Assembly: GCA_045536845.1 (NCBI GenBank)
Contig: JAZSOG010000011.1
Span: 34,172 to 98,171 of the forward strand
Length of the DNA: 64,000 nucleotides
Reading direction: 5' to 3'
From: Kiritimatiellia bacterium
GTDB lineage: Bacteria; Verrucomicrobiota; Kiritimatiellia; RFP12; UBA1067
Below, in pieces: positions 1-64,000 of this stretch (the stretch's first letter is position 1; every line of letters begins with the position of its first letter). The notes beneath the pieces are model-generated. The model did no database searches. It saw only the letters and a list, made by a program, of their open reading frames with translations, and was not told the origin of the DNA. The position numbers were made by a program, and so were the translations under genes.

Positions 1-2703
1 AGTAAAGACATACGCGCCGTCGACGTACTTGGCGGGGACTTTCCTCATGCGCGTGCCGTCGGAGGCGAGCGCGTAAAGCGAAAGCCCCGCATTCGCGTTC
101 TTGAGCGAGACCTTCGCGGAACCCGTCTTTGCGAGATACGGAAGATTGCCCCACGCCTTTGTGTCGGTCCGCTTGTCGTTCGTAAAGGACATGTCGGTGT
201 TCACGACGTCGGTGATGTGCAGGACCAAGACGCGGCGCGACTTCGCAAGCGGTGCGCCGTCCATCGAGGACGCGGACACCGAGCAGAACGTCGTCGCGCC
301 AGAAACGGCGAGCGGCCCAGCCGAGAGGTCGTGCCTGTCGATCGAGCATACCGCGGCCGTGCGCGGCGAATTGACCGAGAGGTCGCCAAGTTTCGTGCTG
401 ATGCGAATCTCCTTCGTGTCCGAGACAGTCTCGCCCGAGAACTTCGGAATGGCGCTCTTGGTAGCGGCAGTCCAGGTCTTCGCGCAGGCGAGCTTCGGGC
501 TTTCGCCGTTGTCGGCCGTGTAGGAGCCGATGCGAGAGGTGTAGCCGAGCTGCGTGAACGGATGCGGGAAAAGCCCGTTCGCCCACATGTCGCCAAGACC
601 GCGCCCGAACGCCTCGCCCTTCGTGACGCCGTAGCCGTATGTCTCCTTGGCGGGCGCAACGTCGCCGCGTCCGAACATCAGCACGACCTGGCGCTCCGTG
701 AGCTGGCCAATGGGGTCGCGGCAGATATCGAAGCCCCTCACCGCGTGGTCGCCGAACATTCCATCGCGCGAATGGCTCCACGCGAAGCGGTAGAGCGCGT
801 CCCAGTCCTGGAGCGAGGCGTAGGCGCCCATCATGATACCGCCGTCGCCGCGGAACTTGTTCGGCGGGCAGTAGTTGTACTCCGTTATCGTGAAGGGCTT
901 CCCGAGGATGCGCGTCGGCGCCTTCATCATCGGCTCGTTGTACGTCGGGTTGCCGCTCTTGATGTCGGACGCCTGGTTGACGTGGAACGGCAGTTTCTGG
1001 TAGCTGGGCTGAGGATGGTCTCCGTAGCCGTGGTTGTCAACAACCTCAAGCGTCTCTCGCTCGTAGGCTTGCGCCGTGTTGTCCCACCAGTTGCCTCCCG
1101 AGATGAGAGCATGAACGCCGGCGTCCTTAAGGCGCTTTGCCATGCGGACGTTTGCCTCGGCCTTGACCTTGTAGAGGAACTCCGCGAACTCCTTCTTCTT
1201 GCCGATGTCCTTGGCGGGGTACTCGGGATAGCCCTTCCCCTTCGCCCACTCGTTGTACTTCTTGACGTACATGTCGGCCGCACCCCACCATACCGTCGCT
1301 ATCGAGTCCTCGTTCATCAGCGTGACGAAGAGCACCGCGGGATCGTCCTTCCACTTGATGCCGGTGTAGGGGTTTACGTGGTCGAAGATCTCCATCGCGC
1401 GGCGGAACCACTGGTCCTCGGCCGGCTTGTGGATAGGCACTATGGCCTTGACCGTATTCGAGTTAAGCGGCTTGTCGAAGCCCTCGCAGCTGCCGAGGCC
1501 GCCCATCGCGTAGAGGTCGAACGTCGCGTAGATGCCCGCCTTCTTGCACTCCGCGAACAAGTAGTCGAGCTGGTCGAGACGCGCGGGTGAGATCTCGGGA
1601 TATGTCTTGCGGTTCCAGAGGTTGTTCCACTCGTCCTTCGTTATCGTCACGTCGATGTGGTGGAAGCGCACCGTGTTCCAGCCACGGCGGACGAAGTCCT
1701 GGACGACCCGTTTGCACTGCTCCTTCGAGAGGAAGTTCGCGTCGAAGCAGAGATTGCCGCCGACGAAGCGGACGGGCTTGTTGGGACGCTTGTCGAAAAC
1801 GAAATGGCCGTCCTTCGTCACCTTGGCGAAACCGTACTTGCCGGCCGGGGCGTCAGCGGAAACCATGTCGGAGAAGTCGAGGATCGAGCCCTCCTTGATG
1901 TCGTTCTGGAACGGGAAGACGCACCAGTCGGCGTTCGCCACCATCTTCGCGGGCGGCGGCGGGAGGTCGAGCTTCACCTTGCCGGCAGACTTCTTCAGCG
2001 AATCGGCAAACGCGCCGTAGAACTCGAACTCGATCGTCGAACTCGTCGCGGCCTTGGCATCCGGGAAGTCGACGCGCAGCTCGAAGCGCCCCTGCTTGTC
2101 CTTGCGGCCATCCCACAAAACGGGATTGCCCTTGGAGACGGAGAGACCGAGCGTCTTGGCGCCTTCTTTTGACACGATCTTTATCGCGCCCTTTTCGCCG
2201 ACGCCGATCCACTCGTCGCCGTACTCGGCGGGAATAGGCTTGCCCGACACGGTGCCGCCCGCAAAGTCGGAGAGCGGAAGCGGGAAGCGTATGTAGGCGC
2301 GCTCAAGCGCCATCGGCTTGCCGTCGAGCGAGGCGATCTTCCAACGCACGTGCGCCTTTGCCTCGCCCTGCTTCGAAACGTCATAGAACTCCTCGCATAT
2401 CGAAAGCCCGCGCGACCCGGCCCATATCTTCGCGGTGAAGAGAAGACCCCGGCCGAGCGCAGGATCGTCGATCGGCTCCTTCTTGTGCTCCTTCGCTGCG
2501 TAGTCCTGCGCGGTGTACGCCCAGTTGGGGCCGAACGCGACGAAGTTCACGAATCCCCATTCCACCTTCGAGCTGTCGCGGACGATCCCCTGCACCTGCG
2601 GAAGTCCGCGGCCTTCGACGGAGATGTTCGCGGGCGTGTCCGCAAACGCGATCTGCGCGGCCACAACCGCGGCGAACGAAAATGCTGCAATACGAATCTT
2701 CAT
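1..2703 (-). CDS. secreted glycoside-hydrolase-like protein (clan GH-A TIM-barrel type); C-terminal ~25 codons lie outside the window; paralog of 38608..41388
   Basis: Absent from the ORF track because it is open at the window edge. Hand translation from ATG 2703 (SD AAGGAGAAG upstream) gives MKIRIAAFSFAAVVAAQIAFADTPANISVEGRGLPQVQGIV, colinear with ADTYATIGVEGRGLPQVEGII of the 932-aa ORF. Bases 1-90 translate in the same frame to AGLSLYALASDGTRMRKVPAKYVDGAYVFT, matching VWAVASDGTRLRQVPAVYEGGVYRFT near the paralog C-terminus. Confidence 0.8.
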   Translation of the reverse strand, partial: MKIRIAAFSFAAVVAAQIAFADTPANISVEGRGLPQVQGIVRDSSKVEWGFVNFVAFGPNWAYTAQDYAAKEHKKEPIDDPALGRGLLFTAKIWAGSRGLSICEEFYDVSKQGEAKAHVRWKIASLDGKPMALERAYIRFPLPLSDFAGGTVSGKPIPAEYGDEWIGVGEKGAIKIVSKEGAKTLGLSVSKGNPVLWDGRKDKQGRFELRVDFPDAKAATSSTIEFEFYGAFADSLKKSAGKVKLDLPPPPAKMVANADWCVFPFQNDIKEGSILDFSDMVSADAPAGKYGFAKVTKDGHFVFDKRPNKPVRFVGGNLCFDANFLSKEQCKRVVQDFVRRGWNTVRFHHIDVTITKDEWNNLWNRKTYPEISPARLDQLDYLFAECKKAGIYATFDLYAMGGLGSCEGFDKPLNSNTVKAIVPIHKPAEDQWFRRAMEIFDHVNPYTGIKWKDDPAVLFVTLMNEDSIATVWWGAADMYVKKYNEWAKGKGYPEYPAKDIGKKKEFAEFLYKVKAEANVRMAKRLKDAGVHALISGGNWWDNTAQAYERETLEVVDNHGYGDHPQPSYQKLPFHVNQASDIKSGNPTYNEPMMKAPTRILGKPFTITEYNYCPPNKFRGDGGIMMGAYASLQDWDALYRFAWSHSRDGMFGDHAVRGFDICRDPIGQLTERQVVLMFGRGDVAPAKETYGYGVTKGEAFGRGLGDMWANGLFPHPFTQLGYTSRIGSYTADNGESPKLACAKTWTAATKSAIPKFSGETVSDTKEIRISTKLGDLSVNSPRTAAVCSIDRHDLSAGPLAVSGATTFCSVSASSMDGAPLAKSRRVLVLHITDVVNTDMSFTNDKRTDTKAWGNLPYLAKTGSAKVSLKNANAGLSLYALASDGTRMRKVPAKYVDGAYVFT

Positions 2704-2772
2704 GTGTCTTCTCCTTTTCAACTGACGCCTGTACTGCCTACTCAAACGACAGGGCTCACAGTTTTCGCCGCA

Positions 2773-2816
2773 ATTTTACCAAACGCCGCACATCAATGGA
2801 ATATACGATGGTATAG
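2773..2816 (-). promoter_or_regulatory. predicted promoter of the GH paralog: palindrome ATATAC-GATG-GTATAG (2801..2816), then 22 nt, then TG-extended -10 TGGTAAAAT (hexamer 2773..2778)
   Basis: Read directly. Same palindrome-N22-(-10) architecture as at 32564..32607, 36799..36842, 45455..45498 and 48016..48059. Confidence 0.55.
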
Positions 2817-2832
2817 GCCTGAAAAGACGCCC

Positions 2833-4203
2833 TCAGGCGGAGAGGTGGCTGCGGCGCCACGCCCCGCCGTGGAAACGAAGCGCGAGAATCGTGGCGAGCA
2901 CGGCGAAAAACGAGGGCATTGTCCACCAAAGCGCTATGAGCGCCTTGTGGCACATGGCGATGGCAATCACCGCAGGCATCCATAGGCAGATGTCGCAACC
3001 GAGCTTCGCGCACATGACGAACTTCACGTCGCCGACGCCGCGCAACGCCCCCTCGAACACCAACCCCACGCCCTCTCCAATCTCGCGCAAGAGCATTATG
3101 AAGAACAGCGTGCGCACGGAAGCGCACCATGCGTCCATTGAAAACGCCGCGTCCGTAGGATAGAAAAGCGACGCTATGGGACCTGCAAACGGAAGAAGCA
3201 TGGAATATACCGCAGTCAATATCACGATGCAAAGAAAGAGTCCCGTGCGAACAGTCCGCCTGACGGCAACCGCATCGTCCGCTCCGTGATTGCGCCCGCC
3301 TACGATGCTCATGCCGTCGGAAACGGCGCACATCGTGCAGTAGAAGACGTTGTTGACGGCAAACACCACGTTCGCAGACCCCGCGCCAAGCGCATCGTAT
3401 CGTCCAAGGACGAGCGTAAATACAGTAAACGCGACGCAGGCGGCAAACGACGTCACACCGTTGAAAGAGCCAGTGCGAAGAATCTTGCCCATCAGCGGAA
3501 GATCGGCCTTAAGTGCACCATCGCGCCAATGTGCGCGAACGAGCGCATCGCGGCAGACAGCCGCGCCTTGAAGCACCGTCACCGACGCGAGTGAAATGAC
3601 ACCCGCGATCGCGGCGCCCGCGTTGCCCATCGCAGGGATCGGACCACAGCCGCCGATAAACACGGGGTTCATGGCGATATTTACGAGAACGCCAACTATT
3701 CCGCAGGCCGAAACCCAGCCCGTGCGTCCTTGCCCGGCGAGGAGCCCGCCAAGGACGCCGTTCAGTATCATGAAAAAGCCGCCTGGAACATAGATTGCGA
3801 TGTACGCCTTCTCGCCAGCCGCGACATCGGGAGCGTGCGTAGCAAAATCGACAAGCGCGAACGCGGCAAACACGAGCGCCACCAGAACCGGAATCGAGAA
3901 GATGGAAAGCCACACTCCCTGTGCAAACGCACGCACCGCATCGCGCCCCTTTCCCGCGCCGTGCAGCTGCGCGACATAGACCGACGTGTAGCCGACAGTC
4001 GCGGAGATGAGGCAGACGAACATGACGGAGACCATTGTAGCCGAAAGCGACGCCTGAAGCGGTGCACAGCCACGCTGGGAAAGGAGAAAGCGGTCCCAAA
4101 TGCTGTTCGCCGCGTAGACAAGCTGCATAAGGGCAAGAGGCAGAACGACCTTAAGCGTCTCCTCGAATCCACCCTTCGCCTTGATTTCGCAGTTGTCAGG
4201 CAT
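2833..4203 (-). CDS. MATE family efflux transporter
   Basis: 456-aa polytopic hydrophobic ORF. The N-terminal region EETLKVVLPLALMQLVYAANSIWDRFLLSQ and the overall 12-helix-like pattern are typical of MATE (NorM/DinF-type) exporters. Confidence 0.8.
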   Translation of the reverse strand: MPDNCEIKAKGGFEETLKVVLPLALMQLVYAANSIWDRFLLSQRGCAPLQASLSATMVSVMFVCLISATVGYTSVYVAQLHGAGKGRDAVRAFAQGVWLSIFSIPVLVALVFAAFALVDFATHAPDVAAGEKAYIAIYVPGGFFMILNGVLGGLLAGQGRTGWVSACGIVGVLVNIAMNPVFIGGCGPIPAMGNAGAAIAGVISLASVTVLQGAAVCRDALVRAHWRDGALKADLPLMGKILRTGSFNGVTSFAACVAFTVFTLVLGRYDALGAGSANVVFAVNNVFYCTMCAVSDGMSIVGGRNHGADDAVAVRRTVRTGLFLCIVILTAVYSMLLPFAGPIASLFYPTDAAFSMDAWCASVRTLFFIMLLREIGEGVGLVFEGALRGVGDVKFVMCAKLGCDICLWMPAVIAIAMCHKALIALWWTMPSFFAVLATILALRFHGGAWRRSHLSA

Positions 4204-4219
4204 GGCGATATTATATCAT

Positions 4220-4699
4220 TTACTGAACGGCGGAAAGGACAAGGCAGTCGATGTCGGGCAGCATGGAGTCGCCGAAGACCTTGACTTCGTTGTCGCCCTT
4301 CTTGAAGTCCACCGTTGCGGAAAGCCCCTTGAGCGGAACGCTCTTGCCGTTTACGGAAAGGCGGACCCCTTCCGAGCCCTCTCCGACGACGCGCAGCGCA
4401 AGGTCGCACTTCCCGCCCTTCGCGCTCCAAACGCGCTTCCATACAAGCGGCCCGCCCTTTCCGCCGACCTGCGCCGCGACAACGCCGCCCGAAGCGTTCG
4501 GGACCTGCTTGTAGTAGGCCGTTCCCGCGGCAACGGGGTCCGTGAGTTCCTGGTAAGTTTCCATCCACGCAGTCTCGGCTTCGTATACGCGGCGCTCGAG
4601 ACGCTTCTCTGCGGCGAGACGGTAGATGCGCGTGGCGCCTGCGGCGAGGGTGAACGGAAGCGCAACGAGCGCGGCGAACAGTAGGCTAAAATTTTTCAT
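4220..4699 (-). CDS. small secreted protein with a carbohydrate-binding-module-like (CBM6/35-type) beta-sandwich
   Basis: 159 aa with signal peptide MKNFSLLFAALVALPFTLAAGA. The C-terminal segment RLSVNGKSVPLKGLSATVDFKKGDNEVKVFGDSMLPDIDCLVL resembles the end of CBM6/35-type modules. The functional call is tentative. Confidence 0.5.
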   Translation of the reverse strand: MKNFSLLFAALVALPFTLAAGATRIYRLAAEKRLERRVYEAETAWMETYQELTDPVAAGTAYYKQVPNASGGVVAAQVGGKGGPLVWKRVWSAKGGKCDLALRVVGEGSEGVRLSVNGKSVPLKGLSATVDFKKGDNEVKVFGDSMLPDIDCLVLSAVQ

Positions 4700-4772
4700 G
4701 CCAACATTGTATATTAAATTTCGCCACTGCGATTTCAGATTCGTCCACTAATTATTATGTATTTGAGAAAGA

Positions 4773-5978
4773 CTAGTACAAGAACCCGAAGAGCCACAAG
4801 GGGATTCTGCATCCCCGCCCTACTTCGATGCCGTCCAATGCGAGATAGCTGTCCGGCAAGTCCTTGATCTGCTCGAACGTTTTTCTTTCCCCTCCTATTT
4901 CGAAAAGATGTCGTCCGTCGACAATGCTGTCACCGCGCGAAGGGAAGGCTGTCGTATTGCGAACCGAAAGCTGGTTGTTGAAAAACACTTCGCGGAGCGT
5001 TCCCTTGTCTGGATCGGGCGTAAGCGCGCACATCAAGTTTGTGTTGTCGCAAAAGAGCTTGCTCGGCGAACAAAGGCGCTTCAAGGCATCGGCGTCTTCC
5101 GCCAACATTCCGACTAATCCTGCCCGGCGGAGTGCATGCAAGACCTTGAGCCCCTGCTTGCGATCCATTTCAAGGCCCTGGCACAACTTGGAATTGTTCG
5201 GCGTCTGAGGGGTTGATTCTGCAAGTATCGTCAGCATCCTCCTCGCTTTGCGAATGGTTTCCGGCGTGACGTCCTCGACCTTTGGCAAATCGACATCCAG
5301 AACCTGGTTCACCACCTGAAGAAGTTTTCGATGGAAATGCCGAAGGTCCTCGCGATAGAACGGATAGTAACCATGCTCAAGATACTGTTCGAACTTTGGC
5401 ACGACTTTTACAGTTGAGACAACCGCCTCTGCAATGGACACATGATTTTTCAGGATGTCGCCCAGTTTCTGAACTGGGAATCTACCACACCCCTCAAACT
5501 CCAGAAATTCCCTGAAGGACATTCCGGCAAGTGAATATTCCACCTGGCGGCGCGAAAGATCCGCTTTCCCTTGCGCGAGGCGCAGAATCGAAGATCCCGT
5601 ATAGGCAATCTTCAAGGTCTTGAAATTGTCATACAAGGTCTTGATCAGATTCTGCCAATCTGCGAGATAGTGTATTTCGTCGATGTAGATGCTTTCACCG
5701 CCGTGTCTTACATGATGCTGGGCTAGTTCGTATAACTCCTGAGCGTTCAGCCACACGTTGTCAACGGAAACATAGAGTGCTGAATCCGATTCATCTCGAT
5801 TCTCTCTCAAATGCTGAAGAAGCATCGTCGTCTTTCCAACTCCGCGAGGGCCGTCAAGGGCGACCACCCTTGAATCCCAATCAATCTCATCAAAAAGATA
5901 GCGATGAAACGATGTTTCGGTCTCGCGAATGCGATCAGCGGACATGTCATAAATCATTTGAACGCTCTCTTCAGTCAT
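4773..5978 (-). CDS. AAA ATPase, DUF4143-type (orphan ATP-binding protein)
   Basis: Walker A GPRGVGKTTMLLQ and Walker B-like IYIDEIHY. The C-terminal part is typical of the DUF4143 family. Start moved from the track start (6083) to ATG 5978 (MTEESVQMIY), which is preceded by GGAGAG. Visibly lower GC than its neighbours. Confidence 0.8.
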   Translation of the reverse strand: MTEESVQMIYDMSADRIRETETSFHRYLFDEIDWDSRVVALDGPRGVGKTTMLLQHLRENRDESDSALYVSVDNVWLNAQELYELAQHHVRHGGESIYIDEIHYLADWQNLIKTLYDNFKTLKIAYTGSSILRLAQGKADLSRRQVEYSLAGMSFREFLEFEGCGRFPVQKLGDILKNHVSIAEAVVSTVKVVPKFEQYLEHGYYPFYREDLRHFHRKLLQVVNQVLDVDLPKVEDVTPETIRKARRMLTILAESTPQTPNNSKLCQGLEMDRKQGLKVLHALRRAGLVGMLAEDADALKRLCSPSKLFCDNTNLMCALTPDPDKGTLREVFFNNQLSVRNTTAFPSRGDSIVDGRHLFEIGGERKTFEQIKDLPDSYLALDGIEVGRGCRIPLWLFGFLY

Positions 5979-6005
5979 GGCATTGCTCTCCAATGTGTAG
6001 TTTGC

Positions 6006-6054
6006 AAACCACGTAATTTCGCAATTATCGTGGTTTTTAAACAACGATATTGTA
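6006..6054 (-). promoter_or_regulatory. candidate promoter (TGATACAAT, hexamer 6049..6054) and operator-like palindrome AAACCACG-N15-CGTGGTTT (6006..6036) in the ATPase leader
   Basis: Sequence inspection of the coding strand: GATATGATACAATATCG...AAACCACGATAATTGCGAAATTACGTGGTTT...GGAGAGCAATGCCATG. Confidence 0.4.
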
Positions 6055-6093
6055 TCATATCGCGCACAAGGGTGCAAGAGCACGTCTCAGGAG

Positions 6094-6133
6094 AAAAACG
6101 CGGCGGCGCTGGACAAAGGCCAACGCCGCCGGG
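6094..6133 (-). terminator. Rho-independent terminator after the 568-aa secreted protein gene
   Basis: Minus strand reads CCCGGCGGCG-TTGGCCTTTGTCCAG-CGCCGCCGCG followed by TTTTTCTCC, that is, a GC stem plus a T-run 45 nt downstream of the stop at 6178. Confidence 0.6.
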
Positions 6134-6177
6134 AATATCACAATATCCGCAGGGAAACCCTCGGCGTCGAAACCGCC

Positions 6178-7884
6178 TTATCGGATTATGATAATCGTAC
6201 CACTGCTACTCTTTGTCAGCTGGAGTTCGTAGTAGGTTACGCCGTCCTCTTCCACCTCAACATTGTATTTTGCCTTGTAGCCGGAAGTTACGCTGTCAAA
6301 TGTGCCCGTCACGGCATCGACCGTGCGCATGACGGTCCAAGTCCCCTGCTTGACCTTCCCACATTCGATGACATCAATGTTGCCACCTTCGATTGTGACA
6401 AAGCAGCGGTATTGCGTCGTTCCGGAGGTGGTGACCATGGTCGAAGTCCCATCCGGGCGCACTGTCACCACAAGATGGGAACCGGGCTTGATCACCAACT
6501 TGTTATAGCAGCGAAGGTCCATCGCACAGTCATCAAACCTGAGCGATCCCACGCGATAGCCATCATAGGAGAGCCCGCCCGGCACCAGATATCCGTTCCG
6601 GCCAACTACACAGCTCTTGTTGTCGCAGCTGGCGAAATCGGCATCATCGCCCAGCCATAGTTTTCCATTGAACTTGTCCTTGCTGGTGACAACGGAGTTC
6701 CCGGCGATTCCACGAAGATTGGCCGTCAGGTTGTGGTCGCTGAAATAACCATTTCCAATCCAGTTGCCGTATCCTGTGTCGAGGATCAGGTTCGTAGCAT
6801 TTGCGATGCTGGAGGAGAGCCGCTGGCGCGCGCGATAGACGCCAAAGAACTTGGACATATCATCCCTGGAAATCGGCGTTCTGTTGTAGTCGGGCAACCT
6901 ATAGTCGAACACCGGCTTCAGCGGGTCTGTGTTCCAGGTCGTGTCGAGCGTCACATTGAAGTGCTCCTTGTCCGCGCCTACGCCGTTGATGTAGAAGAAC
7001 TGGTCGCACACCTTCACGGTTCCGTTCGATATCACACCGCAATACACCCAGTTTCCGTTGCGACGAGGCCGGATGACGCCCGACTTGACCGTCAGCGTGT
7101 GGCCGTTGAGGTCGAGCGTCGTCCCATTGTGAATTTTCAGCGCGTTGATCGTCACGTCATCGGTCAAAGTTACACTACTTGAGGCATTGGACAGATAGAC
7201 GCAATCGTTCTCCCCGGCAGACATGATATCGTCGATAACATAGTCGGCGTCACCGGCTTCGATGAGCCTGCCATCTGCCGACAGCTTCAAGATCTCGCAG
7301 GGCCCGCCATTATTCGACGTCGCGACAAATTGCGGAGCAACGCCGTTGTATGTTTTCACAGAACTTGTGTCCGTGATGGTGAAAGTATTGGGGCTCGTTT
7401 CAAGAACCGCGCAGGCACCCATTGATTCGAACTTCCCGAACGTCGATCCCGACTTGCAAACGAGCTTCGGACATCCCTCGCCAAGGATCAACTTGTCGGC
7501 ATTGACCGTCTTCCATGCCCCAGACGCCGATACATTCCCGCTAAGCGTGAGGCTCTTAAACGTGAAGTCGGCGTCAATGGTCACCGCAATGTCCTGCGAC
7601 TTGGTCATCGAACTTTGTATGACCACTTCGTCATCAAAGCCAGGCGCCACGGAAGCTGGCGAGCCGTCAACCAACCAATTAGTCGGCTCCGACACATTGC
7701 CAGACGCAATGTTTGTATTCCATACGTATGTTTCCGCCAACGAGGGCACGACGAAAAGAAGCGCGGCAATAGCGCAAAGCGAGGATTTCATGATAGTCTT
7801 CATGGCTGTATTCATGAGTGTTTTCATTTTGATACTCTCGGTGTAGTTTTTCCCTTCACCACGCATTGTATCAAATTCCAGCAT
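6178..7884 (-). CDS. secreted beta-helix repeat protein (autotransporter-associated beta-strand-repeat-like), C-terminal tail ...SSSGTIIIIR; paralog of 9308..11224
   Basis: Signal peptide MKSSLCAIAALLFVVPSLA (several possible Met starts between 7884 and about 7800). The ETYVWNTNIASGNVSEPTNWLVDG motif and LNGHTLTVKSG are shared with the 638-aa ORF and with the giant proteins. Lower GC than flanking DNA. Confidence 0.75.
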   Translation of the reverse strand: MLEFDTMRGEGKNYTESIKMKTLMNTAMKTIMKSSLCAIAALLFVVPSLAETYVWNTNIASGNVSEPTNWLVDGSPASVAPGFDDEVVIQSSMTKSQDIAVTIDADFTFKSLTLSGNVSASGAWKTVNADKLILGEGCPKLVCKSGSTFGKFESMGACAVLETSPNTFTITDTSSVKTYNGVAPQFVATSNNGGPCEILKLSADGRLIEAGDADYVIDDIMSAGENDCVYLSNASSSVTLTDDVTINALKIHNGTTLDLNGHTLTVKSGVIRPRRNGNWVYCGVISNGTVKVCDQFFYINGVGADKEHFNVTLDTTWNTDPLKPVFDYRLPDYNRTPISRDDMSKFFGVYRARQRLSSSIANATNLILDTGYGNWIGNGYFSDHNLTANLRGIAGNSVVTSKDKFNGKLWLGDDADFASCDNKSCVVGRNGYLVPGGLSYDGYRVGSLRFDDCAMDLRCYNKLVIKPGSHLVVTVRPDGTSTMVTTSGTTQYRCFVTIEGGNIDVIECGKVKQGTWTVMRTVDAVTGTFDSVTSGYKAKYNVEVEEDGVTYYELQLTKSSSGTIIIIR

Positions 7885-7960
7885 TTTCGCTTGCTATTTC
7901 ATCCACAAGTTATTGCCATTTTGCAGACAAATGGCGCAGCACTTGCGCCGCGTTTTATGC

Positions 7961-9280
7961 TCATTCCAGCGGCGCACCGGCAATCGGCGACGACGAAGCG
8001 ATGACAACAACGAATCCAATAATGGCCTCTTTGTCGGAATCGCTCTCGCTGCCCTTCGAGACAACATCAACGCGGAGTCGGCAAATCGTCTCGCGCTCGC
8101 GGTTGCGCGCTTCATAGACAAGGAAGCGCCCAGTCGCAGTCGTTGTCGGAACTGTCAGCACCTGATCTAGCCCGATGGGATTGAACGTCGGCATGTTGCC
8201 GCAATACCAGTAGAGGTTGGTGTCAGAGACATTCACGGGGACAAGCGTGTACTTGAGCTTGCGTGTCTCGCCAGGATACATCTTGATTTCGTAGCGGCTG
8301 TACTGGTTATTCCATGTAAGCCCCTTGTTCGAGAGCGTCGCGGAAGTCGCCTTGACATAACTTGCCTTCTCCGCGTCGATCTGGGCCTGCGTCTTGTAGT
8401 TCGCAGGGATCGGCCCTGCCTGGATGAGTCCGTGGCCCCAAACCTTCGATGGCCCGTCGGAAAGCTTTTCACAGTTCGCCTTGAGAATCTCGTAAAGCTC
8501 GTCGCGCGTGAGATTCGGCTTCTGCTGCAAATAGAGCGCGCAGATCGCCGTCGCCATCGGCGCGGCGAAGGACGAGCCGCCATTCGTGCCCGTCGCGCCC
8601 GTGGCGCTCGTGTAGAGCGGAACGTTGCTGCCGAACGCCGCAAATTCCTTCGCCCAGTTGTCGTTGAGCCCGGCAGACGTGCGGTCTCGCTTGATCCCTG
8701 CGATGTTGATCACGCCGTCAATGTCCTGCGGAAAAGAAAGCGTCTCGTTCGGCGCATTGCCGCCGGCCGCCACAAGAATAAGTCCCTGTGCGAGCATCGT
8801 GCGGATCTGCTCGGTAGCCCACGCGAGTTGCTGCTCCGTGTAGTCGAACGGTGTGTAGCCGCCGCTGAAGTTGACAACGCGGCAGCCGTTCGTGAAGCAC
8901 CACCAGATGCCGTTGATGTCGTCCTCGAAGTCCCTTCCGTTGTAGGCGTAGAGCGTGCAGTCGGGCGCGATGCCGAACTTGTCGGACTTGATGATCGAGG
9001 CGACGCCGAGTCCGTGTGACGCAGTCTGCGACGTATCGCCACCTAAGACGTCAATCGCCATGTTCGTGACCGAGCCATTTACAATTGGGCGAATCCCCGT
9101 GTCGACCATGCCGACCTTGACGCCCTTGACGGTGAAGCCCTGGACGAACGCGTTGGTCACACCCAGCTCGCTCATATACCACGCCGAGGCGTCGTAGGTT
9201 GGAGCACCCGCCGCAAGCGCTGCTGACATTGCGAAGACGAACGGCGCGATGGAAGCAAGCAGAAGACGAGCGTTTTTCAT
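7961..9280 (-). CDS. S8 family (subtilisin-like) serine peptidase with signal peptide and C-terminal hydrophobic segment
   Basis: Catalytic triad contexts are present: VKVGMVDTGI (Asp), ASHGLGVASII (His), NGGSSFAAPMATA (Ser). Oxyanion Asn lies in VAAGGNAPNE. N-terminal signal MKNARLLLASIAPFVFAMSAALA. C-terminus ...EAIIGFVVVIASSSPIAGAPLE. Confidence 0.85.
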   Translation of the reverse strand: MKNARLLLASIAPFVFAMSAALAAGAPTYDASAWYMSELGVTNAFVQGFTVKGVKVGMVDTGIRPIVNGSVTNMAIDVLGGDTSQTASHGLGVASIIKSDKFGIAPDCTLYAYNGRDFEDDINGIWWCFTNGCRVVNFSGGYTPFDYTEQQLAWATEQIRTMLAQGLILVAAGGNAPNETLSFPQDIDGVINIAGIKRDRTSAGLNDNWAKEFAAFGSNVPLYTSATGATGTNGGSSFAAPMATAICALYLQQKPNLTRDELYEILKANCEKLSDGPSKVWGHGLIQAGPIPANYKTQAQIDAEKASYVKATSATLSNKGLTWNNQYSRYEIKMYPGETRKLKYTLVPVNVSDTNLYWYCGNMPTFNPIGLDQVLTVPTTTATGRFLVYEARNRERETICRLRVDVVSKGSESDSDKEAIIGFVVVIASSSPIAGAPLE

Positions 9281-9307
9281 GGCATCTACACCTTGCAGTG
9301 CTTGACC

Positions 9308-11224
9308 TTAGCGGAGCGAGATTCGCGTGCCTACGTTCTTCCGCGAGACGACAACGGCGTAGGAGCCATCCTCCTGCTGGACGTCATATTGCACACGGAA
9401 GCCCTGCGTGACGCTCGCGAACTTTCCGGTGCGCATCCCTTCGTGATACTTGATGATCGGATACGTAGCGCCAAACGCGACCTTGCCGCCAGTCGTGACG
9501 GATAGCGCGCCTGCAAGCGAGACGGAGAGGTATTTGCCCTCGACCTTGGTTCCCGATGCATCAAGGCAACCGCAGGTGCCGTCGGAATTGATGGACGTCA
9601 TAAACGTTCCGCCCTCCTGCATCAGGAACGCGCGAAGCATCATGACGTTGAACGCATGTTCCATGTAGGGCATACGAATGGAACCACGACGGCCGCCGTC
9701 GTAGCCGACGAGCCCGGGCGCGAATACGCCCTTGTTGCCAACCATCACGGAGCAATTCACCGTCCCGTTCGCGACGAGCGCCACATCGTCGTCCGACATT
9801 TCGCCGAGCCACACGTTGCAGTTCCACTTGTTCGCTCCGTTCCAGATGAAGTTGATCTCGCCGTCGCCGGCCAGACCTCCAAAGTTGGCCTTGCGCTCCG
9901 AGTTCTGCGAACTCAGATTGCTGTTGCGCAACTCAAGGACAGCTTTCGGCGCCTCGAAAGACGACTGCAGGTAATAGGGCTTGCCCATCGGCGTCGAAAA
10001 GACGCCCGTGAAGCCAGCATACTTGGACTTGACCGCCCAGCCACCGCCCTGGTCCTCATGGACCAGCATCGGTGTAAGGACATCGCTGACGCCCTCTGTT
10101 TCAAAGTCGACCTGCATGCGCACATCGGTGTTGTTCGTTCCATCCGCCAAGACATTCGGCCTGCAAAGCCGCGCCTTGCCGTTCGAAACGGTCTTGCCGA
10201 ACAATCCGCCCGATCCCTCGCGGAACTGGCCGCTTTTCACGGTCACCGTATGTCCGCCGAGATCGCAGCTCGCACCCGAGAAGAGGACGGCGTTCACAGT
10301 GGCGTCTGACGCGAGGGCCGTGGCGTTGGTGATGCAGACGTTGTCGAGCGCGGTCGCGTTCTCGAACGAGTCGAGCATGGCTTCCTGCGGAATCTTGCGA
10401 ATGACGCCGTTTGCGTCAATCGTGCAAAGCGAGTGACCATAGCGAACCCCCATGACCGACTGATTGCCGCCAGGAAGAAGGAATTGCGGACAGACCGGAA
10501 TCTGCGAACCGGGATTGTCGAGTGTATCTGTGCCGCCAATCATCTCGACGGAATTCCTGTCAACAATCGTCACTTTCCCGTCGTTGACGAGAACCGAGGA
10601 GACGCCGGAACCGGGACGAGTCTCAAGCGAGGCGAAGGAGAAGGAATAGGCGCCATTTTGGCTGTAAACCCGCCCGGGGCCGCCCTGGAGAATCAGCTTT
10701 CCAAACACCTTGCCATCCTCCCAGCCGGAGTAAAGACATCCGCCGTCCACGAGCAGAATCTCGGTCGTTCCGCTGTTAGCGGGAAACACCTGACCGCTGC
10801 CGACGATTGCAAGCTGCTTGAGATTGGCGAGGTCCGTGATCTTCCCGTCGACTGTTATGTTGTCAAAGACGAGCGTACCGCCGCCGGCGCCCGCAAGCTT
10901 GGCATTGTTGTTGTTGACCTTGAGCGTGTAGCTCTTCGAAGGTCCGGGCGTGCGGAAGACGTGCTTGCCGACGGACGAGACAGTAAGGCCGTCGAGGGTG
11001 ACGCTCTCCGAAAGCTCGATGAACGAATCGGCATCGCCGACGACGACGCTCGACCCTTCGCCCGGAACGCCCGCGGCACCCGCGTCCGTGGTGGCCCACA
11101 TCGTGGAATCGTTCCATGAGCCGACGCCTCCCTTCCAAGTGTAGGCAGCGGCGTCCGCCATCGCGGCGGGCACGCCGAAAACAATCGCTGCAAGTATTGC
11201 GATCAAGGCACGAACAGTTGTCAT
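9308..11224 (-). CDS. secreted beta-helix repeat protein, C-terminal tail ...NVGTRISLR; paralog of 6178..7884
   Basis: Signal peptide MTTVRALIAILAAIVFGVPAAMA. AAYTWKGGVGSWNDSTMWATTD and LGGHTVTVKSG motifs. C-terminal region FASVTQGFRVQYDVQQEDGSYAVVVSRKNVGTRISLR aligns with FDSVTSGYKAKYNVEVEEDGVTYYELQLTKSSSGTIIIIR. Confidence 0.8.
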   Translation of the reverse strand: MTTVRALIAILAAIVFGVPAAMADAAAYTWKGGVGSWNDSTMWATTDAGAAGVPGEGSSVVVGDADSFIELSESVTLDGLTVSSVGKHVFRTPGPSKSYTLKVNNNNAKLAGAGGGTLVFDNITVDGKITDLANLKQLAIVGSGQVFPANSGTTEILLVDGGCLYSGWEDGKVFGKLILQGGPGRVYSQNGAYSFSFASLETRPGSGVSSVLVNDGKVTIVDRNSVEMIGGTDTLDNPGSQIPVCPQFLLPGGNQSVMGVRYGHSLCTIDANGVIRKIPQEAMLDSFENATALDNVCITNATALASDATVNAVLFSGASCDLGGHTVTVKSGQFREGSGGLFGKTVSNGKARLCRPNVLADGTNNTDVRMQVDFETEGVSDVLTPMLVHEDQGGGWAVKSKYAGFTGVFSTPMGKPYYLQSSFEAPKAVLELRNSNLSSQNSERKANFGGLAGDGEINFIWNGANKWNCNVWLGEMSDDDVALVANGTVNCSVMVGNKGVFAPGLVGYDGGRRGSIRMPYMEHAFNVMMLRAFLMQEGGTFMTSINSDGTCGCLDASGTKVEGKYLSVSLAGALSVTTGGKVAFGATYPIIKYHEGMRTGKFASVTQGFRVQYDVQQEDGSYAVVVSRKNVGTRISLR

Positions 11225-11352
11225 TTCATCTCCCTCTTGTTTTTGCTTTGAGGAGGATTTCCTCCCGACGGCAGAAATTATATTTTAAATTCCGCCGCCG
11301 TAGTTTCATTTTCGTCTACAATGTTTTTCGAAATCAAATCATAAATGGCAGG

Positions 11353-11390
11353 CAGAAAAAACAAGGAAGCGCGGCACATTTGCCGCGCCC
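11353..11390 (-). terminator. Rho-independent terminator after the 1013-aa glycoside hydrolase gene
   Basis: Minus strand reads GCGCGGCA-AATG-TGCCGCGC (perfect 8-bp stem, 11369..11388) followed by TTCCTTGTTTTTTCT. Confidence 0.75.
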
Positions 11391-11445
11391 CATTGTCCTA
11401 CACGATCTACACGGCTCAAAGCCGAGATCGCATATTCGGGACAAA

Positions 11446-14400
11446 TTATTCCGCCTCCTCCAAACGGAAGTTGCGGAAGGCAAGGCCGGAGTGCTCGGCC
11501 GGCATCATCTGGAACTGCACGGCGATCGAGATGATCTTGCGCATATGGTCCGGGACTGTTCCCTTGTCGATGCCGATCCAGACGGTCTCCCATGTCTCGG
11601 GGTCGTTGTCGGTGCGATAGGCCCAGCCGCCGCGCTTGTACATCGGAACGCGCCACCCGCCGAAGGCGAGCTTGCCGTTCTCGTCGCGTCCGTTCAGCTT
11701 GAGCTGGGGCGTCGCGTGGTCATGGTAGTTTCCGTCCGCGTCGGGGAGGCGGTTCATCTCAAAGTAGAGGCGGCAGTACTTGCCGGGCTCGACAGGGATG
11801 GACTCGGCGAGGTCCGCGTTGCCACAGCACCAGCTGCCGGCGGTCTCGTCGAGCGCCACGTTCCATGTTCTAGTCGCCTCGTCGTAGCTCGGATGCACGC
11901 CGCGTCCGCCGCCCGTGCGGGCGAACTTCGGGAACACCACTGTCTTCGGCTCCGGCTTCTGCACGGTGATCGCCGCGACGGTCGCGCCCGGCTTGCCCGG
12001 CGCGATGTCGATCGAGACGATCTTCTTCTCGGGCTTCGGATTCGGCCACTGGCGGATCAGGTACTTGTGCCCTTCGCCGTCCTTCCAGCCGACGACCTCC
12101 TGTCCGCTCTTCGCGTCGACCTCGACGGACGTCTTGTCGTCGTACACGACGCGGTACTTCGGCGCGGCCGTGTGGGCGAAGTAGACGTACGCCGCGCGGC
12201 TGTCGACTGCTATGCCCTTGACGGGCTTGTCGACCTTGATCACGTCTTTGAACTGGTTCTGGTCGAAGCGGACGAAGTCGAAGCGCATTCCGCGCCAGTC
12301 GGTGACGCCCCACGGAATCTTGAAACCGGGGTTCTGGATGTTGGCGAATTCGTTGAGGCGCACGAACACCATGCGGTTTGGATCGACGTCGAAAACGGGC
12401 TGGCGAGCCGCGCGCTCCGCTTTCTCGCGGGCGATTTCCGCCTTGCCGAGCTCAAGCGCCTTCTCCGCGGTAAGCCCCTGATCCCACACGACATCCGACG
12501 AGCGCGGATATTTCGCAAGGACATCGGAAACATCGCCGTACACGTAGAAATGCGAGCCGCCCGAAAGAACGAGCGTGTAGTAGCCGTCCGCATCGGGCTT
12601 GAGCGGCTGGCGATGGGAGACGAGATTGCGGACACGCGGATCCGCGCCAGCGACCGACTTGTCGTCGGGGAGCGTGAAGAGGCGCACAAGTATCGGCTTC
12701 TTCGCGCCACCAGGAAGAGGCGCGGGCTTAAAGCGCACGACCGGCAGCGTCGGCGCACGCGAAGTAATCATGTACGCGTCAAGTTTGCCGCGGCGGGCTG
12801 GCGTCACTTCGATCGAGGCCGCGGCGCTTCCGTCGTCCTTGATCGCGTCCAGCATTTCGCAGCACGGCTTCACGCCCTTCTTCGCGGCCGCCGCGAGAAC
12901 GGCGGAAACCATTTCAGCCGTCGGCACCTTCTCCTTGAACTCGACGAGCGAACCGCCCTTCGCAGCCCATTCGTCGATGCGGCTGCGCGTGACGGGATCC
13001 ATCGCCGCAATTCCGGCGAACGTCAGCACATCGTAGCGGGAGAGACGGTCGGTCTCGTTGATCTGCGGCTCGAAGATCACGTCGACCGGAAGGTGCGCAT
13101 ATTCGAGCGCCTGCACGAGCGCATCGAAGAGACGGTTGTTTCCTCCGCCGCACGCGAAGGCCTCGCGCTCGTTCGTCTGGGAGAACAGCACCGCCACCTT
13201 GCGCGGAACGCCGCGGTCTCGGGGCGTAAAGAACTCGTTGACGTCCTGGATCTCGCGCTTCGCGATGCGGATGCCGAGGAGCTGGTCGGTTGCGACCTTG
13301 TAAGGGCAGAGGAAGTTGTAGGCGCTGACCTTGCCGACCTTCTTGAGCGACTCCTCGGGCCACATCCGCCAGAACTTCATGCCCTTCCACTTGCCCTCCT
13401 TCTCCTCAACCTCATGCACGGCCCGCCAGTCGCTCGGACGGCGCGACCACTTGAACATGTAGCTCACGTTGTAGCCGCGCTGGTACTGGTCAAGGAAGCT
13501 CTGGCGGATCGAGTTCGTGGAGCAGCCGACGTACATCTCAGAGTCGACGATCGGCTTGCCGTCCGCGAGCGCGCGGAGAAGATGCGCCTCGACCGCGCCG
13601 CCGTGTCCGCCCGTCGGCGCGCAGACGACTTTGAGGTGGCGGTTCGCCTCGTAGAGGTCGATGCCGCGCGTGCGCATCGTGGTCGGCTGGAAGCACGCGA
13701 GCGCATCTGGGTCGACTTTGCGGAGCGCCTCCTGGCCCTCCTTCAGCAGCGACGAGAACTTCTCCTCTACGAACTTGATGCGGTCTGCGCCCTTGAGGTT
13801 CTCAGGGGCCCGCCCCTCCTCGGAGCAGGCGGGCTCGTTGAAGAGCTCGTAGCACCAGGGCTTCCAGCCCATTGCGATCGTGTCCTTCGCGCCTTCGGTC
13901 CACATCGTCTTCCAGACGTTGCGCCCTTCCTCGGTGACGATCGAATAGGGCATGAAATGGTGCCCTCCGGGCGCCTTCATCTTCTCGTCCTTGAGCCACA
14001 GCGCGCCATGGCTCCAGGTGGACGCGGTGAAGTCCACGTAGAGCGGAAGTCCGCTCGCGATCGCGCCGGCGTACTTCTTGTCGTCGCGGCGGCGGACCTT
14101 CTGGTCGGGGTTGAACTTGTGGAACCAGTCCATCGGCGCCTCGTAGCCGATCCCGTCGAGTCCGAGCCTCTGCAGGTCGTCGTATCCGGGCATCGCCTGG
14201 TATAGCCACTTAAGATCGTCGACATAGCCGGGCGTGTCCTCGTTGCACTCGAGCTCCGTCGAGCCGTACCAGATGGTCGCCGTGAAGTAGTGCGGCTGGC
14301 CGTTGACGAGAAGGTGCCCCTCCTTCGACACGCTGAACTTCGCGGCCTTCGGATAGAGCTCGGACCGCGGGATCGCCCCGAAAGGCACGAAGGGGTCGAA

Positions 14401-14487
14401 GCCAAGTCCCTTGGGATCGAGGTATTCGTCGGCCGGAGCAACGGCAGCGGCCAAAACAGCGGAAAGTGCGATCGACAGACGTTTCAT
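11446..14487 (-). CDS. secreted glycoside hydrolase, clan GH-A TIM barrel with a GH42-like A/B/A middle domain
   Basis: Signal peptide MKRLSIALSAVLAAAVAPA. Acid/base-type motif CYELFNEP. Candidate nucleophile context IVDSEMYVG. VAVLFSQTNEREAFACGGGNNRLFDALVQALEYAHLPVDVIF resembles the GH42 trimerisation/amidotransferase-like domain. The family assignment needs an HMM search. Confidence 0.7.
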   Translation of the reverse strand: MKRLSIALSAVLAAAVAPADEYLDPKGLGFDPFVPFGAIPRSELYPKAAKFSVSKEGHLLVNGQPHYFTATIWYGSTELECNEDTPGYVDDLKWLYQAMPGYDDLQRLGLDGIGYEAPMDWFHKFNPDQKVRRRDDKKYAGAIASGLPLYVDFTASTWSHGALWLKDEKMKAPGGHHFMPYSIVTEEGRNVWKTMWTEGAKDTIAMGWKPWCYELFNEPACSEEGRAPENLKGADRIKFVEEKFSSLLKEGQEALRKVDPDALACFQPTTMRTRGIDLYEANRHLKVVCAPTGGHGGAVEAHLLRALADGKPIVDSEMYVGCSTNSIRQSFLDQYQRGYNVSYMFKWSRRPSDWRAVHEVEEKEGKWKGMKFWRMWPEESLKKVGKVSAYNFLCPYKVATDQLLGIRIAKREIQDVNEFFTPRDRGVPRKVAVLFSQTNEREAFACGGGNNRLFDALVQALEYAHLPVDVIFEPQINETDRLSRYDVLTFAGIAAMDPVTRSRIDEWAAKGGSLVEFKEKVPTAEMVSAVLAAAAKKGVKPCCEMLDAIKDDGSAAASIEVTPARRGKLDAYMITSRAPTLPVVRFKPAPLPGGAKKPILVRLFTLPDDKSVAGADPRVRNLVSHRQPLKPDADGYYTLVLSGGSHFYVYGDVSDVLAKYPRSSDVVWDQGLTAEKALELGKAEIAREKAERAARQPVFDVDPNRMVFVRLNEFANIQNPGFKIPWGVTDWRGMRFDFVRFDQNQFKDVIKVDKPVKGIAVDSRAAYVYFAHTAAPKYRVVYDDKTSVEVDAKSGQEVVGWKDGEGHKYLIRQWPNPKPEKKIVSIDIAPGKPGATVAAITVQKPEPKTVVFPKFARTGGGRGVHPSYDEATRTWNVALDETAGSWCCGNADLAESIPVEPGKYCRLYFEMNRLPDADGNYHDHATPQLKLNGRDENGKLAFGGWRVPMYKRGGWAYRTDNDPETWETVWIGIDKGTVPDHMRKIISIAVQFQMMPAEHSGLAFRNFRLEEAE

Positions 14488-14501
14488 GGCGCGAGACCCC
14501 C

Positions 14502-16676
14502 TCAGTCAAGCATGTCGTGGTATTTGCCGTCCTTGAAACCGCGGCAGGTGCCGAGCGGAAGCCCAGCGCCATTCACGACGTTCCAGCCGCAGTCGAGGTC
14601 GAACCAGGCGTAGCGGAACGAGAACGCCTCCTTGACATCGGGATGCGAGAGCTCGATCGTGTCACCGATGATCTTCGCGTTGGCAAAGCGAAGCTTGATG
14701 CCTTCCTTGTCCTTGCCTTTCTTGTCTTTGCCCGTTTCAACGGGACCGGAGAGCTCGAAGCCCTTCACGGCCTTTCCGTCGCGCGTCTTGAGACCCTTCG
14801 CGTTCTTGAGGTGAATCACGCACTTCGGGCCCTTCCACTCGACGGACTCCACCTGCGAACAGCGTCCCTCGACATTCTTGCCGTAGACGTTCTGGAGCGC
14901 CCAGTTGGCGTAGCGCTCGCCAACCTCCTCCTTGTGGATCGGATGGATGTCGGGCTCACCGAGGTCGAGTAGCGAAATCGTGTCGCAATCGGGAAGCAGC
15001 GTCGCGAGCTCATTGAGCTGGCGGCGCATGTCGGCGTTCACGGACCACGTCGGCGCGTTCGTGTCGCCCTCGCGCATGCGCTCTACGGAGTTGGGCTTCG
15101 TGTCGAGCTGGTGCGGGCAGATCTCCGTGATGATCACTGGGAGTTTGTCCTTGTAGGTGAACTGCGCGCGCCATCCCTCGACAAGAGTCTTGAAGAAGTC
15201 GGCGTACTTGCCGTTCCCGAGGTCGCTACAGCCCTGGTACCAGACCGCGCCCTTGATCGCCATCGGATAGAGCGGATGGACGAGTCCCGCGTCCATGGTC
15301 GTCGCGCTGAACAAGTTGATTGCGCGCGCATCGTTCGGCTTGCGGCACTCGGGGTGATTCCAGATGTCCTTCGGCATCTGCTCGCCGATACATGCCTTGA
15401 ACTTCATTTCGTGCGACTCTGCGCGCGACGGCCAAAGCGCGATCGAGACCGGCTTGAGCATGCCGCCCGGCCTACCTTCCTTGCTTGCTGCATAGACCTT
15501 GTAGCGCACCGAAAGGACGTTCTTGCCGACGCGTCCATGTTCCTTGATGGGGACGCCGTAGCCGTGGTTGGGGTTGCCCGAGCCGCCGAAAGCATGGCCG
15601 TTCAGATAGTTCATGTCCTGCCCGTACGACTCACTGTAGCCAATGGACCAGTTCTTCTTGAGGTCGGCTTCCGTAAGCTCGAATGTCGCGCGCATCCAGA
15701 CCTCGCCGGTGAAGCCCTCGGGGAAAGGATCGCACTGGAAGCCGCGTCCGTCGATCGTAAGCTCCTTCCAGCTCTCGTCCTCGACGAAATCCGGGTCGTG
15801 GAGCGACGGCTTGGTGTTGACGAAGTTGGAAGCGGGGTCGAAGCGCTTGTTCCACTCGAAGATCTTCTTCTCGTATACCTCGGGTCCGCCGGCCTTCATG
15901 AAGTCGGTCCAGCGGTTGTACCAGAAGCCGGCAACGCCCTTCGCGTGGCCCGTGCCGTGGTCCTTCGCCCAGGCCTGGTCTATCCAGCCGTCGATCTTCG
16001 TCGCGCCCCACGAGGCGTTCACGAGGCCGATCGGGACGTCGAGCACCTGGTTGAGCTTCCAGCCCATCCAGTAGAGTGCCGCACCGTTCTTGCGCATCGA
16101 CTTGTAGGTCGAGGTCTCCCACTTGATTCCAATCGCGTCCTCACGAGGATACGGCGAGTTCTTGTTCTTGCCGTCGTTCATGAGAAGCGTGCGGATGTTG
16201 GGATTCCCCTCCGCCTTCTTGAGAAACTCCTCGCCGCCGATCGGGAGCCGCCCATAGCCCGCGAACGTGTAGGCCATGTTCGACTGGCCGCATCCGAACC
16301 ACACGTCGCCGAAAAGGACGTTGGTGATCGAGTGCGTCTCCTTGCCGCACTTGGCGGTGATCGTCGACGGCTTCTTGTTCGCCTTCTGCGGCGGGAGCTT
16401 CACGGTCCAGCGGCCCTTCTCATCCGCCGTCGCCTCGCCAACGGTCTTTCCGTTGAGCGCGACCGACACTTTCGCGCCTGGCTCGGCGAAGCCCCACACG
16501 GGAGATGCGACATCGCGCTGAATGACCATGTCGTCTGAGCAGACGGACGCGAACTTGAATTCCGCCGCACGGGATGTCAGTGTAATAAGGAGCGCAATCA
16601 CGGAGATTGCAATTGCCGCAATTGACGACGCCTCTACAAACGTTTCACGGGACTTTATGGAGTTTTGCGTTTTCAT
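14502..16676 (-). CDS. sialate O-acetylesterase-like carbohydrate esterase (SGNH/DUF303 type)
   Basis: N-terminal anchor or signal, then the hallmark GDVWFGCGQSNM block (Ser nucleophile in GQSN) of the sialate O-acetylesterase family. 724 aa. Only 14 nt upstream of the GH gene, so probably co-transcribed. Confidence 0.8.
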   Translation of the reverse strand: MKTQNSIKSRETFVEASSIAAIAISVIALLITLTSRAAEFKFASVCSDDMVIQRDVASPVWGFAEPGAKVSVALNGKTVGEATADEKGRWTVKLPPQKANKKPSTITAKCGKETHSITNVLFGDVWFGCGQSNMAYTFAGYGRLPIGGEEFLKKAEGNPNIRTLLMNDGKNKNSPYPREDAIGIKWETSTYKSMRKNGAALYWMGWKLNQVLDVPIGLVNASWGATKIDGWIDQAWAKDHGTGHAKGVAGFWYNRWTDFMKAGGPEVYEKKIFEWNKRFDPASNFVNTKPSLHDPDFVEDESWKELTIDGRGFQCDPFPEGFTGEVWMRATFELTEADLKKNWSIGYSESYGQDMNYLNGHAFGGSGNPNHGYGVPIKEHGRVGKNVLSVRYKVYAASKEGRPGGMLKPVSIALWPSRAESHEMKFKACIGEQMPKDIWNHPECRKPNDARAINLFSATTMDAGLVHPLYPMAIKGAVWYQGCSDLGNGKYADFFKTLVEGWRAQFTYKDKLPVIITEICPHQLDTKPNSVERMREGDTNAPTWSVNADMRRQLNELATLLPDCDTISLLDLGEPDIHPIHKEEVGERYANWALQNVYGKNVEGRCSQVESVEWKGPKCVIHLKNAKGLKTRDGKAVKGFELSGPVETGKDKKGKDKEGIKLRFANAKIIGDTIELSHPDVKEAFSFRYAWFDLDCGWNVVNGAGLPLGTCRGFKDGKYHDMLD

Positions 16677-16706
16677 GCCTAAGATTATATATCAAAATAC
16701 GACACC

Positions 16707-16739
16707 ATGATTTCAATTTCATCTATGATTAATTTCAAA
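16707..16739. promoter_or_regulatory. imperfect direct repeat ATGATT(TC)AATTTCA x2 in the divergent esterase/xylR intergenic region
   Basis: 16707..16721 ATGATTTCAATTTCA and 16725..16739 ATGATTAATTTCAAA, inside the AT-rich 116-nt spacer 16677..16792. Confidence 0.3.
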
Positions 16740-16792
16740 TTTAGATTTACCCGTTGCGCGTCGCCAAAAACTGTTGTAGACTATGAGGCGTC

Positions 16793-17995
16793 ATGAAAAA
16801 GCCAGCAGACATAAAGGACGTCTGGTTCATCCTCCCGGACGGGACGAATATCTTCGACTCTGAGTTCCGCGCGGGCGCGCTTTCAGTCGCACGCGAACTC
16901 GCCCTGCCAAAGGTGCGACTTTCCAACGAGACGCTCTTGCTGAAGAAGTTCAGCATCGAGAAAAGCGGCAAGAACAGCGCGATGGCAGTAATCGCACACG
17001 TCCGCAAACCCGCACTCCTAAAGGCGTTTGGAAAATCAGGCATACCGCTCGTCCTTCTCGGCGAGGAAGCGGTGGAGGACTGGCGCAAGGCCTTCGGAGG
17101 ACCCATCACCGTATGCTCGGTCGACAACGAGTCCATTGGCCAGATGGCAGCGGACTATCTCCACGAGCAAGGTCGTTTCGCGTCGTACATCTACGCAGAC
17201 GGATCGTCGGACCAGTTCTACCAATGGTGGACTTCGAGGCGTTACGAATCCTTCGTCGACACCTTGCGCGAGCACGGCTACACTGGCGAGGTCCTGCGCG
17301 TTCCAGTGCTGAACTCCTCGGCCCACACCGACGCCGAGCATTTCCTCAAGGCGATGGAGAAGATCCCGCGTCCAATCGCCGTATTCGCATGTAACGACCG
17401 CGCCGCGCGCGAGATCGTCTCATTCTGCCACTTGGCAAACCTCCACATCCCAGATGACGTAGCGGTTCTCGGCGTAGACGACGAGAAAGACCTCTGCGAA
17501 TCATGCCCCGTTCCGCTTTCGTCCATCAAGATCGAGCACTACCGCCTCGGGCGCACTGCGATGCACCTGATATTCAGGATGCTAGAGGGCGGCCCGCGTC
17601 GTGACAAGGTGATCCTGTGCCCGCCCGTGCGCGTAATAGAGCGCGCGTCAACGAAGAGAAGCACCCCGAGCGACAAGTTCGTCGCGAGCGCCGTCAACTT
17701 CATCCGCACCGCGCGCCTGGACACGCTCGACGTCATGGCAGTCGTAAAGGCGTGCGGCGCCTCGCGCAGCTATCTCGAGAAGCGCTTCAGAGCCGAGACG
17801 GGGCGGACGATTCTCGATGCCATTCACCGCCGCACCATGGAAGACGTGAAGCATCTACTTCTCGACACCGACAAGTCGGTTGCGGTCATAGCCCAGGAGA
17901 CGGGATTCCCGTCCGCCTCGGGTCTCTGCTCGATGTTCCGTCGTCTGACAGGACAGTCGACATCAGAATTTCGCGCCACCCGCCAACCGCGCTAA
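16793..17995 (+). CDS. XylR-like hybrid regulator (LacI-type periplasmic-binding-protein-like sensor domain + C-terminal AraC-family HTH)
   Basis: 400 aa. The central region VFACNDRAAREIVSFCHLANLHIPDDVAVLGVDD is typical of sugar-binding LacI/PBP folds. The C-terminal YLEKRFRAETGRTILDAIHRRTMEDVKHLLLDTDKSVAVIAQETGFPSASGLCSMFRRLTGQSTSEFR is an AraC HTH. Confidence 0.85.
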   Translation: MKKPADIKDVWFILPDGTNIFDSEFRAGALSVARELALPKVRLSNETLLLKKFSIEKSGKNSAMAVIAHVRKPALLKAFGKSGIPLVLLGEEAVEDWRKAFGGPITVCSVDNESIGQMAADYLHEQGRFASYIYADGSSDQFYQWWTSRRYESFVDTLREHGYTGEVLRVPVLNSSAHTDAEHFLKAMEKIPRPIAVFACNDRAAREIVSFCHLANLHIPDDVAVLGVDDEKDLCESCPVPLSSIKIEHYRLGRTAMHLIFRMLEGGPRRDKVILCPPVRVIERASTKRSTPSDKFVASAVNFIRTARLDTLDVMAVVKACGASRSYLEKRFRAETGRTILDAIHRRTMEDVKHLLLDTDKSVAVIAQETGFPSASGLCSMFRRLTGQSTSEFRATRQPR

Positions 17996-18000
17996 TAATA

Positions 18001-18128
18001 TATAGGCAGTGGCCGAAGGATCCTCCTCATGGACCCTCGGCGAATACGCCGTATCCATTCGCTCGGACCTTCGCTCCACTGCCTATGTCTATCGCATGCG
18101 CCCATAGCCTTCGGCCACCGGCTCTATA
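18001..18128. repeat. 128-nt inverted-repeat element filling the convergent xylR / response-regulator spacer
   Basis: Left arm TATAGGCAGTGGCCGAAGG (18001..18019) is the near reverse complement of 18068..18086 (CCTTCGCTCCACTGCCTAT) and of 18108..18128 (CCTTCGGCCACCGGCTCTATA). Confidence 0.5.
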
Positions 18129-18129
18129 A

Positions 18130-18756
18130 TTATGCGCGAGGCGGTATTAGACCGCGCTCCACGGCGCGATTCACCGCGTCTAAGCGGTCGCGGGCGCCAA
18201 GCTTGGCGAAGACGCTGGAAAGGCGAACCTTCACCGTTATCTCGCTGACCTCGAGCGCCTCGGCAATCTCACGGTTTTGCTTCCCTTCGGAAACGAGGCG
18301 CAGGGTGTCGATCTCCTTGTCGGAAAATGTGGGCGAGGCGGCACGACGCTCGTAGATGACGCGCACGGGCTCGGGGACATAGCGGTCTCCGCCTGCGACG
18401 GTGCGTATCGCGGCGACGATGTCGTCGGCCGCCTCGGTCTTGAGGACATACCCCTTCGCGCCGATCTCAAGCGAACGATAGATGTCTTCGTCGGTCCCGC
18501 TCGTAGTGAGCATCACCACTTTTGCCTTGGGGTTTGCGGCAAGAATCTCTTCAAGCGCCGCGATTCCGTCGGTTTCCGGCATCCTTATGTCGAGAATCGT
18601 GACATCGGGCTTTACGCGCGCGACGAAATCCGCGGCGCCTGCGCCGCTGTCGTGTTCGCCGACGAAGTCAAGGTCCTTGAAGAGCCTCACTGTGAACTTG
18701 AGGCCCATCCTGACAACCGAGTGGTCGTCTATCACCGCGACACGTATGCGCTTCAT
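18130..18756 (-). CDS. response regulator, NarL/FixJ (LuxR-type HTH) family
   Basis: MKRIRVAVIDDHSVVRMGLKF receiver domain with ...DVTILDIRMPETDG. C-terminal LuxR HTH KEIDTLRLVSEGKQNREIAEALEVSEITVKVRLSSVFAKLG. The ATG at 18756 overlaps the kinase stop (ATGA). Confidence 0.9.
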   Translation of the reverse strand: MKRIRVAVIDDHSVVRMGLKFTVRLFKDLDFVGEHDSGAGAADFVARVKPDVTILDIRMPETDGIAALEEILAANPKAKVVMLTTSGTDEDIYRSLEIGAKGYVLKTEAADDIVAAIRTVAGGDRYVPEPVRVIYERRAASPTFSDKEIDTLRLVSEGKQNREIAEALEVSEITVKVRLSSVFAKLGARDRLDAVNRAVERGLIPPRA

Positions 18757-20541
18757 TTCCGCTCCTCCAAGATTACACAACGCCATTCCCCGTCGTCACG
18801 GAACGACACGGAGAACCCGCTTCGCATTCCGCGCTCGCGCATTCCCTCGAGTCCGAAATGCCCGGGACCGCCGGCGCTCGCCACAGGGTCGAAGGCACGG
18901 CCGTCGTTCTCGATCGACACGCGAAAACCGCCGTTTTCGCCCTTCCCGCAGGTGATACGCACGTTCGCCGCCTTGCCGTGGCGGACGGCGTTCGTGACGG
19001 CCTCCTGCACGACCGCCATTACATCGCCCTTCACCTCTGTCGCGATGCCGCCCGAAAGCGGCTCGAGGCGAGACTCCATTGCAACGGCGCGCGACGCGGA
19101 GATGCGGCGGGCGTAGAGAGCGAGTATCTCGTCGAGGCGCATCGTCAGTATCTCGTCGTTGCGGAGATTGTGGATCGCGTTGCTGACTTCGATGCGCGAA
19201 AGGTCGAGCATCTCGCAGGCGGCCGTAAGCGCCTCCTTCTGCTCGGGCGGCAGCGAAGACTCGACGGCGACGACGTTGCGCAGGAGAAGCTGGGTTCCCG
19301 CGATATACTGCGAAATGCTGTCGTGAAGTTCCGCGGCGATGCGGCGGCGCTCGTCTGCGACCGCGAGGTCCCTAATGCGCTTGCGACGGCGCTCGAGAAG
19401 GAGCCAGAAGAATGCGACAAGGAGCGGCACGGACGTGACGATCGCGGCTGTGCGGAAAAACGCCGTCGCCCCGGCGACCCATCTGTTCCACCCCGGAAGC
19501 AGGTGGATCAACTCGTCGCCTATCGCCTCAAGCACTGGGGCAAGCTCGATTCCCGACGAGCTGACATACGGCATCATCACGCCGTCAATGTATACCATCT
19601 CGCCTGCAAATTGTTGAATGGCCTCTTCGCTAAGGCCGTGGACGCGCAGGGGCCCCTCGTCCGTCTCGAGGACAAGCTCCGGCATCTTGTGTTCGAACGC
19701 CGCAATCATCTTGAGCTCGCCGACGATTCCCTCAAACCGCACACGGGTATTGGACTTCTTGCCGTCGACGACATCGCGAAGCCGCGTCAGTGGGGGCGGC
19801 GGAAGTTCCGCCTGACCGATCTTCGTGATGCGCGCGGCGGTGACGCCCTGACGCACGATGAGGGGGTCTACGTAGCCGATCACTTCGACAATGTCCCCGA
19901 CGCGCAGCCGATCGTAGCCGACGCGCACGGACTTCGGCACTTCGGGCATCGCGCCCGACATGTACATTCCGATCCCGTTGGGGTCGCGTTCGTCCACAAG
20001 GACCGCCGTGTCGTTGATGAAGGCGTGTGCAAACGCAACGACGCCGGTCACGACGCAGGGCGGCTTGAAGCGTATTGCGACGCGGTCTACCGACATGATC
20101 TCCGCGATGGTCGTCGGCCGCGGCTTGACCTTGAGCTCTACAAGGTCACCCGCCGTAGGAAGGAAGGAAGGAATCCTCGTCGACCGTTTCGACAACAAGC
20201 TCGTTCTCGCCAACGCGCATGAACGGCGTGATGTCGCAAATGTAGGGCGGGGACGACAAGGTACAGACGCTCTTGTCGTTCAGCACTACCTCGAACGAAC
20301 CGCCGGCGCCGGCGAAGTTGATGCCGTACCTCGTGCCGGGGCGGTTGTGCATTTCGAACTTCGCGGACATGGAATGCGCCGTGCCAGCCTCGGCTTCGGG
20401 GTCGCCCGAGGCGAACACAATCGGCCGTGCGTAACGGCTGTTTGGGTATTTCGGCTCTATCTCAAGCGGATCAGTCAGAGCCACCGCAAAAACGGTGGCC
20501 ACGGGAAAGAGCAATGCAAGAATCGCCGCGCCGAGCTTCAT
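18753..20541 (-). pseudogene. sensor histidine kinase (HisKA_3 + HATPase_c, NarX/DesK type) interrupted by a +1-unit frameshift at a (TTCC)4 tract
   Basis: The 5' ORF (20541..20146) supplies a signal/TM1 (MKLGAAILALLFPVATVFAVAL) and the start of a periplasmic domain. The 3' ORF (20213..18753, only a TTG start) supplies the rest of that domain, TM2, ERRRIAAELHDSISQ (HisKA_3) and the ATPase domain. The two frames overlap at the repeat. Removing 4 nt gives one 594-codon ORF (1786-4 = 1782 nt). Confidence 0.8.
20157..20173. repeat. tetranucleotide tract (GGAA)4 on plus = (TTCC)4 on the coding strand
   Basis: Plus strand gtAGGAAGGAAGGAAGGAAtcc read directly. It sits exactly in the overlap of the two kinase ORFs. 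Confidence 0.95.
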
Positions 20542-20547
20542 GTGGGT

Positions 20548-20556
20548 ATTTTACCA
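20548..20556 (-). promoter_or_regulatory. extended -10 TGGTAAAAT placed 6 nt upstream of the kinase ATG (leaderless-type promoter)
   Basis: Coding strand TTTAATATGGTAAAATACCCACATG. No Shine-Dalgarno sequence between the -10 box and the ATG. Confidence 0.45.
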
Positions 20557-20584
20557 TATTAAAGCGGCGAATTCACACAGAGAT

Positions 20585-21193
20585 TCAAATCACATTAAGC
20601 GAGCGTATGCAGGGTATGAGAGTGTTTGCGAGAACTTCGGAGTTCAGCTGGTGCCCGCCCGGGAAGGACTGTGCCATGCCGGGGTAGTGTTGCTCGAAGG
20701 CCTCCCTCGACTCCGGGCCGACGAGCGTGTCGGCGTCCCCGAATAGTCCGTGGCAGAGCATGCGGTCGTCGTCGTCGATGCCGTCGAACTGGCGCGATTC
20801 AAGCTCCTGGAAATGGGCAATCGTCTCCTTAGTGACGTGGAACTCAGTCTCGCCGTCCTTGCGCTTGTTTAGCCACTTGTGCTTGCCGACGTAGAGAATG
20901 TCGTACTTCTTGGATGTCCAGAACGACGGATTTACGCAGATGCGCGTAAAACCGTGGAGCATCTGTGCGTACATCCCGCCCATCGATGTGCCTATGACGA
21001 GATCTGGCATCTCGTCGTAGGCAAGCGCCTCGAGCGTCTTCTCGGCGACAAGCGGATCAAGCGGAATGTCCGGCGCTACCACGACTGCGCGATGCGCCGG
21101 TTCCGCCCGCTCCCAGAACCACTTCCGCAACAGCTCAACGGTCCCGCTCGCGCCCGACGACGCAAATCCATGTAAGTACAGTATCTTCTTCAT
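20585..21193 (-). CDS. alpha/beta-fold esterase, YqiA-like (UPF0227)
   Basis: MKKILYLHGFASSGASGTVELL... with nucleophile elbow GTSMGG. Start set at ATG 21193, since the upstream track extension is Arg-rich and overlaps a gene relic. Confidence 0.75.
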   Translation of the reverse strand: MKKILYLHGFASSGASGTVELLRKWFWERAEPAHRAVVVAPDIPLDPLVAEKTLEALAYDEMPDLVIGTSMGGMYAQMLHGFTRICVNPSFWTSKKYDILYVGKHKWLNKRKDGETEFHVTKETIAHFQELESRQFDGIDDDDRMLCHGLFGDADTLVGPESREAFEQHYPGMAQSFPGGHQLNSEVLANTLIPCIRSLNVI

Positions 21194-21276
21194 CTGCGGC
21201 GGCAGTAGTAGCGTATCCAGTCGATCTTCATTTCCATCGGGAACTTCGCGGCGGGAATCGCCTCGCAAAGATTCGC
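21190..21276 (-). pseudogene. 28-codon relic of a gene 3' end (..ANLCEAIPAAKFPMEMKIDWIRYYCRRR*), stop overlapping the esterase ATG (ATGA)
   Basis: Preceded by an in-frame TAA at 21277..21279. 42-nt core 21217..21258 is 40/42 identical to 24362..24403. Confidence 0.5.
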
Positions 21277-21305
21277 TTACCTGATTAACAACAAGGAACT
21301 GTTGA

Positions 21306-24263
21306 CTATCGGATTATAATTGCAAGGCCCATGCTCCCTACGCGGAACTTGAGGGCCGTTACTATAGGCGACTCGCCAGACGAGTCCGTTACAAGTTTAA
21401 ATTCGTATGGGCGATCGCCTTTTGTCAAATGGCCGTCTTTCTCGACAAGCACAACGCGGCTCGCAAGATTCTCCTCGGTAAGGTTTGTTATGCCCTTCTC
21501 CGCGGCAAGCAGCGAGACCCACGCGCAGTTCTTGCATTCCGTAGCGTCGACCGTGATCGGCGGCATTCCCGCTGCAAGGTGAATCTTGTTCGTCGCCGAA
21601 ACGATGTCCGCATTTTCAAAACCATTTTCAGGAACGACGAACTTCACGACCGCGTTCGTGAGGCAGTTGAGAGTTCCGAGCCGCATAGACGCCGTCGCGC
21701 CGGAAATAGTGAGGTAGTCGTTTCGGCGGTCATAGTCTCCGCCACCGACATTAAGCGTTCCGCCAACAGCCACAGAGCCACCGTCGACGTTCATACGTGT
21801 CGACCCGGACGTTCCGTATGACGAGGCCGTCATATTTACGCATCCCAGCGTGGCGTTGCCTGTTACGTCAAACAAGGCATTCTCTCCGGAAACGTCGATC
21901 TTGTACAAGCCCTTGAACTGCGTGTGCCGCGGAGAGACGAATCCCGCCGCCTTGAAGGTAGAGTTGGAGACGAGAAGCGTGCCGGCAGTCGTGCTATTGT
22001 CGCCATCGCAACCGAGATAGAATGCCGCGCCGGACGCATCGAAGGTCGAACCATTCAGGACATTCAGTGTGCCTTCGCCCTTGCCGCCCACACCCGTCGA
22101 ACTTGCCCAGTGCTGGCGGAAGCAGGCACCGTTCCTGATCGTCAGCGTACCCTGCTTGGCATTGTTGCCAACAGCCAGATTGGCCCTGTTGGTAACGGTC
22201 GACGAATCGACTATCATCGTGCCGGTGTAGGAGACCGTAAGCCCGTTGGTGATTGTAAGCACAGACCCCAATTTGACATTGACGCTGTTGTTCGCGCCTG
22301 AATCGTTCCCCGTGGCGGTCGAAAGCGATCCGTTGATTGTCATCTCGGTGCCGTTGATCTCAAACCTGTTCCAGCTCGTACGGGCACTCCATTCCGGAGC
22401 AACATTGCCGTTCACCGTTACGACGCCGCCTGTTGTCGCAAAGACGCCACTGTTGCAATTCATGATATTCTTGTCGCCAAAAGAAATGGAGCCAATTGTC
22501 ATCGAGGACGCGCCACGCAGGTCGACGGTAGCCTGTCCGTTCTTGACAGCGAGCGACTTTACGACGGCGTCCGTGTCTTCGAGGTAGAGCGACGCCATCG
22601 TGGTGACGTTGGAAATCGCCGCAGAAATGACGTCGTTCGGCGGCACGCCCAGCGACCAGTTCGCGCCGTCCGTCCAATCGCCGGACGCCGTTGTCTTGAG
22701 AAAGTCAAGCGCAACGGGCTTTACGCTACCGCTCGGCGTTTCGGTCGTATATGTGTTGTTGTTATACTCGAACGTCGAAACGAACTTGAAGAGATAGGTC
22801 TTGCCCCACGCAGCCGCGGAGTTGGTGGCGACAAGCGTATCTCCCGCCTGCACGTTCTGCCACGTTCCGATCGCAGTCATGTTCTCCGCCGTCTCGCCGC
22901 TCCAGCACGTGACCGTTGTTGCGCCGATGCCAGTCTCCACGACGCCAACGGACGCCCAGACGCCGCCTTCGGACGGCCGCCCGCCCGTCGTCACGTCCCC
23001 AAAGACGACGTCGCCCTTAGTCTTGAAAGAATCAACCGGACTCGTCGCTGAATCGACACCCGAAGCCGCGACCGTCCACTGGTAGTAATACGTCGTCATC
23101 GGATCAAGTCCCGAAAGCGTCGCCGTCACGGTGTCCGCCGCGCTGATCGCCGCAAGCGTGTTGGTGTGGGCAAGCGCATCCGCCGTCGTGCCCCAGGCGA
23201 CGGACGGCGTCGCGGACGCAACGCCATTGAGGACGATGGAGGCAGATAGGTCGGCAGAGGAATCCGCTATAGTGGAAACTTCCGACGAGAGAATGAGCAC
23301 CCCACTGGCAGACGGTTCCGTATAGATTGTGTTATTGCAAACCTCGGCAAGCGTTGTCGCAATCTTGAACTGGTCAATCGCCACCTCTTTATTGCCCGTC
23401 TGGTATTGCCCACCAAAGGCGATGTAGGAGACAGGCGTACCGCCACTGACGATATTCGCCTCGACGTTCTTGACATTCCAGTCCCAAGCCATGTTGTATG
23501 CCGTGGAAGCGATCGGCTGGGCGGCCATGTCCACTAGATCCTTACCGTTCGCCCCCATCCCGATCCTGACGCGGGCAACAAACATGAAAGTTGACCAAGT
23601 GCTAAGAGTGGAATCGGACGTGGTGTACGGGAGAACATAGTCCGTCGATCCAACGCGACCAAAGAGCGATATTGCCGAGCCGACTTTCTTATAGCCCATC
23701 CAGATGCCATCCGTAGTAAGACTTTGCATGGCGTCCGACCCTCCGCTGAAGGTGTTCTGCACAAGCCCGCCGGCCCAGTAGCCGCCAGACTGAAGGGCGC
23801 TAGTATAATCGGAAGCGTTTGCGTTAAGCTTCATGAGAAAGCGATAGTAGATCGTCCCGGTCGTGGGCAACGTGGCCGAGAACTTACGGTAGATGCCACG
23901 TCCTTTCGCCTCTTTGCCATCGTTTAGCATAATCACTTTGCCAGTGTCGTTCGTTTCTGTATTGTCATATGCGGCGTCAAGTGTTAGCGACCCAGCGGTC
24001 GATTTTGGGACGGCAGTGCCACCAGCCCAGAGATCGCTAGAAGAAAAACCTATATTCTTCCCAGTAGGATTAGCGTCTCTCAACATGGTTGCCGTGGCCA
24101 GGGTGTAGTCAGAGGCATGAAACCCCTCAGAGACTAGGACATCGGCACTTGCCGTGAACACAGCAAGAGTGCAAAGCAAGACTGCGGCAATAAGCGCAAA
24201 GAATGTCCTAAACACCCCGCCAATCGGGATCACAGCGTTTTTCATAACTAACCGAACCTCCAT
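21306..24263 (-). CDS. large secreted LamG-like / beta-helix surface protein, C-terminal tail ...GSMGLAIIIR
   Basis: 985 aa with a signal/anchor FFALIAAVLLCTLAVFTASA. N-terminal domain DVLVSEGFHASDY...TGTIYYRFLMKL is homologous to EVLVYEGF..SGSIYFRFLMQV of the 1795-aa protein. An alternative start at ATG 24245 (MKNAVIP) lies 11 nt after GGAGG. Confidence 0.8.
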   Translation of the reverse strand: MEVRLVMKNAVIPIGGVFRTFFALIAAVLLCTLAVFTASADVLVSEGFHASDYTLATATMLRDANPTGKNIGFSSSDLWAGGTAVPKSTAGSLTLDAAYDNTETNDTGKVIMLNDGKEAKGRGIYRKFSATLPTTGTIYYRFLMKLNANASDYTSALQSGGYWAGGLVQNTFSGGSDAMQSLTTDGIWMGYKKVGSAISLFGRVGSTDYVLPYTTSDSTLSTWSTFMFVARVRIGMGANGKDLVDMAAQPIASTAYNMAWDWNVKNVEANIVSGGTPVSYIAFGGQYQTGNKEVAIDQFKIATTLAEVCNNTIYTEPSASGVLILSSEVSTIADSSADLSASIVLNGVASATPSVAWGTTADALAHTNTLAAISAADTVTATLSGLDPMTTYYYQWTVAASGVDSATSPVDSFKTKGDVVFGDVTTGGRPSEGGVWASVGVVETGIGATTVTCWSGETAENMTAIGTWQNVQAGDTLVATNSAAAWGKTYLFKFVSTFEYNNNTYTTETPSGSVKPVALDFLKTTASGDWTDGANWSLGVPPNDVISAAISNVTTMASLYLEDTDAVVKSLAVKNGQATVDLRGASSMTIGSISFGDKNIMNCNSGVFATTGGVVTVNGNVAPEWSARTSWNRFEINGTEMTINGSLSTATGNDSGANNSVNVKLGSVLTITNGLTVSYTGTMIVDSSTVTNRANLAVGNNAKQGTLTIRNGACFRQHWASSTGVGGKGEGTLNVLNGSTFDASGAAFYLGCDGDNSTTAGTLLVSNSTFKAAGFVSPRHTQFKGLYKIDVSGENALFDVTGNATLGCVNMTASSYGTSGSTRMNVDGGSVAVGGTLNVGGGDYDRRNDYLTISGATASMRLGTLNCLTNAVVKFVVPENGFENADIVSATNKIHLAAGMPPITVDATECKNCAWVSLLAAEKGITNLTEENLASRVVLVEKDGHLTKGDRPYEFKLVTDSSGESPIVTALKFRVGSMGLAIIIR

Positions 24264-24281
24264 CTTTTAAGAGTTGGCAAT

Positions 24282-24310
24282 ATTGTACAAAAATCCATGC
24301 AAAACGGCAA
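24282..24310 (-). promoter_or_regulatory. sigma70-type promoter of the 985-aa gene: TTGCCG (24305..24310), 17 nt, TG-extended TACAAT (24282..24287)
   Basis: Coding strand TTGCCGTTTTGCATGGATTTTTGTACAAT read directly. Confidence 0.5.
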
Positions 24311-24340
24311 TACCTGAAGGCAAATAGAGACCATTTTGTG

Positions 24341-24490
24341 TCAGCGGCGATAGTACCTGACCCAGTCGATCTTCATCTCCATCGGGAACTTCGCGGCGGG
24401 GATGACCTTGCCGAGCAACTCGGTCGGCAGAGCGAGACCGAAATTCGTGCCGTAGACCTTCGGCATGCTTCCGTTCATATGCCCGCAGCC
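24341..24490 (-). pseudogene. gene relic (..MNGSMPKVYGTNFGLALPTELLGKVIPAAKFPMEMKIDWVRYYRR*)
   Basis: The 3' part repeats the relic at 21190..21276. Bases 24438..24486 are about 88% identical to 36422..36470 inside the 1341-aa gene (GSQPKVYGTNFGLSLP). No plausible start or SD, and shorter than any full-length homolog. Confidence 0.5.
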
Positions 24491-24524
24491 CGCGCTTAGC
24501 ACGGGAATGTAAATGAGGATGGCT

Positions 24525-25811
24525 TTAGGGCTTAAGGCAACCTATGGGACAGATCAGGGTCCCATCAGTGTCCTCATACGCATAATCCCCCTCTGCGACG
24601 ACTATCATCATAAAAGAAGGAGCGGGCATCTTTTTAGTGTCTATCTCGTTCGCGAGTTCATGGAGCCTCCGCTGCCCTTCTGCTATAAGCGCAGACCCGC
24701 CGATCTTGACTTCTATGAGTCCATATCTGCCGTTGCGAAGGTGCATCACGGCGTCGCACTCAAGTCCGCTCTTGTCACGATAATGGCTGATCTTTCCGTC
24801 ATTCGCGGCCGCGTATGTCCGTAGATCTCGCGCAACCATGGTCTCGAAGAACAGACCAAATGTCTTAAGGTCGTTCATCAGGTCGCCAGGCCCCAGCCCC
24901 AGAGAGGCTGTGGCGATGGATGGGTCGGTGAAATAGCGCGTATCGGTGGTGCGGACCGGGGTTTTGCACCTGAGATTGGGACACCATGCCGGCATGTCCT
25001 CGACTACAAATATCTTCTTCAGCGCCCCGATGTACGAGTAGATGGTGTTCTCGTGCGCACCTCCAGCGGCTGCATTTGGAGACAAATCGGCCTTTATAGC
25101 GCTGATAGCCGACTGCGTACCCTGAAGCCTGGCAAGGGATTTCATTATCCGAAGCGCAAGCTCTGAATCACGCAAAACGTCGTCTACTCTGGATATGTCC
25201 GTATTGATGATCGCGTCAACATAGTCGAATGCCTGACGAAGCGCCGCTCTTCCGGACTTGCATGTCGCCTTTGGCCAACCGCCTCGGCATGTCAGATACG
25301 CCACCTCCTCCAGTGTATGCGGCATCGCATCACCAAGCGACCTTTTGCCTGAAAACAACTCAGCAAACGAAACACTCCCAGAAGACTCCAGGCTTTCGAA
25401 CAATGACATAGGCCGCATCTTCACCCATGCAAAGCGCCCCGTCCCAGAATGGTGGATCTTCTTTTTCTCTTCATCGTCAAGAGGCACCGCGCTTCCTGTA
25501 AGAATATACTTGCCGTCTGCATCTGAATGATCAACATCAAACCGTATTGTATCCCAAAGTTCAGGTGCCGTCTGCCATTCGTCAATCAGACGCGGATTAT
25601 CTCCTTCTAGCAGACGCTGCGGATTCGTCTGCGCCGTCATGAAATACTGGTCGCGCAGCTTGGGATTGTTCAGGTATATTACGCTCTTTGCTATCTGCTC
25701 CGCAGTAGTCGTCTTTCCGCACCACTTTGCGCCCTCGATTAGAACGGCCCCCTTAGCATCTAAAGCGTCGCGCAAAATGCTGTCAAAAACCCTATTCTTG
25801 TAGTTTTTCAT
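24525..25811 (-). CDS. AAA ATPase, DUF4143-type (orphan ATP-binding protein)
   Basis: MKNYKNRVFDSILRDALDAKGAVLIEGAKWCGKTTTAEQ (Walker A) and ..ILTGSA.. The C-terminal EVKIGGSALIAEGQ restriction-endonuclease-like tail is typical of the family. Lower GC. Confidence 0.85.
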   Translation of the reverse strand: MKNYKNRVFDSILRDALDAKGAVLIEGAKWCGKTTTAEQIAKSVIYLNNPKLRDQYFMTAQTNPQRLLEGDNPRLIDEWQTAPELWDTIRFDVDHSDADGKYILTGSAVPLDDEEKKKIHHSGTGRFAWVKMRPMSLFESLESSGSVSFAELFSGKRSLGDAMPHTLEEVAYLTCRGGWPKATCKSGRAALRQAFDYVDAIINTDISRVDDVLRDSELALRIMKSLARLQGTQSAISAIKADLSPNAAAGGAHENTIYSYIGALKKIFVVEDMPAWCPNLRCKTPVRTTDTRYFTDPSIATASLGLGPGDLMNDLKTFGLFFETMVARDLRTYAAANDGKISHYRDKSGLECDAVMHLRNGRYGLIEVKIGGSALIAEGQRRLHELANEIDTKKMPAPSFMMIVVAEGDYAYEDTDGTLICPIGCLKP

Positions 25812-25817
25812 GCATAT

Positions 25818-25847
25818 ATTATATCAGTTTGAATAATAACATGTCAA
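25818..25847 (-). promoter_or_regulatory. near-consensus sigma70 promoter TTGACA (25842..25847), 18 nt, TGATATAAT (hexamer 25818..25823), only 6 nt upstream of the ATPase ATG
   Basis: Coding strand TTGACATGTTATTATTCAAACTGATATAATATATGCATG read directly. Confidence 0.65.
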
Positions 25848-25850
25848 CTG

Positions 25851-25891
25851 CGTTGTGACAGTTGGCGCGATTTCGTTGTGGCAGTTGGCGC
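25851..25891. repeat. two 18-nt direct repeats (17/18 identical, 23-nt period) just upstream of the ATPase -35 box
   Basis: CGTTGTGACAGTTGGCGC (25851..25868) and CGTTGTGGCAGTTGGCGC (25874..25891). Confidence 0.9.
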
Positions 25892-25949
25892 TAAGTTCAA
25901 AGTTCAAGGGTCCATCGGGGCGAGGTGCCGCCGCCAAGATGGCGGGCGG

Positions 25950-26011
25950 AGCGGGACGCTCCACCTCCTTGTGACAGTAGCAAAAACCCAAGGAGGCGCA
26001 GCGTCCCGCTG
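25950..26011 (-). terminator. long GC-rich hairpin downstream of the CE4 deacetylase gene (terminator-like, no clear T-run)
   Basis: AGCGGGACGCTCCACCTCCTTG / CAAGGAGGCGCAGCGTCCCGCT arms around an 18-nt loop, 20 nt after the stop at 26031. Confidence 0.45.
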
Positions 26012-26030
26012 CGCCCACGTTGGCAGGCCG

Positions 26031-27041
26031 TCAGCGGACGGCTATCGTGTCGCCGGTGTGCGCAAGGACTGCGTTCTGCGCATTCGGCGCCGCGGGCTTC
26101 CCGTTGATCGCAACCTTCTCGCCCGGCGCAAGGCGGAGCCAGATTTCGCCCGGCTCGCAGATGTCCTTCGGCTTTTCGGCGAAGACAAGGCGGTATTCGC
26201 CCGGCTTGTCCGCGACGGGCACGAGGCGCGTGTTCCGCGCGCGCGCCTTGTACGCGGCGTTGTTGCCGAACGTGTCGACGTGCAGGCGGTCGCGCCGTTC
26301 GGCTACGAGCCTCAGAAGCGACTCGTACACCTCTACGGACGGGATCGGATTCCATCCGTCGCCGCTGTCTCCCGTGCCGACGCCGTGGATCATGCAGCAG
26401 CTGACGTTGTTCGATACGACGATCTTCTCGTCGAGCTGTTTGCGGTATCCCTCCTCCGTGTCGGTGCGTCCCGTGGCGATGCGGAGGTTCTCGCGCGTGT
26501 AGATGCGCGCCGTCGAGATGATGCGCCCCGTCCAGTCGGGATAGGCGTTCCCGGCAAAGGCGTACGTGCGCACCTTCTGCCCCGTGTGCGACTCGAGCGC
26601 CTCGCGCGAAAGCTCGATCTCGCTCCACACCGTGGGCCAGTTCGGCTCGCGCATCGCGAAGAGCTCGGCGCGCGTCTTGCCCTTCATCATCTCCTTCGTG
26701 AGCCCGGCGGACTCGAGGTCGCGCATGTTCCGGTGGGTCTTGGTGTGCGAGGCCATCTCCATGCCCTTGCCGGCCATCTCCTTGACCTCGGCCCACGAGC
26801 AGTACTTCTTCGCGCGGCCCTCGCCGTCCTGCTCGACGCGGTCGGTGATGATGAAGAACGTCGCGGGCATGCCGTACTTCAGGTGCATCGGCAGCGCGGT
26901 CGTGTAGTGGGAATACGCCCCGTCGTCGTAAGTAAACGAGAACGCCGCCAGCTTGCCTTCGAGAACCGGCGATATCTCCACGCCGAACGCCGGCGTGGCA
27001 AGGATGAATGCAAGGATCGCAATGTGAAGAATTCGTTTCAC
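26031..27041 (-). CDS. polysaccharide deacetylase (CE4, NodB homology domain), secreted
   Basis: Signal peptide MKRILHIAILAFILATPAFG. FSFTYDDGAYSHYTTALPMHLKYGMPATFFIITDRV and MEMASHTKTHRNM are NodB motifs 1-3. Lies 49 nt downstream of the 1795-aa gene. Confidence 0.85.
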   Translation of the reverse strand: MKRILHIAILAFILATPAFGVEISPVLEGKLAAFSFTYDDGAYSHYTTALPMHLKYGMPATFFIITDRVEQDGEGRAKKYCSWAEVKEMAGKGMEMASHTKTHRNMRDLESAGLTKEMMKGKTRAELFAMREPNWPTVWSEIELSREALESHTGQKVRTYAFAGNAYPDWTGRIISTARIYTRENLRIATGRTDTEEGYRKQLDEKIVVSNNVSCCMIHGVGTGDSGDGWNPIPSVEVYESLLRLVAERRDRLHVDTFGNNAAYKARARNTRLVPVADKPGEYRLVFAEKPKDICEPGEIWLRLAPGEKVAINGKPAAPNAQNAVLAHTGDTIAVR

Positions 27042-27090
27042 GGCTGTCTAGTTCAAATGGCTGGATGGCTGGAATTGTCAAATGGTCTTG

Positions 27091-30000
27091 TTAGCGGACT
27101 AGGATTACGGTGCCGATGCCGAGGACGCGGAGCGTGCCGCCTGCGCCGTCGGCGGTGTCGATAAATTCGGCGAGGCCTACCGCTTCAAGTTGTGCGGCGG
27201 CGTATGTGCCGGGCGCGAGCTTCGTGTCCCCGATCTTCGCCGACTTGACCGTGAGCGTCTTGCCATTAAGGTCGAGAACAGATCCGGATGACACCTGTAC
27301 GCTACGAAGCCTCAGCTCATCAAAGAACTTGACACGTCCGCAGTCACCGACGACTAGCGCCGCCTTCTTGAAATCGGCAGCGGAATCGGGGGATACTCCG
27401 CCTTTCGTGACTCCAGCGGGAATCGGCGTGTAGGTGTTCGTGTTGAGTGCGTTTTTGTCGTTGCGTACATAGATCGTGCCGCCCTTCTCGCCGTCGCTCT
27501 TCCCCTGAAGGTAGACTGTGCCGGCCGAAGAGCTCTTGTCCGAACTTGCGTTGTCCTTGACGACCGTCGCGCCGCGCGCGAAGAAGTTCGTCTCTGCGCC
27601 TCCGGCGAAGCCCCCGTTCGTAAGCCGCACCGCGATGCGGCCACCGCCGCCGCTGCCGATGCTTCCAGAGGCAGAATCGGCCTTGAATGTGCCGGTCCCT
27701 GAAAGCGTACCGGCTGTGAGAACAATCGAGCCGCCCGACGCGCCGGCGCCCGAAGCGGAACTGCCGTTCGCCGTCACAGTGCCGTTGTTCACGAACGCGC
27801 CGCTCACGTTGAGCAGCAGGAGACCTCCGCCCGGCGCACTCGTCGCCTGGTCGTCCTTAGCGGTGCCGTAACCGGGCAGGCGCGGGGCAAAGACCGAGTC
27901 GAATGCCTTGTTGCCCGATGCCCCGGCAGACTGGCCGCCATGGAAGGAAACGGTGTCCCGGTTGATGTTCATGTCCGGACCGCCGCCGTTCGCGTAGAGG
28001 TAGCCGCCCGATTCGACCGTCAGGTTCCCGTTCACCGTGATGTCGCACTTGGTGAGGTCACTGAAATCCGTCTTGCCCTGGAACTGCAGGCATCCAATCG
28101 CGCCGCCACTATGAACGACCACGTCGCCGTCGAAGGTGTAGGGAGCATTTGCCTGGAAAATCCAGTTGCTCGCGAATTCGTAGGGCGCAGAGCCCCAGTT
28201 GATCGTGCCGCCGTCGTAGCGGATACCGCCCTGGCGGGTCGAGGACGCCGAAACAGACATGGGGCCGTTGGGGAGGTTGAGCGTCGTTCCCGCCGGCACG
28301 GCGAGCATGCCGTAGCCGCTGATGACGATCGCGTCAAATGTCCAGGTCTCGCCCGGCGGGATCGCCGTGATCGCCTGCGGGGCGTGCCACCGCGCGCCGT
28401 AGGACTTGTTGCGCTGGTCGTCCAGGTAGAGCGTGCCGTTCGGCTTCGCGGGGTCGGCCGTCTTTACGTAGAACGTTCCGCCGCCGCCGCCTGACCCGCC
28501 CGCGTTGATGCCGTTGATCTTCACGTTCGCGACGGGGAAGCCGAGCGTCGTCGCCTCCGTGAGCTCGATCGCTACGCGGCCACCGGAACCACGGCTGCCG
28601 TTGTAGTAGGAGTTCGCCGAAAAGTTCGCGAGAATGCTGCCCGATCCCGAGCAGCTCTTCGCCTTGACATAGGCCGAGCCGCACGCCGTGTTGGAACCGT
28701 CGAACTGACGGCCTCGGACGTTGATCGTGCCGTTCAGCGTCGTCGCGCCGCCGACCTCCAGCCAGACAGCGCCGCCGCCCGACTTGTTGTCCGTTGCGGA
28801 ACCGGCACTCGAGCTTCCAGCGCCTAGATCCGCCGGCCTGTAGACGTTGCCGTAGACCTTACCGAAGCCGTCGTAGCTCGCGGCATGCGCCGAGGCAGCG
28901 CTGCCCGCCGGGAACTTCTGCGCCCAGTAGCCCTTCTTCTCCGCGTCAATCTTGCAGCCAGATGCCAGCGTGAAGTCGCCTCCGACGACTGCCTTGAGAT
29001 GGTACTTCTGTCCGTCGTTCGCGCCGTTGATCTTGTGCGTCCAGTTGCCACCGAGAATCTCGACATCGCCCGACACATTCAGCGCCGGGAAGGTGGCGTC
29101 GTATGTCGTGTCGATCTGGACGGTTCCCGTGTAGTCCGCCGTCTGCGTCCACGAGGCGACCGTTGCAGATGCAGCAGCATCCCATTCGCAGTTCGCCTTC
29201 GAGAATCGGCCGTCGAAGAGAATGTTGTCGGACGCGGCAGGCGCGACGCCCTTGGACCAGTTGGAGCCTTCCGACGCGAGGCCGTCCGACGTGGCGACCC
29301 ACGTGTTGTAGCCAGCGGGCGCGACGAGGTTCACGACCGTGAGCTCGGCGGAGCCGGCCTGCGCGTCGATGCCGTAGAGCCCAGCGGCAAGCGTGACTGT
29401 CACGGTCGTGTCGGATGTCGTCTGAGCATCAATAAGCGGCACTACCTCGACATCCACCGAAGAAGAACCTGCTGGAATCGTCGCCATGCCAGAGAGCGTC
29501 ACGAATGTCTGTCCCTCCATGGCGGTTCCATCGACAGTGTAGGAGACCGTGAGATCATGCGCCGTGTCGGATCGCGAGATGCGGAACACGCCGGGAACAA
29601 GTCCGTACTCGTTGGCATCGGATATCTTCTCGATCGAAATGTCGCCGTTGTAGAAGACGCCGCCCTTCGCGACGACCTCGGTGCCGTTGGCGTTCTTCCC
29701 GTAGGCCGCAAAATTGTACGTAGTGTTCGCCGACAGATTCGCGGGCGTGTCCATGTAGGTACCGGGATTGGCGGCGGTGGCGAGGATATTCGTGATGGCC
29801 GTCTCGCCCGCGTCATAGATCACGCCAACATCTCCGCTGTTCTCACTCAGGACGACCGTGACCGTGTAGGTGCCGTTCGCGTTGCGGACGGCAGTCGGCG
29901 TCTGGAACTTCTGCGCCGTGGCGTCGACACTCTCGATCTCTCCCATGCCGAAGAACGCCGCATCGGACATCGTCGCGTATTCGAGCGCGACCTCGGCCGC

Positions 30001-32478
30001 GCTCGCCGCGCCCTTGCGCAGGCGCGCCTCGTCGACGGCGCCGACAAAGTAGGCCTCGCTGCCGTCCGAATCGCAGCCGATCGAGAGCGGATAGCCGTTT
30101 TCCGTGGCTTCCCGGATCGACCCCGTGCCGATCTGGGCCCCGTCGAGGAAGGCCGTCAGCGTGCTGCCGCGGTAGACGAACGCGAAGCGCATCCAGCCGG
30201 ACGAGACGATGTCGGAGAAGCTCGCCGAGATGGCGGTTTCCGAGGAGCCGCGGGCCGAAAGCTTGTTGTTCGCGTTCGCCAGCTCGACCTCCCAGCCGCC
30301 GCCGTCGTTGTATTCACGCTTCCGGGAGACGAGCCGGTCGTAGCCCTTCCGCGCCGTGGCGTCGTAGAAGCAGGAGAAAGTGAAGTTGCCGCCGAGGCCA
30401 AGGGAATTGTAGTTCGGGATCGTCAGGTAGTCCTTCACATCAGACGTGGCAGTCTGGCGCGCCGTGCCGACGGCACCTGCGGCCTGCGCGACCGAAACGG
30501 CGGACGACTTCGCGGGCGACGCGCCGAGGCCGTTGCCCGTCGCGTCCGCCACGGTGCCGGACGCCTCATTCATGTGCCAGACGCCAGCATAGTTCGTCCA
30601 AACGGCGGTCGGGTCGTTGTCGACGTTCGCCGCGCCGCCGAAGTACACCGTCAGTTCTGTTGCAGACGAAAGCGATGGCACCTTGACCCAGACGAGCGTC
30701 TCGCCCGCAGGATCGAAGGTGTCAACCTCGAACGGAAGCGAGGCGTCATTCTCGTCCGTGAAGAAGAGGTCCGTACCGTTTGCGCTTTGGTGGAGTAGCG
30801 CCGAGGCTTCGACGGGCAGACGCACAAGTACGGGGAAGTCCGCCCACGCCGTCTCGCCGATCTTCGCGAGCGCCGTCGCGGATGGCGTCAGCGTCATTTT
30901 CTTCGCGAAGTCCGTCTTTGAGACGGCGACCCGGTTGTGGAGAACCAGATTGGTCGAGGCTGTGGACGGCAGCTCGTAGTTTCCGGCGAGGAGCGTAACG
31001 GTGATCGTCACGTCCTCGTCGACTGTCACATCGTCCAGCGGCATGACCGGAAGAACCGCGCTAGCTGCGTTGGCGGGAATCGTGACGGCGACAGGCACCT
31101 CCCAAGTCGTTCCTTCCGTGCCCGCGCTGCCGGAAATCGTATAGTTCACCGTGAGCGGGAGCGAATCGTCATTGACGCGCGAAACCGTGACGCCACCCGC
31201 GACGAGGCCCTTCTCGTTCGCATCTGTTGTCGCGCCGAGAGACAGCACGCCCGTGTAGAGCGTCCCGGCGTCGGCTTCGACCGTTCCGTTCTCGTTCGTC
31301 GCGAGAACGGAGATCTCGTATGTCGTGTCCACCGCAAGGCCGGAGACGGTCCAGTTGGCCATGCCGCCATCGGCCACGGACTGCCAGCCGTTCGTCGTCG
31401 CGGAGGCGCCGTCGTCCGCAATCCAGGCCAGGTCGGCCGCGTTCGCGTCCTCGGTCGCCGAGAGCGCGTAGGTTGCCGCGCCAGTGCGAGACATGGCGAC
31501 GGTGCCAAGCGCCGGCACGAGGCGGGAGGCATGGGCGTAGGCTTCGTCTTCATCGGTCGTCACAAGAAATTCGTCGAAGGTGATATACTGGCTGTTGACC
31601 TTGTAGTGGCCGAGCATCTGAAGGTAGGAGGGCTTAGCCGATCCGCTAACGAGCGCAATGCCGTTCGTCGTGAACGTCCACTCGAAGTCGGTTGTCAGGG
31701 TGTTGGTCGGAGCGGCGTAGAACGAGAGGGTGTCGTTGCCGTTTTCGCCTATGTCGATTTTCGCGATGCAGGCGCATCGAAGTGTCTTCGACGTGTCGAT
31801 GGTGAAGAGAGGTTTCGTGAAGGTCGCGCCGTCCGCGGGGTTCTTGACATAGGCGGCAACCTCCAGCGTCCCGTTGCGGTTGCGGACGCCCATGTAGATG
31901 CCGTTCGCGATGTTGCATTGGTCGCCCGTCGTCGGCTTTTCGATCGCCTCGGTGCCGAGGCCGGCGATCCAGTAGTTCCATTCGCCGAGGTAGGACGTGC
32001 TTAGGGCGGCTTTGGGAACCTGCATCAGGAATCGAAAGTAGATGGAGCCGGACGTCGGCCACGTGCAGGTAAGCTTCCGCTGCTGGGCGCGGTTGTCGCG
32101 GGTGGCACTGGTCGCCGTGGTGTTGTAGAGGACAGCGCGCAAATCCTTTGTTCCGTGGACAGTTCCATCCTTCCAAATGTCGGGAAGCTGGAGTCCGTCG
32201 GGTTGTGCAACAAAGACGCCCGTTCCGGAATTCCAGCCATTCACCTTGTCGAGACCGATCGAGTCGATGCCGGACTTCTTTCCGTTGAGGGACGAGGCTG
32301 TGTAGTCGGACGTGGCCGTGTAGTCGGCCGAGCTGAAGCCCTCGTAGACAAGAACCTCCGCGCGCGCTTCCGGCGCGGAGAGCGCAAACGCGAGAAGAGC
32401 CGCTACAAGCGGGAACATTCCGCGCGCGAGACGCGATTTAAGAATCGAACCGGAACCTTCGGTATGTTTCATTGCCAT
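27091..32478 (-). CDS. giant secreted surface protein (1795 aa): LamG-like N-domain, FN3-like + Calx-beta modules (x2), DUF2341 + LamG, long G-rich parallel beta-helix, C-terminal tail ...GIGTVILVR
   Basis: Calx-beta-type blocks VSRVNDDSLPLTVNYTISGSAGTEGTTWEV..VTITVTLLAGNYE and ISRSDTAHDLTVSYTVDGTAMEGQTF... DUF2341-like DENDASLPFEVDTFDPAGETLVWVKVP. LamG-like VWHMNEASGTVADATGNG...AVDEARL. Conserved signal peptide MAMKHTEGSGSILKSRLARGMFPLVAALLAFALSAPEARA. Confidence 0.85.
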   Translation of the reverse strand: MAMKHTEGSGSILKSRLARGMFPLVAALLAFALSAPEARAEVLVYEGFSSADYTATSDYTASSLNGKKSGIDSIGLDKVNGWNSGTGVFVAQPDGLQLPDIWKDGTVHGTKDLRAVLYNTTATSATRDNRAQQRKLTCTWPTSGSIYFRFLMQVPKAALSTSYLGEWNYWIAGLGTEAIEKPTTGDQCNIANGIYMGVRNRNGTLEVAAYVKNPADGATFTKPLFTIDTSKTLRCACIAKIDIGENGNDTLSFYAAPTNTLTTDFEWTFTTNGIALVSGSAKPSYLQMLGHYKVNSQYITFDEFLVTTDEDEAYAHASRLVPALGTVAMSRTGAATYALSATEDANAADLAWIADDGASATTNGWQSVADGGMANWTVSGLAVDTTYEISVLATNENGTVEADAGTLYTGVLSLGATTDANEKGLVAGGVTVSRVNDDSLPLTVNYTISGSAGTEGTTWEVPVAVTIPANAASAVLPVMPLDDVTVDEDVTITVTLLAGNYELPSTASTNLVLHNRVAVSKTDFAKKMTLTPSATALAKIGETAWADFPVLVRLPVEASALLHQSANGTDLFFTDENDASLPFEVDTFDPAGETLVWVKVPSLSSATELTVYFGGAANVDNDPTAVWTNYAGVWHMNEASGTVADATGNGLGASPAKSSAVSVAQAAGAVGTARQTATSDVKDYLTIPNYNSLGLGGNFTFSCFYDATARKGYDRLVSRKREYNDGGGWEVELANANNKLSARGSSETAISASFSDIVSSGWMRFAFVYRGSTLTAFLDGAQIGTGSIREATENGYPLSIGCDSDGSEAYFVGAVDEARLRKGAASAAEVALEYATMSDAAFFGMGEIESVDATAQKFQTPTAVRNANGTYTVTVVLSENSGDVGVIYDAGETAITNILATAANPGTYMDTPANLSANTTYNFAAYGKNANGTEVVAKGGVFYNGDISIEKISDANEYGLVPGVFRISRSDTAHDLTVSYTVDGTAMEGQTFVTLSGMATIPAGSSSVDVEVVPLIDAQTTSDTTVTVTLAAGLYGIDAQAGSAELTVVNLVAPAGYNTWVATSDGLASEGSNWSKGVAPAASDNILFDGRFSKANCEWDAAASATVASWTQTADYTGTVQIDTTYDATFPALNVSGDVEILGGNWTHKINGANDGQKYHLKAVVGGDFTLASGCKIDAEKKGYWAQKFPAGSAASAHAASYDGFGKVYGNVYRPADLGAGSSSAGSATDNKSGGGAVWLEVGGATTLNGTINVRGRQFDGSNTACGSAYVKAKSCSGSGSILANFSANSYYNGSRGSGGRVAIELTEATTLGFPVANVKINGINAGGSGGGGGTFYVKTADPAKPNGTLYLDDQRNKSYGARWHAPQAITAIPPGETWTFDAIVISGYGMLAVPAGTTLNLPNGPMSVSASSTRQGGIRYDGGTINWGSAPYEFASNWIFQANAPYTFDGDVVVHSGGAIGCLQFQGKTDFSDLTKCDITVNGNLTVESGGYLYANGGGPDMNINRDTVSFHGGQSAGASGNKAFDSVFAPRLPGYGTAKDDQATSAPGGGLLLLNVSGAFVNNGTVTANGSSASGAGASGGSIVLTAGTLSGTGTFKADSASGSIGSGGGGRIAVRLTNGGFAGGAETNFFARGATVVKDNASSDKSSSAGTVYLQGKSDGEKGGTIYVRNDKNALNTNTYTPIPAGVTKGGVSPDSAADFKKAALVVGDCGRVKFFDELRLRSVQVSSGSVLDLNGKTLTVKSAKIGDTKLAPGTYAAAQLEAVGLAEFIDTADGAGGTLRVLGIGTVILVR

Positions 32479-32607
32479 CCCCCTTGATGCATCGTTTCGT
32501 TTCTAGCGACATTCTACCGTCTCGGGAAAACATCGCCAATGCCCTGAACCATCGTTCGGCGACATTCTAACAAAACGAGGCAGGGATATGAATATACGAA
32601 AGTATAG
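32479..32607 (-). promoter_or_regulatory. conserved promoter/leader cassette, copy A: palindrome 32592..32607; P1 -10 TAGAAT 32564..32569; P2 TTGGCG (32534..32539), 17 nt, TAGAAT (32511..32516); SD AAGGGGGA
   Basis: About 90% identical over ~130 nt to 36714..36842 and 45370..45498. Confidence 0.6.
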
Positions 32608-32611
32608 GCGG

Positions 32612-32671
32612 GGCTGAAAAGTTGAAAGGCGGACAGCCTTCGGCTGGGGGATACGCATCTCCGAAGCGGAG
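32612..32671 (-). terminator. two short GC hairpins plus a T-rich tail after the 1341-aa gene
   Basis: Minus strand CTCCGCTTCGGAG (32659..32671) and CAGCCGAAGGCTG (32634..32646) followed by TCCGCCTTTCAACTTTTCAG. Confidence 0.45.
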
Positions 32672-32729
32672 GTACACCGTCTCAGTGCGCCATTCGCGGC
32701 AGAGCTGGGAACTCAACCACCTTGTGCAA

Positions 32730-35700
32730 TTACCTGACGATCAGCTGAAAACCGATGCCCTTCACGATAAGTTCACCGCCTGCGCCTTCGGCCGTGTCAA
32801 CGAGATAGTCCGCAAGCGTCCTCTCGCCGATTGCAACGGTCGATCCCGCGCCGTATGCGCCCGTCGCGAGCCTCACGCCGTTGACTGTCGCAGACTTTAC
32901 GGTGAGCGTATGACCTCCGAGGTCGAGGCTCGAATTAGCATCCGCTATCTCGATGCTGGCCGCATTCATGTCGGCATTCACCGCGGCACGTCCGTAGTCA
33001 CGCACGACGTACTTGACCTTCTTGTAGTCAGCAATCGCGTCGCCGCCATAGCCGAGCGACACCATTTCCGTGGTGTTGGTATTATTGGCGGCCTGGTTTC
33101 CAGCACTCATGGCGATATATACCGTGCCGCCCTTCTCGCCGTCGGCAGCAGTCTGAAGATAGACAGTGCCGGCGGAGGAGTCGGCGGGACCGCCGGAGCC
33201 CAAAACGCGGCCAGAGGCGGAAATCGCCCCGCTAAAGCTCGAGAAATCGGCACCGGGCGATGTAAGCTTCACGGCAATGCGTCCAGCCGATCCGCGAACG
33301 GCTTGTTTGGAACCTGCCTCTGCAACAACTCGCCCTGTCCCCGAGATAGTTCCTGCCGTAATGTCGATGGATCCCCCCGTTCCTCCAGAGCAGTTTCCGC
33401 CGTCCTTGTAAACCTCCAGCATGCCGTTGGCATTAGCCTCACCGTTGAGCGTAAGTGCGCCTGCCACGACAAGCTTGATGACACCGCCACTCGCTTCAGC
33501 CGCCTGACCGTTGGGCCACGGTACGGAGTTACCAGGAAGGCACGGTGCAAATACCGAGTCATATCCAGTGTAGAACTGCGCGCCCTTGTACTTGTACGCC
33601 AGGCACCGCCCGCCGTGCGTGTGACTCTCCAGAACGCCGGAAAAGCCGTTATTCAGGCTGTTCTTCTCCTTTTTGAGGCCGCATTGCTTCGCGACCAGCA
33701 AGCCATCCGATTCAACCGTCAAATCGCCGTTGACAGTCAGGTTACACGACACAAACGTCGGTAGCGAAGCCCCGTTGTCCACGATGTCCGCCATAGCGGG
33801 CACGCCGATCGCCGCGCCGCCCTTCACCGTGACATCGGCGTCCAGAACGAGGTTGGTCCATGTCGTCAGCATCCAGTTTCCGGTCATCGTCTGGTCGGTC
33901 GAGGAGCCGAGGTCGAGCGTGCCGTCCTCGTAGCGGATCGAGCCGTAGGCCGTGCTGCCCGACGCATTGAGCGAGAACACGCTGTCGAGGCCGTTCGGCA
34001 AATGCAGCGCCGTCCCGACGGGAACCGCAAGGACCGCGTAGTTGCCGAGACCGAGCGAATCGAACGTCCAGTCGCCGTCGGCGGTCACGGGAGTGCATCG
34101 CGCGATCGACGGCGCAAACGCCCCGTCGGCATTGTCGAGAAGGAGCGTGCCGTAGGTCTGCGAGGCATCCTTGATGAAAACCGTCCCGCAGCTGCCGTAG
34201 GTCGAACTCTGCCCGTTGCTGTTGTTGTAGGGATAGACCGAAGCCTTGAGATGGAGCGTCGAATAGTCGATCGGCGTCGACGAAGTGGCAATCACCGCGA
34301 CGCGACCGCCGACGCCGCGGTAGTTCTGCTCGGATGTCGCGACAGCGCTCGCGGAAATCGTGCCCGAACCCGAAACGGTTGCGCCGCGCACATAGACGGA
34401 TCCCGCCGCCCCTCCGCAACGGAGCGTCAAGTTTCGGTTCCAAGTGTCGGATCCCGTATCGGCGCCGATGTAGCCGTCCACGACGATGGCACCCAGAGAA
34501 GTGAGATAGACCGCGCCGCCGCCAATGCCGACATAGTAGTTGCCGCTCGCACGTTTGTAGGGCATGCCGATGTGGACCGGTTCTTTGAGGTTGTCGTAGG
34601 GCGCCTGTCCAGAAGCTCCGAACCATCCGCCGTGTGACGGCGGGGGAGAGGTGTGGTTGCCGGAGTTGGCATGGTAGTAACCCTTGTTCCTGGCATCGAT
34701 CCGGCCGTTCGCGCCGATGACGAGCGACCCCGCATCGATGCGGACGCGGTAGGTCTCGTTGTCGAGGAGATCCTGTAGGTAATCCGTCGCACTCTGCCAC
34801 TGCGTCCGCGACTGCGGATGGGTGATGGTGCCGCTCATGACCGCCATCGGCCCGGTGACGGTCAGGCACTGGAAGTCGCCCTTGCCGGGGTAGACCGTGT
34901 CGAGCGTAACGATGCCCGTGTAGCCGTTCTGCATCGTCCACGAGGCGACCATCGCGGTCGCAGCGGCATCCCATTCGCAGTTCTCGGTCGAGTAGAGGCC
35001 GTCGAAGAAAACGTTCTCCGCGGCGAGCGGCGCATGGCCCGCGGACCAGTTCGCGTCGGTCGAGGCAAGGAACTTTCCGTCCGTGGCCGTGCCGCCCATC
35101 CAATAGTTGCAACCTTCCGGCGTTGTGAAGTTCGCAATCGTCACGGCGACGGCCGCGGGGGCGGCGTAGTTGCCGGCGGCAAGGGAAACCGTCATCGTCG
35201 TGTCGACCGCCGTCGCCGCGTCGAGGATCGGCCTCACCGTGATTGTCGCGGAGGTTTCGCCCGCCGGAATCGTCACAGCGCCCGCGTCGTCCACGTAGTT
35301 CACCCCCGCGACGGCGGTACCGTCCGCGAAGGCGTAGTTCACAACGAGCGGCAGCGGGTCGGGATTCACGCGGCTTACCGTGAGTGTCGCGGGCGCGACG
35401 CCAAGCTCGGCCGCGTCGGAGACCTTCGCGAGCGACAGCGTCCCGCCGTAGATCGTGCCGAGAGCAAGCGTGTCCGTCTCGCCGCCTGCGTTCTCCGCCG
35501 TAAGCACCACTTCGTAGGTCGTGTCGTCCACTGGCGCGGCGAACGTGCCAGTAGCGGTGGAATCAGCCGTGAAGGAGCCCGCGCCGAGCGCAACCGGCGT
35601 TTCGACCGTCGCATCGTCGCCGTCCGAAAGCGTGTAGGTGATGGTCGCATCGCTCTGCGCGAGCGCGGCGGAGGCGGTGTAGACGCCGTTGGCGAGCGCA

Positions 35701-36713
35701 AGCGCGCCGCCTGAAAGTATCGGCTTGGTTGTGTTGACAAGCAGAATGTCCGAAAGGTCCGTGCCGACGACGAGTTCGTCCGCGCGGAAGCGGTCGCCGT
35801 TCGTGCCGTAGGGACCGGCCACGCCGATGCGCGTCGGGTAACTTGAATCCGTCATCAGATCGACCTCGACCGAATCGGACGCACCGCCGATCATCGCCCA
35901 TGGTGTATCAGTGGTGAAGGCGTCGGTCGCCATCGCGCCGGCGCGGAGAATCTCCTTTCCGTCCGTACCTGCGCCGACCTGGACCTCAGCATAGCAGATG
36001 TAGGTTGTTCCGAGAGTGATGCCAGTAACGAGCGGATACGACGTAAACGTCGTCCCGGAGGCGGTCGTATGCGCAAGGGAGAGAACGTACTGGTCGGAGG
36101 AATTCTTCCAGATGACGAACGCAAGCGACGCGGATGATTTCGTCAACAGGTAGTAGTCCGTCGTTCCAGTCGTAAGCCCGAAGCCGAAATAACCGCCGTC
36201 CTTCTGGGCAAGGGAGTCCCCCGCGTTGAGCTTGGTGGCCGCTTTGGAATCCAGATTGAGAAGCACGCGCACGTAGAGCATACCCGAGGAGACTTTTAGC
36301 GCCTCGGCGATCAGGCCATGACTCGTGGAACGAAGCGCAGCGCTACTTTCGCCAGGGTTCAGCCCGATCGAGCCGCCTAGGACGGAGAAGCCGGCGTCAG
36401 TCATGGCGGACGGCAAGGACAGCCCGAAATTCGTGCCGTAGACCTTCGGCTGGCTTCCGCTCATCTGCCAGGCCCCCGTAGCGAGTCCGACCGTATGGTC
36501 GCCGGTGACATTGGCGCCGGAGGGCGTCATCTGCGTGTTATCGCCCACATTGTTGTAGTCCACTGGATGGAAGCCCTCGTAGACGAGAACTTCGCCGTGT
36601 GCCGCAGGCGCGGCAAGCGCGCACGCGAGAAATGCCGCCACGAGCGGGAACATTCCGCGCGTAAAACGCGATTTAAGAATCGAACCGGAACCTTCGGTAT
36701 ATTTCATTGCCAT
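32730..36713 (-). CDS. giant secreted surface protein (about 1327 aa from MAMKY): LamG-like N-domain, FN3-like + Calx-beta module, parallel beta-helix, C-terminal tail ...GIGFQLIVR
   Basis: Start set at ATG 36713 (MAMKYTEGSGSILKSRFTRGMFPLVAAFLACALAAPAAHG), homologous to the starts of the other two giant genes and preceded by AAGGGGG. The track start at 36755 is upstream of the mapped -10 box. Calx-beta block LTVSRVNPDPLPLVVNYAFADGTAVAGVNY. Confidence 0.85.
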   Translation of the reverse strand: MAMKYTEGSGSILKSRFTRGMFPLVAAFLACALAAPAAHGEVLVYEGFHPVDYNNVGDNTQMTPSGANVTGDHTVGLATGAWQMSGSQPKVYGTNFGLSLPSAMTDAGFSVLGGSIGLNPGESSAALRSTSHGLIAEALKVSSGMLYVRVLLNLDSKAATKLNAGDSLAQKDGGYFGFGLTTGTTDYYLLTKSSASLAFVIWKNSSDQYVLSLAHTTASGTTFTSYPLVTGITLGTTYICYAEVQVGAGTDGKEILRAGAMATDAFTTDTPWAMIGGASDSVEVDLMTDSSYPTRIGVAGPYGTNGDRFRADELVVGTDLSDILLVNTTKPILSGGALALANGVYTASAALAQSDATITYTLSDGDDATVETPVALGAGSFTADSTATGTFAAPVDDTTYEVVLTAENAGGETDTLALGTIYGGTLSLAKVSDAAELGVAPATLTVSRVNPDPLPLVVNYAFADGTAVAGVNYVDDAGAVTIPAGETSATITVRPILDAATAVDTTMTVSLAAGNYAAPAAVAVTIANFTTPEGCNYWMGGTATDGKFLASTDANWSAGHAPLAAENVFFDGLYSTENCEWDAAATAMVASWTMQNGYTGIVTLDTVYPGKGDFQCLTVTGPMAVMSGTITHPQSRTQWQSATDYLQDLLDNETYRVRIDAGSLVIGANGRIDARNKGYYHANSGNHTSPPPSHGGWFGASGQAPYDNLKEPVHIGMPYKRASGNYYVGIGGGAVYLTSLGAIVVDGYIGADTGSDTWNRNLTLRCGGAAGSVYVRGATVSGSGTISASAVATSEQNYRGVGGRVAVIATSSTPIDYSTLHLKASVYPYNNSNGQSSTYGSCGTVFIKDASQTYGTLLLDNADGAFAPSIARCTPVTADGDWTFDSLGLGNYAVLAVPVGTALHLPNGLDSVFSLNASGSTAYGSIRYEDGTLDLGSSTDQTMTGNWMLTTWTNLVLDADVTVKGGAAIGVPAMADIVDNGASLPTFVSCNLTVNGDLTVESDGLLVAKQCGLKKEKNSLNNGFSGVLESHTHGGRCLAYKYKGAQFYTGYDSVFAPCLPGNSVPWPNGQAAEASGGVIKLVVAGALTLNGEANANGMLEVYKDGGNCSGGTGGSIDITAGTISGTGRVVAEAGSKQAVRGSAGRIAVKLTSPGADFSSFSGAISASGRVLGSGGPADSSAGTVYLQTAADGEKGGTVYIAMSAGNQAANNTNTTEMVSLGYGGDAIADYKKVKYVVRDYGRAAVNADMNAASIEIADANSSLDLGGHTLTVKSATVNGVRLATGAYGAGSTVAIGERTLADYLVDTAEGAGGELIVKGIGFQLIVR

Positions 36714-36842
36714 CCCCCTTAATACATCGTTTCGCTTCTGACGACATTCTACCACTTCGGGTAAATATCGTCAATGCTATGAACCATCGTTCGGCGACAT
36801 TCTAACAAAACGAGGCAGGGATAGGAATATACGAAAGTATAT
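36714..36842 (-). promoter_or_regulatory. conserved promoter/leader cassette, copy B: palindrome ATATAC-GAAA-GTATAT 36827..36842; P1 TGTTAGAAT (hexamer 36799..36804); P2 TTGACG (36769..36774), 17 nt, TAGAAT (36746..36751)
   Basis: Read directly and aligned by eye with copies A and C. Confidence 0.6.
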
Positions 36843-36897
36843 GTAGGGTTTGGGAAGTTAGAAATTGAAAGTTGAGGCACGTTTGCCACCTTACCGG

Positions 36898-36919
36898 CTC
36901 GACCTTGAAGAAGGCCGAG
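36898..36919 (-). terminator. hairpin CTCGGCCTT-CTTC-AAGGTCGAG after the ATPase gene
   Basis: 9-bp stem (one G-U pair) 15 nt downstream of the stop at 36934, with a T-rich stretch (CTCAACTTTCAATTTC) about 25 nt further downstream. Confidence 0.4.
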
Positions 36920-36933
36920 AACATCGAACACCG

Positions 36934-38118
36934 CTAACGTTCTTTGACTGCGCCTGCCACCCGTCTTATGTAAGAGCCGAACATCGGCACCGTGTAGGCT
37001 ACCGTACCGAGCGAAGGGGAATATATCATGCCCTTCTTGATCAAGGATCGCCGCATCATCGAAAGGGAATTTGCCGTCCTGCCCATCCGCACGGCAATGT
37101 CCGCCATCGACTGCGGCTTCTCGGGCACGCCGTCTGCCATCGCCATGAGAAACTTCTGCTCGGCAGCCGACACCCTGTCAAACCGCACCTCAAAGAAGCT
37201 CCTGTCGAGACTCTTTATCACCTGCGGCAATATCGACTTCACGTCGCTCGCCACAATCGGCGACCGCTCCGCATGCTGCCACACCTGATATCCGCATTCC
37301 TGGAGGAAGAAGGGATATCCCGCCGATGCCTTGAAAATCTCTGCAAAGGCGGCATTCTCCACTGCAATGCCATTGTCCTCGAACGGCTTCACTATGGCCG
37401 CCCACGACGCATCTTCATCCAATGCCCCAATCGGCTCGTAGACAAACATCCGCTCGGCGTATGTCTTGCTTTTCCCTACCAGCGTGCGGACCGTAGGAAG
37501 GCCGGAGCCGATCAAATACAGCGGAAGAAGCTCCTGCGCCGAACGATGAAGCGCCACGATAATGCCGCGCATAGCCTCTTCGTCCAAATTCTGAAGTTCG
37601 TCGATGTACAGACCGACCGCAGTCGAGGAAACCTTAGCAACGCGAGCTGTTGCGAGCAGTACCTGCGATAGATCAAGTTCCATGTTGCCAGACTCGCCTA
37701 TACCTCTATGAAGTTCAACCGACACGCCTACGTCGCCTATGTTGAGGGAGAACTTCCTGACAAAGTTTCCCAGAACCGCAAACGCCTCCTGGACACAGCC
37801 CTTCATCTTGCACTTGAAGTCAAGCGTGTATAAGGCCTCCTTAAGTTTCTGGGCAATATCCTCCAAGTCGCTTTTATCGCTTCTGATTTCCGATATCACG
37901 GAAATAATCCCGTTGTCTTTAGCCCGTTCAGACAGGTACTTCAAAAGAACAGTCTTGCCGACACCACGCTGGCCTATCAGCATCAAACCTCGCTCTGCAC
38001 GCTGAAGCTTCGCGCGCATCGCAACGACTTGTCCGTCCTCTATGACCTGATTCCTCCCTGCCAATTCTGGCGGCAAGTACCCAGCCCCAGGGGTGAATGG
38101 ATTTCTGATTCTGTCCAT
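36934..38118 (-). CDS. AAA/STAND-like ATPase with C-terminal winged-helix-like domain (Arch_ATPase/ORC-Cdc6-like ATP-binding protein)
   Basis: NPFTPGAGYLPPELAGR..., Walker A GQRGVGKTVLLKYL and Walker B GLYIDELQNL. The C-terminal region KFLMAMADG...MADIAVRMGRTANSLSMMRRSLIKKGMIY looks like a wHTH. Confidence 0.8.
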   Translation of the reverse strand: MDRIRNPFTPGAGYLPPELAGRNQVIEDGQVVAMRAKLQRAERGLMLIGQRGVGKTVLLKYLSERAKDNGIISVISEIRSDKSDLEDIAQKLKEALYTLDFKCKMKGCVQEAFAVLGNFVRKFSLNIGDVGVSVELHRGIGESGNMELDLSQVLLATARVAKVSSTAVGLYIDELQNLDEEAMRGIIVALHRSAQELLPLYLIGSGLPTVRTLVGKSKTYAERMFVYEPIGALDEDASWAAIVKPFEDNGIAVENAAFAEIFKASAGYPFFLQECGYQVWQHAERSPIVASDVKSILPQVIKSLDRSFFEVRFDRVSAAEQKFLMAMADGVPEKPQSMADIAVRMGRTANSLSMMRRSLIKKGMIYSPSLGTVAYTVPMFGSYIRRVAGAVKER

Positions 38119-38140
38119 TGACTTATACCTTTCAATAATA

Positions 38141-38176
38141 GCGAATAAGCGATTTTTTGATTTTTTACTTATTCGC
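38141..38176. repeat. inverted repeat GCGAATAAG-N18-CTTATTCGC in the AT-rich region just upstream of the ATPase start
   Basis: Read directly at 38141..38149 and 38168..38176. Confidence 0.6.
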
Positions 38177-38381
38177 CATTATTATACATTATTATCCGCT
38201 TAGTTGACAAGGGGGGGCGGGTCCATCTGGGCGCTCGTCTCACTTTGCCGCACATACGGACACGCGAACTGGGTCTACGAACTTGCGCCGGAAGAGCAGA
38301 TCGACCACCACATCGCGCAAATCACGCACAAGGAGCGCAAGCGCGCATCGCGGAGATCACCAAAGGGAAACGAGGTGCCAC

Positions 38382-38567
38382 ATGTATAGACGAGTTGCCG
38401 CCATTGACGTCTTCCTGTGGGGACACCATGTTGGAAGGATCGCACCTGACTTTGGATCATATTACCAGTTCCAGTATGATCCGTCTTTCGTCCGGACGGG
38501 GATCCAGATTGCGCCGTTCCAGATGCCGCTGCAGAAACAAATATACAAAGCCGTTGACGCGCATTGA
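38382..38567 (+). pseudogene. hipA: truncated hipA (N-terminal about 60 codons of a HipA-family kinase toxin), preceded by a degraded antitoxin tail
   Basis: MYRRVAAIDVFLWGHHVGRIAPDFGSYYQFQYDPSFVRTGIQIAPFQMPL matches the HipA N-terminal coupling domain pattern (..V.L.G..VG.L......F.Y......ISP..MPL). It stops after about 61 codons. The upstream ORF (38204..38389) ends ...EVPHV* with its TAG overlapping the ATG, and another frame reads ..LGARLTLP, like an XRE-antitoxin C-terminus. Confidence 0.6.
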
Positions 38568-38607
38568 CACACATTGTCCTTGCTCTCCTTTGCCCCCTAA
38601 ACTATCG

Positions 38608-41388
38608 TCACCTGGCCGCGAGCTCGTAGACCATCGTCGGGGCGTTTGCACCTTCGCCGGCGGCAATCTTGGCGGTGAAGCGGTAGACGCCACCCTCGTA
38701 GACCGCGGGAACCTGGCGGAGACGCGTGCCGTCCGACGCGACCGCCCAGACCTTGAGGCCCTTGTTTGAATTCTTCAGAGCAATCTTCGCTTCGCCGGCC
38801 GCGGCGAGATAGGGAAGCGCGCCCCAGTTCGTCATCTCCGTTCTGCCAGCGCTCTTGAACTCCGCGCCCGAGTTGAGGACGTCCGTGAGATGGAAGATCA
38901 CGACGCGCTTCGACGACGCAAGCGGCGCGCCGTCCATCGACGAGGCGGATACGCAGCAGAACGCGGTCACGCCCGAGACGGCGAGCGGACCCGCCGCGAG
39001 GTCGGACTTCTTGATCGAGCATACGCCCGCCGTGCGCGGCGTGGAGACCTTGAGCGTCCCCTTGTTGTAGTCGATCGAAAGCTCGCGCGTTTCCGAGACG
39101 CCCGCTTTGTTGAATGCGGGTATCTCGCCCTTGTTCGACGCTGTATAGATCTTGTCCACGTGCAGCGCGGGCTTCTTCCCCCCGTCCGCGACGAACGAGC
39201 CGATGCGGCAGATGTGCCCGAGCTCGGTGAACGGCAGCGGGAAGAGACCCCTCGACCACATGTCGCCGAGTCCGCCGCCGAAAGCCTCCGCCGCGGTGAC
39301 GCCGTAGGCCGCCGTCCCCTTCGCGGGCGCGGCGTCGCGGCGTCCGAAGAGTAGGACGGCCTGGCGCTCGGTGAGCTGGGAGAGCGGATCGGTTACCATA
39401 TCAAAGCCTTTCGACGGACTCGGCTTAAACATGTTGCCCTTGTCGTGACTCCACGCAAAGCGGTAGATGCCGTCCCAGTCCTGGAGCGAGGCGTAGGCGC
39501 CCATCATGAGTCCGCCTTCCGCGCGCCACTGGTTGGGGTTGCAGAAGTTCCACTCCGAGACGGTGAACGGCTTTCCGAATACGCGCGTACACGCCATCAT
39601 GATCGGCAGCGAGTACGCGGCGCTTCCGTTCTTGAGGTTCGCCTGGTTGTTGAAGCGCATCACCACGTTGCCGGAGTTGCCGTGGTAGATGTCGGCGTAC
39701 TGATGGTTGTCTACGACCTCGAGCGCCTCGCGCTCGTAAGTCTGGCCCATGTTCTCCCACCAGTTGCCGCCCGAGATGAGCGTCTTCACGCCCGCGTCCT
39801 TAAGCCGCTTCGACATACGGCGGTTCGCGTTCGCCTTAACCTCGTAAAGAAACTCGGCGAACTCCTTGCGCCTGCCGATGTCCTTCTTCTCGTACTGCGG
39901 ATAGCCCTTCCCCTTCGCCCACTCGTTGTACTTCTTGACGTAGACGTCTTCCGCACCTGACCAGACGGACGCGATGGAGTCCTCGTTGAGGAGCGTGACG
40001 AAAAGGACGGCCGGATCGTCCTTCCACTTTATCCCCGTGTATGGGTTCACGTGGTCGAAGAGTTCCATCGAGCGCTTGAACCACAGGTCCTCGGCGGGCT
40101 TGTGGATCGGGACGATCGCCTTGATGGTGCCGCAGTGAAGCGGCTTGTCGAAGCCCTCGCAACTTCCGTAGCTGCCCATCGCGTAGAGATCGAAGGTTAT
40201 GTAGACGCCCGCCTTCTTGCATGCCGCGACGAGGTAGTCGAGCTGGTCGAGACGCTGCGGAGAGATGGTCGGCCATGTACGACGGTTCCAGATGTCGTTC
40301 CATTCCTCCTTCGTGATCGTGACGTCGAGGTGGTGGAGGCGTATTGTGTTCCATCCGCGCATCACGAAGTCGCGCACCGCGCGGTCCGCTTCATCTTTCG
40401 AGAGGAAGTTCGCGCTGAAGCAGAGATTGCCGCCGACGAAGCGTCGCGGCGTCCTCTTCGCATCCTTCTCGAAGACGAAATGCCCCTCCGGCGACACGCG
40501 CGCGAAGCCGTACGCGCCCGCGGGCTCGTCGTGGCGCGTGACCTTCGAGAAGTCGAGGATCGTGCCAGGCTTGACGTCGTTCGTCCACGGGAACTTCACC
40601 CACTTGTCTCCCGCGGCGAGCTTCAGGGGCGGAGGCGGAAGCCCGAGCTTTACGCTGCCGCTCGCCCTTCCGAGCGAATCGGCGAAGACGCCCTGCACCT
40701 CGAACTCGACGGTCGAGCGCGCGGCGTTCTTCGCGTCCGGGAACTCGATGCGCAGCTCGAAGAGCTCCTTCTTGTCCTTTCGCGCGTCGGCGAGGACGGC
40801 GTTTCCGGAGACGACGGACACCCTCAGCTTCTTCTTCCCGCCCTTAGAGGCGATCTCGATGCGGCTTTTGTCACCAAGCCCCAGGAACTCCTTCCCGTAG
40901 GCCGCCGGAAGCTTCGCGCCGCCGGCCGTTCCCTCCGCGAAGTCGTTCACTGGCAGCGGGAAGCACAGGTACGCGCGCTCGAGCTTCAGCGGCGCGCCGT
41001 CCGTGGAGGAGAGCGTCCAGCGGACGTGCACCTTGGCAGCGTCGCCCTTAGTGACGTCGAAGAACTCCTCGCGGATCGCGATGCCGCGTCCGCCCGGCCA
41101 CATCTTCGCCGTGTGGAGAAGGCCCTTGCCGAACTTCGGATCGTCGACGGTGGACTTCTTGTGCTCCTTCGCGGCGTAGTCCTGCGCGGCGAACTGCCAG
41201 CCCGGGCCGAACACTATGAAGTTGACAAATCCCCATTCGACCTTGGGATCGTTCCGGATGATCCCCTCGACCTGGGGAAGCCCGCGCCCCTCAACTCCGA
41301 TCGTCGCGTACGTGTCTGCGAAAACCGCCGTAGCAGCTGACAGCGTGGCGGCCGCAACAGCCGAAACAATCATGCACCTTATCTTCAT
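38608..41388 (-). CDS. secreted glycoside-hydrolase-like protein (clan GH-A TIM-barrel type), paralog of <1..2703
   Basis: Start set at ATG 41388 (MKIRCMIVSAVAAATLSAATAVFA), preceded by GGAGGGAG. NTIRLHHLDVTI, VTLLNEDS (NE acid/base-like) and FTVSEWNFCNP (nucleophile-like) fit a (beta/alpha)8 clan GH-A enzyme. Lies 50 nt downstream of the 1303-aa gene. Confidence 0.8.
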   Translation of the reverse strand: MKIRCMIVSAVAAATLSAATAVFADTYATIGVEGRGLPQVEGIIRNDPKVEWGFVNFIVFGPGWQFAAQDYAAKEHKKSTVDDPKFGKGLLHTAKMWPGGRGIAIREEFFDVTKGDAAKVHVRWTLSSTDGAPLKLERAYLCFPLPVNDFAEGTAGGAKLPAAYGKEFLGLGDKSRIEIASKGGKKKLRVSVVSGNAVLADARKDKKELFELRIEFPDAKNAARSTVEFEVQGVFADSLGRASGSVKLGLPPPPLKLAAGDKWVKFPWTNDVKPGTILDFSKVTRHDEPAGAYGFARVSPEGHFVFEKDAKRTPRRFVGGNLCFSANFLSKDEADRAVRDFVMRGWNTIRLHHLDVTITKEEWNDIWNRRTWPTISPQRLDQLDYLVAACKKAGVYITFDLYAMGSYGSCEGFDKPLHCGTIKAIVPIHKPAEDLWFKRSMELFDHVNPYTGIKWKDDPAVLFVTLLNEDSIASVWSGAEDVYVKKYNEWAKGKGYPQYEKKDIGRRKEFAEFLYEVKANANRRMSKRLKDAGVKTLISGGNWWENMGQTYEREALEVVDNHQYADIYHGNSGNVVMRFNNQANLKNGSAAYSLPIMMACTRVFGKPFTVSEWNFCNPNQWRAEGGLMMGAYASLQDWDGIYRFAWSHDKGNMFKPSPSKGFDMVTDPLSQLTERQAVLLFGRRDAAPAKGTAAYGVTAAEAFGGGLGDMWSRGLFPLPFTELGHICRIGSFVADGGKKPALHVDKIYTASNKGEIPAFNKAGVSETRELSIDYNKGTLKVSTPRTAGVCSIKKSDLAAGPLAVSGVTAFCCVSASSMDGAPLASSKRVVIFHLTDVLNSGAEFKSAGRTEMTNWGALPYLAAAGEAKIALKNSNKGLKVWAVASDGTRLRQVPAVYEGGVYRFTAKIAAGEGANAPTMVYELAAR

Positions 41389-41457
41389 TTCTCCCTCCGT
41401 TATCAAAGCCGATTAATTCACGCTGCGGCGCTGCGAGTTCAACCACTCTGCACGCAA

Positions 41458-44400
41458 TTATCTGACAATCAACTGAAAACCGCCACCCGTCACGATAAGT
41501 TTACCGCCAGCGCCTTCAGCCGTGTCAACGAGATAGTCTGCCAGCGTTCCTTCTCCGATCTCAATCTTCGATCCCGCGGCGTATGTGCCTGGCGCGAGCT
41601 TCACGCCATTGACCTTCGCAGACCTGACCGTGAATGTCTTGCCGTTGAGATCAAGCACAGTGCCAGAGTCCATTTCGAGCACCGACATCCTGAGACCTGC
41701 GAAGAGCTTCACCCTTGCAGCCGCCTCGGTCTTGAGCGATGCCTTGCGGAAATCGTCCGTCTCGCCACCGGCCTTGACGGAAGGAATCGCCGTGAACGCG
41801 ACATTGTTCGCCGTGTTGCCGGTGTTGCGGATGACAATCGTGCCCGCACCTTCCGCCTGGTTCGCCGTCTGGAGGTAGATCGAGCCGGCGGACGAAGAGC
41901 GGTCAGCGGCAAACTTGGACGTGTAGTAGCCTTTGGCGTTGATCTTTGTCAACCAGGCATCGGAGAACGTTTCGCCCGCGCCCGTGAGGCGCACGGCGAT
42001 GCGCCCGCCGCCGCTTGAATTGCCGGAATCATCCTCAGAATAGTTGCGCGAATTGCCGTTCGCCTCAATGCGCCCAGCACCTTCAAGACGTCCGGCGGTG
42101 ATGTCGATCGATCCCGGCGCGCCGGAACGAGCGTCCGCAACGATCGGTGTCGCGCTTGCGACGCCGTCCAGCGTCAGCGTTCCGCCGACCACGAGGCGGA
42201 TTGCCCCGCCGCCGACGTTGACGCGGCCGTTGTCGGCGCCGAACGTGCCGGGATGGCGCGGGCGGAAGAACGAGTCGTAGGCAACATTCGACGTCGACCT
42301 TCCGCACTGTCCGCCATGGCAGGAGGTGCTTCCGCCGCCAACAGTCGCGGCACCGGTCGCGATGTAGCCGCCGCGGACGGCGCGCAGATACGAACTCGAT
42401 GCGACGTGCATGTCGCCGGAGACGGCAAGGCCGCAGGTTCGCACATTATTCGATGTGTCGGAGTAGAGCAGTAGCGTTCCCACGCCTGCCCCATTCGTGA
42501 CGACAAGGTTGCCGTCTAGCGCGAAGTCCTTAGGCTCGAATATCCACTTGCCGGAAATCGTGTGCGTCGCCGCGCTCGGCAGCAGGAGCGTGCCGCCGTC
42601 GACGATCAGGCCCGTTTCGTCGAGCGTGTTGCCGGTCGAGGAAACGGACGCGAGGCCGCCGCGCAGGTCGAGCGTCGTTCCGGTCGGAACCTCGAGGATG
42701 GCGTTCGCGCCGAAGACGATTTCGTCGAGGACCCACGTCTGACCCGCCGGGATGCGCGTGAGCTGGTTGGGCTTCGGGCGATATGCGTACATCCCGTACT
42801 TGTTCGTCCGGTCGCGGAGATACAGGACGCCGTTGGGCTTGAGCGGCGAGCGAACGAGAATCGTGCCGACGCTGCCGACCTTTGCGTAGGACGATACGCC
42901 GCCAAGCGCCGTAAGGTTCGCGTCCGGGAGACCGAGTTCACCGTTCGTGATGAGGACGGAGACGCGACCTCCGGCACCGGAGTTCTGGTTGGAGCCGGAA
43001 CTCGTGTTCGTGCAGTCCGCGGAGATCTTGCCCGATCCGGACAGCGTCGCGGTCTTAAGATAGACGGCGCCGCCCGAGCCGGAATAGCCGTTCCACTGTC
43101 CCCATGCGGAGACGCTGTCGGAACGGATCGAGCCGTCGAGTTGTGTACCGCCCGTGACCTCAATCCAGACCGCGCCGCCGGCAGGGGCGTTGTATGTATT
43201 GTCAGCCGCCGGACTTGAACCGACGCCGTACGGCTCGGTCAGACTGCCCCAGGAGAGTCCGCCGTCGTAGCTTCCGCCGTAGGCGCCGGCGCCTGTTCCG
43301 GAGTGAGGTCCATAGGCACCCTTGCCGGTGGCGTGGATCTGCGCGCCGGACGCGACTGCCAGGTTTCCGCCGACATCGATGCGCAGACGGTAGTAGTCTT
43401 CCTTGTTCGTGGCGTTGTGCGCCTTGTGAGTTACCTTGCCTGAAGCAATAGTCATGTCGCCGGAAACGGTCAGACAGGTAAAGCCACCCTTCTCCGGGAA
43501 TACGGTATCGACCGTGACCGTGCCGGTGTAACCATTCGTCTGCGTCCAGGAGGCGACCGTCGGCGTCGCGGCGGCGTCCCACTCGCAGTTCGCCGTCGAG
43601 AATCGCCCGTCGAAAAGAATGTTGTCGGACGCGGCAGGTGCGACGCCCTTGGACCAGTTGGAGCCTTCCGACGCGAGGCCGTCCGCCGTCGCAATCCATG
43701 TGTTGTAGCCAGCGGGGGCAGTGAGATTGACGAGCGTCAGCGTTGCAGACGTGACGGCAGGCATCTCGTAGTTACCTGCAGCAAGCGTCACGGTAATTGC
43801 GATGTCCTCGGTGACAGCGGAGTCAAGGATCGGCGCGACAAGTAGGTATCCTGTCGTTTCGCCAGCCGGTATTGTGACGGCGGTCGGTGCGTCCCATGTC
43901 GTTCCCTCGGCGGCTCCGACAGCGGAAGAGGAAATCGTGTAGTTCACCGTGAGCGGGAACGGGTCGTCGTTGGCACGCGAAACTGCAACCTTGCCGGCGA
44001 CAAGACCGTTCTCGTTCGCGTCCGTCGTCGCACCAAGAGAGAGTTCTCCCGTGTAGAACGTTCCGACGACCTTCTCGGCCGTGTCGCTGGCGTTCGTCGC
44101 AAGAATTGTCGCCTGCCAGGTCGTGTCCGCCGAAAGTCCGGAGATTGTCCATGTCGCAGAGTTTCCTTCGGCAACGGACTGCCAGCCGTTAGTCGAGACT
44201 GTCTCGCCATCCGATAGAATGTACGAGAGATCGGCGGCGTTGGCGTCCTCGGTCGCAGAGAGCGAGTAGGCGAGTGCACCAGTGCGGGAGAGGGAGACTG
44301 TTCCAAGATCGGGGGATTCGGTGTTGATGTAGAAGAACTCGAGCTCGTCGATTTGAATGTAGGAATCGCTCTCGTCCTGGTTCGCCGTAACCGCGAAACG

Positions 44401-45369
44401 ATAGGAGTCATAGGCGGTGTTGTTCTGGAACTCATAGTAACGGCTTTCGAGCGACGACCACCCAGTTTCCGACGATTGCGCGTCGAGGACGGCCCACATG
44501 ACGTCCTCCGCGTTCTTCGCCTCAAACGTCCAGGTCTTCGGCATGCGCTTGTCGTAGAAGTAGGGGGTCGTGCTCGGGCAGTACACCTTGTAGGCGTTGA
44601 CGACCGTCGGGGAGTCGAAGGTGTAGATCCAGTCCACGGTCGTGCCGCTGTGGATGGAGCGGTCGTCGTTGTTGTGGGCTGTTCCGTTGTCGAAGGCGTT
44701 TTTCGCGGGCTTCACCCAGTCGCCGGTGGTGGTCGTCGTAACGGCGCCGTTCGGATTCGTGAGATCCGTGAGGACAAATCCGGTGTCGCAGAGGAACTGG
44801 ATTTCGTAGATCTGCAGGTAGGAGTTCGAGCCGAGAATCTCCGTACAGCTGAACTTGTAGTATTCGTAAGCCGTCTCGTTTTCAAAGTGGAAAGACTTCA
44901 TCACGTCTCCGACGGGCCAAGTCACGCTCGAGCGCGCGTCAAGCTGCGTCCATGTCGAGCCGTCGTTCGAACCGTGGAAAGTCCACGCCTTCGGCGAGCG
45001 TTTGTTCGATTCATTTGCGTTTTTGATTCGAATACGGAGGATGTTGACCTTCGTCGGGGCGTTGAACTTATAGACAAGGTACATCGGATTGCTGGTCGTC
45101 TCCGCAAGCCATCTGCAGTCATCGCTGCTCCAGTTGCCGTCAAAGGCGTGATCGGCCGTGTAAGGGCTAAGCGTCGGGGATGACTCGACGACAGCACCGG
45201 CGGAGGCTGAGGTGTCGACGAGCAGTTGGTCGGGCGGCGTAGTTGCCGCGGCGCGCGCTTCGAGCGCGGCGAGCGCACACACGAGAAATGCCGCCGTTAG
45301 CGGGAATATTCCGCGTGCGAAACGCGATTTCAGAATCGAACCGGAAACTTCGGTATATTTCATTGCCAT
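41458..45369 (-). CDS. giant secreted surface protein (1303 aa): two F5/8 type C (discoidin/CBM32-like) domains, FN3-like + Calx-beta module, parallel beta-helix, C-terminal tail ...GGGFQLIVR
   Basis: Discoidin-type blocks YTADHAFDGNWSSDDCRWLAE...MYLVYKF..VNILRIRIKN...WTFHGSNDGSTWTQLD, and a second copy ..AKNAFDNGTAHNNDDRSIHSG..WIYTF. Calx-beta block VAVSRANDDPFPLTVNYTISSS. Signal peptide MAMKYTEVSGSILKSRFARGIFPLTAAFLVCALAALEARA. Confidence 0.85.
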   Translation of the reverse strand: MAMKYTEVSGSILKSRFARGIFPLTAAFLVCALAALEARAAATTPPDQLLVDTSASAGAVVESSPTLSPYTADHAFDGNWSSDDCRWLAETTSNPMYLVYKFNAPTKVNILRIRIKNANESNKRSPKAWTFHGSNDGSTWTQLDARSSVTWPVGDVMKSFHFENETAYEYYKFSCTEILGSNSYLQIYEIQFLCDTGFVLTDLTNPNGAVTTTTTGDWVKPAKNAFDNGTAHNNDDRSIHSGTTVDWIYTFDSPTVVNAYKVYCPSTTPYFYDKRMPKTWTFEAKNAEDVMWAVLDAQSSETGWSSLESRYYEFQNNTAYDSYRFAVTANQDESDSYIQIDELEFFYINTESPDLGTVSLSRTGALAYSLSATEDANAADLSYILSDGETVSTNGWQSVAEGNSATWTISGLSADTTWQATILATNASDTAEKVVGTFYTGELSLGATTDANENGLVAGKVAVSRANDDPFPLTVNYTISSSAVGAAEGTTWDAPTAVTIPAGETTGYLLVAPILDSAVTEDIAITVTLAAGNYEMPAVTSATLTLVNLTAPAGYNTWIATADGLASEGSNWSKGVAPAASDNILFDGRFSTANCEWDAAATPTVASWTQTNGYTGTVTVDTVFPEKGGFTCLTVSGDMTIASGKVTHKAHNATNKEDYYRLRIDVGGNLAVASGAQIHATGKGAYGPHSGTGAGAYGGSYDGGLSWGSLTEPYGVGSSPAADNTYNAPAGGAVWIEVTGGTQLDGSIRSDSVSAWGQWNGYSGSGGAVYLKTATLSGSGKISADCTNTSSGSNQNSGAGGRVSVLITNGELGLPDANLTALGGVSSYAKVGSVGTILVRSPLKPNGVLYLRDRTNKYGMYAYRPKPNQLTRIPAGQTWVLDEIVFGANAILEVPTGTTLDLRGGLASVSSTGNTLDETGLIVDGGTLLLPSAATHTISGKWIFEPKDFALDGNLVVTNGAGVGTLLLYSDTSNNVRTCGLAVSGDMHVASSSYLRAVRGGYIATGAATVGGGSTSCHGGQCGRSTSNVAYDSFFRPRHPGTFGADNGRVNVGGGAIRLVVGGTLTLDGVASATPIVADARSGAPGSIDITAGRLEGAGRIEANGNSRNYSEDDSGNSSGGGRIAVRLTGAGETFSDAWLTKINAKGYYTSKFAADRSSSAGSIYLQTANQAEGAGTIVIRNTGNTANNVAFTAIPSVKAGGETDDFRKASLKTEAAARVKLFAGLRMSVLEMDSGTVLDLNGKTFTVRSAKVNGVKLAPGTYAAGSKIEIGEGTLADYLVDTAEGAGGKLIVTGGGFQLIVR

Positions 45370-45500
45370 TCCCCTTAGTGCATCGTTTCGCTTCTGGCGA
45401 TATTATACCACTTCGGACAAATATCGTCAATGACCTGAACCATCGTCAGATGACATTCTAACAAAACGAGGCAGGGATAGGAATATACAAAAGTATATTC
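45370..45500 (-). promoter_or_regulatory. conserved promoter/leader cassette, copy C: palindrome GAATATAC-AAAA-GTATATTC 45481..45500; P1 TAGAAT 45455..45460; P2 TTGACG (45425..45430), 17 nt, TATAAT (45402..45407)
   Basis: Read directly. The distal palindrome arm overlaps the stop codon of the upstream beta-helix gene (45499..45501). Confidence 0.6.
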
Positions 45501-47982
45501 ACTTCCCAAGCCGGAACTTGGAGGAGAGGAACGAGAAAATTCGGTCGGGGTGCGACTCCCAAAGCGGCGGCTGCCCATTAAGGCCGAAAATGCAGTCGTC
45601 TGCGAGTTTTTCCCACTTCTCGTTCAGCTCCGGGCCAAGAATCTTTGCGATGGATTCAATCCTGGCGACCATCGCCACGGCACAGGCAAGGTCGCCAGCG
45701 GCAGAAAGCCAAGGCCCGTCCGCGCCCTTTTCCTCTACAAAGCGCCGCGCCGCGAGAAGCGCGACTTCCTTCATCACCGCCTCGGCCTTGCTGGCGCGCG
45801 ACGAATCCGCAAGCCGAATCACCTCGAGCGAGGCGTTCATCTGCAGAAACGAATACCCGGGCATCTGCCACTTCCGCTCCTGCTCGGAAAGCTTCGACAC
45901 GCCCCAAGACTGCTCTATCGCCTCGTCGACGAATTTCTCGTACGCCTCGCGGTAGCGTTCGTTGCCAGTCGTCTTCCACGCCGCGGCGTACACCATCGGC
46001 AGCCGCGCCGCCTCGTGCGGCTGCACATTCCACATCTTTAGGACACCCTTCGCGTCTTGCCTCCCGTTCGCGTCAAGCGCGTTCCATCCGTTCGTCTCGG
46101 TGACGTTTGCAATCATCCTGTCGGCAAGCGCGGCAAATGCGCCGCGTATCGCGTCCTTCTCATCGCGTGACGCCATCCCGCTCTCGTAGTAACGATAGAG
46201 TCCGTGTACGAAGTGGGTGATCTGGTCGCGCGAAGAGCCCCTGTTCACCGTTGCGCCGTCGCGCGACACGCCGCGGCACACATAGCCGGGGATCTTCGTG
46301 CCAAGCGAGAGAAGCGCCTTTGCGACGCCCTTCGCGCGCTCCGCGTCGTATTTGTCGACGAGCGCTGAAAGCGCGAGCCCAGCGATTATCGCGCAATCTT
46401 CGGTATCGTCCTCTCCCGCACCGAGGAAAAGCCCCGTCGCCTCGGAGCGGAACGTCGATGCGTGCGCCCAGGTCGCGGCGAAAGTGTCGAACTGGAATGG
46501 GATGCGGCAGCGAACGACCTCGTTGCCGTCGAACACGTTGTATTTCGGCAGGCGCGGCTCGTCATCCATTATCTTCGCGAGCTTCGGATACCTTCCCGCC
46601 CACGGCTCGGAACGATAGCCGAGATCTTCGGCCTTCTTCACGAGGTTCCAGCTCGGATCGTCCGGATTGTTCCAGTGCTGCGTCCAGGTGACCCCGCGGT
46701 CGTCGAGGTGGATCGCGATGTCGCAGTCTACCATCTTGTTCCCGACGACGACGTTCTCTCGTCCGCCGCCGAGCATCACGGCGCAGCCCGCGCGCTCGAA
46801 GACGTTGCTTGCTACCGTATCGCCGCAGTCGCAGTCGTCAAGGTACACGCCCATCGTGAAGACGTCGCGGCTCTTGCCGTTCGATATCGTGCGCCCGAGG
46901 TCGTGGATGCGGTTTCCTACGACCTTGTTGCCCTGGCTCGTCCAGTCGCGACCAGTGTAAAGCGCACCCGCGTCGCCTGTCTCCTTCACGACGTCGAAGA
47001 TGTCGTTCCCTTCGATCAGATGCTCGTTGCCGCCGTAGATGATCGCCGAATGGGGCGCGTCGTGGATGCGACAGCCGACGACCTCGTTGCCGCAGCCGTG
47101 CATCGCGACGCCAGGCGCGTATACGCGCTGCAGGAGTGCGAAGCGCGAGATGTCGCACCCGACGACGCGGTTGCCGCCCTTCGCGAGAGTGCGCCTGTTG
47201 CCGCCGTTCAGCGCGACGCCCCTCCGCCCGACGTTGCGTATGACGCAGTTTGAGATGACGACCCCTTCGCAGTCTCCGGCGATGTCGATGCCGTCTCCGG
47301 CAACGCATTCAATCGTGCAATCCGCCACGAGAACGTCGCGGCAGTCGCGGAGCACGAGTCCCGCGCCGCCGCCAAGCGCGATCGTCTTCCCTCGCACGAC
47401 CTCGCCGCGCCGGTGTTCGAGAAGCAAGACCGGCTCGTCGCCCCAGGCGATCGTCACCGGATTGGACGCGATATCGCCCCCGGGCGGGATAAAGAAAAGC
47501 GTGCTTCCCTCGACAAGCCATTCGCCCTCGGTGTCGAGGAAGCTCCTGTGACCGACGGCGTAGAACCGGCGCTTCTTCTGACCCCAGCTCGCCTTGCCGA
47601 TGCCGAACACGTGCTTGTCCTTGAACCGCGCGACGCCGTTCGAGACGGACGCGACGCGCAGTATCTCGAAAGCCCAGTCGTGCGTCCAGTAGCCGGCGAG
47701 CGAATAGCCGGAATCTGGCAGGCCCGTGACAGTCACGTTGTCCTCTCCTTCGAAAGTGAACCACGAGCCCTCCTCGGGTTCGCGTGCAAGCGTCATCGGA
47801 GCGCTTCCGAAGTATAAAGATGGGTGGCGAGGGAGATTCGTCCAACCGCCGCTATGGTATTCACCAGGAGTGACGCTGATGCCAATCCCAGAGAGGTCGC
47901 ACGACCAGACGCCGTTCTCGCCTTTGACAAATGAATCGGCGGGGAGAATCGCGGAAGCCGCCAGCAGAAGTGTTGCTATCAT
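45499..47982 (-). CDS. right-handed parallel beta-helix repeat enzyme (polysaccharide lyase/hydrolase-like) with a C-terminal alpha-helical domain
   Basis: Repeated ..V.GC.I.D..HSAIIYGGNEHLIEGNDIFDV..ETGDAGALYTGRDW..QGNKVVGNRIHDLG is typical of beta-helix (pectate-lyase-fold) proteins. N-terminal signal MIATLLLAASAILPA. Confidence 0.75.
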   Translation of the reverse strand: MIATLLLAASAILPADSFVKGENGVWSCDLSGIGISVTPGEYHSGGWTNLPRHPSLYFGSAPMTLAREPEEGSWFTFEGEDNVTVTGLPDSGYSLAGYWTHDWAFEILRVASVSNGVARFKDKHVFGIGKASWGQKKRRFYAVGHRSFLDTEGEWLVEGSTLFFIPPGGDIASNPVTIAWGDEPVLLLEHRRGEVVRGKTIALGGGAGLVLRDCRDVLVADCTIECVAGDGIDIAGDCEGVVISNCVIRNVGRRGVALNGGNRRTLAKGGNRVVGCDISRFALLQRVYAPGVAMHGCGNEVVGCRIHDAPHSAIIYGGNEHLIEGNDIFDVVKETGDAGALYTGRDWTSQGNKVVGNRIHDLGRTISNGKSRDVFTMGVYLDDCDCGDTVASNVFERAGCAVMLGGGRENVVVGNKMVDCDIAIHLDDRGVTWTQHWNNPDDPSWNLVKKAEDLGYRSEPWAGRYPKLAKIMDDEPRLPKYNVFDGNEVVRCRIPFQFDTFAATWAHASTFRSEATGLFLGAGEDDTEDCAIIAGLALSALVDKYDAERAKGVAKALLSLGTKIPGYVCRGVSRDGATVNRGSSRDQITHFVHGLYRYYESGMASRDEKDAIRGAFAALADRMIANVTETNGWNALDANGRQDAKGVLKMWNVQPHEAARLPMVYAAAWKTTGNERYREAYEKFVDEAIEQSWGVSKLSEQERKWQMPGYSFLQMNASLEVIRLADSSRASKAEAVMKEVALLAARRFVEEKGADGPWLSAAGDLACAVAMVARIESIAKILGPELNEKWEKLADDCIFGLNGQPPLWESHPDRIFSFLSSKFRLGK

Positions 47983-47988
47983 GGTTTC

Positions 47989-48059
47989 ATTATACCAAAA
48001 CCGCGCGACGGCAATCTATACAATAGTATAGAGACTGCGATGCACCTCTTTGATATAAT
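47989..48059. promoter_or_regulatory. bidirectional promoter region: central palindrome TCTATAC-AATA-GTATAGA (48015..48032) flanked by TGGTATAAT (hexamer 47989..47994, minus) and TATAAT (48054..48059, plus)
   Basis: Read directly. Spacing from the 6-bp arms to the -10 hexamers is 21 nt on the minus side and 22 nt on the plus side. Confidence 0.6.
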
Positions 48060-48082
48060 AAGGCCAACACAAGGGGACTACA

Positions 48083-50338
48083 ATGAACAACAAGCTTGCC
48101 AACTTTGCACCACTCCTGTTCCTTGCCTTCGCCACGCGCGCCGCCGTTCCGTATGGCGCCGCGCCGCAGCAGACCGGCGACCTCGTACTGCCGTCCGGCG
48201 AAATCACCGCCGCGACGCCGAAAATCCTCTTGATACACGGCGGCGGATGGACTTCCGAAAAATACCTTCGCGGCACGCTCGCCGACGAAGCCGCGCTTTT
48301 CCGCGACGCTGGATACGCAGTCTACAACATCGACTACCGTCTCGCGCCTGGAGCCGCGTGGCCGCTGATCGGAGACGACTGCCTTGCAGCAGCGAAGAAA
48401 CTCGTCTCGTGCAAGGGGATGCCGGAACTAGCCGCAGCCGCGGGAAAGCCAATCGCCATACTCGGCGTCTCGGCTGGCGGGCATCTCGCGCTCATGACGG
48501 GTCTGCGCCTCCCGCGCGCCGACGTGCTTGGCGTAATCTCAGTTTCAGGCATCGCAGACCCAGAGCAGGATTCAAAAGACCACCCCGCACGCTATGAGGC
48601 GCTCTTCGCGGGCGGGCCGATAGACCCCAAGGCGTTTCCAGAAGCGCACCTCTCGCCCGACGCGCCGCCGATCCTCTTCACCCACTGCTGGAACGATACG
48701 GTCGTTCCGATCGTCTCTCCAATCAAGCTCGCTCGCGCGATGACCGACCGCAAGCTCCACGCCGAGACATACTTCTACGACTTCGATCGGACGAACCAAG
48801 GGCACGCGATCTGGGACGTCTCCAACAAGAAACGCCACGTCCTCTATCCCGACATCCACGAGCGATGCCTCAAGTTCCTGCGCGACGTGCGCGGACTGCC
48901 GCAGCCGCTTCCATCCTCCGCAAACCCCAAGTTCCTCGGCAAGCTCCGCGACATATCCGCCGCGGAGGTAAAAGACAGCGGCGTCTCGATTGGCTTCGAG
49001 TGTCTCGACCGCGACCTCTTCGACCCCGAGCCATGCTACGACCGCATCGCCTCGATCGGCGTGAAGAACGCCCGAGTCCAGACCGGCTGGTGGAAATGCG
49101 AAAAGGAGAAAGGCGTCTACGACTGGACATGGCTCGACGGCATAGTCGGCAACCTCGAAAAGCGCGGAATCAAGGTGTGGTTCAACGTCGGCTTCGGCAA
49201 CAAGCTCTACATGACAAACACCTTCGGCGAGGCGTCGGTCGGCTTCGTGCCGATACACTACGGGCCCGAGTGCGAACAGGCGTGGAAGAACTACTGCCGT
49301 GCGCTCGCCGAGCACTACAAGGGACGTGTGGACCGCTTCGAGATCTGGAACGAAGTGAACGGAAAGAGCTTCTGGCGTCCGAAGGAGCCGAACGCGACGG
49401 AGTACGCGCGGCTTGTCGCGATCACGGCCAAGGCAATCCGCGAGGCGCAGCCAGACGCAAAGTGCGGCGGATGCGTGATGAGCTTCCCGACGCCGTTCCT
49501 CGACGAGTTCAAGCGTGCCGGCGGGCTCGCCCATCTGGACTTCTTCTCGTTCCACCCCTACGACCCGCGCCCCGAGTCGGGTTGGCCGGATCGCGTGAAG
49601 TGGCTGCGCCCCTTCTTCCATGGCGCAGGCCGCGGCGGGAAAGACGTCAAGATCTGGCAGGGAGAGAGCGGCTTCGCATCGTGGGCGCCGAAAAAGTACT
49701 GGCAGCCGCGCATCATCCGCGAAAGCGAGCGCGCACAAGCCGTCTGGCTCCTGCGCCGCTATGTACTGGACTTCTCGTTAGGAATCCCGTTCTCCTCGTA
49801 TTTCCAGACCGCCGACATGATGAAAAAAGGCTACCAGATGGGGAACTCGGAACAGAGTGCGTTCAATGTCGCGCGGCAGGGTGTGCTAAATGGCCTCACA
49901 TACACGCCGAAACCGGCGTACCGCGCCCTCGCAAGCATCGCCGCGGTGTTCCGCGACGGGGTCAGGCCGGACGCCAGGGCCGTCTTCTCCGCGACACGCG
50001 AAACCGCCCCCTCCGACAAGACGCCACCGGACGGCGCGACGATCCGCTGCCTCGCCTTCACGCGAGGCCCCGTGCCGCTCTACGTCTACTACATGTCGAC
50101 CGACCCGCAGCGCGCGTGGAGCGACAAGACCGCCCGCACGACGCTTCGAATCGAGATAAACGACCACACGTCCGTGATCCGCTCGCCGGTTCTCGTGAAC
50201 CTGCTCACAGGAGACGTCTTCGAACTTTCACTCCGCACCGATCCCGCCGTGCCAGGCGCGATCTTCGTCGACAACCTTCCGCTCTCCGACGCGCCGATGC
50301 TCGTCTGCGACCGCTCTGCAATAGAGCTAGGCCGCTGA
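48083..50338 (+). CDS. fusion of an alpha/beta-hydrolase (acetyl-esterase/lipase-like) domain and a clan GH-A glycoside hydrolase domain
   Basis: Esterase part: LLIHGGGWTSE oxyanion motif, nucleophile elbow GVSAGGHLA. GH part: RFEIWNEVNGKSFW (acid/base NE) and KIWQGESGFASW (nucleophile-like E). N-terminal signal MNNKLANFAPLLFLAFATRAA. Confidence 0.75.
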   Translation: MNNKLANFAPLLFLAFATRAAVPYGAAPQQTGDLVLPSGEITAATPKILLIHGGGWTSEKYLRGTLADEAALFRDAGYAVYNIDYRLAPGAAWPLIGDDCLAAAKKLVSCKGMPELAAAAGKPIAILGVSAGGHLALMTGLRLPRADVLGVISVSGIADPEQDSKDHPARYEALFAGGPIDPKAFPEAHLSPDAPPILFTHCWNDTVVPIVSPIKLARAMTDRKLHAETYFYDFDRTNQGHAIWDVSNKKRHVLYPDIHERCLKFLRDVRGLPQPLPSSANPKFLGKLRDISAAEVKDSGVSIGFECLDRDLFDPEPCYDRIASIGVKNARVQTGWWKCEKEKGVYDWTWLDGIVGNLEKRGIKVWFNVGFGNKLYMTNTFGEASVGFVPIHYGPECEQAWKNYCRALAEHYKGRVDRFEIWNEVNGKSFWRPKEPNATEYARLVAITAKAIREAQPDAKCGGCVMSFPTPFLDEFKRAGGLAHLDFFSFHPYDPRPESGWPDRVKWLRPFFHGAGRGGKDVKIWQGESGFASWAPKKYWQPRIIRESERAQAVWLLRRYVLDFSLGIPFSSYFQTADMMKKGYQMGNSEQSAFNVARQGVLNGLTYTPKPAYRALASIAAVFRDGVRPDARAVFSATRETAPSDKTPPDGATIRCLAFTRGPVPLYVYYMSTDPQRAWSDKTARTTLRIEINDHTSVIRSPVLVNLLTGDVFELSLRTDPAVPGAIFVDNLPLSDAPMLVCDRSAIELGR

Positions 50339-50342
50339 CCCG

Positions 50343-51773
50343 TCAGAACGCGAAGTCGATCTGCCAGCGGAAGAAGTAGCCGGGCTTGTCGGTGTCGTAG
50401 TAGTCGCCCGGATTAAAGAGCTCGGCTATGACATGCCCGTAGACCTCGAAGCGCTCGCCCTTGTCCTTGGCAGGCGTCCAGATAGGGAACGTGTAGAGGG
50501 CGCGAGAGAAAAGCCCCTTGAAGCGGCCATTGCCACCGCCGACACCGTCGCGATCTGCCGCAAACACCGGTCCAGTGGAGACTATGACCTTGTGGCGAGG
50601 CGAGAACTCAACGCCGCCCCAGAGCTTGAGGTAGTGCTGGTTCGACCACCAACCGACGCCGTCGTGCGTTCCATAGAGGTACATCTCCGACTCAATCGCG
50701 TCGCGGCCCCACATCGGGTCCCACTTGCCGCTCATGTAGCGGTAGTCCGCGCCGCAGAGGGGCTTCCAGCCATCGCGCGAGCTCTTCCAGTTGATTCCGG
50801 CGAAACCGCTCCACTCGCCGCACCTCTGGTACATCAAGTCGAAATCGGCTTTGACCGTCTCGGAAAGCCGCGGCTGGACGCGCGCGCCGATGAGATCCGT
50901 GCGGCGGCTTCTCTGGGGGCTCTGCGTCTCGCGCAGGCGCTTGGTAACGGCGAACACCTGGTATTCAAGCCAATCCACGGGCTTCTGCCCCCACACGACG
51001 CCCGCGCCCCAGTCGTCCTGGTTGCCCGAGCCGTCGGGGAAGCGCGACGAGAGCGAGGAGAGGCGATGGCGATCGTCGCCGATGCGGAAGTCGCTCGCCG
51101 AGTCGAAGTTGTAGAGCCCAAAGACGTCGAGCGTCGAGGTTTCGGTCACGTGGAACCTGACGGACGCCATGTCTGTGTAGAGCGTACGCGACCCGTCGCC
51201 CGGAGTGCCGTCGACGAAAATGCGGTCAAGCCCGCAGAGCCCGCGCAGGTTCTGGCGGCCGACCTTCAAGTCGAGAAAGCCGTCAAACACGCCCTTTCCT
51301 TCGAGATAAAGATTGTCGAGGACGATTTCGCCCGGCCACGCAGTCGTGCGGTTCGCAGGACGGCTGTTCCAGCGGAACTCGTCTGCGAGACGACCATAGA
51401 GCGTCCAGAGACCGGCCGCACCAGCATCGCCCTTCAACTCGGCCCAAACGCGCGGGCGGAAGCGGATGTGGTTGCGATAGCCCGACTCGCGGAAGCGGAA
51501 CGCGCGGAAACCGCCATACGGATTCCCAGGGACATGGTCCATTATCTCCTGGCGGATGCGCAGGTCTGCACCCGCGTTAAAGCTAAGCCCCGAGTCGTCG
51601 GATTTCTGAACAACGGCTTCAGGTGCAGTCGCTGCCGGGACGGCGACTTCTGTAGCAACAGGCTCAGAAGCAGTGGCTTTCGGGGCAGCGGACTCTTGAT
51701 CGGCCGCCGCACAGTGAGAGAAAAGCGCGAGCGCGGCGCTCGCAACGCAAATGCCGCGGAAGGGAATCGTCAT
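50343..51773 (-). CDS. outer-membrane beta-barrel protein (alginate-export/porin-like)
   Basis: Signal peptide ..AALALFSHCAAA and alternating amphipathic strands. It ends ...YFFRWQIDFAF, with the terminal aromatic residue typical of BAM substrates. The family assignment is tentative. Confidence 0.65.
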   Translation of the reverse strand: MTIPFRGICVASAALALFSHCAAADQESAAPKATASEPVATEVAVPAATAPEAVVQKSDDSGLSFNAGADLRIRQEIMDHVPGNPYGGFRAFRFRESGYRNHIRFRPRVWAELKGDAGAAGLWTLYGRLADEFRWNSRPANRTTAWPGEIVLDNLYLEGKGVFDGFLDLKVGRQNLRGLCGLDRIFVDGTPGDGSRTLYTDMASVRFHVTETSTLDVFGLYNFDSASDFRIGDDRHRLSSLSSRFPDGSGNQDDWGAGVVWGQKPVDWLEYQVFAVTKRLRETQSPQRSRRTDLIGARVQPRLSETVKADFDLMYQRCGEWSGFAGINWKSSRDGWKPLCGADYRYMSGKWDPMWGRDAIESEMYLYGTHDGVGWWSNQHYLKLWGGVEFSPRHKVIVSTGPVFAADRDGVGGGNGRFKGLFSRALYTFPIWTPAKDKGERFEVYGHVIAELFNPGDYYDTDKPGYFFRWQIDFAF

Positions 51774-51789
51774 GCGGGGTGTACCTTTC

Positions 51790-53091
51790 TTACTTGACGG
51801 GTTCGAGGCGTTCCTTGCCGCCCATGTAGGGGCGAAGCACCTCGGGAATCGTCACCGAGCCGTCGGCATTGAGGTGCTGCTCGAGGAGCGCGACGACGAG
51901 GCGCGGCAGAGCGACGCCAGAGCCGTTCAGCGTGTGTACGAGCTTCGTCTTGCCGTCGGAATCCTTGAAGCGGCAGTTGAGGCGGCGCGCCTGGTAGTCG
52001 GTGAAGCAGCTGCACGAGCTGACTTCAAGCCACTGCTGTTCGCCAGGAGCCCAAAGCTCGAGGTCGTAGCACTTCGCGGCCGAGAAGCCCATGTCGCCCG
52101 ACGAGAGCATGATGACACGGAACGCGAGGCCGAGCCCCGTAAGCACCTCTTCGGCTTCCTTGACGAGCGTCTCAAGCTGCTGGAACGAGACGGACGGATG
52201 GACGAAGTTGACCATTTCGACCTTGTCGAACTGGTGGACGCGCAGCATGCCGCGCGTCATCTTGCCGGCAGACCCTGCCTCGCGGCGGAAGCACGGCGTG
52301 TAGGCCGTGAGCTTGACAGGCGTCTCGGGCGTGATCTTCGGAAGGTTCACGCCGTCGAAGATGTCGTCACGGTAGTAGTTGGTGACAGGCACCTCGGCCG
52401 TCGGGATCAGCCAGAAGTCGTCGATCTGGCAGTGGTAAAGGTCTTCCGCGAACTTCGGGAGCTGGCCGGTGCCGGTCATCGAGTCGCTGTTCACGACGAA
52501 CGGCGGCAGCATCTCGGTGTATCCCTGCTTCTGGCAGTGGAGGTCGAGCATGTACTGGACGAGCGCGCGCTGAAGCTTCGCGCCCTGGCCGAGGATCACG
52601 GGGAAGCCCGTGCCCGTGAGCTTGACGCCGCGCGGGAAATCGAAGATGCCGAGCTTTTCGCCGATCTCGATATGCGTCGGGATCTTGAAGTCGGGATCCT
52701 TCCACTCGCCGACCATCCTGACGATCTTGTTCGTCGAGCTGTCGGGGCCGGTCGGGATCTCGGCCGCGGGGATGTTCGGGATCATCAGAAGCGTCTCGCG
52801 GAGATCGACGTCGACCTGCGCGAGCTCGCGGTCGATCTCTGCGATGCGGTCGCCGACCTTGCGCATCTCGTCCTTCGCGGCCGCGATGTCGCCTCCTGCA
52901 GCGGCGATCTTGCCGATCTCCTTCGAGGCGGCGTTGCGCTTCGCCTTCAGCGTCTCGGTCTCGGCGATGAGCGCGCGGCGCTTCGCGTCGAGGTCCTTCG
53001 CCTTTTGGAGTTTCTCGATCTCGACTCCGCGGCGGCCAAGCTCGGCCGCAGTCGCGTCGAATTCATCCCTCAGCTTCTTGATGTCGATCAT
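51790..53091 (-). CDS. serS: serine--tRNA ligase
   Basis: MIDIKKLRDEFDATAAELGRRGV... coiled-coil arm plus class II core (FRREAGSAGKMTRGMLRVHQFDKVE, GSGVALPRLVVALLE). Start set at ATG 53091. Confidence 0.95.
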   Translation of the reverse strand: MIDIKKLRDEFDATAAELGRRGVEIEKLQKAKDLDAKRRALIAETETLKAKRNAASKEIGKIAAAGGDIAAAKDEMRKVGDRIAEIDRELAQVDVDLRETLLMIPNIPAAEIPTGPDSSTNKIVRMVGEWKDPDFKIPTHIEIGEKLGIFDFPRGVKLTGTGFPVILGQGAKLQRALVQYMLDLHCQKQGYTEMLPPFVVNSDSMTGTGQLPKFAEDLYHCQIDDFWLIPTAEVPVTNYYRDDIFDGVNLPKITPETPVKLTAYTPCFRREAGSAGKMTRGMLRVHQFDKVEMVNFVHPSVSFQQLETLVKEAEEVLTGLGLAFRVIMLSSGDMGFSAAKCYDLELWAPGEQQWLEVSSCSCFTDYQARRLNCRFKDSDGKTKLVHTLNGSGVALPRLVVALLEQHLNADGSVTIPEVLRPYMGGKERLEPVK

Positions 53092-53146
53092 TTTTTCGTT
53101 CCTTCGGCGGCATATCGCCGCCATGGCCGTGAATTATACCATAAAT

Positions 53147-53551
53147 TCAATCGTCGGACGGAATTGTTCTGCGAAGACGCTTCACTTCCGAATGGGCGTG
53201 CTTGTCGTCGAGCATCTTCTGCTTCTGGCGGCGACTGCGGCGGCGTTTCTGGCGGCGAATCTTCTCTGCGGCCTGCCGTGCGGCCGACTTGCGCCCCTTC
53301 TCGCGCTCGAGTATGAGCTCCGCGAGCATGCGGCGCGCGAGCCAGCGGTTCGTCTCGCGGCTCCTTGTCTCGCCACAGCGCACCATGAGGCCGCTCGGCT
53401 CATGCGAGAGCCGCACTACGTTCGACGTCTTGTTCGTCTTCTGCCCGCCGGGCCCTCCTCCGAGGATGAAGCTCTCCTCGAGGTCCTCCTCGAATACGGA
53501 GGCCTCCACCATCAGCGCCTTGATGCGCTCGACGGTCTCAGGGGAGATCAC
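53147..53551 (-). CDS. RF-1-domain peptidyl-tRNA hydrolase (ArfB/YaeJ-like ribosome rescue factor)
   Basis: GGPGGQKTNKTSNVV GGQ motif and a very basic C-terminal tail (EKIRRQKRRRSRRQKQK). GTG start at 53551 overlaps the stop of the upstream gene (GTGA). The track extension to 53722 is Arg/Pro-rich and overlaps the DUF2062 gene. Confidence 0.7.
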   Translation of the reverse strand: MISPETVERIKALMVEASVFEEDLEESFILGGGPGGQKTNKTSNVVRLSHEPSGLMVRCGETRSRETNRWLARRMLAELILEREKGRKSAARQAAEKIRRQKRRRSRRQKQKMLDDKHAHSEVKRLRRTIPSDD

Positions 53552-54027
53552 GGCTCCGCCTTCCTCTGCGCGCGGCGGGCGCGGAGCGCGCGGGTGCGGA
53601 CGACGATCCGCTTCACGAAGAAGTACGCAATTGGAGTCAGCACTATGGCGAGCAGGAATCCGCCGAGGAAGAACGACGCCATCACCTCCGCGCCGAGACG
53701 CCGCACCGCAGCCCATGTCCACTCCGTCTCCGCGAGCCTGGAGTAGGTGAGCGAGCCGCCAAACAGCAGCTTGTTGACGACGAACGTCTGCGCGGGATAG
53801 ATGACGAATATCGTTACGGGGTTCGTGATGAGCGTCCCGAGCGTCGCGCCGATCTTGCTGACGCGCATCATCATCGCGAGCGGAATCGAGATGATGAGCT
53901 GCAGACCGAACGGGATTGCGCAGCCGACGAATACCCCGAGGGCCCAGCCGGCGGCTATGTCCTCAGGCGGAAGAGGGTCTCGGACCATCTTCTCGCGTAG
54001 CCGTCGGAAATAGCCGCGGAGATTCAT
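53548..54027 (-). CDS. DUF2062 domain-containing membrane protein
   Basis: PPEDIAAGWALGVFVGCAIPFGLQLIISIPLAMMMRVSKIGATLGTLITNPVT is characteristic of DUF2062. Confidence 0.8.
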   Translation of the reverse strand: MNLRGYFRRLREKMVRDPLPPEDIAAGWALGVFVGCAIPFGLQLIISIPLAMMMRVSKIGATLGTLITNPVTIFVIYPAQTFVVNKLLFGGSLTYSRLAETEWTWAAVRRLGAEVMASFFLGGFLLAIVLTPIAYFFVKRIVVRTRALRARRAQRKAEP

Positions 54028-54029
54028 CC

Positions 54030-55223
54030 TCAGACGGTGTGCACAAAGAGCCCCGAGCGGAGCTTCGGCTCGAACCAGGTGGACTTCGGAGGCATTATCG
54101 CCCCGGCGTCGGCTATGGCCATCATCTCCTCGACCGTCACCGGTTCCATCGCGAACGCGACGGCGGCTTCGCCCGAGTCGACCTTCGCGGCAAGCGCCGC
54201 GTCTCCGCGGATCCCGCCCATGAAGGAAATCCTCTTGTCTGTACGCGGGTCGCCGATGCCGAGAACCGGCGCGAGCAGCTTGTCCTGCAGATAGCTGACG
54301 TCAAGCGAAGAGACGACGTCTGCGCCGGACGGAATGTCCCACGAAAGGTCGGTCCATCTGCCGTTGAAGTACATGCGGCAGTTGCGCGCGCCCTTCTGGC
54401 CGATCGTGAAGTTCTCGCTGACGCGCGACATGAACTCGTACGGCGAAAGCCCGTTCAGGTCGGCGACGAGACGGTTGTAGGCAAGAATCTTGAGCTGGCT
54501 CGCGGGGAAGGCGACGGCGAGGAACCAGCGGCTCTCGCCCTCGAAGTTGTGCTCCTTCGCGTAGCGCGACGCCGCCGCGCTGCGATGGTGGCCGTCGGCG
54601 ATATAGGCGACGGGGATGCGCGCGAAGAGCTCCTGGAGCTCGTCGCCCGCGCACGACGAGGCGGACGCGATCTCCCAGACCGTGTGGCCGATGCCGTCGG
54701 GCGCGACGAAGTCGTACAGGGGCTCGCGGCGGCACGCGTCGGCGACGATGAGATCGATCGCCTTGTCGTCGCGATAGGTGAGGAACGCGGGACCGGTGTG
54801 CGCCGAAAGCGTCTCGATGTGGCGCGTGCGGTCGTCTTCCTTGTCCTTCCTCGTCTTCTCGTGTTGCTTCAGTACGCCGGCGAGATAGTCCTGGGTGTCG
54901 AACGTGGCGACGATGCCAGTCTGCGAGTGCGAGCCCATAGTCTGGCGGTAGGCGTAGAACTTCGGCTCGGCGTCGCGCACGAGTGTGCCGTTGGCGACGA
55001 GTGCGTCGAGGGCCTTGCGCGCCTGGGCGTACGCCTCGGGCGACGAGCAGTCGGTCCCGTCCGGAAGGTCGATCTCCGGGCGCGAGACGTGAAGGAAGCT
55101 CTTGGGGTTGCCGGCCGCGAGGGCTTTCGCCTCGGCCGTGTCTACCACATCATAAGGAACGGACGCGACAAGCGCCGCGTCCCCTTTGTTCGGCCTGACG
55201 GCCGCGAATGGATGTATGTTCAT
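54030..55223 (-). CDS. DUF1015 domain-containing protein
   Basis: MNIHPFAAVRPNKGDAALVASVPYDVVDTAEAKALAAGNPKSFLHVSRPEIDLP... and YIADGHHRSAAA match the DUF1015 family signature. Confidence 0.85.
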   Translation of the reverse strand: MNIHPFAAVRPNKGDAALVASVPYDVVDTAEAKALAAGNPKSFLHVSRPEIDLPDGTDCSSPEAYAQARKALDALVANGTLVRDAEPKFYAYRQTMGSHSQTGIVATFDTQDYLAGVLKQHEKTRKDKEDDRTRHIETLSAHTGPAFLTYRDDKAIDLIVADACRREPLYDFVAPDGIGHTVWEIASASSCAGDELQELFARIPVAYIADGHHRSAAASRYAKEHNFEGESRWFLAVAFPASQLKILAYNRLVADLNGLSPYEFMSRVSENFTIGQKGARNCRMYFNGRWTDLSWDIPSGADVVSSLDVSYLQDKLLAPVLGIGDPRTDKRISFMGGIRGDAALAAKVDSGEAAVAFAMEPVTVEEMMAIADAGAIMPPKSTWFEPKLRSGLFVHTV

Positions 55224-55228
55224 TTTCC

Positions 55229-55840
55229 TCAGAAGCCGACATTGAGGATCGGCATAAACTGGAATTCCGCGTCGCGGATTATGTTGATGAGTCCGAGCTG
55301 GAAGCCGTACATCGTCTCGCTGCGGTTGATGAGGCCGATCTGGAGGCCCTGCGAATCGCCGGAGACGTTGACCGCGCCAACCTGGATGCCGCGGTGGCTC
55401 ATGGACTCGTTCCAGAGACCGACCTGGATGCCGAAGAGGTCGCCGCGCGCAACGGAGTTGTAGCAGCCAACCTGGATGCCGGCGCAGGAATCCCTGACGT
55501 CGTTCCTGAGCACGTTGAGCTGGATGCCCTCGAAATACTCGGAGCGGCCCCAGAAGCCGACGTCAAGACCGGTCACGTTCTCCTGCTTGGTGGAGCACGG
55601 CACCGTTATGCGAAGGCCGACGAGATCGGGCGTCTCGGGGAAGTCCCAGATTGCGATGAAGGCCGGCCAAAGCGCAACGTTCTTGCGCGGCGCGTCGACC
55701 TTGACGTCAAGCCCGTTGTCCTCTTCCACGGTGAGCTCGTCTGCGACGTCCTCAGCCGTAACCATTTCAGATGCCGCGGTAGCGGCGCAAAGCGGAAGCA
55801 CGAAAGCGGCGATTGCGGCAACTGCTATAAGTTTCTTCAT
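55229..55840 (-). CDS. probable lipoprotein with G-[IFL]-Q-[VIL]-G-x-x-N repeats
   Basis: MKKLIAVAAIAAFVLPLCAA (lipobox-like LPLC), then repeats GIQLNVLRN, GIQVGCYN, GIQVGLWN, GIQVGAVN, GLQIGLIN, GFQLGLIN. Start set at ATG 55840. Confidence 0.7.
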   Translation of the reverse strand: MKKLIAVAAIAAFVLPLCAATAASEMVTAEDVADELTVEEDNGLDVKVDAPRKNVALWPAFIAIWDFPETPDLVGLRITVPCSTKQENVTGLDVGFWGRSEYFEGIQLNVLRNDVRDSCAGIQVGCYNSVARGDLFGIQVGLWNESMSHRGIQVGAVNVSGDSQGLQIGLINRSETMYGFQLGLINIIRDAEFQFMPILNVGF

Positions 55841-55900
55841 ATGTACTCCTGTTGGCGGTATTGCGGTTATTATAAACTTTTCCTGTCGTCTTGGCAACCG

Positions 55901-56395
55901 TCAATCTACGGTAACCTTGCGAATAACGACGGCCTCCTCTGGCACGTTCTCGTAGTGGCCTACCGACCTCGTACGGGATTTCGCGATTGCGTCGACCACG
56001 TCGAGACCGTCTGTAACATGGCCGAAGACGGCATATCCATACCCCTGGACCGTGGGGGCCGTGAAGTCGAGGAAGCCGTTGTCGACTAGGTTGATGAAGA
56101 ACTGGCTCGTCGCAGAGTTCGGGTCCATCGTGCGGGCCATCGCAATCGTCCCGCGCACGTTCGAGAGCCCGTTCATCGACTCGATCCTGATCGGCTCGCG
56201 CGTCTCCTTCTGGTTCATGTCGCGCGTAAAACCGCCGCCCTGAATCATGAACCCGTCGATTACTCGGTGGAAAATCGTGCCGTCGTAGAAGCCGCTTTTG
56301 GCGTATTCCACGAAGTTCGCCACAGTGGCCGGGGCCTTTTCCCCGTCCAGTTCGAGGGTTATCGTGCCCTTCGAAGTCTCAATAGTAGCTTTCAT
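55901..56395 (-). CDS. ppiB: peptidylprolyl isomerase, cyclophilin type
   Basis: KGTITLELDGEKAPATVANFVEYAKSGFYDGTIFHRVIDGFMIQGGGF is closely similar to bacterial PpiB. Confidence 0.9.
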   Translation of the reverse strand: MKATIETSKGTITLELDGEKAPATVANFVEYAKSGFYDGTIFHRVIDGFMIQGGGFTRDMNQKETREPIRIESMNGLSNVRGTIAMARTMDPNSATSQFFINLVDNGFLDFTAPTVQGYGYAVFGHVTDGLDVVDAIAKSRTRSVGHYENVPEEAVVIRKVTVD

Positions 56396-56403
56396 GGTTG
56401 AAA

Positions 56404-57819
56404 TTATATCACATTCCCGCGGATTTCTTCAAATGCTTTCGATATCTTCAGGAGCTTCGCCTCCTCGAAGGCACCGCAAATGAACTGGATGCCGACAGGC
56501 ATCTTCGTGTCGCGCGAGAAGCCGGCGGGAACCGACGAGGCGCAGACGCCAGCGAGCGAAGACGGAATCGTGAAGAGGTCATTCAGGTACATCGTAAGCG
56601 GATCCTGCAACTCCTTGAACTTGAACGCAGGCGTCGGGGCGCAGGGAGAAAGGAGCGCGTCGCACTTGCCGAAGGCCTCGGCAAAGTCGCGCGTTATGAG
56701 CGTACGCACCTTCTGGGCACGCCCGTAGTAGGCGTCGTAGTAGCCGCTCGAAAGGACGTAGGTCCCCATGATTATGCGGCGCTTCACCTCGGGGCCAAAG
56801 CCCTCGGCGCGGCTCTTCGTGTAGAGAGAGAAGACGTCTTTCGCCTCGGCGGAGCGGTGTCCATAGCGAACACCGTCGAACCTTGCGAGGTTCGCACTCG
56901 CCTCGGCCGGCGCGATGATGTAGTAGACCGCCATCGCATACTCGGTATGCGGCAGCGACACCTCGACAAGCTCCGCGCCCGCCTTCTCGCACTTCGAAAG
57001 CGCTTCTTCTGTGATGCGCTTCACCTCGGGATCGAGGCCCTTGACATCGAAATACTCCTTCGCGACGCCAAGCCTCACGCCCTTCATCGACGCGCCTTCG
57101 AGCGCAGATGCATAGTCCGGGACGGGGTCCTTCGGGGTCGTGCCATCCATCTCGTCGTGTCCTGCGAGCGCGCCGAGAAGTATCGCCGCGTCCTCGACCG
57201 ACTTCGTCATGGGGCCCACCTGATCGAGCGAGCTCGCAAACGCCGTAACGCCGTAGCGGCTCACGCGCCCATAGCTCGGCTTCACACCAACGCAATTGCA
57301 GAAGCTCGCCGGCTGGCGGATCGAACCGCCAGTGTCGGTGCCGAGCGCCGCGATGCAGAGATTCCCGCCGACCGCCGCCGCGCTGCCGCCGGAACTGCCG
57401 CCAGGAACACGACCAAGGTCGTAGGGGTTGCGCGTCACGCCAAGACCCGAGTTCTCGGTGGACGAACCCATCGCGAACTCGTCCATGTTGACGCGCCCTG
57501 CGGGGATGAAGTCGTGCGACTTCATGTTCTTGATGACGGTCGCGTCGTATGGCGAGACATAGCCCTTCAAGATCTTCGACGCACATGTGCACGGCTGGCC
57601 CGTGACATTGATGAGGTCCTTGACCGCGATCGGCACCGCCTTCGGGTTCGCGCGGGCGAGCTCAAGCGCCTGCTCCTCGTCGAAGGTGAGGTACGCGCCG
57701 ATTTCGGCGTTCTTCGCATGGTAGCGGTCGATGATCGCCTGCGTCAGATCGACCGACGAGAACTCACCCTTCGCAAGCCCCTCGCGCGCCGCCTTGATTC
57801 CAAGTTCGTAGAGTTCCAT
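56404..57819 (-). CDS. gatA: Asp-tRNA(Asn)/Glu-tRNA(Gln) amidotransferase subunit A
   Basis: Amidase signature GGSSGGSAAAVG and the N-terminal MELYELGIKAAREGLAKGEFSSVDLTQA. Start set at ATG 57819, directly after the gatC stop. Confidence 0.95.
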   Translation of the reverse strand: MELYELGIKAAREGLAKGEFSSVDLTQAIIDRYHAKNAEIGAYLTFDEEQALELARANPKAVPIAVKDLINVTGQPCTCASKILKGYVSPYDATVIKNMKSHDFIPAGRVNMDEFAMGSSTENSGLGVTRNPYDLGRVPGGSSGGSAAAVGGNLCIAALGTDTGGSIRQPASFCNCVGVKPSYGRVSRYGVTAFASSLDQVGPMTKSVEDAAILLGALAGHDEMDGTTPKDPVPDYASALEGASMKGVRLGVAKEYFDVKGLDPEVKRITEEALSKCEKAGAELVEVSLPHTEYAMAVYYIIAPAEASANLARFDGVRYGHRSAEAKDVFSLYTKSRAEGFGPEVKRRIIMGTYVLSSGYYDAYYGRAQKVRTLITRDFAEAFGKCDALLSPCAPTPAFKFKELQDPLTMYLNDLFTIPSSLAGVCASSVPAGFSRDTKMPVGIQFICGAFEEAKLLKISKAFEEIRGNVI

Positions 57820-57820
57820 A

Positions 57821-58111
57821 TCAGCTCTCCGCTCCTTCGACGATCTTGGGGAGAAGGAATTCGTCGCCCACACGCGCCGGCGCGTTGGCAAGCGCAGTTT
57901 CGGCCGCAAGCGACGGACGCACCTCGTCTTCGCGGAACGCGTTGACGAGCGTACGGCCATGCATCATCGGCTCCACGCCCTCGACGTCGACCTCCGAAAT
58001 CTTCTCGACGTACTTAACGATATTCTCGAGCTGTGGCTGGAACACCGACTTTTCCTCGTCGGTGAGCTCGAGCCGCGCCAGCTCCGCGACATATCCAACA
58101 TCGATTTTCAT
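57821..58111 (-). CDS. gatC: Asp-tRNA(Asn)/Glu-tRNA(Gln) amidotransferase subunit C
   Basis: 96 aa, MKIDVGYVAELARLELTDEEKSVFQPQLENIVKYVEKISEVDVEGVEPM. Confidence 0.9.
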   Translation of the reverse strand: MKIDVGYVAELARLELTDEEKSVFQPQLENIVKYVEKISEVDVEGVEPMMHGRTLVNAFREDEVRPSLAAETALANAPARVGDEFLLPKIVEGAES

Positions 58112-58112
58112 T

Positions 58113-58168
58113 CCTGACTCCTAACTCCTGACCCCTGACTCCTGGCCCCTGACTCCTGACCCCTAAAC
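58113..58168. repeat. eight tandem heptamers (CCTGACY on plus = RGTCAGG on the coding strand) filling the tolB-like/gatC spacer
   Basis: cctgact cctaact cctgacc cctgact cctggcc cctgact cctgacc cctaaac, read directly. The coding strand carries four AGGAG motifs, the last serving as the gatC SD. Confidence 0.9.
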
Positions 58169-58169
58169 C

Positions 58170-59333
58170 CTACCTAATCCAGCTCGGAGTGATCCAGTTG
58201 CCGGCAGCGCGGAACATCTGCCGCGGCTCATCGCCGCCTTCAGACGCCTCGACTGAGTCGACGATGAAAAGCGCCTTGTCGCGTCCCGCGACGAGGTGGC
58301 GGCCGTCACGCGACCAAACGGGGTGCTCCCAGCTGCCAGGCGACGTCACGAGTTTCGCGGTGGAGTCGTCCGCCTTGGGGTCCATAACGGCGACCTGGGC
58401 AAGCCCGCCGCGCTTCGTTATGTACGCGAGGCGTCCGTCCGCGCTCCAGTCGGGATCGACGTTCTGCGAGCCCTTCGAGGTAATGCGGCGCTTCGCCTTC
58501 GTCGCGACGTTGACGACGTATATCTGCGGGTGGCGCGTCTCGTCGGAGACATACGCGATTTCCGTTCCGTCGGGGCTCCACGTCGGCTGGCCCTCGCTCG
58601 CAGTCTTGGTGTTTGTGAGGCGCGTGTAGCGCCCGCCCGAGAGAACGTAAAGCTCGGGGTTGCCCTGGAAGGACGCGGCGATCGCGACCTTAGTGCCGTC
58701 GGGCGAAATCGCAGCCGGCGAAGAAATGCCCTTAAGGTTGAACGCAACCTTGCGCTCCCCAGTCTCAACGTTGTGCTCGAAGATCTGCTGGCCGCCGTTC
58801 AGGTAGCCGATGTAGTAGACGGACTTAGAGTCCTTCCAGCGAGGCCCCACGGCCGCCTTGCCGTCGCTCGTCAGCTGGCGGACATCCTGTCCGTCGGGAT
58901 AGCACATGCAAAGCTCGGACGACTGCGGGCTCTTGCGCGACACGAACACGACGCGATCGCACGCAAAGCCCTTCTGGCCATCCTCGGACATCGCGGCGCA
59001 GATCTCGTCGCTCATACGACGTGCGGACATCCTCACCGCCTTGTCGTCGCCAGCGGGAGTCGGCACGCCGATGGACTTGCCGGCGCCAGACGCCGTTATG
59101 GTGCCGCCAATCGCGCCGGACACCTTTATCGCGCCGCCGTTTTCGACCTGGAAGCAGCCGGTAAGCTCGAGGTTGCGCTTAAGCGTCTTCGTGTAGGCAT
59201 CGGCTCCAGCGCCTGTGACGCCGATGGAGACCGTCTTCTTCTTGTGGGCGCCAACGCCTGTCACGTCGACGACGGTCGCGCAGTTTCCGGCGATCGCCGC
59301 CGCGATCGCGCACGCAAATATCCAGTTCTTCAT
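58170..59333 (-). CDS. TolB-like periplasmic beta-propeller protein
   Basis: N-terminal TolB-type domain followed by repeated PD40/WD40-like blades (..GQPTWSPDGTEIAYVS.., ..VDPDWSADGRLAYI.., ..HPVWSRDGRHLV..). Confidence 0.8.
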   Translation of the reverse strand: MKNWIFACAIAAAIAGNCATVVDVTGVGAHKKKTVSIGVTGAGADAYTKTLKRNLELTGCFQVENGGAIKVSGAIGGTITASGAGKSIGVPTPAGDDKAVRMSARRMSDEICAAMSEDGQKGFACDRVVFVSRKSPQSSELCMCYPDGQDVRQLTSDGKAAVGPRWKDSKSVYYIGYLNGGQQIFEHNVETGERKVAFNLKGISSPAAISPDGTKVAIAASFQGNPELYVLSGGRYTRLTNTKTASEGQPTWSPDGTEIAYVSDETRHPQIYVVNVATKAKRRITSKGSQNVDPDWSADGRLAYITKRGGLAQVAVMDPKADDSTAKLVTSPGSWEHPVWSRDGRHLVAGRDKALFIVDSVEASEGGDEPRQMFRAAGNWITPSWIR

Positions 59334-59356
59334 TTTATTATCCTCCTTAAATTTTT

Positions 59357-59394
59357 AACTCTCAACTCACAACTCACAAACTCACCAACTTCTC
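59357..59394. repeat. four to five tandem heptamers (AACTCAC-like on plus = GTGAGTT on the coding strand) in the argJ/tolB-like spacer
   Basis: aactctc aactcac aactcac aaactcac caacttctc, read directly. Confidence 0.85.
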
Positions 59395-60622
59395 AAGTCG
59401 TATAGTCTGCGTTGATGTGTACGTAGTCGAGCGAGAGGTCGCAAGTGTAGATCGTGCTTTCGGCGGCACCGAGGTGCAAGTCGACGACGACCGAGAAGGC
59501 GTCCTTCTGCATGACCTTCGCGAGACGTGCGAGCTGCTTCTCGTCCGCGACTTTCCCGAAGCGGAACGCCCATACGCCGTCGTAGAAGACTTCCGACTTC
59601 ATGTCTACGACTTCCGCGCCCGAATAGCCGACGGCAGCGAGGACGCGGCCCCAGTTCGGGTCCTTGCCGAACCAGCTTGTCTTTGCAAGCGGCGACTTTG
59701 CGACGGCACGCGCGGCGCGCTCTGCGTCGCGCTCACTCTTCGCGCCCTTCACGGTGACGGTCACGAACTTCGTCGCGCCCTCGCCGTCCGTCGCCATCTG
59801 GCGGGCAAGCGAAATGCACACCGTCTCAAGCGCGACGCGGAAGGCGTCAAAGTCCTTGCCGGGGGCGTCGATCTCGCGATTCCCCGCCTTGCCCGACGCA
59901 AGAATGAAAAGAGAGTCGTTAGTCGATTCATCGCCGTCGACGACGAGGCGGTTGAAGCTGCGGCCAACGGCGAGCTGGAGAGCGCGCTTCAGCATCCGCG
60001 GCGAAACTGCCGCGTCGGTCGTAAGAAAGCCGAGCATCGTCGCCATATTGGGCTCGATCATCCCAGAGCCCTTCGACATGCCGCCGACGGTCACCTTCTT
60101 GCCGCCGATAGTTACAGTCGCGCACGCCTCTTTCGGGCGCGTGTCGGTCGTCATGACCGCCTTCGCCGCCGCGAGGCCGTGGGCACCTGTGCGCCCGAGC
60201 GCCTTGGCGGCCGCTTTCATGCCTGCAAGAAGCCTGTCGACGGGAAGACGACGGCCAATCACGCCGGTGGACGCGACGAGCACGTGGTGCGGGTCAAGCC
60301 CGAGTTCGCCTGCGGTGACGAGGGCCGAGAGACGCGCGTCCTCAAGCCCCTGTTCGCTGGTGCACGCGTTCGCGCAGCCGGAGTTGGCGAGGATCGCCTG
60401 CACCTTGCCGCCCTTCACGACCGAGCGGTCATAGACGACTGGCGCGGCGGCGACCTTGTTCGTCGTGAAGACGGCGGCCGCCGAGCACGGAGCATCGGCG
60501 ACGATCAGCGCGACGTCGTTGCGACCCTTGTACTTGATCTCCGCCGCGACGCCCGCCGCACGGAACCCCTTGGCGGAACATACGCCGCCCTTGACTTTCC
60601 TGCAAATCGCCATTTTTGCCAT
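59393..60622 (-). CDS. argJ: bifunctional glutamate N-acetyltransferase / amino-acid acetyltransferase
   Basis: VCSAKGFRAAGVAAEIKYKGRNDVALI... and the autoprocessing site context PNMATMLGFLTTDA. Start set at ATG 60622 (MAKMAICRK). Confidence 0.95.
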   Translation of the reverse strand: MAKMAICRKVKGGVCSAKGFRAAGVAAEIKYKGRNDVALIVADAPCSAAAVFTTNKVAAAPVVYDRSVVKGGKVQAILANSGCANACTSEQGLEDARLSALVTAGELGLDPHHVLVASTGVIGRRLPVDRLLAGMKAAAKALGRTGAHGLAAAKAVMTTDTRPKEACATVTIGGKKVTVGGMSKGSGMIEPNMATMLGFLTTDAAVSPRMLKRALQLAVGRSFNRLVVDGDESTNDSLFILASGKAGNREIDAPGKDFDAFRVALETVCISLARQMATDGEGATKFVTVTVKGAKSERDAERAARAVAKSPLAKTSWFGKDPNWGRVLAAVGYSGAEVVDMKSEVFYDGVWAFRFGKVADEKQLARLAKVMQKDAFSVVVDLHLGAAESTIYTCDLSLDYVHINADYTT

Positions 60623-60627
60623 TGTGC

Positions 60628-62007
60628 TCACTTGCTGAGAAGGCCGAGGAAGCCCTTCCTGTCGGAAAGCTTCACGTACTTGCGCGGCCTGTAGATTGGC
60701 TTGTAGGCGGGACGGATGATCGGTCCTTCGTTCACGAGCTCTTCCATGCGATGCGCACACCAGCTCACGCAGCGCGCGACGGCGAAGATCGGCGTGTAGA
60801 GGTCCTTGGGGATGCCGAGCATGTCGTAGACGAGCCCCGAGTAGAGGTCGACGTTGGCGCAGATGTCCTCCGCGCGCGGATGGCGCGCCTTGATTATCGC
60901 GGGGCCAAGTTCCTCGACGGTCTCGAAGAGCTTCATGTCGTCAGTGCGCCCGGCCTCCTTAGCAAGCGCCCTCGCCTTCTCCTTGAGGAGCTGCGCGCGC
61001 GGGTCGGAGATCGTGTAGACCGCGTGTCCAAGACCGTAGATGAGCCCCGTTCCGTCGCCGGCCTTCTTGTCGGCGATGCGCTCCAAGTAGCGGACGACGT
61101 TCTCGGACTTGGTCCAGTCCTTTACGTTCGCCTTGATCTCCTCCATCTGGCGCATGACGCGCAGGTTTGCACCGCCGTGGCGCGAGCCCTTCAGCGAGAG
61201 GATCGACGCCGCAACGGACGAATAGATGTCGGAGTGGGAAGAGGTGACGACGTGGGTCGTGAACGACGAGTTGTTGCCGCCGCCGTGCTCGGCGTGGAGG
61301 ATGAGCGAGAGGTCGAGCGTCTCGGCCTCGAGCTTCGTGTACTTCCCGTCCTCGCGCATGAGCATGAGCAGCGTCTCGGCCGTCGACTTCGCGGGGTCGG
61401 GGTTGCGGATCATCAGCGACCCACCGTCGTGGTAGTGGGCCTTCGCCTGGTAGGCGTAGGCGGCGATGGTCGGGATGGAGCCGATGAGGTCCATCGACTG
61501 CTTGAGGCACTTTTCGAGCGAGAGGTCGTCGGGCGTCCCCTCGGGGTCGAACGCATACGCGAAGAGGACGGCGCGGGCGAGGGCGTTCATGATGTCCTTC
61601 GGGGGGTTCTTCATGATCGCATTTTCCTTGAACCCGTCGGAAAGCTTCCTGTACTCGCCGATGTGCTGCTTCCAGTCGACGAGCTGACGCGCGGTCGGGA
61701 GCTCCCCGAAAAGAAGAAGGTACGCCGTCTCCTCGTATCCGAAGCGGTGCTCGCGCTTGTCGGCCTGCACGATGTCCTTGACGTTGATGCCGCGGTAGTA
61801 GAGTTCGCCGGGGATGGCCTTGCGCTCCCCCTCGTCCATGATATAGCCGTGGACGTTGCCGATCGTCGTAAGCCCGACGAGCACGCCAGAGCCGTTGTCG
61901 TTTCTAAGGCCCCTCTTGACGCCATACTTCGTGTAGAGCGCAGGGTCGATGTAGTCGACCGCCCGCACCTTTTCCGCTTGTTTCTTGAGCCATTTTCTGT
62001 CTATCAT
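60628..62007 (-). CDS. citrate synthase
   Basis: ILHAEHGGGNNSSF, GLGHAVY and NVDLYSG catalytic motifs. 459 aa. Confidence 0.9.
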   Translation of the reverse strand: MIDRKWLKKQAEKVRAVDYIDPALYTKYGVKRGLRNDNGSGVLVGLTTIGNVHGYIMDEGERKAIPGELYYRGINVKDIVQADKREHRFGYEETAYLLLFGELPTARQLVDWKQHIGEYRKLSDGFKENAIMKNPPKDIMNALARAVLFAYAFDPEGTPDDLSLEKCLKQSMDLIGSIPTIAAYAYQAKAHYHDGGSLMIRNPDPAKSTAETLLMLMREDGKYTKLEAETLDLSLILHAEHGGGNNSSFTTHVVTSSHSDIYSSVAASILSLKGSRHGGANLRVMRQMEEIKANVKDWTKSENVVRYLERIADKKAGDGTGLIYGLGHAVYTISDPRAQLLKEKARALAKEAGRTDDMKLFETVEELGPAIIKARHPRAEDICANVDLYSGLVYDMLGIPKDLYTPIFAVARCVSWCAHRMEELVNEGPIIRPAYKPIYRPRKYVKLSDRKGFLGLLSK

Positions 62008-62034
62008 CTGGACATTTCCTCGCTTAAAAGGGAA

Positions 62035-62043
62035 ATTATACCA
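62035..62043 (-). promoter_or_regulatory. extended -10 TGGTATAAT upstream of citrate synthase
   Basis: Coding strand GGATTTATGGTATAATTTCCCTTTTAAGCGAGGAAATGTCCAGATG, with the SD GAGGAAA downstream. Confidence 0.45.
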
Positions 62044-62111
62044 TAAATCCGCGCGTCTATGTGCGCATTTACGGCATGATATCAGGCAAGCATAATGCCG
62101 TCAAAAGTCGC

Positions 62112-63191
62112 TCACTTTGCCACGCTCTCGACAAGAGAGGCGACGCGAGATGCGGCGTCGGGCGCGGCGAGAGCGCGCATCTTCTCGGACATCTCGGCAA
62201 GGCGCTCGGGGCGGTCATAGCGCCCCATGAGGTAGATGTAAAGCTGCTTAGCGGAAAGCTGCGCCTGGATGCCCTCGTCCGCCGCGCCCTTCGACGCGAA
62301 CGCCTCGGCGTTGAAATGCTGGTGGTTGCGCATCGCCGACGGCAGCGGAATCAGCATCGCCGCCTTGCCGCAGGCCGCAAGCTCGAAGCACGTCGACGCA
62401 CCGGCGCGCGCTATGACGATGTCGGCCGAGGCAAACGCGTTCGCCATCTCGCGCTCGAACGCCTGGACGCGCGATTCAAGAGCCACGCTCGCGTACGTCG
62501 CGATCACTGCCCCCTCGTCTGCGACGCCGGTCTGGTGGATGACATAGAGCGGACGCACTTCCCTTCCTGACGCCGCGCGGCGGTCGATCTCGCTCTTCAT
62601 CATCGCAATCGCCTCGCTCGCGATGCAGTTGACCATGTGCGCGCCCTGCGAGCCGCCCGTCACGAACACGACGAAAGAGTCCTTGGGGATGAAGTCGAAG
62701 CGCGTTCCCGACGCGATGTCGGCGCGGACGGGAAGGCCCGTCTTCTCCGTGTCGCACCCAGGCAGGTACTTGGCAGTAACGTCGAAGCTTATCGCCACCT
62801 TCTTTGCAAAGCGAGAGAGGAACTCCACGGCACGCCCTGGAACAGTGTTCGCCTCATGGAGAACGACCGGCACGCCGCAGCCTTTCGCCGCGAGCACAGG
62901 CGGAAGCGACGAATAGCTTCCCATCGCGAGAAGAACGTCGGGCTTCGCGCGGCGCATCTCCCTGCGACAGCGCAGTATCGAGCGAAGTATGGAAAAGACA
63001 TTGCGGGCGGAGAGCTGCTTCGCGCCAGTCGAGAAGACGGGACCGTGCCAAAAGCGCATTACGCTCGACTCGATGTCGCGCCCCGAGTCCCACACGGTCA
63101 CGTCGTGTCCGCGACTCTTGAGCTCTTCCGCAACCGCGAGCCCCGGAAACGCATGTCCACCGGTTCCGCCACAGGCAACGACTATCTTCAT
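62112..63191 (-). CDS. murG: undecaprenyldiphospho-muramoylpentapeptide beta-N-acetylglucosaminyltransferase
   Basis: MKIVVACGGTGGHAFPGLAVAEEL G-loop, plus the C-terminal ..ARAGASTCFELAACGKAAMLIPLP. Confidence 0.95.
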   Translation of the reverse strand: MKIVVACGGTGGHAFPGLAVAEELKSRGHDVTVWDSGRDIESSVMRFWHGPVFSTGAKQLSARNVFSILRSILRCRREMRRAKPDVLLAMGSYSSLPPVLAAKGCGVPVVLHEANTVPGRAVEFLSRFAKKVAISFDVTAKYLPGCDTEKTGLPVRADIASGTRFDFIPKDSFVVFVTGGSQGAHMVNCIASEAIAMMKSEIDRRAASGREVRPLYVIHQTGVADEGAVIATYASVALESRVQAFEREMANAFASADIVIARAGASTCFELAACGKAAMLIPLPSAMRNHQHFNAEAFASKGAADEGIQAQLSAKQLYIYLMGRYDRPERLAEMSEKMRALAAPDAASRVASLVESVAK

Positions 63192-63192
63192 T

Positions 63193-64000
63193 TTACCAGT
63201 CCCTTTCGTTTGGCGGGAGCGGCGCCTTTCTCATGCGCGCTTTCTTCTCCGCCTCGTGCTCGTCGCTGCGCTCCTGCGCTTTCTTCAAAACGGCTTCGAC
63301 CTCCTGATCCTCGGAGTCCTGCTGATCGCCATCGTCGGGCTCGTCCTTGTTCTTGTCATCCTCGCCCTCGGACTGTTGCTGGTCCTGATTCTGTTGCTGC
63401 TGATCCTGATTCTGCTGTTGGTCCTGATTTTGCTGATTCTGCTGTTGGTTCTGGTCGTTCTTCTGCTGCTGGTCGTTTTTCTGCTGTTGCTGTCCGCCGC
63501 CATTGTTGTCCTTCGGCAGAAGCTCGCGTATCTCGTTGATGATCTCCAGTGCCTTCTCCTGCTCGGGCGGGAGGGACTTGTCTATGCAGCCAAGCTGAAT
63601 CTTCTCAAGTTCCGTTGCGAGAGCGGAAACCTTCGCCTGGTCCTCCGCAGTAAATGGCGGCTTGTTTGTGTCGCTCTGCGCCTGCTGCTCGTAGGCGCGC
63701 GCCCACGCAGGGAACTTCGCGCGGAAGGCACGCGTGTAGTCGAGCGCGTCCTGCTGCCAGCTGCGCCCGTTGAACTGCTCGACGTCAAGCCATGCGTTCG
63801 ACTGCGCGACAAGGTCTTCGTCCATCGCCGCTGGCGGCATCACCGTCAGCTTCACGAACCTCGTAAAGTCGTGCTCCACGTCAGAAAGAAGAGGATACGC
63901 CTCGGCGTCGAGATCGGAAAGCCGCTTCGCCGCGTCCTTCGTCTTCTTCCGCGCCGCGTCGATCTGCGCGGAGATAGTCGCCGCCTGCTCCTCGTTCGTG
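63193..64000 (-). CDS. hypothetical coiled-coil protein with a Q/N/D-rich acidic low-complexity region; probably 5'-partial
   Basis: The track starts it at GTG 63879. Hand translation shows the frame stays open with coding-like composition up to base 64000 (..TNEEQAATISAQIDAARKKTKDAAKRLSDLDAEAYPLLSD-VEHDF..), and there is no SD before 63879. Confidence 0.6.
   Translation of the reverse strand, partial: TNEEQAATISAQIDAARKKTKDAAKRLSDLDAEAYPLLSDVEHDFTRFVKLTVMPPAAMDEDLVAQSNAWLDVEQFNGRSWQQDALDYTRAFRAKFPAWARAYEQQAQSDTNKPPFTAEDQAKVSALATELEKIQLGCIDKSLPPEQEKALEIINEIRELLPKDNNGGGQQQQKNDQQQKNDQNQQQNQQNQDQQQNQDQQQQNQDQQQSEGEDDKNKDEPDDGDQQDSEDQEVEAVLKKAQERSDEHEAEKKARMRKAPLPPNERDW
63371..63497 (-). repeat. 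low-complexity CAG/CAA/AAC/GAC-rich coding tract (QQQKNDQQQKNDQNQQQNQQNQDQQQNQDQQQQNQDQQQ)
   Basis: Imperfect short tandem units (ctgattctgctgttggtcctgatt...) read directly. Confidence 0.85.

Follow-up and report, generated by a model that had tools for sequence, protein, structure and literature searches.

A candidate portable 5' expression/export cassette ahead of giant exported-protein genes in rumen Kiritimatiellae

Three giant genes and their common 5' cassette

The window (the whole stretch of Kiritimatiellia DNA that was analysed, 64,000 nt) contains three giant genes, A, B and C, which are located on the minus strand, a point on which the initial annotation was corrected. The three genes have in common a cassette of ∼250 nt consisting of a palindrome, two promoters (P1 and P2), a ribosome-binding site and a long signal peptide (Table 1). 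The stop codon of an 827-aa gene directly adjoins the start of cassette copy C, and the gene of a 932-aa exported protein comes after gene C with no cassette between them and is probably co-transcribed with it.

The similarity of about 90% first reported for the three regions was borne out. On the minus strand, the stretches of A and B agreed at 187 of 208 positions (89.9%), gapless and in register, and those of A and C (176/208, 84.6%) and of B and C (183/208, 88.0%) likewise aligned without gaps. As shown by a profile search, the window holds exactly three copies (nhmmer, E = 1e-85 to 1e-90; next match E = 4.7), and exact searches with the cassette core gave three matches against 0.00 expected. 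All of the elements originally listed (palindrome, P1, P2, SD, n-region and repeat) were present. The upstream edge is sharp and lies at the palindrome TATACTTT[CT]GTATA (TATAC-N4-GTATA), 5' of which no similarity among the three copies was found except for a weak terminator-like T-rich stretch. Downstream, the similarity extends 105-145 nt inside the CDS, ∼40 nt beyond the left-hand ends of the compared stretches, and ends at the signal-peptidase site. The identity does not continue at one level through the whole genes: past the cassette, where the codon alignment begins to differ from the 85-90% seen within it, the median is 50-55% nt (33-42% amino-acid identity).

Table 1. Positions of the genes, cassette elements and related units in the window
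Feature	Position	Strand	Details
P1, extended -10			TGTTAGAAT
Gene A	27091..32472	-	1793 aa
Cassette copy A	32359..32606	-	palindrome 32593-32606; compared stretch 32400..32607
Copy A P1 extended -10	TG 32571-32572; -10 32564-32569	-	TAGAAT
Copy A P2	-35 32534-32539; -10 32511-32516	-	TTGGCG; TAGAAT
Copy A SD; start codon	32479-32485; 32470-32472	-	AAGGGGG; second ATG
Copy A signal peptide	32359-32472	-	38 codons; MKHTEGSGSILKSRLARGMFPLVAALLAFALSAPEARA, followed by EV
Gene B	32730..36707	-	1325 aa
Cassette copy B	36594..36841	-	palindrome 36828-36841; compared stretch 36635..36842
Copy B P1 -10	36799-36804	-	TAGAAT
Copy B P2	36746-36774	-	TTGACG-17-TAGAAT; 10/12; TG present
Copy B SD; start codon	36714-36720; 36705-36707	-	
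Copy B signal peptide	36594-36707	-	MKYTEGSGSILKSRFTRGMFPLVAAFLACALAAPAAHG, followed by EV
932-aa exported protein gene	38608-41392		
Gene C	41458..45363	-	1301 aa
Cassette copy C	45250..45497	-	palindrome 45484-45497 (TATACTTTTGTATA); compared stretch 45291..45498
Copy C P1 -10	45455-45460	-	TAGAAT
Copy C P2	45402-45430	-	TTGACG-17-TATAAT; 11/12; TG present
Copy C SD; start codon	45370-45376; 45361-45363	-	
Copy C signal peptide	45250-45363	-	MKYTEVSGSILKSRFARGIFPLTAAFLVCALAALEARA, followed by AA
Palindrome and P1 without the rest of the cassette	47989..48030	-	TATACTATTGTATA, 22 nt, TGGTATAAT
Palindrome and P1	2773..2815	-	TATACCATCGTATATTCC, TTTGGTAAAAT; 23-nt spacing

By its sequence, P1 is a candidate extended -10 promoter: a recognisable -35 is absent, and the TG and TAnAAT are invariant in 21/21 full copies and are also kept in promoter-only versions with different flanks. 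P2 (TTGACG or TTGGCG, 17 nt, TAGAAT or TATAAT) has the -35, spacer and -10 of a predicted sigma-70-type promoter, with only position 3 of the -10 varying across 25 copies; its three occurrences are the top sigma-70 matches in the 16-kb region (11/12, 10/12 and 9/12), measured against a consensus that may not be that of the host. The repeat TAGAATGTCGC, which had been described as occurring twice in the P1/P2 region, was recovered in copy A (11 nt at 100%, spaced 53 nt) and in copy B (13 nt at 92%), but is degenerate in copy C; an origin of P1 and P2 by internal duplication is plausible on this pattern.

Translation almost certainly starts at the second ATG (MK[HY]TEG...) and not at MAMK, where the n-region was at first thought to begin, because the first ATG is absent in most other copies, the spacing from the SD (AAGGGGG) fits only the second ATG, and the public gene calls (1325, 1793 and 1301 aa) begin there. 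According to inspection of the 25 copies, the peptide is predicted to be of the Sec type (SPase I), with n-region charges at K2, K12, R14 and R17, the h-region FPLVAALLAFALAA and the c-region P-[ES]-A-[RH]-[AG], followed by the mature protein. No N-terminal match to ESPR (PF13018), YSIRK (PF04650) or KxYKxGKxW (TIGR03715) was obtained in A, B or C (Pfam and NCBIfam, E <= 0.01). A Tat signal peptide was rejected (no RR pair in KSRFARG, no Tat model match), as was a lipoprotein signal, the sole Cys position alternating with Phe (codon 31, TTT/TGC) in a context that is not a lipobox.

Behind the signal peptide, protein A consists of an EVLVYEGF-type N-module, a Calx-beta-like region, a DUF2341-type module, the shared beta-helix-like body and the tail ...GIGTVILVR. 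Protein B has an EVLVYEGF-type N-module, Calx-beta, the shared body and the tail ...GIGFQLIVR, and protein C has two F5/8-type-C (discoidin-like) domains, the shared body and the tail ...GGGFQLIVR. The initial annotation described the coding parts as strongly divergent, which holds for their low overall identity; however, the proteins are still homologous over ∼900-1000 residues (∼70% of their length), and further high-identity patches occur between A and C (237 nt, 83.5%; 29108-29344 and 43505-43741) and between B and C (final 176 nt, 82%). Genes A, B and C are paralogs and not unrelated passengers.

Cassette copies and separable parts in related genomes

In total, 25 distinct copies of the module (21 full, 4 partial) were found in at least 5 rumen Kiritimatiellae genomes and in metagenome contigs. 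The distribution is narrow: an exhaustive HMMER search through 1.84 billion representative clusters found the cassette peptide in just 18. The proposal that the module is portable and stands before different passengers was supported, since at least 6 unrelated mature N-termini were found behind it in related genomes (the EVLVYEGF type, F5/8-type C, DUF2341/LamG, a 426-457-aa protein, the ELLLYDGF type and a beta-helix half joined directly to the peptide), and the same passenger has homologs whose signal peptides and leaders are of other kinds. Among 119 homologs of the body, the cassette peptide was present in 31 and other recurrent signal-peptide types in 88, and signal-peptide types and mature N-termini were associated combinatorially. 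A second signal-peptide type is likewise accompanied by its own conserved upstream DNA. The protein family as a whole is Kiritimatiellae-specific and comprises at least 134 clusters; its members draw combinatorially on at least 9 alternative 5' modules, one of which is the cassette.

The expected role of the cassette as a homologous 5' anchor for recombination was corroborated by a synteny break. The window and L001, from a related genome, are 95.7% identical over 5091 nt with a syntenic flank, and this homology stops 52 nt inside the signal-peptide codons, beyond which unrelated genes follow. When gene B was compared with its nearest homolog in L001, the palindrome and P1 were 82% identical and the mature protein 72% (nt), but the ∼190 nt between them were not shared. 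The copies are also mosaic (Hudson-Kaplan Rm >= 18), their nearest neighbours changing segment by segment. Given that the comparison set consists mostly of short-read MAG or metagenome assemblies, in which repeats of ∼250 nt can be mis-joined, and that some peptide-bearing database proteins (P0021, P0017) are obvious chimeras, part of this mosaicism and some of the passenger combinations could be artefacts.

The cassette is composed of two separable sub-modules, namely palindrome plus P1, and P2 plus leader and signal peptide. The second was found alone in L030 and L037, and reduced to the P2 -10, leader and signal peptide in L031 and L009; the first was found alone at 48030 and 2815 of the window, at 15108 of L001, and in L005 and L023. 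TATAC-N4-GTATA sites occur five times in the window (0.13 expected), and all five are followed by an extended -10 at 22-23 nt and then by an exported-protein gene. The unit at 47989..48030 precedes the start codon (ATG, 47982) of the 827-aa NosD/beta-helix gene by 6 nt, and this gene appears to be leaderless. The unit at 2773..2815 precedes the gene (ATG 2703) of an exported protein that is paralogous to the 932-aa one; this gene leaves the window at its left end. Their positions suggest that palindrome plus P1 may drive these two further exported-protein genes and that, with other such genes, they probably form a putative regulon. No regulator gene linked to the palindrome was found in its neighbourhood in the window, the nearest regulators being an AraC/PBP hybrid and a LuxR-type response regulator ∼14-16 kb off.

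Selective constraint and alternative readings

Across the 21 full copies, no substitution was seen in the palindrome arms, in the TG or at positions 1, 2, 4, 5 and 6 of either -10 element, where position 3 alone varied; this is partly circular for the 12 copies that the DNA pattern itself had retrieved, but the palindrome, TG and -10 invariance also held in the 9 copies ascertained through the peptide. Divergence between copies was lower in non-coding positions (0.15) than at synonymous sites of the adjacent codons (0.26-0.42). The signal peptide showed moderate peptide-level constraint (pN/pS 0.43-0.58, about 0.45), and at codons 1-8 a pN/pS above 1 together with a pS of only 0.076 points to constraint at the nucleotide level rather than at the peptide level.

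These values bear on the possibility that gene conversion among tandem paralogs merely homogenises the 5' ends, so that they are conserved without function. Such neutral concerted evolution would fit the frequent exchange that the mosaic structure implies, and the short 'GGGG-GATGGCAATGAAA' leader/start variant is found in all three window copies, whose P1-P2 regions are of three subtypes. However, copies were not closer within genomes than between them (likeness within/between 0.90/0.90, 0.81/0.84, 0.82/0.79 and 0.66/0.66), the subtypes are common to several genomes, and the substitution-free palindrome arms and sigma-70 key positions, the low non-coding divergence and a pN/pS below 1 are against it, which makes this reading unlikely. 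Slightly less probable still is an RNA-level element, in which the leader would act as a riboswitch, an attenuator, a target of an sRNA or RNA-binding protein, or by anti-SD pairing, with P1 and P2 incidental. The 5'UTR and first codons are indeed conserved as nucleotides, a hairpin CGATRTT...GAATRTCG can be drawn over the P2 spacer (its changes being wobble-compatible only), and the SD region is complementary to the P1 spacer. Yet no Rfam family was found in 26000-49000 (cmscan, E <= 1; the only match elsewhere was a spurious miRNA), the leader folded no better than shuffled sequence (z = 0.04), and covariation (term -0.44, one compensatory pair only) revealed no structured RNA in it; moreover, the leader derived from P2 is only ∼35 nt, and two quite different 5'UTR variants coexist.

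There is very little room for antigenic or phase variation, that is, programmed switching of the expressed giant protein through the repeated 5' anchors, plus slipped-strand switching in G tracts. In its favour, the cassettes stand as direct repeats in an island that varies among strains, different genomes have different passengers right after the 827-aa gene, the SD G-run ranges from 4 to 7 among copies, and a G7 tract just past the cassette in L001 frameshifts one member that is in frame in another sample. Nevertheless, all copies are co-oriented, and none is a silent cassette, since each is equipped with complete promoters and a start; Pfam scans of the window ORFs gave no invertase or recombinase, and no rearrangement within a population was seen, the four assemblies with the G7 allele sharing one sheep-rumen data source. 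Finally, plain recent tandem duplication, with the cassette simply the slowest-evolving part and no portability, is largely refuted and equally improbable: the paralogy of A, B and C and their shared C-terminal tail, with ∼40 nt past the stop codon, would suit it, but the cassette is not a by-product of recent duplication, given the fall in identity at the signal-peptidase site, its presence before unrelated proteins (the 426-aa protein, P0006/P0007), the close same-body homologs with other N-terminal domains or signal peptides (P0025, 84%; P0024, 85%) and the synteny break inside it.

Proposed function and comparison with known systems

The reading that we favour, with a probability of about 0.72, is that the cassette serves a group of uncultured rumen Kiritimatiellae as a portable 5' module for expression and export, which is specific to this lineage and made of two separable parts. 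In the first, an operator-like palindrome of 14-16 bp (ATATAC-N4-GTATAT) is followed after 22-23 nt by the extended -10 promoter (TGnTAnAAT), a spacing that would place the palindrome centre near -42 (∼-41.5 to -42.5 if transcription starts 7 nt after the -10). This geometry would suit a dimeric regulator that binds the palindrome and contacts or occludes RNA polymerase, either in the manner of a class-II activator or as a repressor over the -35 region, and palindrome plus P1 would probably define the regulon. The second part would supply the near-consensus sigma-70 promoter P2 (TTGACG, 17 nt, TAGAAT), a leader of ∼35 nt with a strong SD, and a Sec-type signal peptide of 38-40 residues with an extended conserved n-region (MK(HT)HTEG.GSILKSRFARG), which may have a specific role, a hydrophobic core and a predicted A-x-A cleavage site. 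If both promoters fire, the two parts together would provide regulated (P1) and strong (P2) transcription, efficient initiation of translation, and export of large surface or secreted glycan-binding proteins of the beta-helix type. Purifying selection would keep the module, and homologous recombination, breaking within the module as well as at its ends, would shuttle it between genes, giving new combinations of promoter, signal peptide and passenger, and strain-variable gene islands.

Several known systems resemble parts of this arrangement. In the Mycoplasma vsp, vlp and vsa systems and in Campylobacter fetus sap, the 5' non-coding DNA and the signal-peptide or 5'-coding region are highly conserved, the bodies behind them diverge, and the conserved parts serve as recombination substrates that generate diversity; these are dedicated to phase or antigenic variation, with poly(A) or poly(GA) promoter tracts, site-specific invertases or a single movable promoter. 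The cassette differs from them in that each copy carries complete promoters and all copies point the same way; neither a recombinase nor a switch element was detected. In class II activator-dependent or dual-promoter regions such as E. coli galP1/P2, a CRP site at -41.5 is combined with an extended -10, and a second promoter serves the same gene. The cassette is similar to this in its dimer-type palindrome ∼41.5-42.5 bp upstream of the presumed start, its extended -10, its lack of a -35 and the second promoter, but the half-sites (TATAC/GTATA, 5-N4-5) do not correspond to any known CRP/FNR consensus, and the promoters are 53 nt apart in the cassette and 5 in galP1/P2.

The ESPR of autotransporters, TPS and TAA proteins, and the Gram-positive YSIRK-G/S and KxYKxGKxW signals, are unusually long signal peptides whose n-region is extended and conserved; they occur preferentially on very large proteins that are secreted or surface-exposed and whose passengers vary. 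The cassette peptide shares with them the extended conserved n-region, the very large proteins and the different passengers; however, its motif EG.GSILKSRFARG is unrelated to theirs, its distribution is extremely narrow, and its proteins are without an autotransporter beta-barrel, ending instead in a short conserved tail (...GGGFQLIVR). Long signal sequences have been described for autotransporters (PMC2805444).

The closest precedent is the erp family (ospE/ospF/elp) of Borrelia burgdorferi, with its 'upstream homology box' on cp32 prophages, in which a conserved promoter/operator and leader peptide are common to many paralogous genes for surface proteins, the mature parts are diverse in origin and often recombine, and conserved operators provide co-regulation. 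The cassette family has the same shared upstream region and leader, independent mature parts and recombination, by analogy and with no sequence homology. The erp operator proteins are BpaB, BpuR and EbfC, whereas no regulator gene linked to the cassette palindrome was found in the window. The erp products are small lipoproteins encoded on spirochete prophage plasmids, and those of the cassette are non-lipoprotein secreted proteins of 0.4-1.8 kaa encoded in chromosomal Kiritimatiellae islands. Unlike erp, the cassette has two independently occurring halves and two tandem promoters, and instead of the one 5' module of erp, at least 9 alternatives are in use in the Kiritimatiellae family. The cassette represents a bacterial case of regulatory and export front ends being swapped between genes, in principle like Borrelia erp.

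Extent and anatomy of the shared cassette

The three large secreted-protein genes of the window, here A, B and C, carry a common cassette at their 5' ends, and the three stretches (32400..32607, 36635..36842 and 45291..45498) which the initial annotation had put at about 90% identity were aligned without gaps and in register at 89.9% (A-B), 84.6% (A-C) and 88.0% (B-C). The conserved core occurred three times in the window vs 0.00 expected, and a profile built from all cassette copies gave exactly three window matches (E = 1e-85 to 1e-90; the next, E = 4.7); beyond these three, no more diverged or partial copy was detected in the window by nhmmer and tblastn. The upstream edge of the similarity is abrupt and coincides with the palindrome TATACTTT[CT]GTATA, ~129 nt 5' of the first ATG, and the similarity extends 105-145 nt inside the coding sequence. 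Because nucleotide identity in the codon alignment fell from 0.84-0.86 over the first 35 codons to a median of 0.50-0.55 further downstream, it does not run at one level through the whole genes, as a plain recent duplication would have it. The strong divergence described for the downstream coding parts is thus seen at the nucleotide level, but the proteins past the cassette are homologous still, with 33-42% amino acid identity across ~900-1000 residues.

The cassette elements, in 5' to 3' order on the minus strand, are collected in the table together with the other located features. The P2 copies were the top sigma-70 matches in a 16-kb scan. The internal repeat suspected between the two promoters is real, with TAGAATGTCGC matching 11/11 in copy A (53-nt spacing) and 12/13 in copy B, and degenerate in copy C. 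The start codon is almost certainly the second ATG, and not the first, from which a protein beginning MAMK had been read, since the first ATG is absent from most copies in other genomes, the SD sequence stands 6 nt from the second ATG and adjoins the first, and the public gene calls begin at the second ATG in all three proteins (1325, 1793 and 1301 aa).

Features of the cassette, its separated halves, its passengers and an alternative 5' module
Feature	Location	Strand	Detail
Gene A	window 27091..32478	minus	counted from first ATG
Gene B	window 32730..36713	minus	counted from first ATG
Gene C	window 41458..45369	minus	counted from first ATG
Palindrome	first cassette element	minus	
P1, candidate promoter	23 nt after palindrome	minus	TGTTAGAAT; extended -10, -35 not recognisable
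Intervening segment	after P1, before P2	minus	GTCGCC.AACGATGGTTCA
P2, candidate promoter		minus	TTG[AG]CG, 17 nt, TA[GT]AAT; sigma-70 matches 11/12, 10/12, 9/12
Leader	after P2	minus	~35 nt
SD	after leader	minus	AAGGGGG, then ATGGCAATGAAA
Palindrome+P1 alone	window 48030-47989	minus	before 827-aa NosD/beta-helix gene; 22-nt spacing; extended -10 TGGTATAAT
Palindrome+P1 alone	window 2815-2773		before paralog of 932-aa exported protein
Palindrome+P1 alone	L001 15108; L005; L023		
P2+leader+signal peptide alone	L030, L037		directly past upstream gene's stop codon, without palindrome/P1
P2 -10+leader+signal peptide only	L031, second L009 copy		
Passenger, EVLVYEGF type	genes A, B		
Passenger, F5/8-type-C domains	gene C, L010, L018, L032 among others		
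Passenger, DUF2341/LamG	L009, L026, L021 among others		
Passenger, 426-457-aa protein	L001, L026, L031		family C-terminal tail absent
Passenger, ELLLYDGF type	L020		
Passenger, beta-helix half	L028		fused straight to peptide
Tandem GACCATAC 5'UTR	L041 548-602; L042, L043, L044 just upstream of 601		

The cassette peptide reads MK[HY]TEG.GSILKSRFARG followed by FPLVAALLAFALAAP-x-A-x-A, and is predicted to be a Sec-type signal peptide of 38-40 residues with an extended basic n-region and a cleavage site. A Tat signal was ruled out by the absence of an RR pair, and a lipoprotein signal by the alternation of Cys with Phe. In its long conserved n-region the peptide resembles ESPR and further specialised signals on giant surface proteins (PMC2805444), but when tested for membership it did not qualify, and it matched none of the ESPR, YSIRK and KxYKxGKxW models; the motif is one not previously described. 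When 1.84 billion representative proteins were searched exhaustively with HMMER, the peptide came up in only 18 clusters, and every homolog bearing a name was a "Kiritimatiellae bacterium"; the signal is limited to a very small clade. A word-indexed protein search with a 48-aa N-terminal profile returned 7 short fragments only, the full-length carriers being seen by exhaustive HMMER.

A structured RNA leader was not supported: the Rfam search of the region gave no relevant match, the MFE z-score of the leader was 0.04, the alifold covariation term was -0.44, and the sole structural feature was a modest hairpin across the P2 spacer. The sequences of the P1 spacer (ATCCCTGCCTCGTTT) and the 5'UTR/SD (AAACGATGCATCAAGGGGGAT) are complementary (window 32569-32582 vs 32488-32501; 45464-45484 vs 45368-45388). 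Anti-SD pairing by this spacer was dropped as a candidate, as it requires read-through transcripts from the upstream gene and the variant copies are without obvious co-variation.

Copies in other genomes and separable halves

The DNA pattern of palindrome and extended -10 was scanned across 185,579 species genomes, and matches were obtained in the rumen MAGs RUG12612 (8 sites), RUG12088 (3) and RUG14632 (1) and in a Kiritimatiellia MAG (2). The pattern being AT-rich, a few unrelated sites in Firmicutes were matched too, as expected. These (Guptibacillus and others) were set aside as one orthologous site plus the small number of matches that AT-rich genomes would give by chance. In the Bacillaceae/Guptibacillus loci L006, L007, L011, L012, L014, L015, L017, L024 and L025, a longer palindrome GTAGTATACTTTCGTATACTAC and an extended -10 TGATAAAAT at equal distance lie upstream of a conserved small membrane-protein gene; this operator/promoter geometry is identical to that of the cassette, probably by coincidence. 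A metagenome scan by peptide added 12 loci, bringing the total to 25 distinct copies of the module, of which 21 are full.

The mature N-termini behind the cassette are unrelated to each other. Contig L001, from sheep rumen, is syntenic with the window and matches it at 95.7% identity across 5091 nt, a stretch that includes the BD-FAE/GH39 gene, the gene of the 827-aa NosD-like protein and the cassette, and the homology ends 52 nt inside the signal-peptide codons, past which lie gene C in the window and an unrelated 426-aa gene in L001. Across genomes, the slot right behind the stop codon of the 827-aa gene holds the cassette with at least 4 different passengers. When gene B was compared with its nearest L001 homolog, the palindrome/P1 part (82%) and the mature protein (72% nt, from the exact mature N-terminus) were common to both, and the leader and signal peptide between them differed. 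The unrelated mature N-termini, together with the synteny break inside the signal-peptide codons, support the initial proposal of a portable module placed before different passengers.

A G7 tract at L001 10168-10174 (also in L002/L038), ~50 codons into a cassette-bearing gene, splits that gene into a 62-aa signal-peptide ORF (protein P0003) and a 1198-aa body; with G6 the gene would be in frame. Protein P0009, a fragment from another sample, is in frame across this spot (NEGGGLTGDV). The G7 allele, seen in four assemblies all from one sheep-rumen dataset, could be a case of phase variation by strand slippage, or else a pseudogene or sequencing error.

The cassette consists of two separable halves, palindrome+P1 and P2+leader+signal peptide, each found alone. 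Before the 827-aa gene, the extended -10 TGGTATAAT ends 6 nt 5' of the ATG (window 47982-48030, minus strand), so that this gene is apparently leaderless, and the palindrome/P1 arrangement is kept in five genomes. TATAC-N4-GTATA was found at 5 sites in the window vs 0.13 expected. Because all five have the 22-23-nt palindrome/extended -10 geometry and lie 5' of genes for signal-peptide proteins, the palindrome is best read as the candidate operator of a regulon. If transcription starts 7 nt past the -10, the palindrome would be centred near -42, a position that would suit a class-II-type activator or a repressor over the -35 region.

Constraint, recombination and alternative 5' modules

No variation was seen among the 21 full copies in the palindrome arms, in the TG or, for either -10 hexamer, at positions 1, 2, 4, 5 and 6. 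Position 3 alone varies (G/A/T), and the third -10 position is the least important in sigma-70 promoters; the flanking positions are variable, with major-allele frequencies of 0.76-0.91. As 9 of the 21 full copies were found via the peptide, and not via the DNA pattern, the invariance is not due to ascertainment alone. The mean pairwise difference of the non-coding part (0.15) was below the pS of the adjoining signal-peptide codons (0.26-0.42), and pN/pS was 0.43-0.58 (GSILKSRFARG core; h/c region). According to these values, purifying selection appears to act on both the DNA elements and the peptide, moderately so on the latter.

When 13 copies were put to the four-gamete test, it failed for 463 of the 1431 informative site pairs, and the Hudson-Kaplan Rm was at least 18 within ~260 nt; these figures can be inflated by recurrent mutation and by chimeras of short-read assembly. 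The nearest neighbour of the window copies differs by segment: for copy A it is L010 in the P1-P2 segment, where the two are identical, L020/L021 in the leader plus n-region, and L010 once more in the h-region, in a mosaic picture based largely on MAG/metagenome assemblies. Simple concerted evolution was rejected, since cassette similarity within a genome is no higher than between genomes, and this argues for the shuffling of old, selected variants over rapid concerted homogenisation. The database proteins P0021, P0017 and P0009 begin with the cassette peptide and then run into foreign sequence, either an AT-rich body resembling phage Gp58 or a segment resembling FolC, or in one case (91 aa) pass straight to the C-terminal tail; they probably arose by chimeric or collapsed metagenome assembly at the repeat, and are a warning for the mosaicism analysis. 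Within the coding regions, genes A and C share a 237-nt patch of 83.5% identity (29108-29344 / 43505-43741, minus strand) in surroundings of ~55%, which looks like a gene-conversion tract, and the final 176 nt of B and C are at 82%; such isolated patches hint at gene-conversion-like exchange. The A-C patch encodes PAGYNTW..ASWTQT, the start of the shared body. No recombinase or invertase gene was found near the island by Pfam.

The shared C-terminal body, as present in gene B, has homologs in at least 134 clusters. The cassette peptide was present in 31 of 119 body homologs examined and other signal peptides in the remaining 88. Among the latter at least 8 types recur, such as MKRILPLLLA..., MSLRLSKLSFAIL..., MANSSGKSRNSKSNGRR... 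and MQEDNEMKPTDSRDKSF..., and the types combine combinatorially with one common set of mature N-termini. Hybrid peptides were also observed, with the h/c region ACALAAPEARA in common and differing n-regions. For the MKRILPLLLA type, four loci were fetched, each with a different passenger; a promoter-like region is conserved in three, and in all four the 5'UTR consists of 6.8 tandem copies of the 8-mer GACCATAC adjoining the ATG, with no recognisable Shine-Dalgarno sequence in it (L041-L044). This 5' module behaves like the cassette, which is thus one of at least 9 interchangeable 5' modules.

Protein context and comparison with known systems

Pfam domains were found in all three proteins, namely DUF2341 (A), Calx-beta (B) and F5/8-type C (C), and a PDB sequence search with gene B gave no matches. 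Window neighbours include NosD/beta-helix, BD-FAE/GH39, subtilase, SASA esterase and GH-like exported proteins, and those in L001 a polysaccharide deacetylase and a cellulase. From this domain content, the passengers are most reasonably taken as large secreted or surface glycan-binding proteins of a strain-variable polysaccharide-utilisation neighbourhood. Genes A, B and C encode a conserved C-terminal tail, ...LDLNGKTLTVKSAK.NGVKLAPGTY...LVD..GG.L.V.GGGFQLIVR* (27091-27300, 32730-32905 and 41458-41633, minus strand), which matched no Pfam or NCBIfam model, is missing from the 426-aa cassette protein and may be a sorting or anchoring signal; the B-C similarity continues ~40 nt past the stop codon. 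An internal segment of gene A, KTDFAKKMTLTPSATALAKIGETAW...DTFDPAGETLVWVKV (residues ~520-620; window ~30900-30600, minus strand), equals the mature N-terminus right after the signal peptide in DUF2341-type members (L026, L009, P0046), so that gene A looks like an EVLVYEGF-type N-module fused 5' of a complete DUF2341-type protein. Three stand-alone AAA ATPase genes lie among the giant-protein genes (4773-6083, 24525-25811 and 36934-38118, minus strand), with AAA_14 with or without DUF4143, or AAA_22 weakly resembling PEP-CTERM-system/GspA-like ATPases; one adjoins cassette B on its upstream side.

Kiritimatiellae are abundant, almost uncultured glycan degraders of rumen and gut, and to our knowledge nothing is known of their promoters, regulators or protein-export signals. 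The cassette offers a well-supported pair of candidate promoters for them and a candidate operator defining a regulon of exported proteins, and its lineage-specific signal peptide could help to recognise or engineer secreted proteins of the group. The initial observation is confirmed, and its interpretation is supported and extended. Recombination that exchanges regulatory and export front ends among genes is a principle not new in itself; the cassette provides a clear natural case of it outside the pathogen lipoprotein families where it is known, and such exchange accounts for strain-level variation of surface-protein islands. A wider reading, which we regard as unlikely, takes the n-region (EG.GSILKSRFARG) not as a passive extension of the signal peptide but as a dedicated sorting or targeting signal that leads a defined set of large glycan-binding proteins into a lineage-specific export/surface-assembly pathway, and the at least 9 interchangeable promoter/5'UTR/signal-peptide modules as an evolutionary "plug-board". 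If it were true, the module library would rewire when and how each surface protein is made, a systematic 5'-module exchange described so far only in small lipoprotein families of Borrelia and Mycoplasma.

Conserved 5' anchors are also a feature of the Mycoplasma vsp/vlp and C. fetus sap families, which serve as dedicated switching devices. The cassettes differ from these in having complete promoters in every copy, all co-oriented, and no recombinase found by Pfam; at the cassette island there was no sign of a switching device. The nearest precedent is the Borrelia erp family with its "upstream homology box", in which one promoter/operator/leader-peptide sequence stands before mature parts of many independent origins, the mature parts recombine frequently and the common operators lead to co-expression (PMC10016077). 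Shared promoter/leader-peptide cassettes in surface-protein gene families are a known kind of arrangement, met here in a new lineage; its new features are two separable sub-modules, tandem candidate promoters, a regulon-type candidate operator, the signal-peptide motif and several alternative modules in one family.
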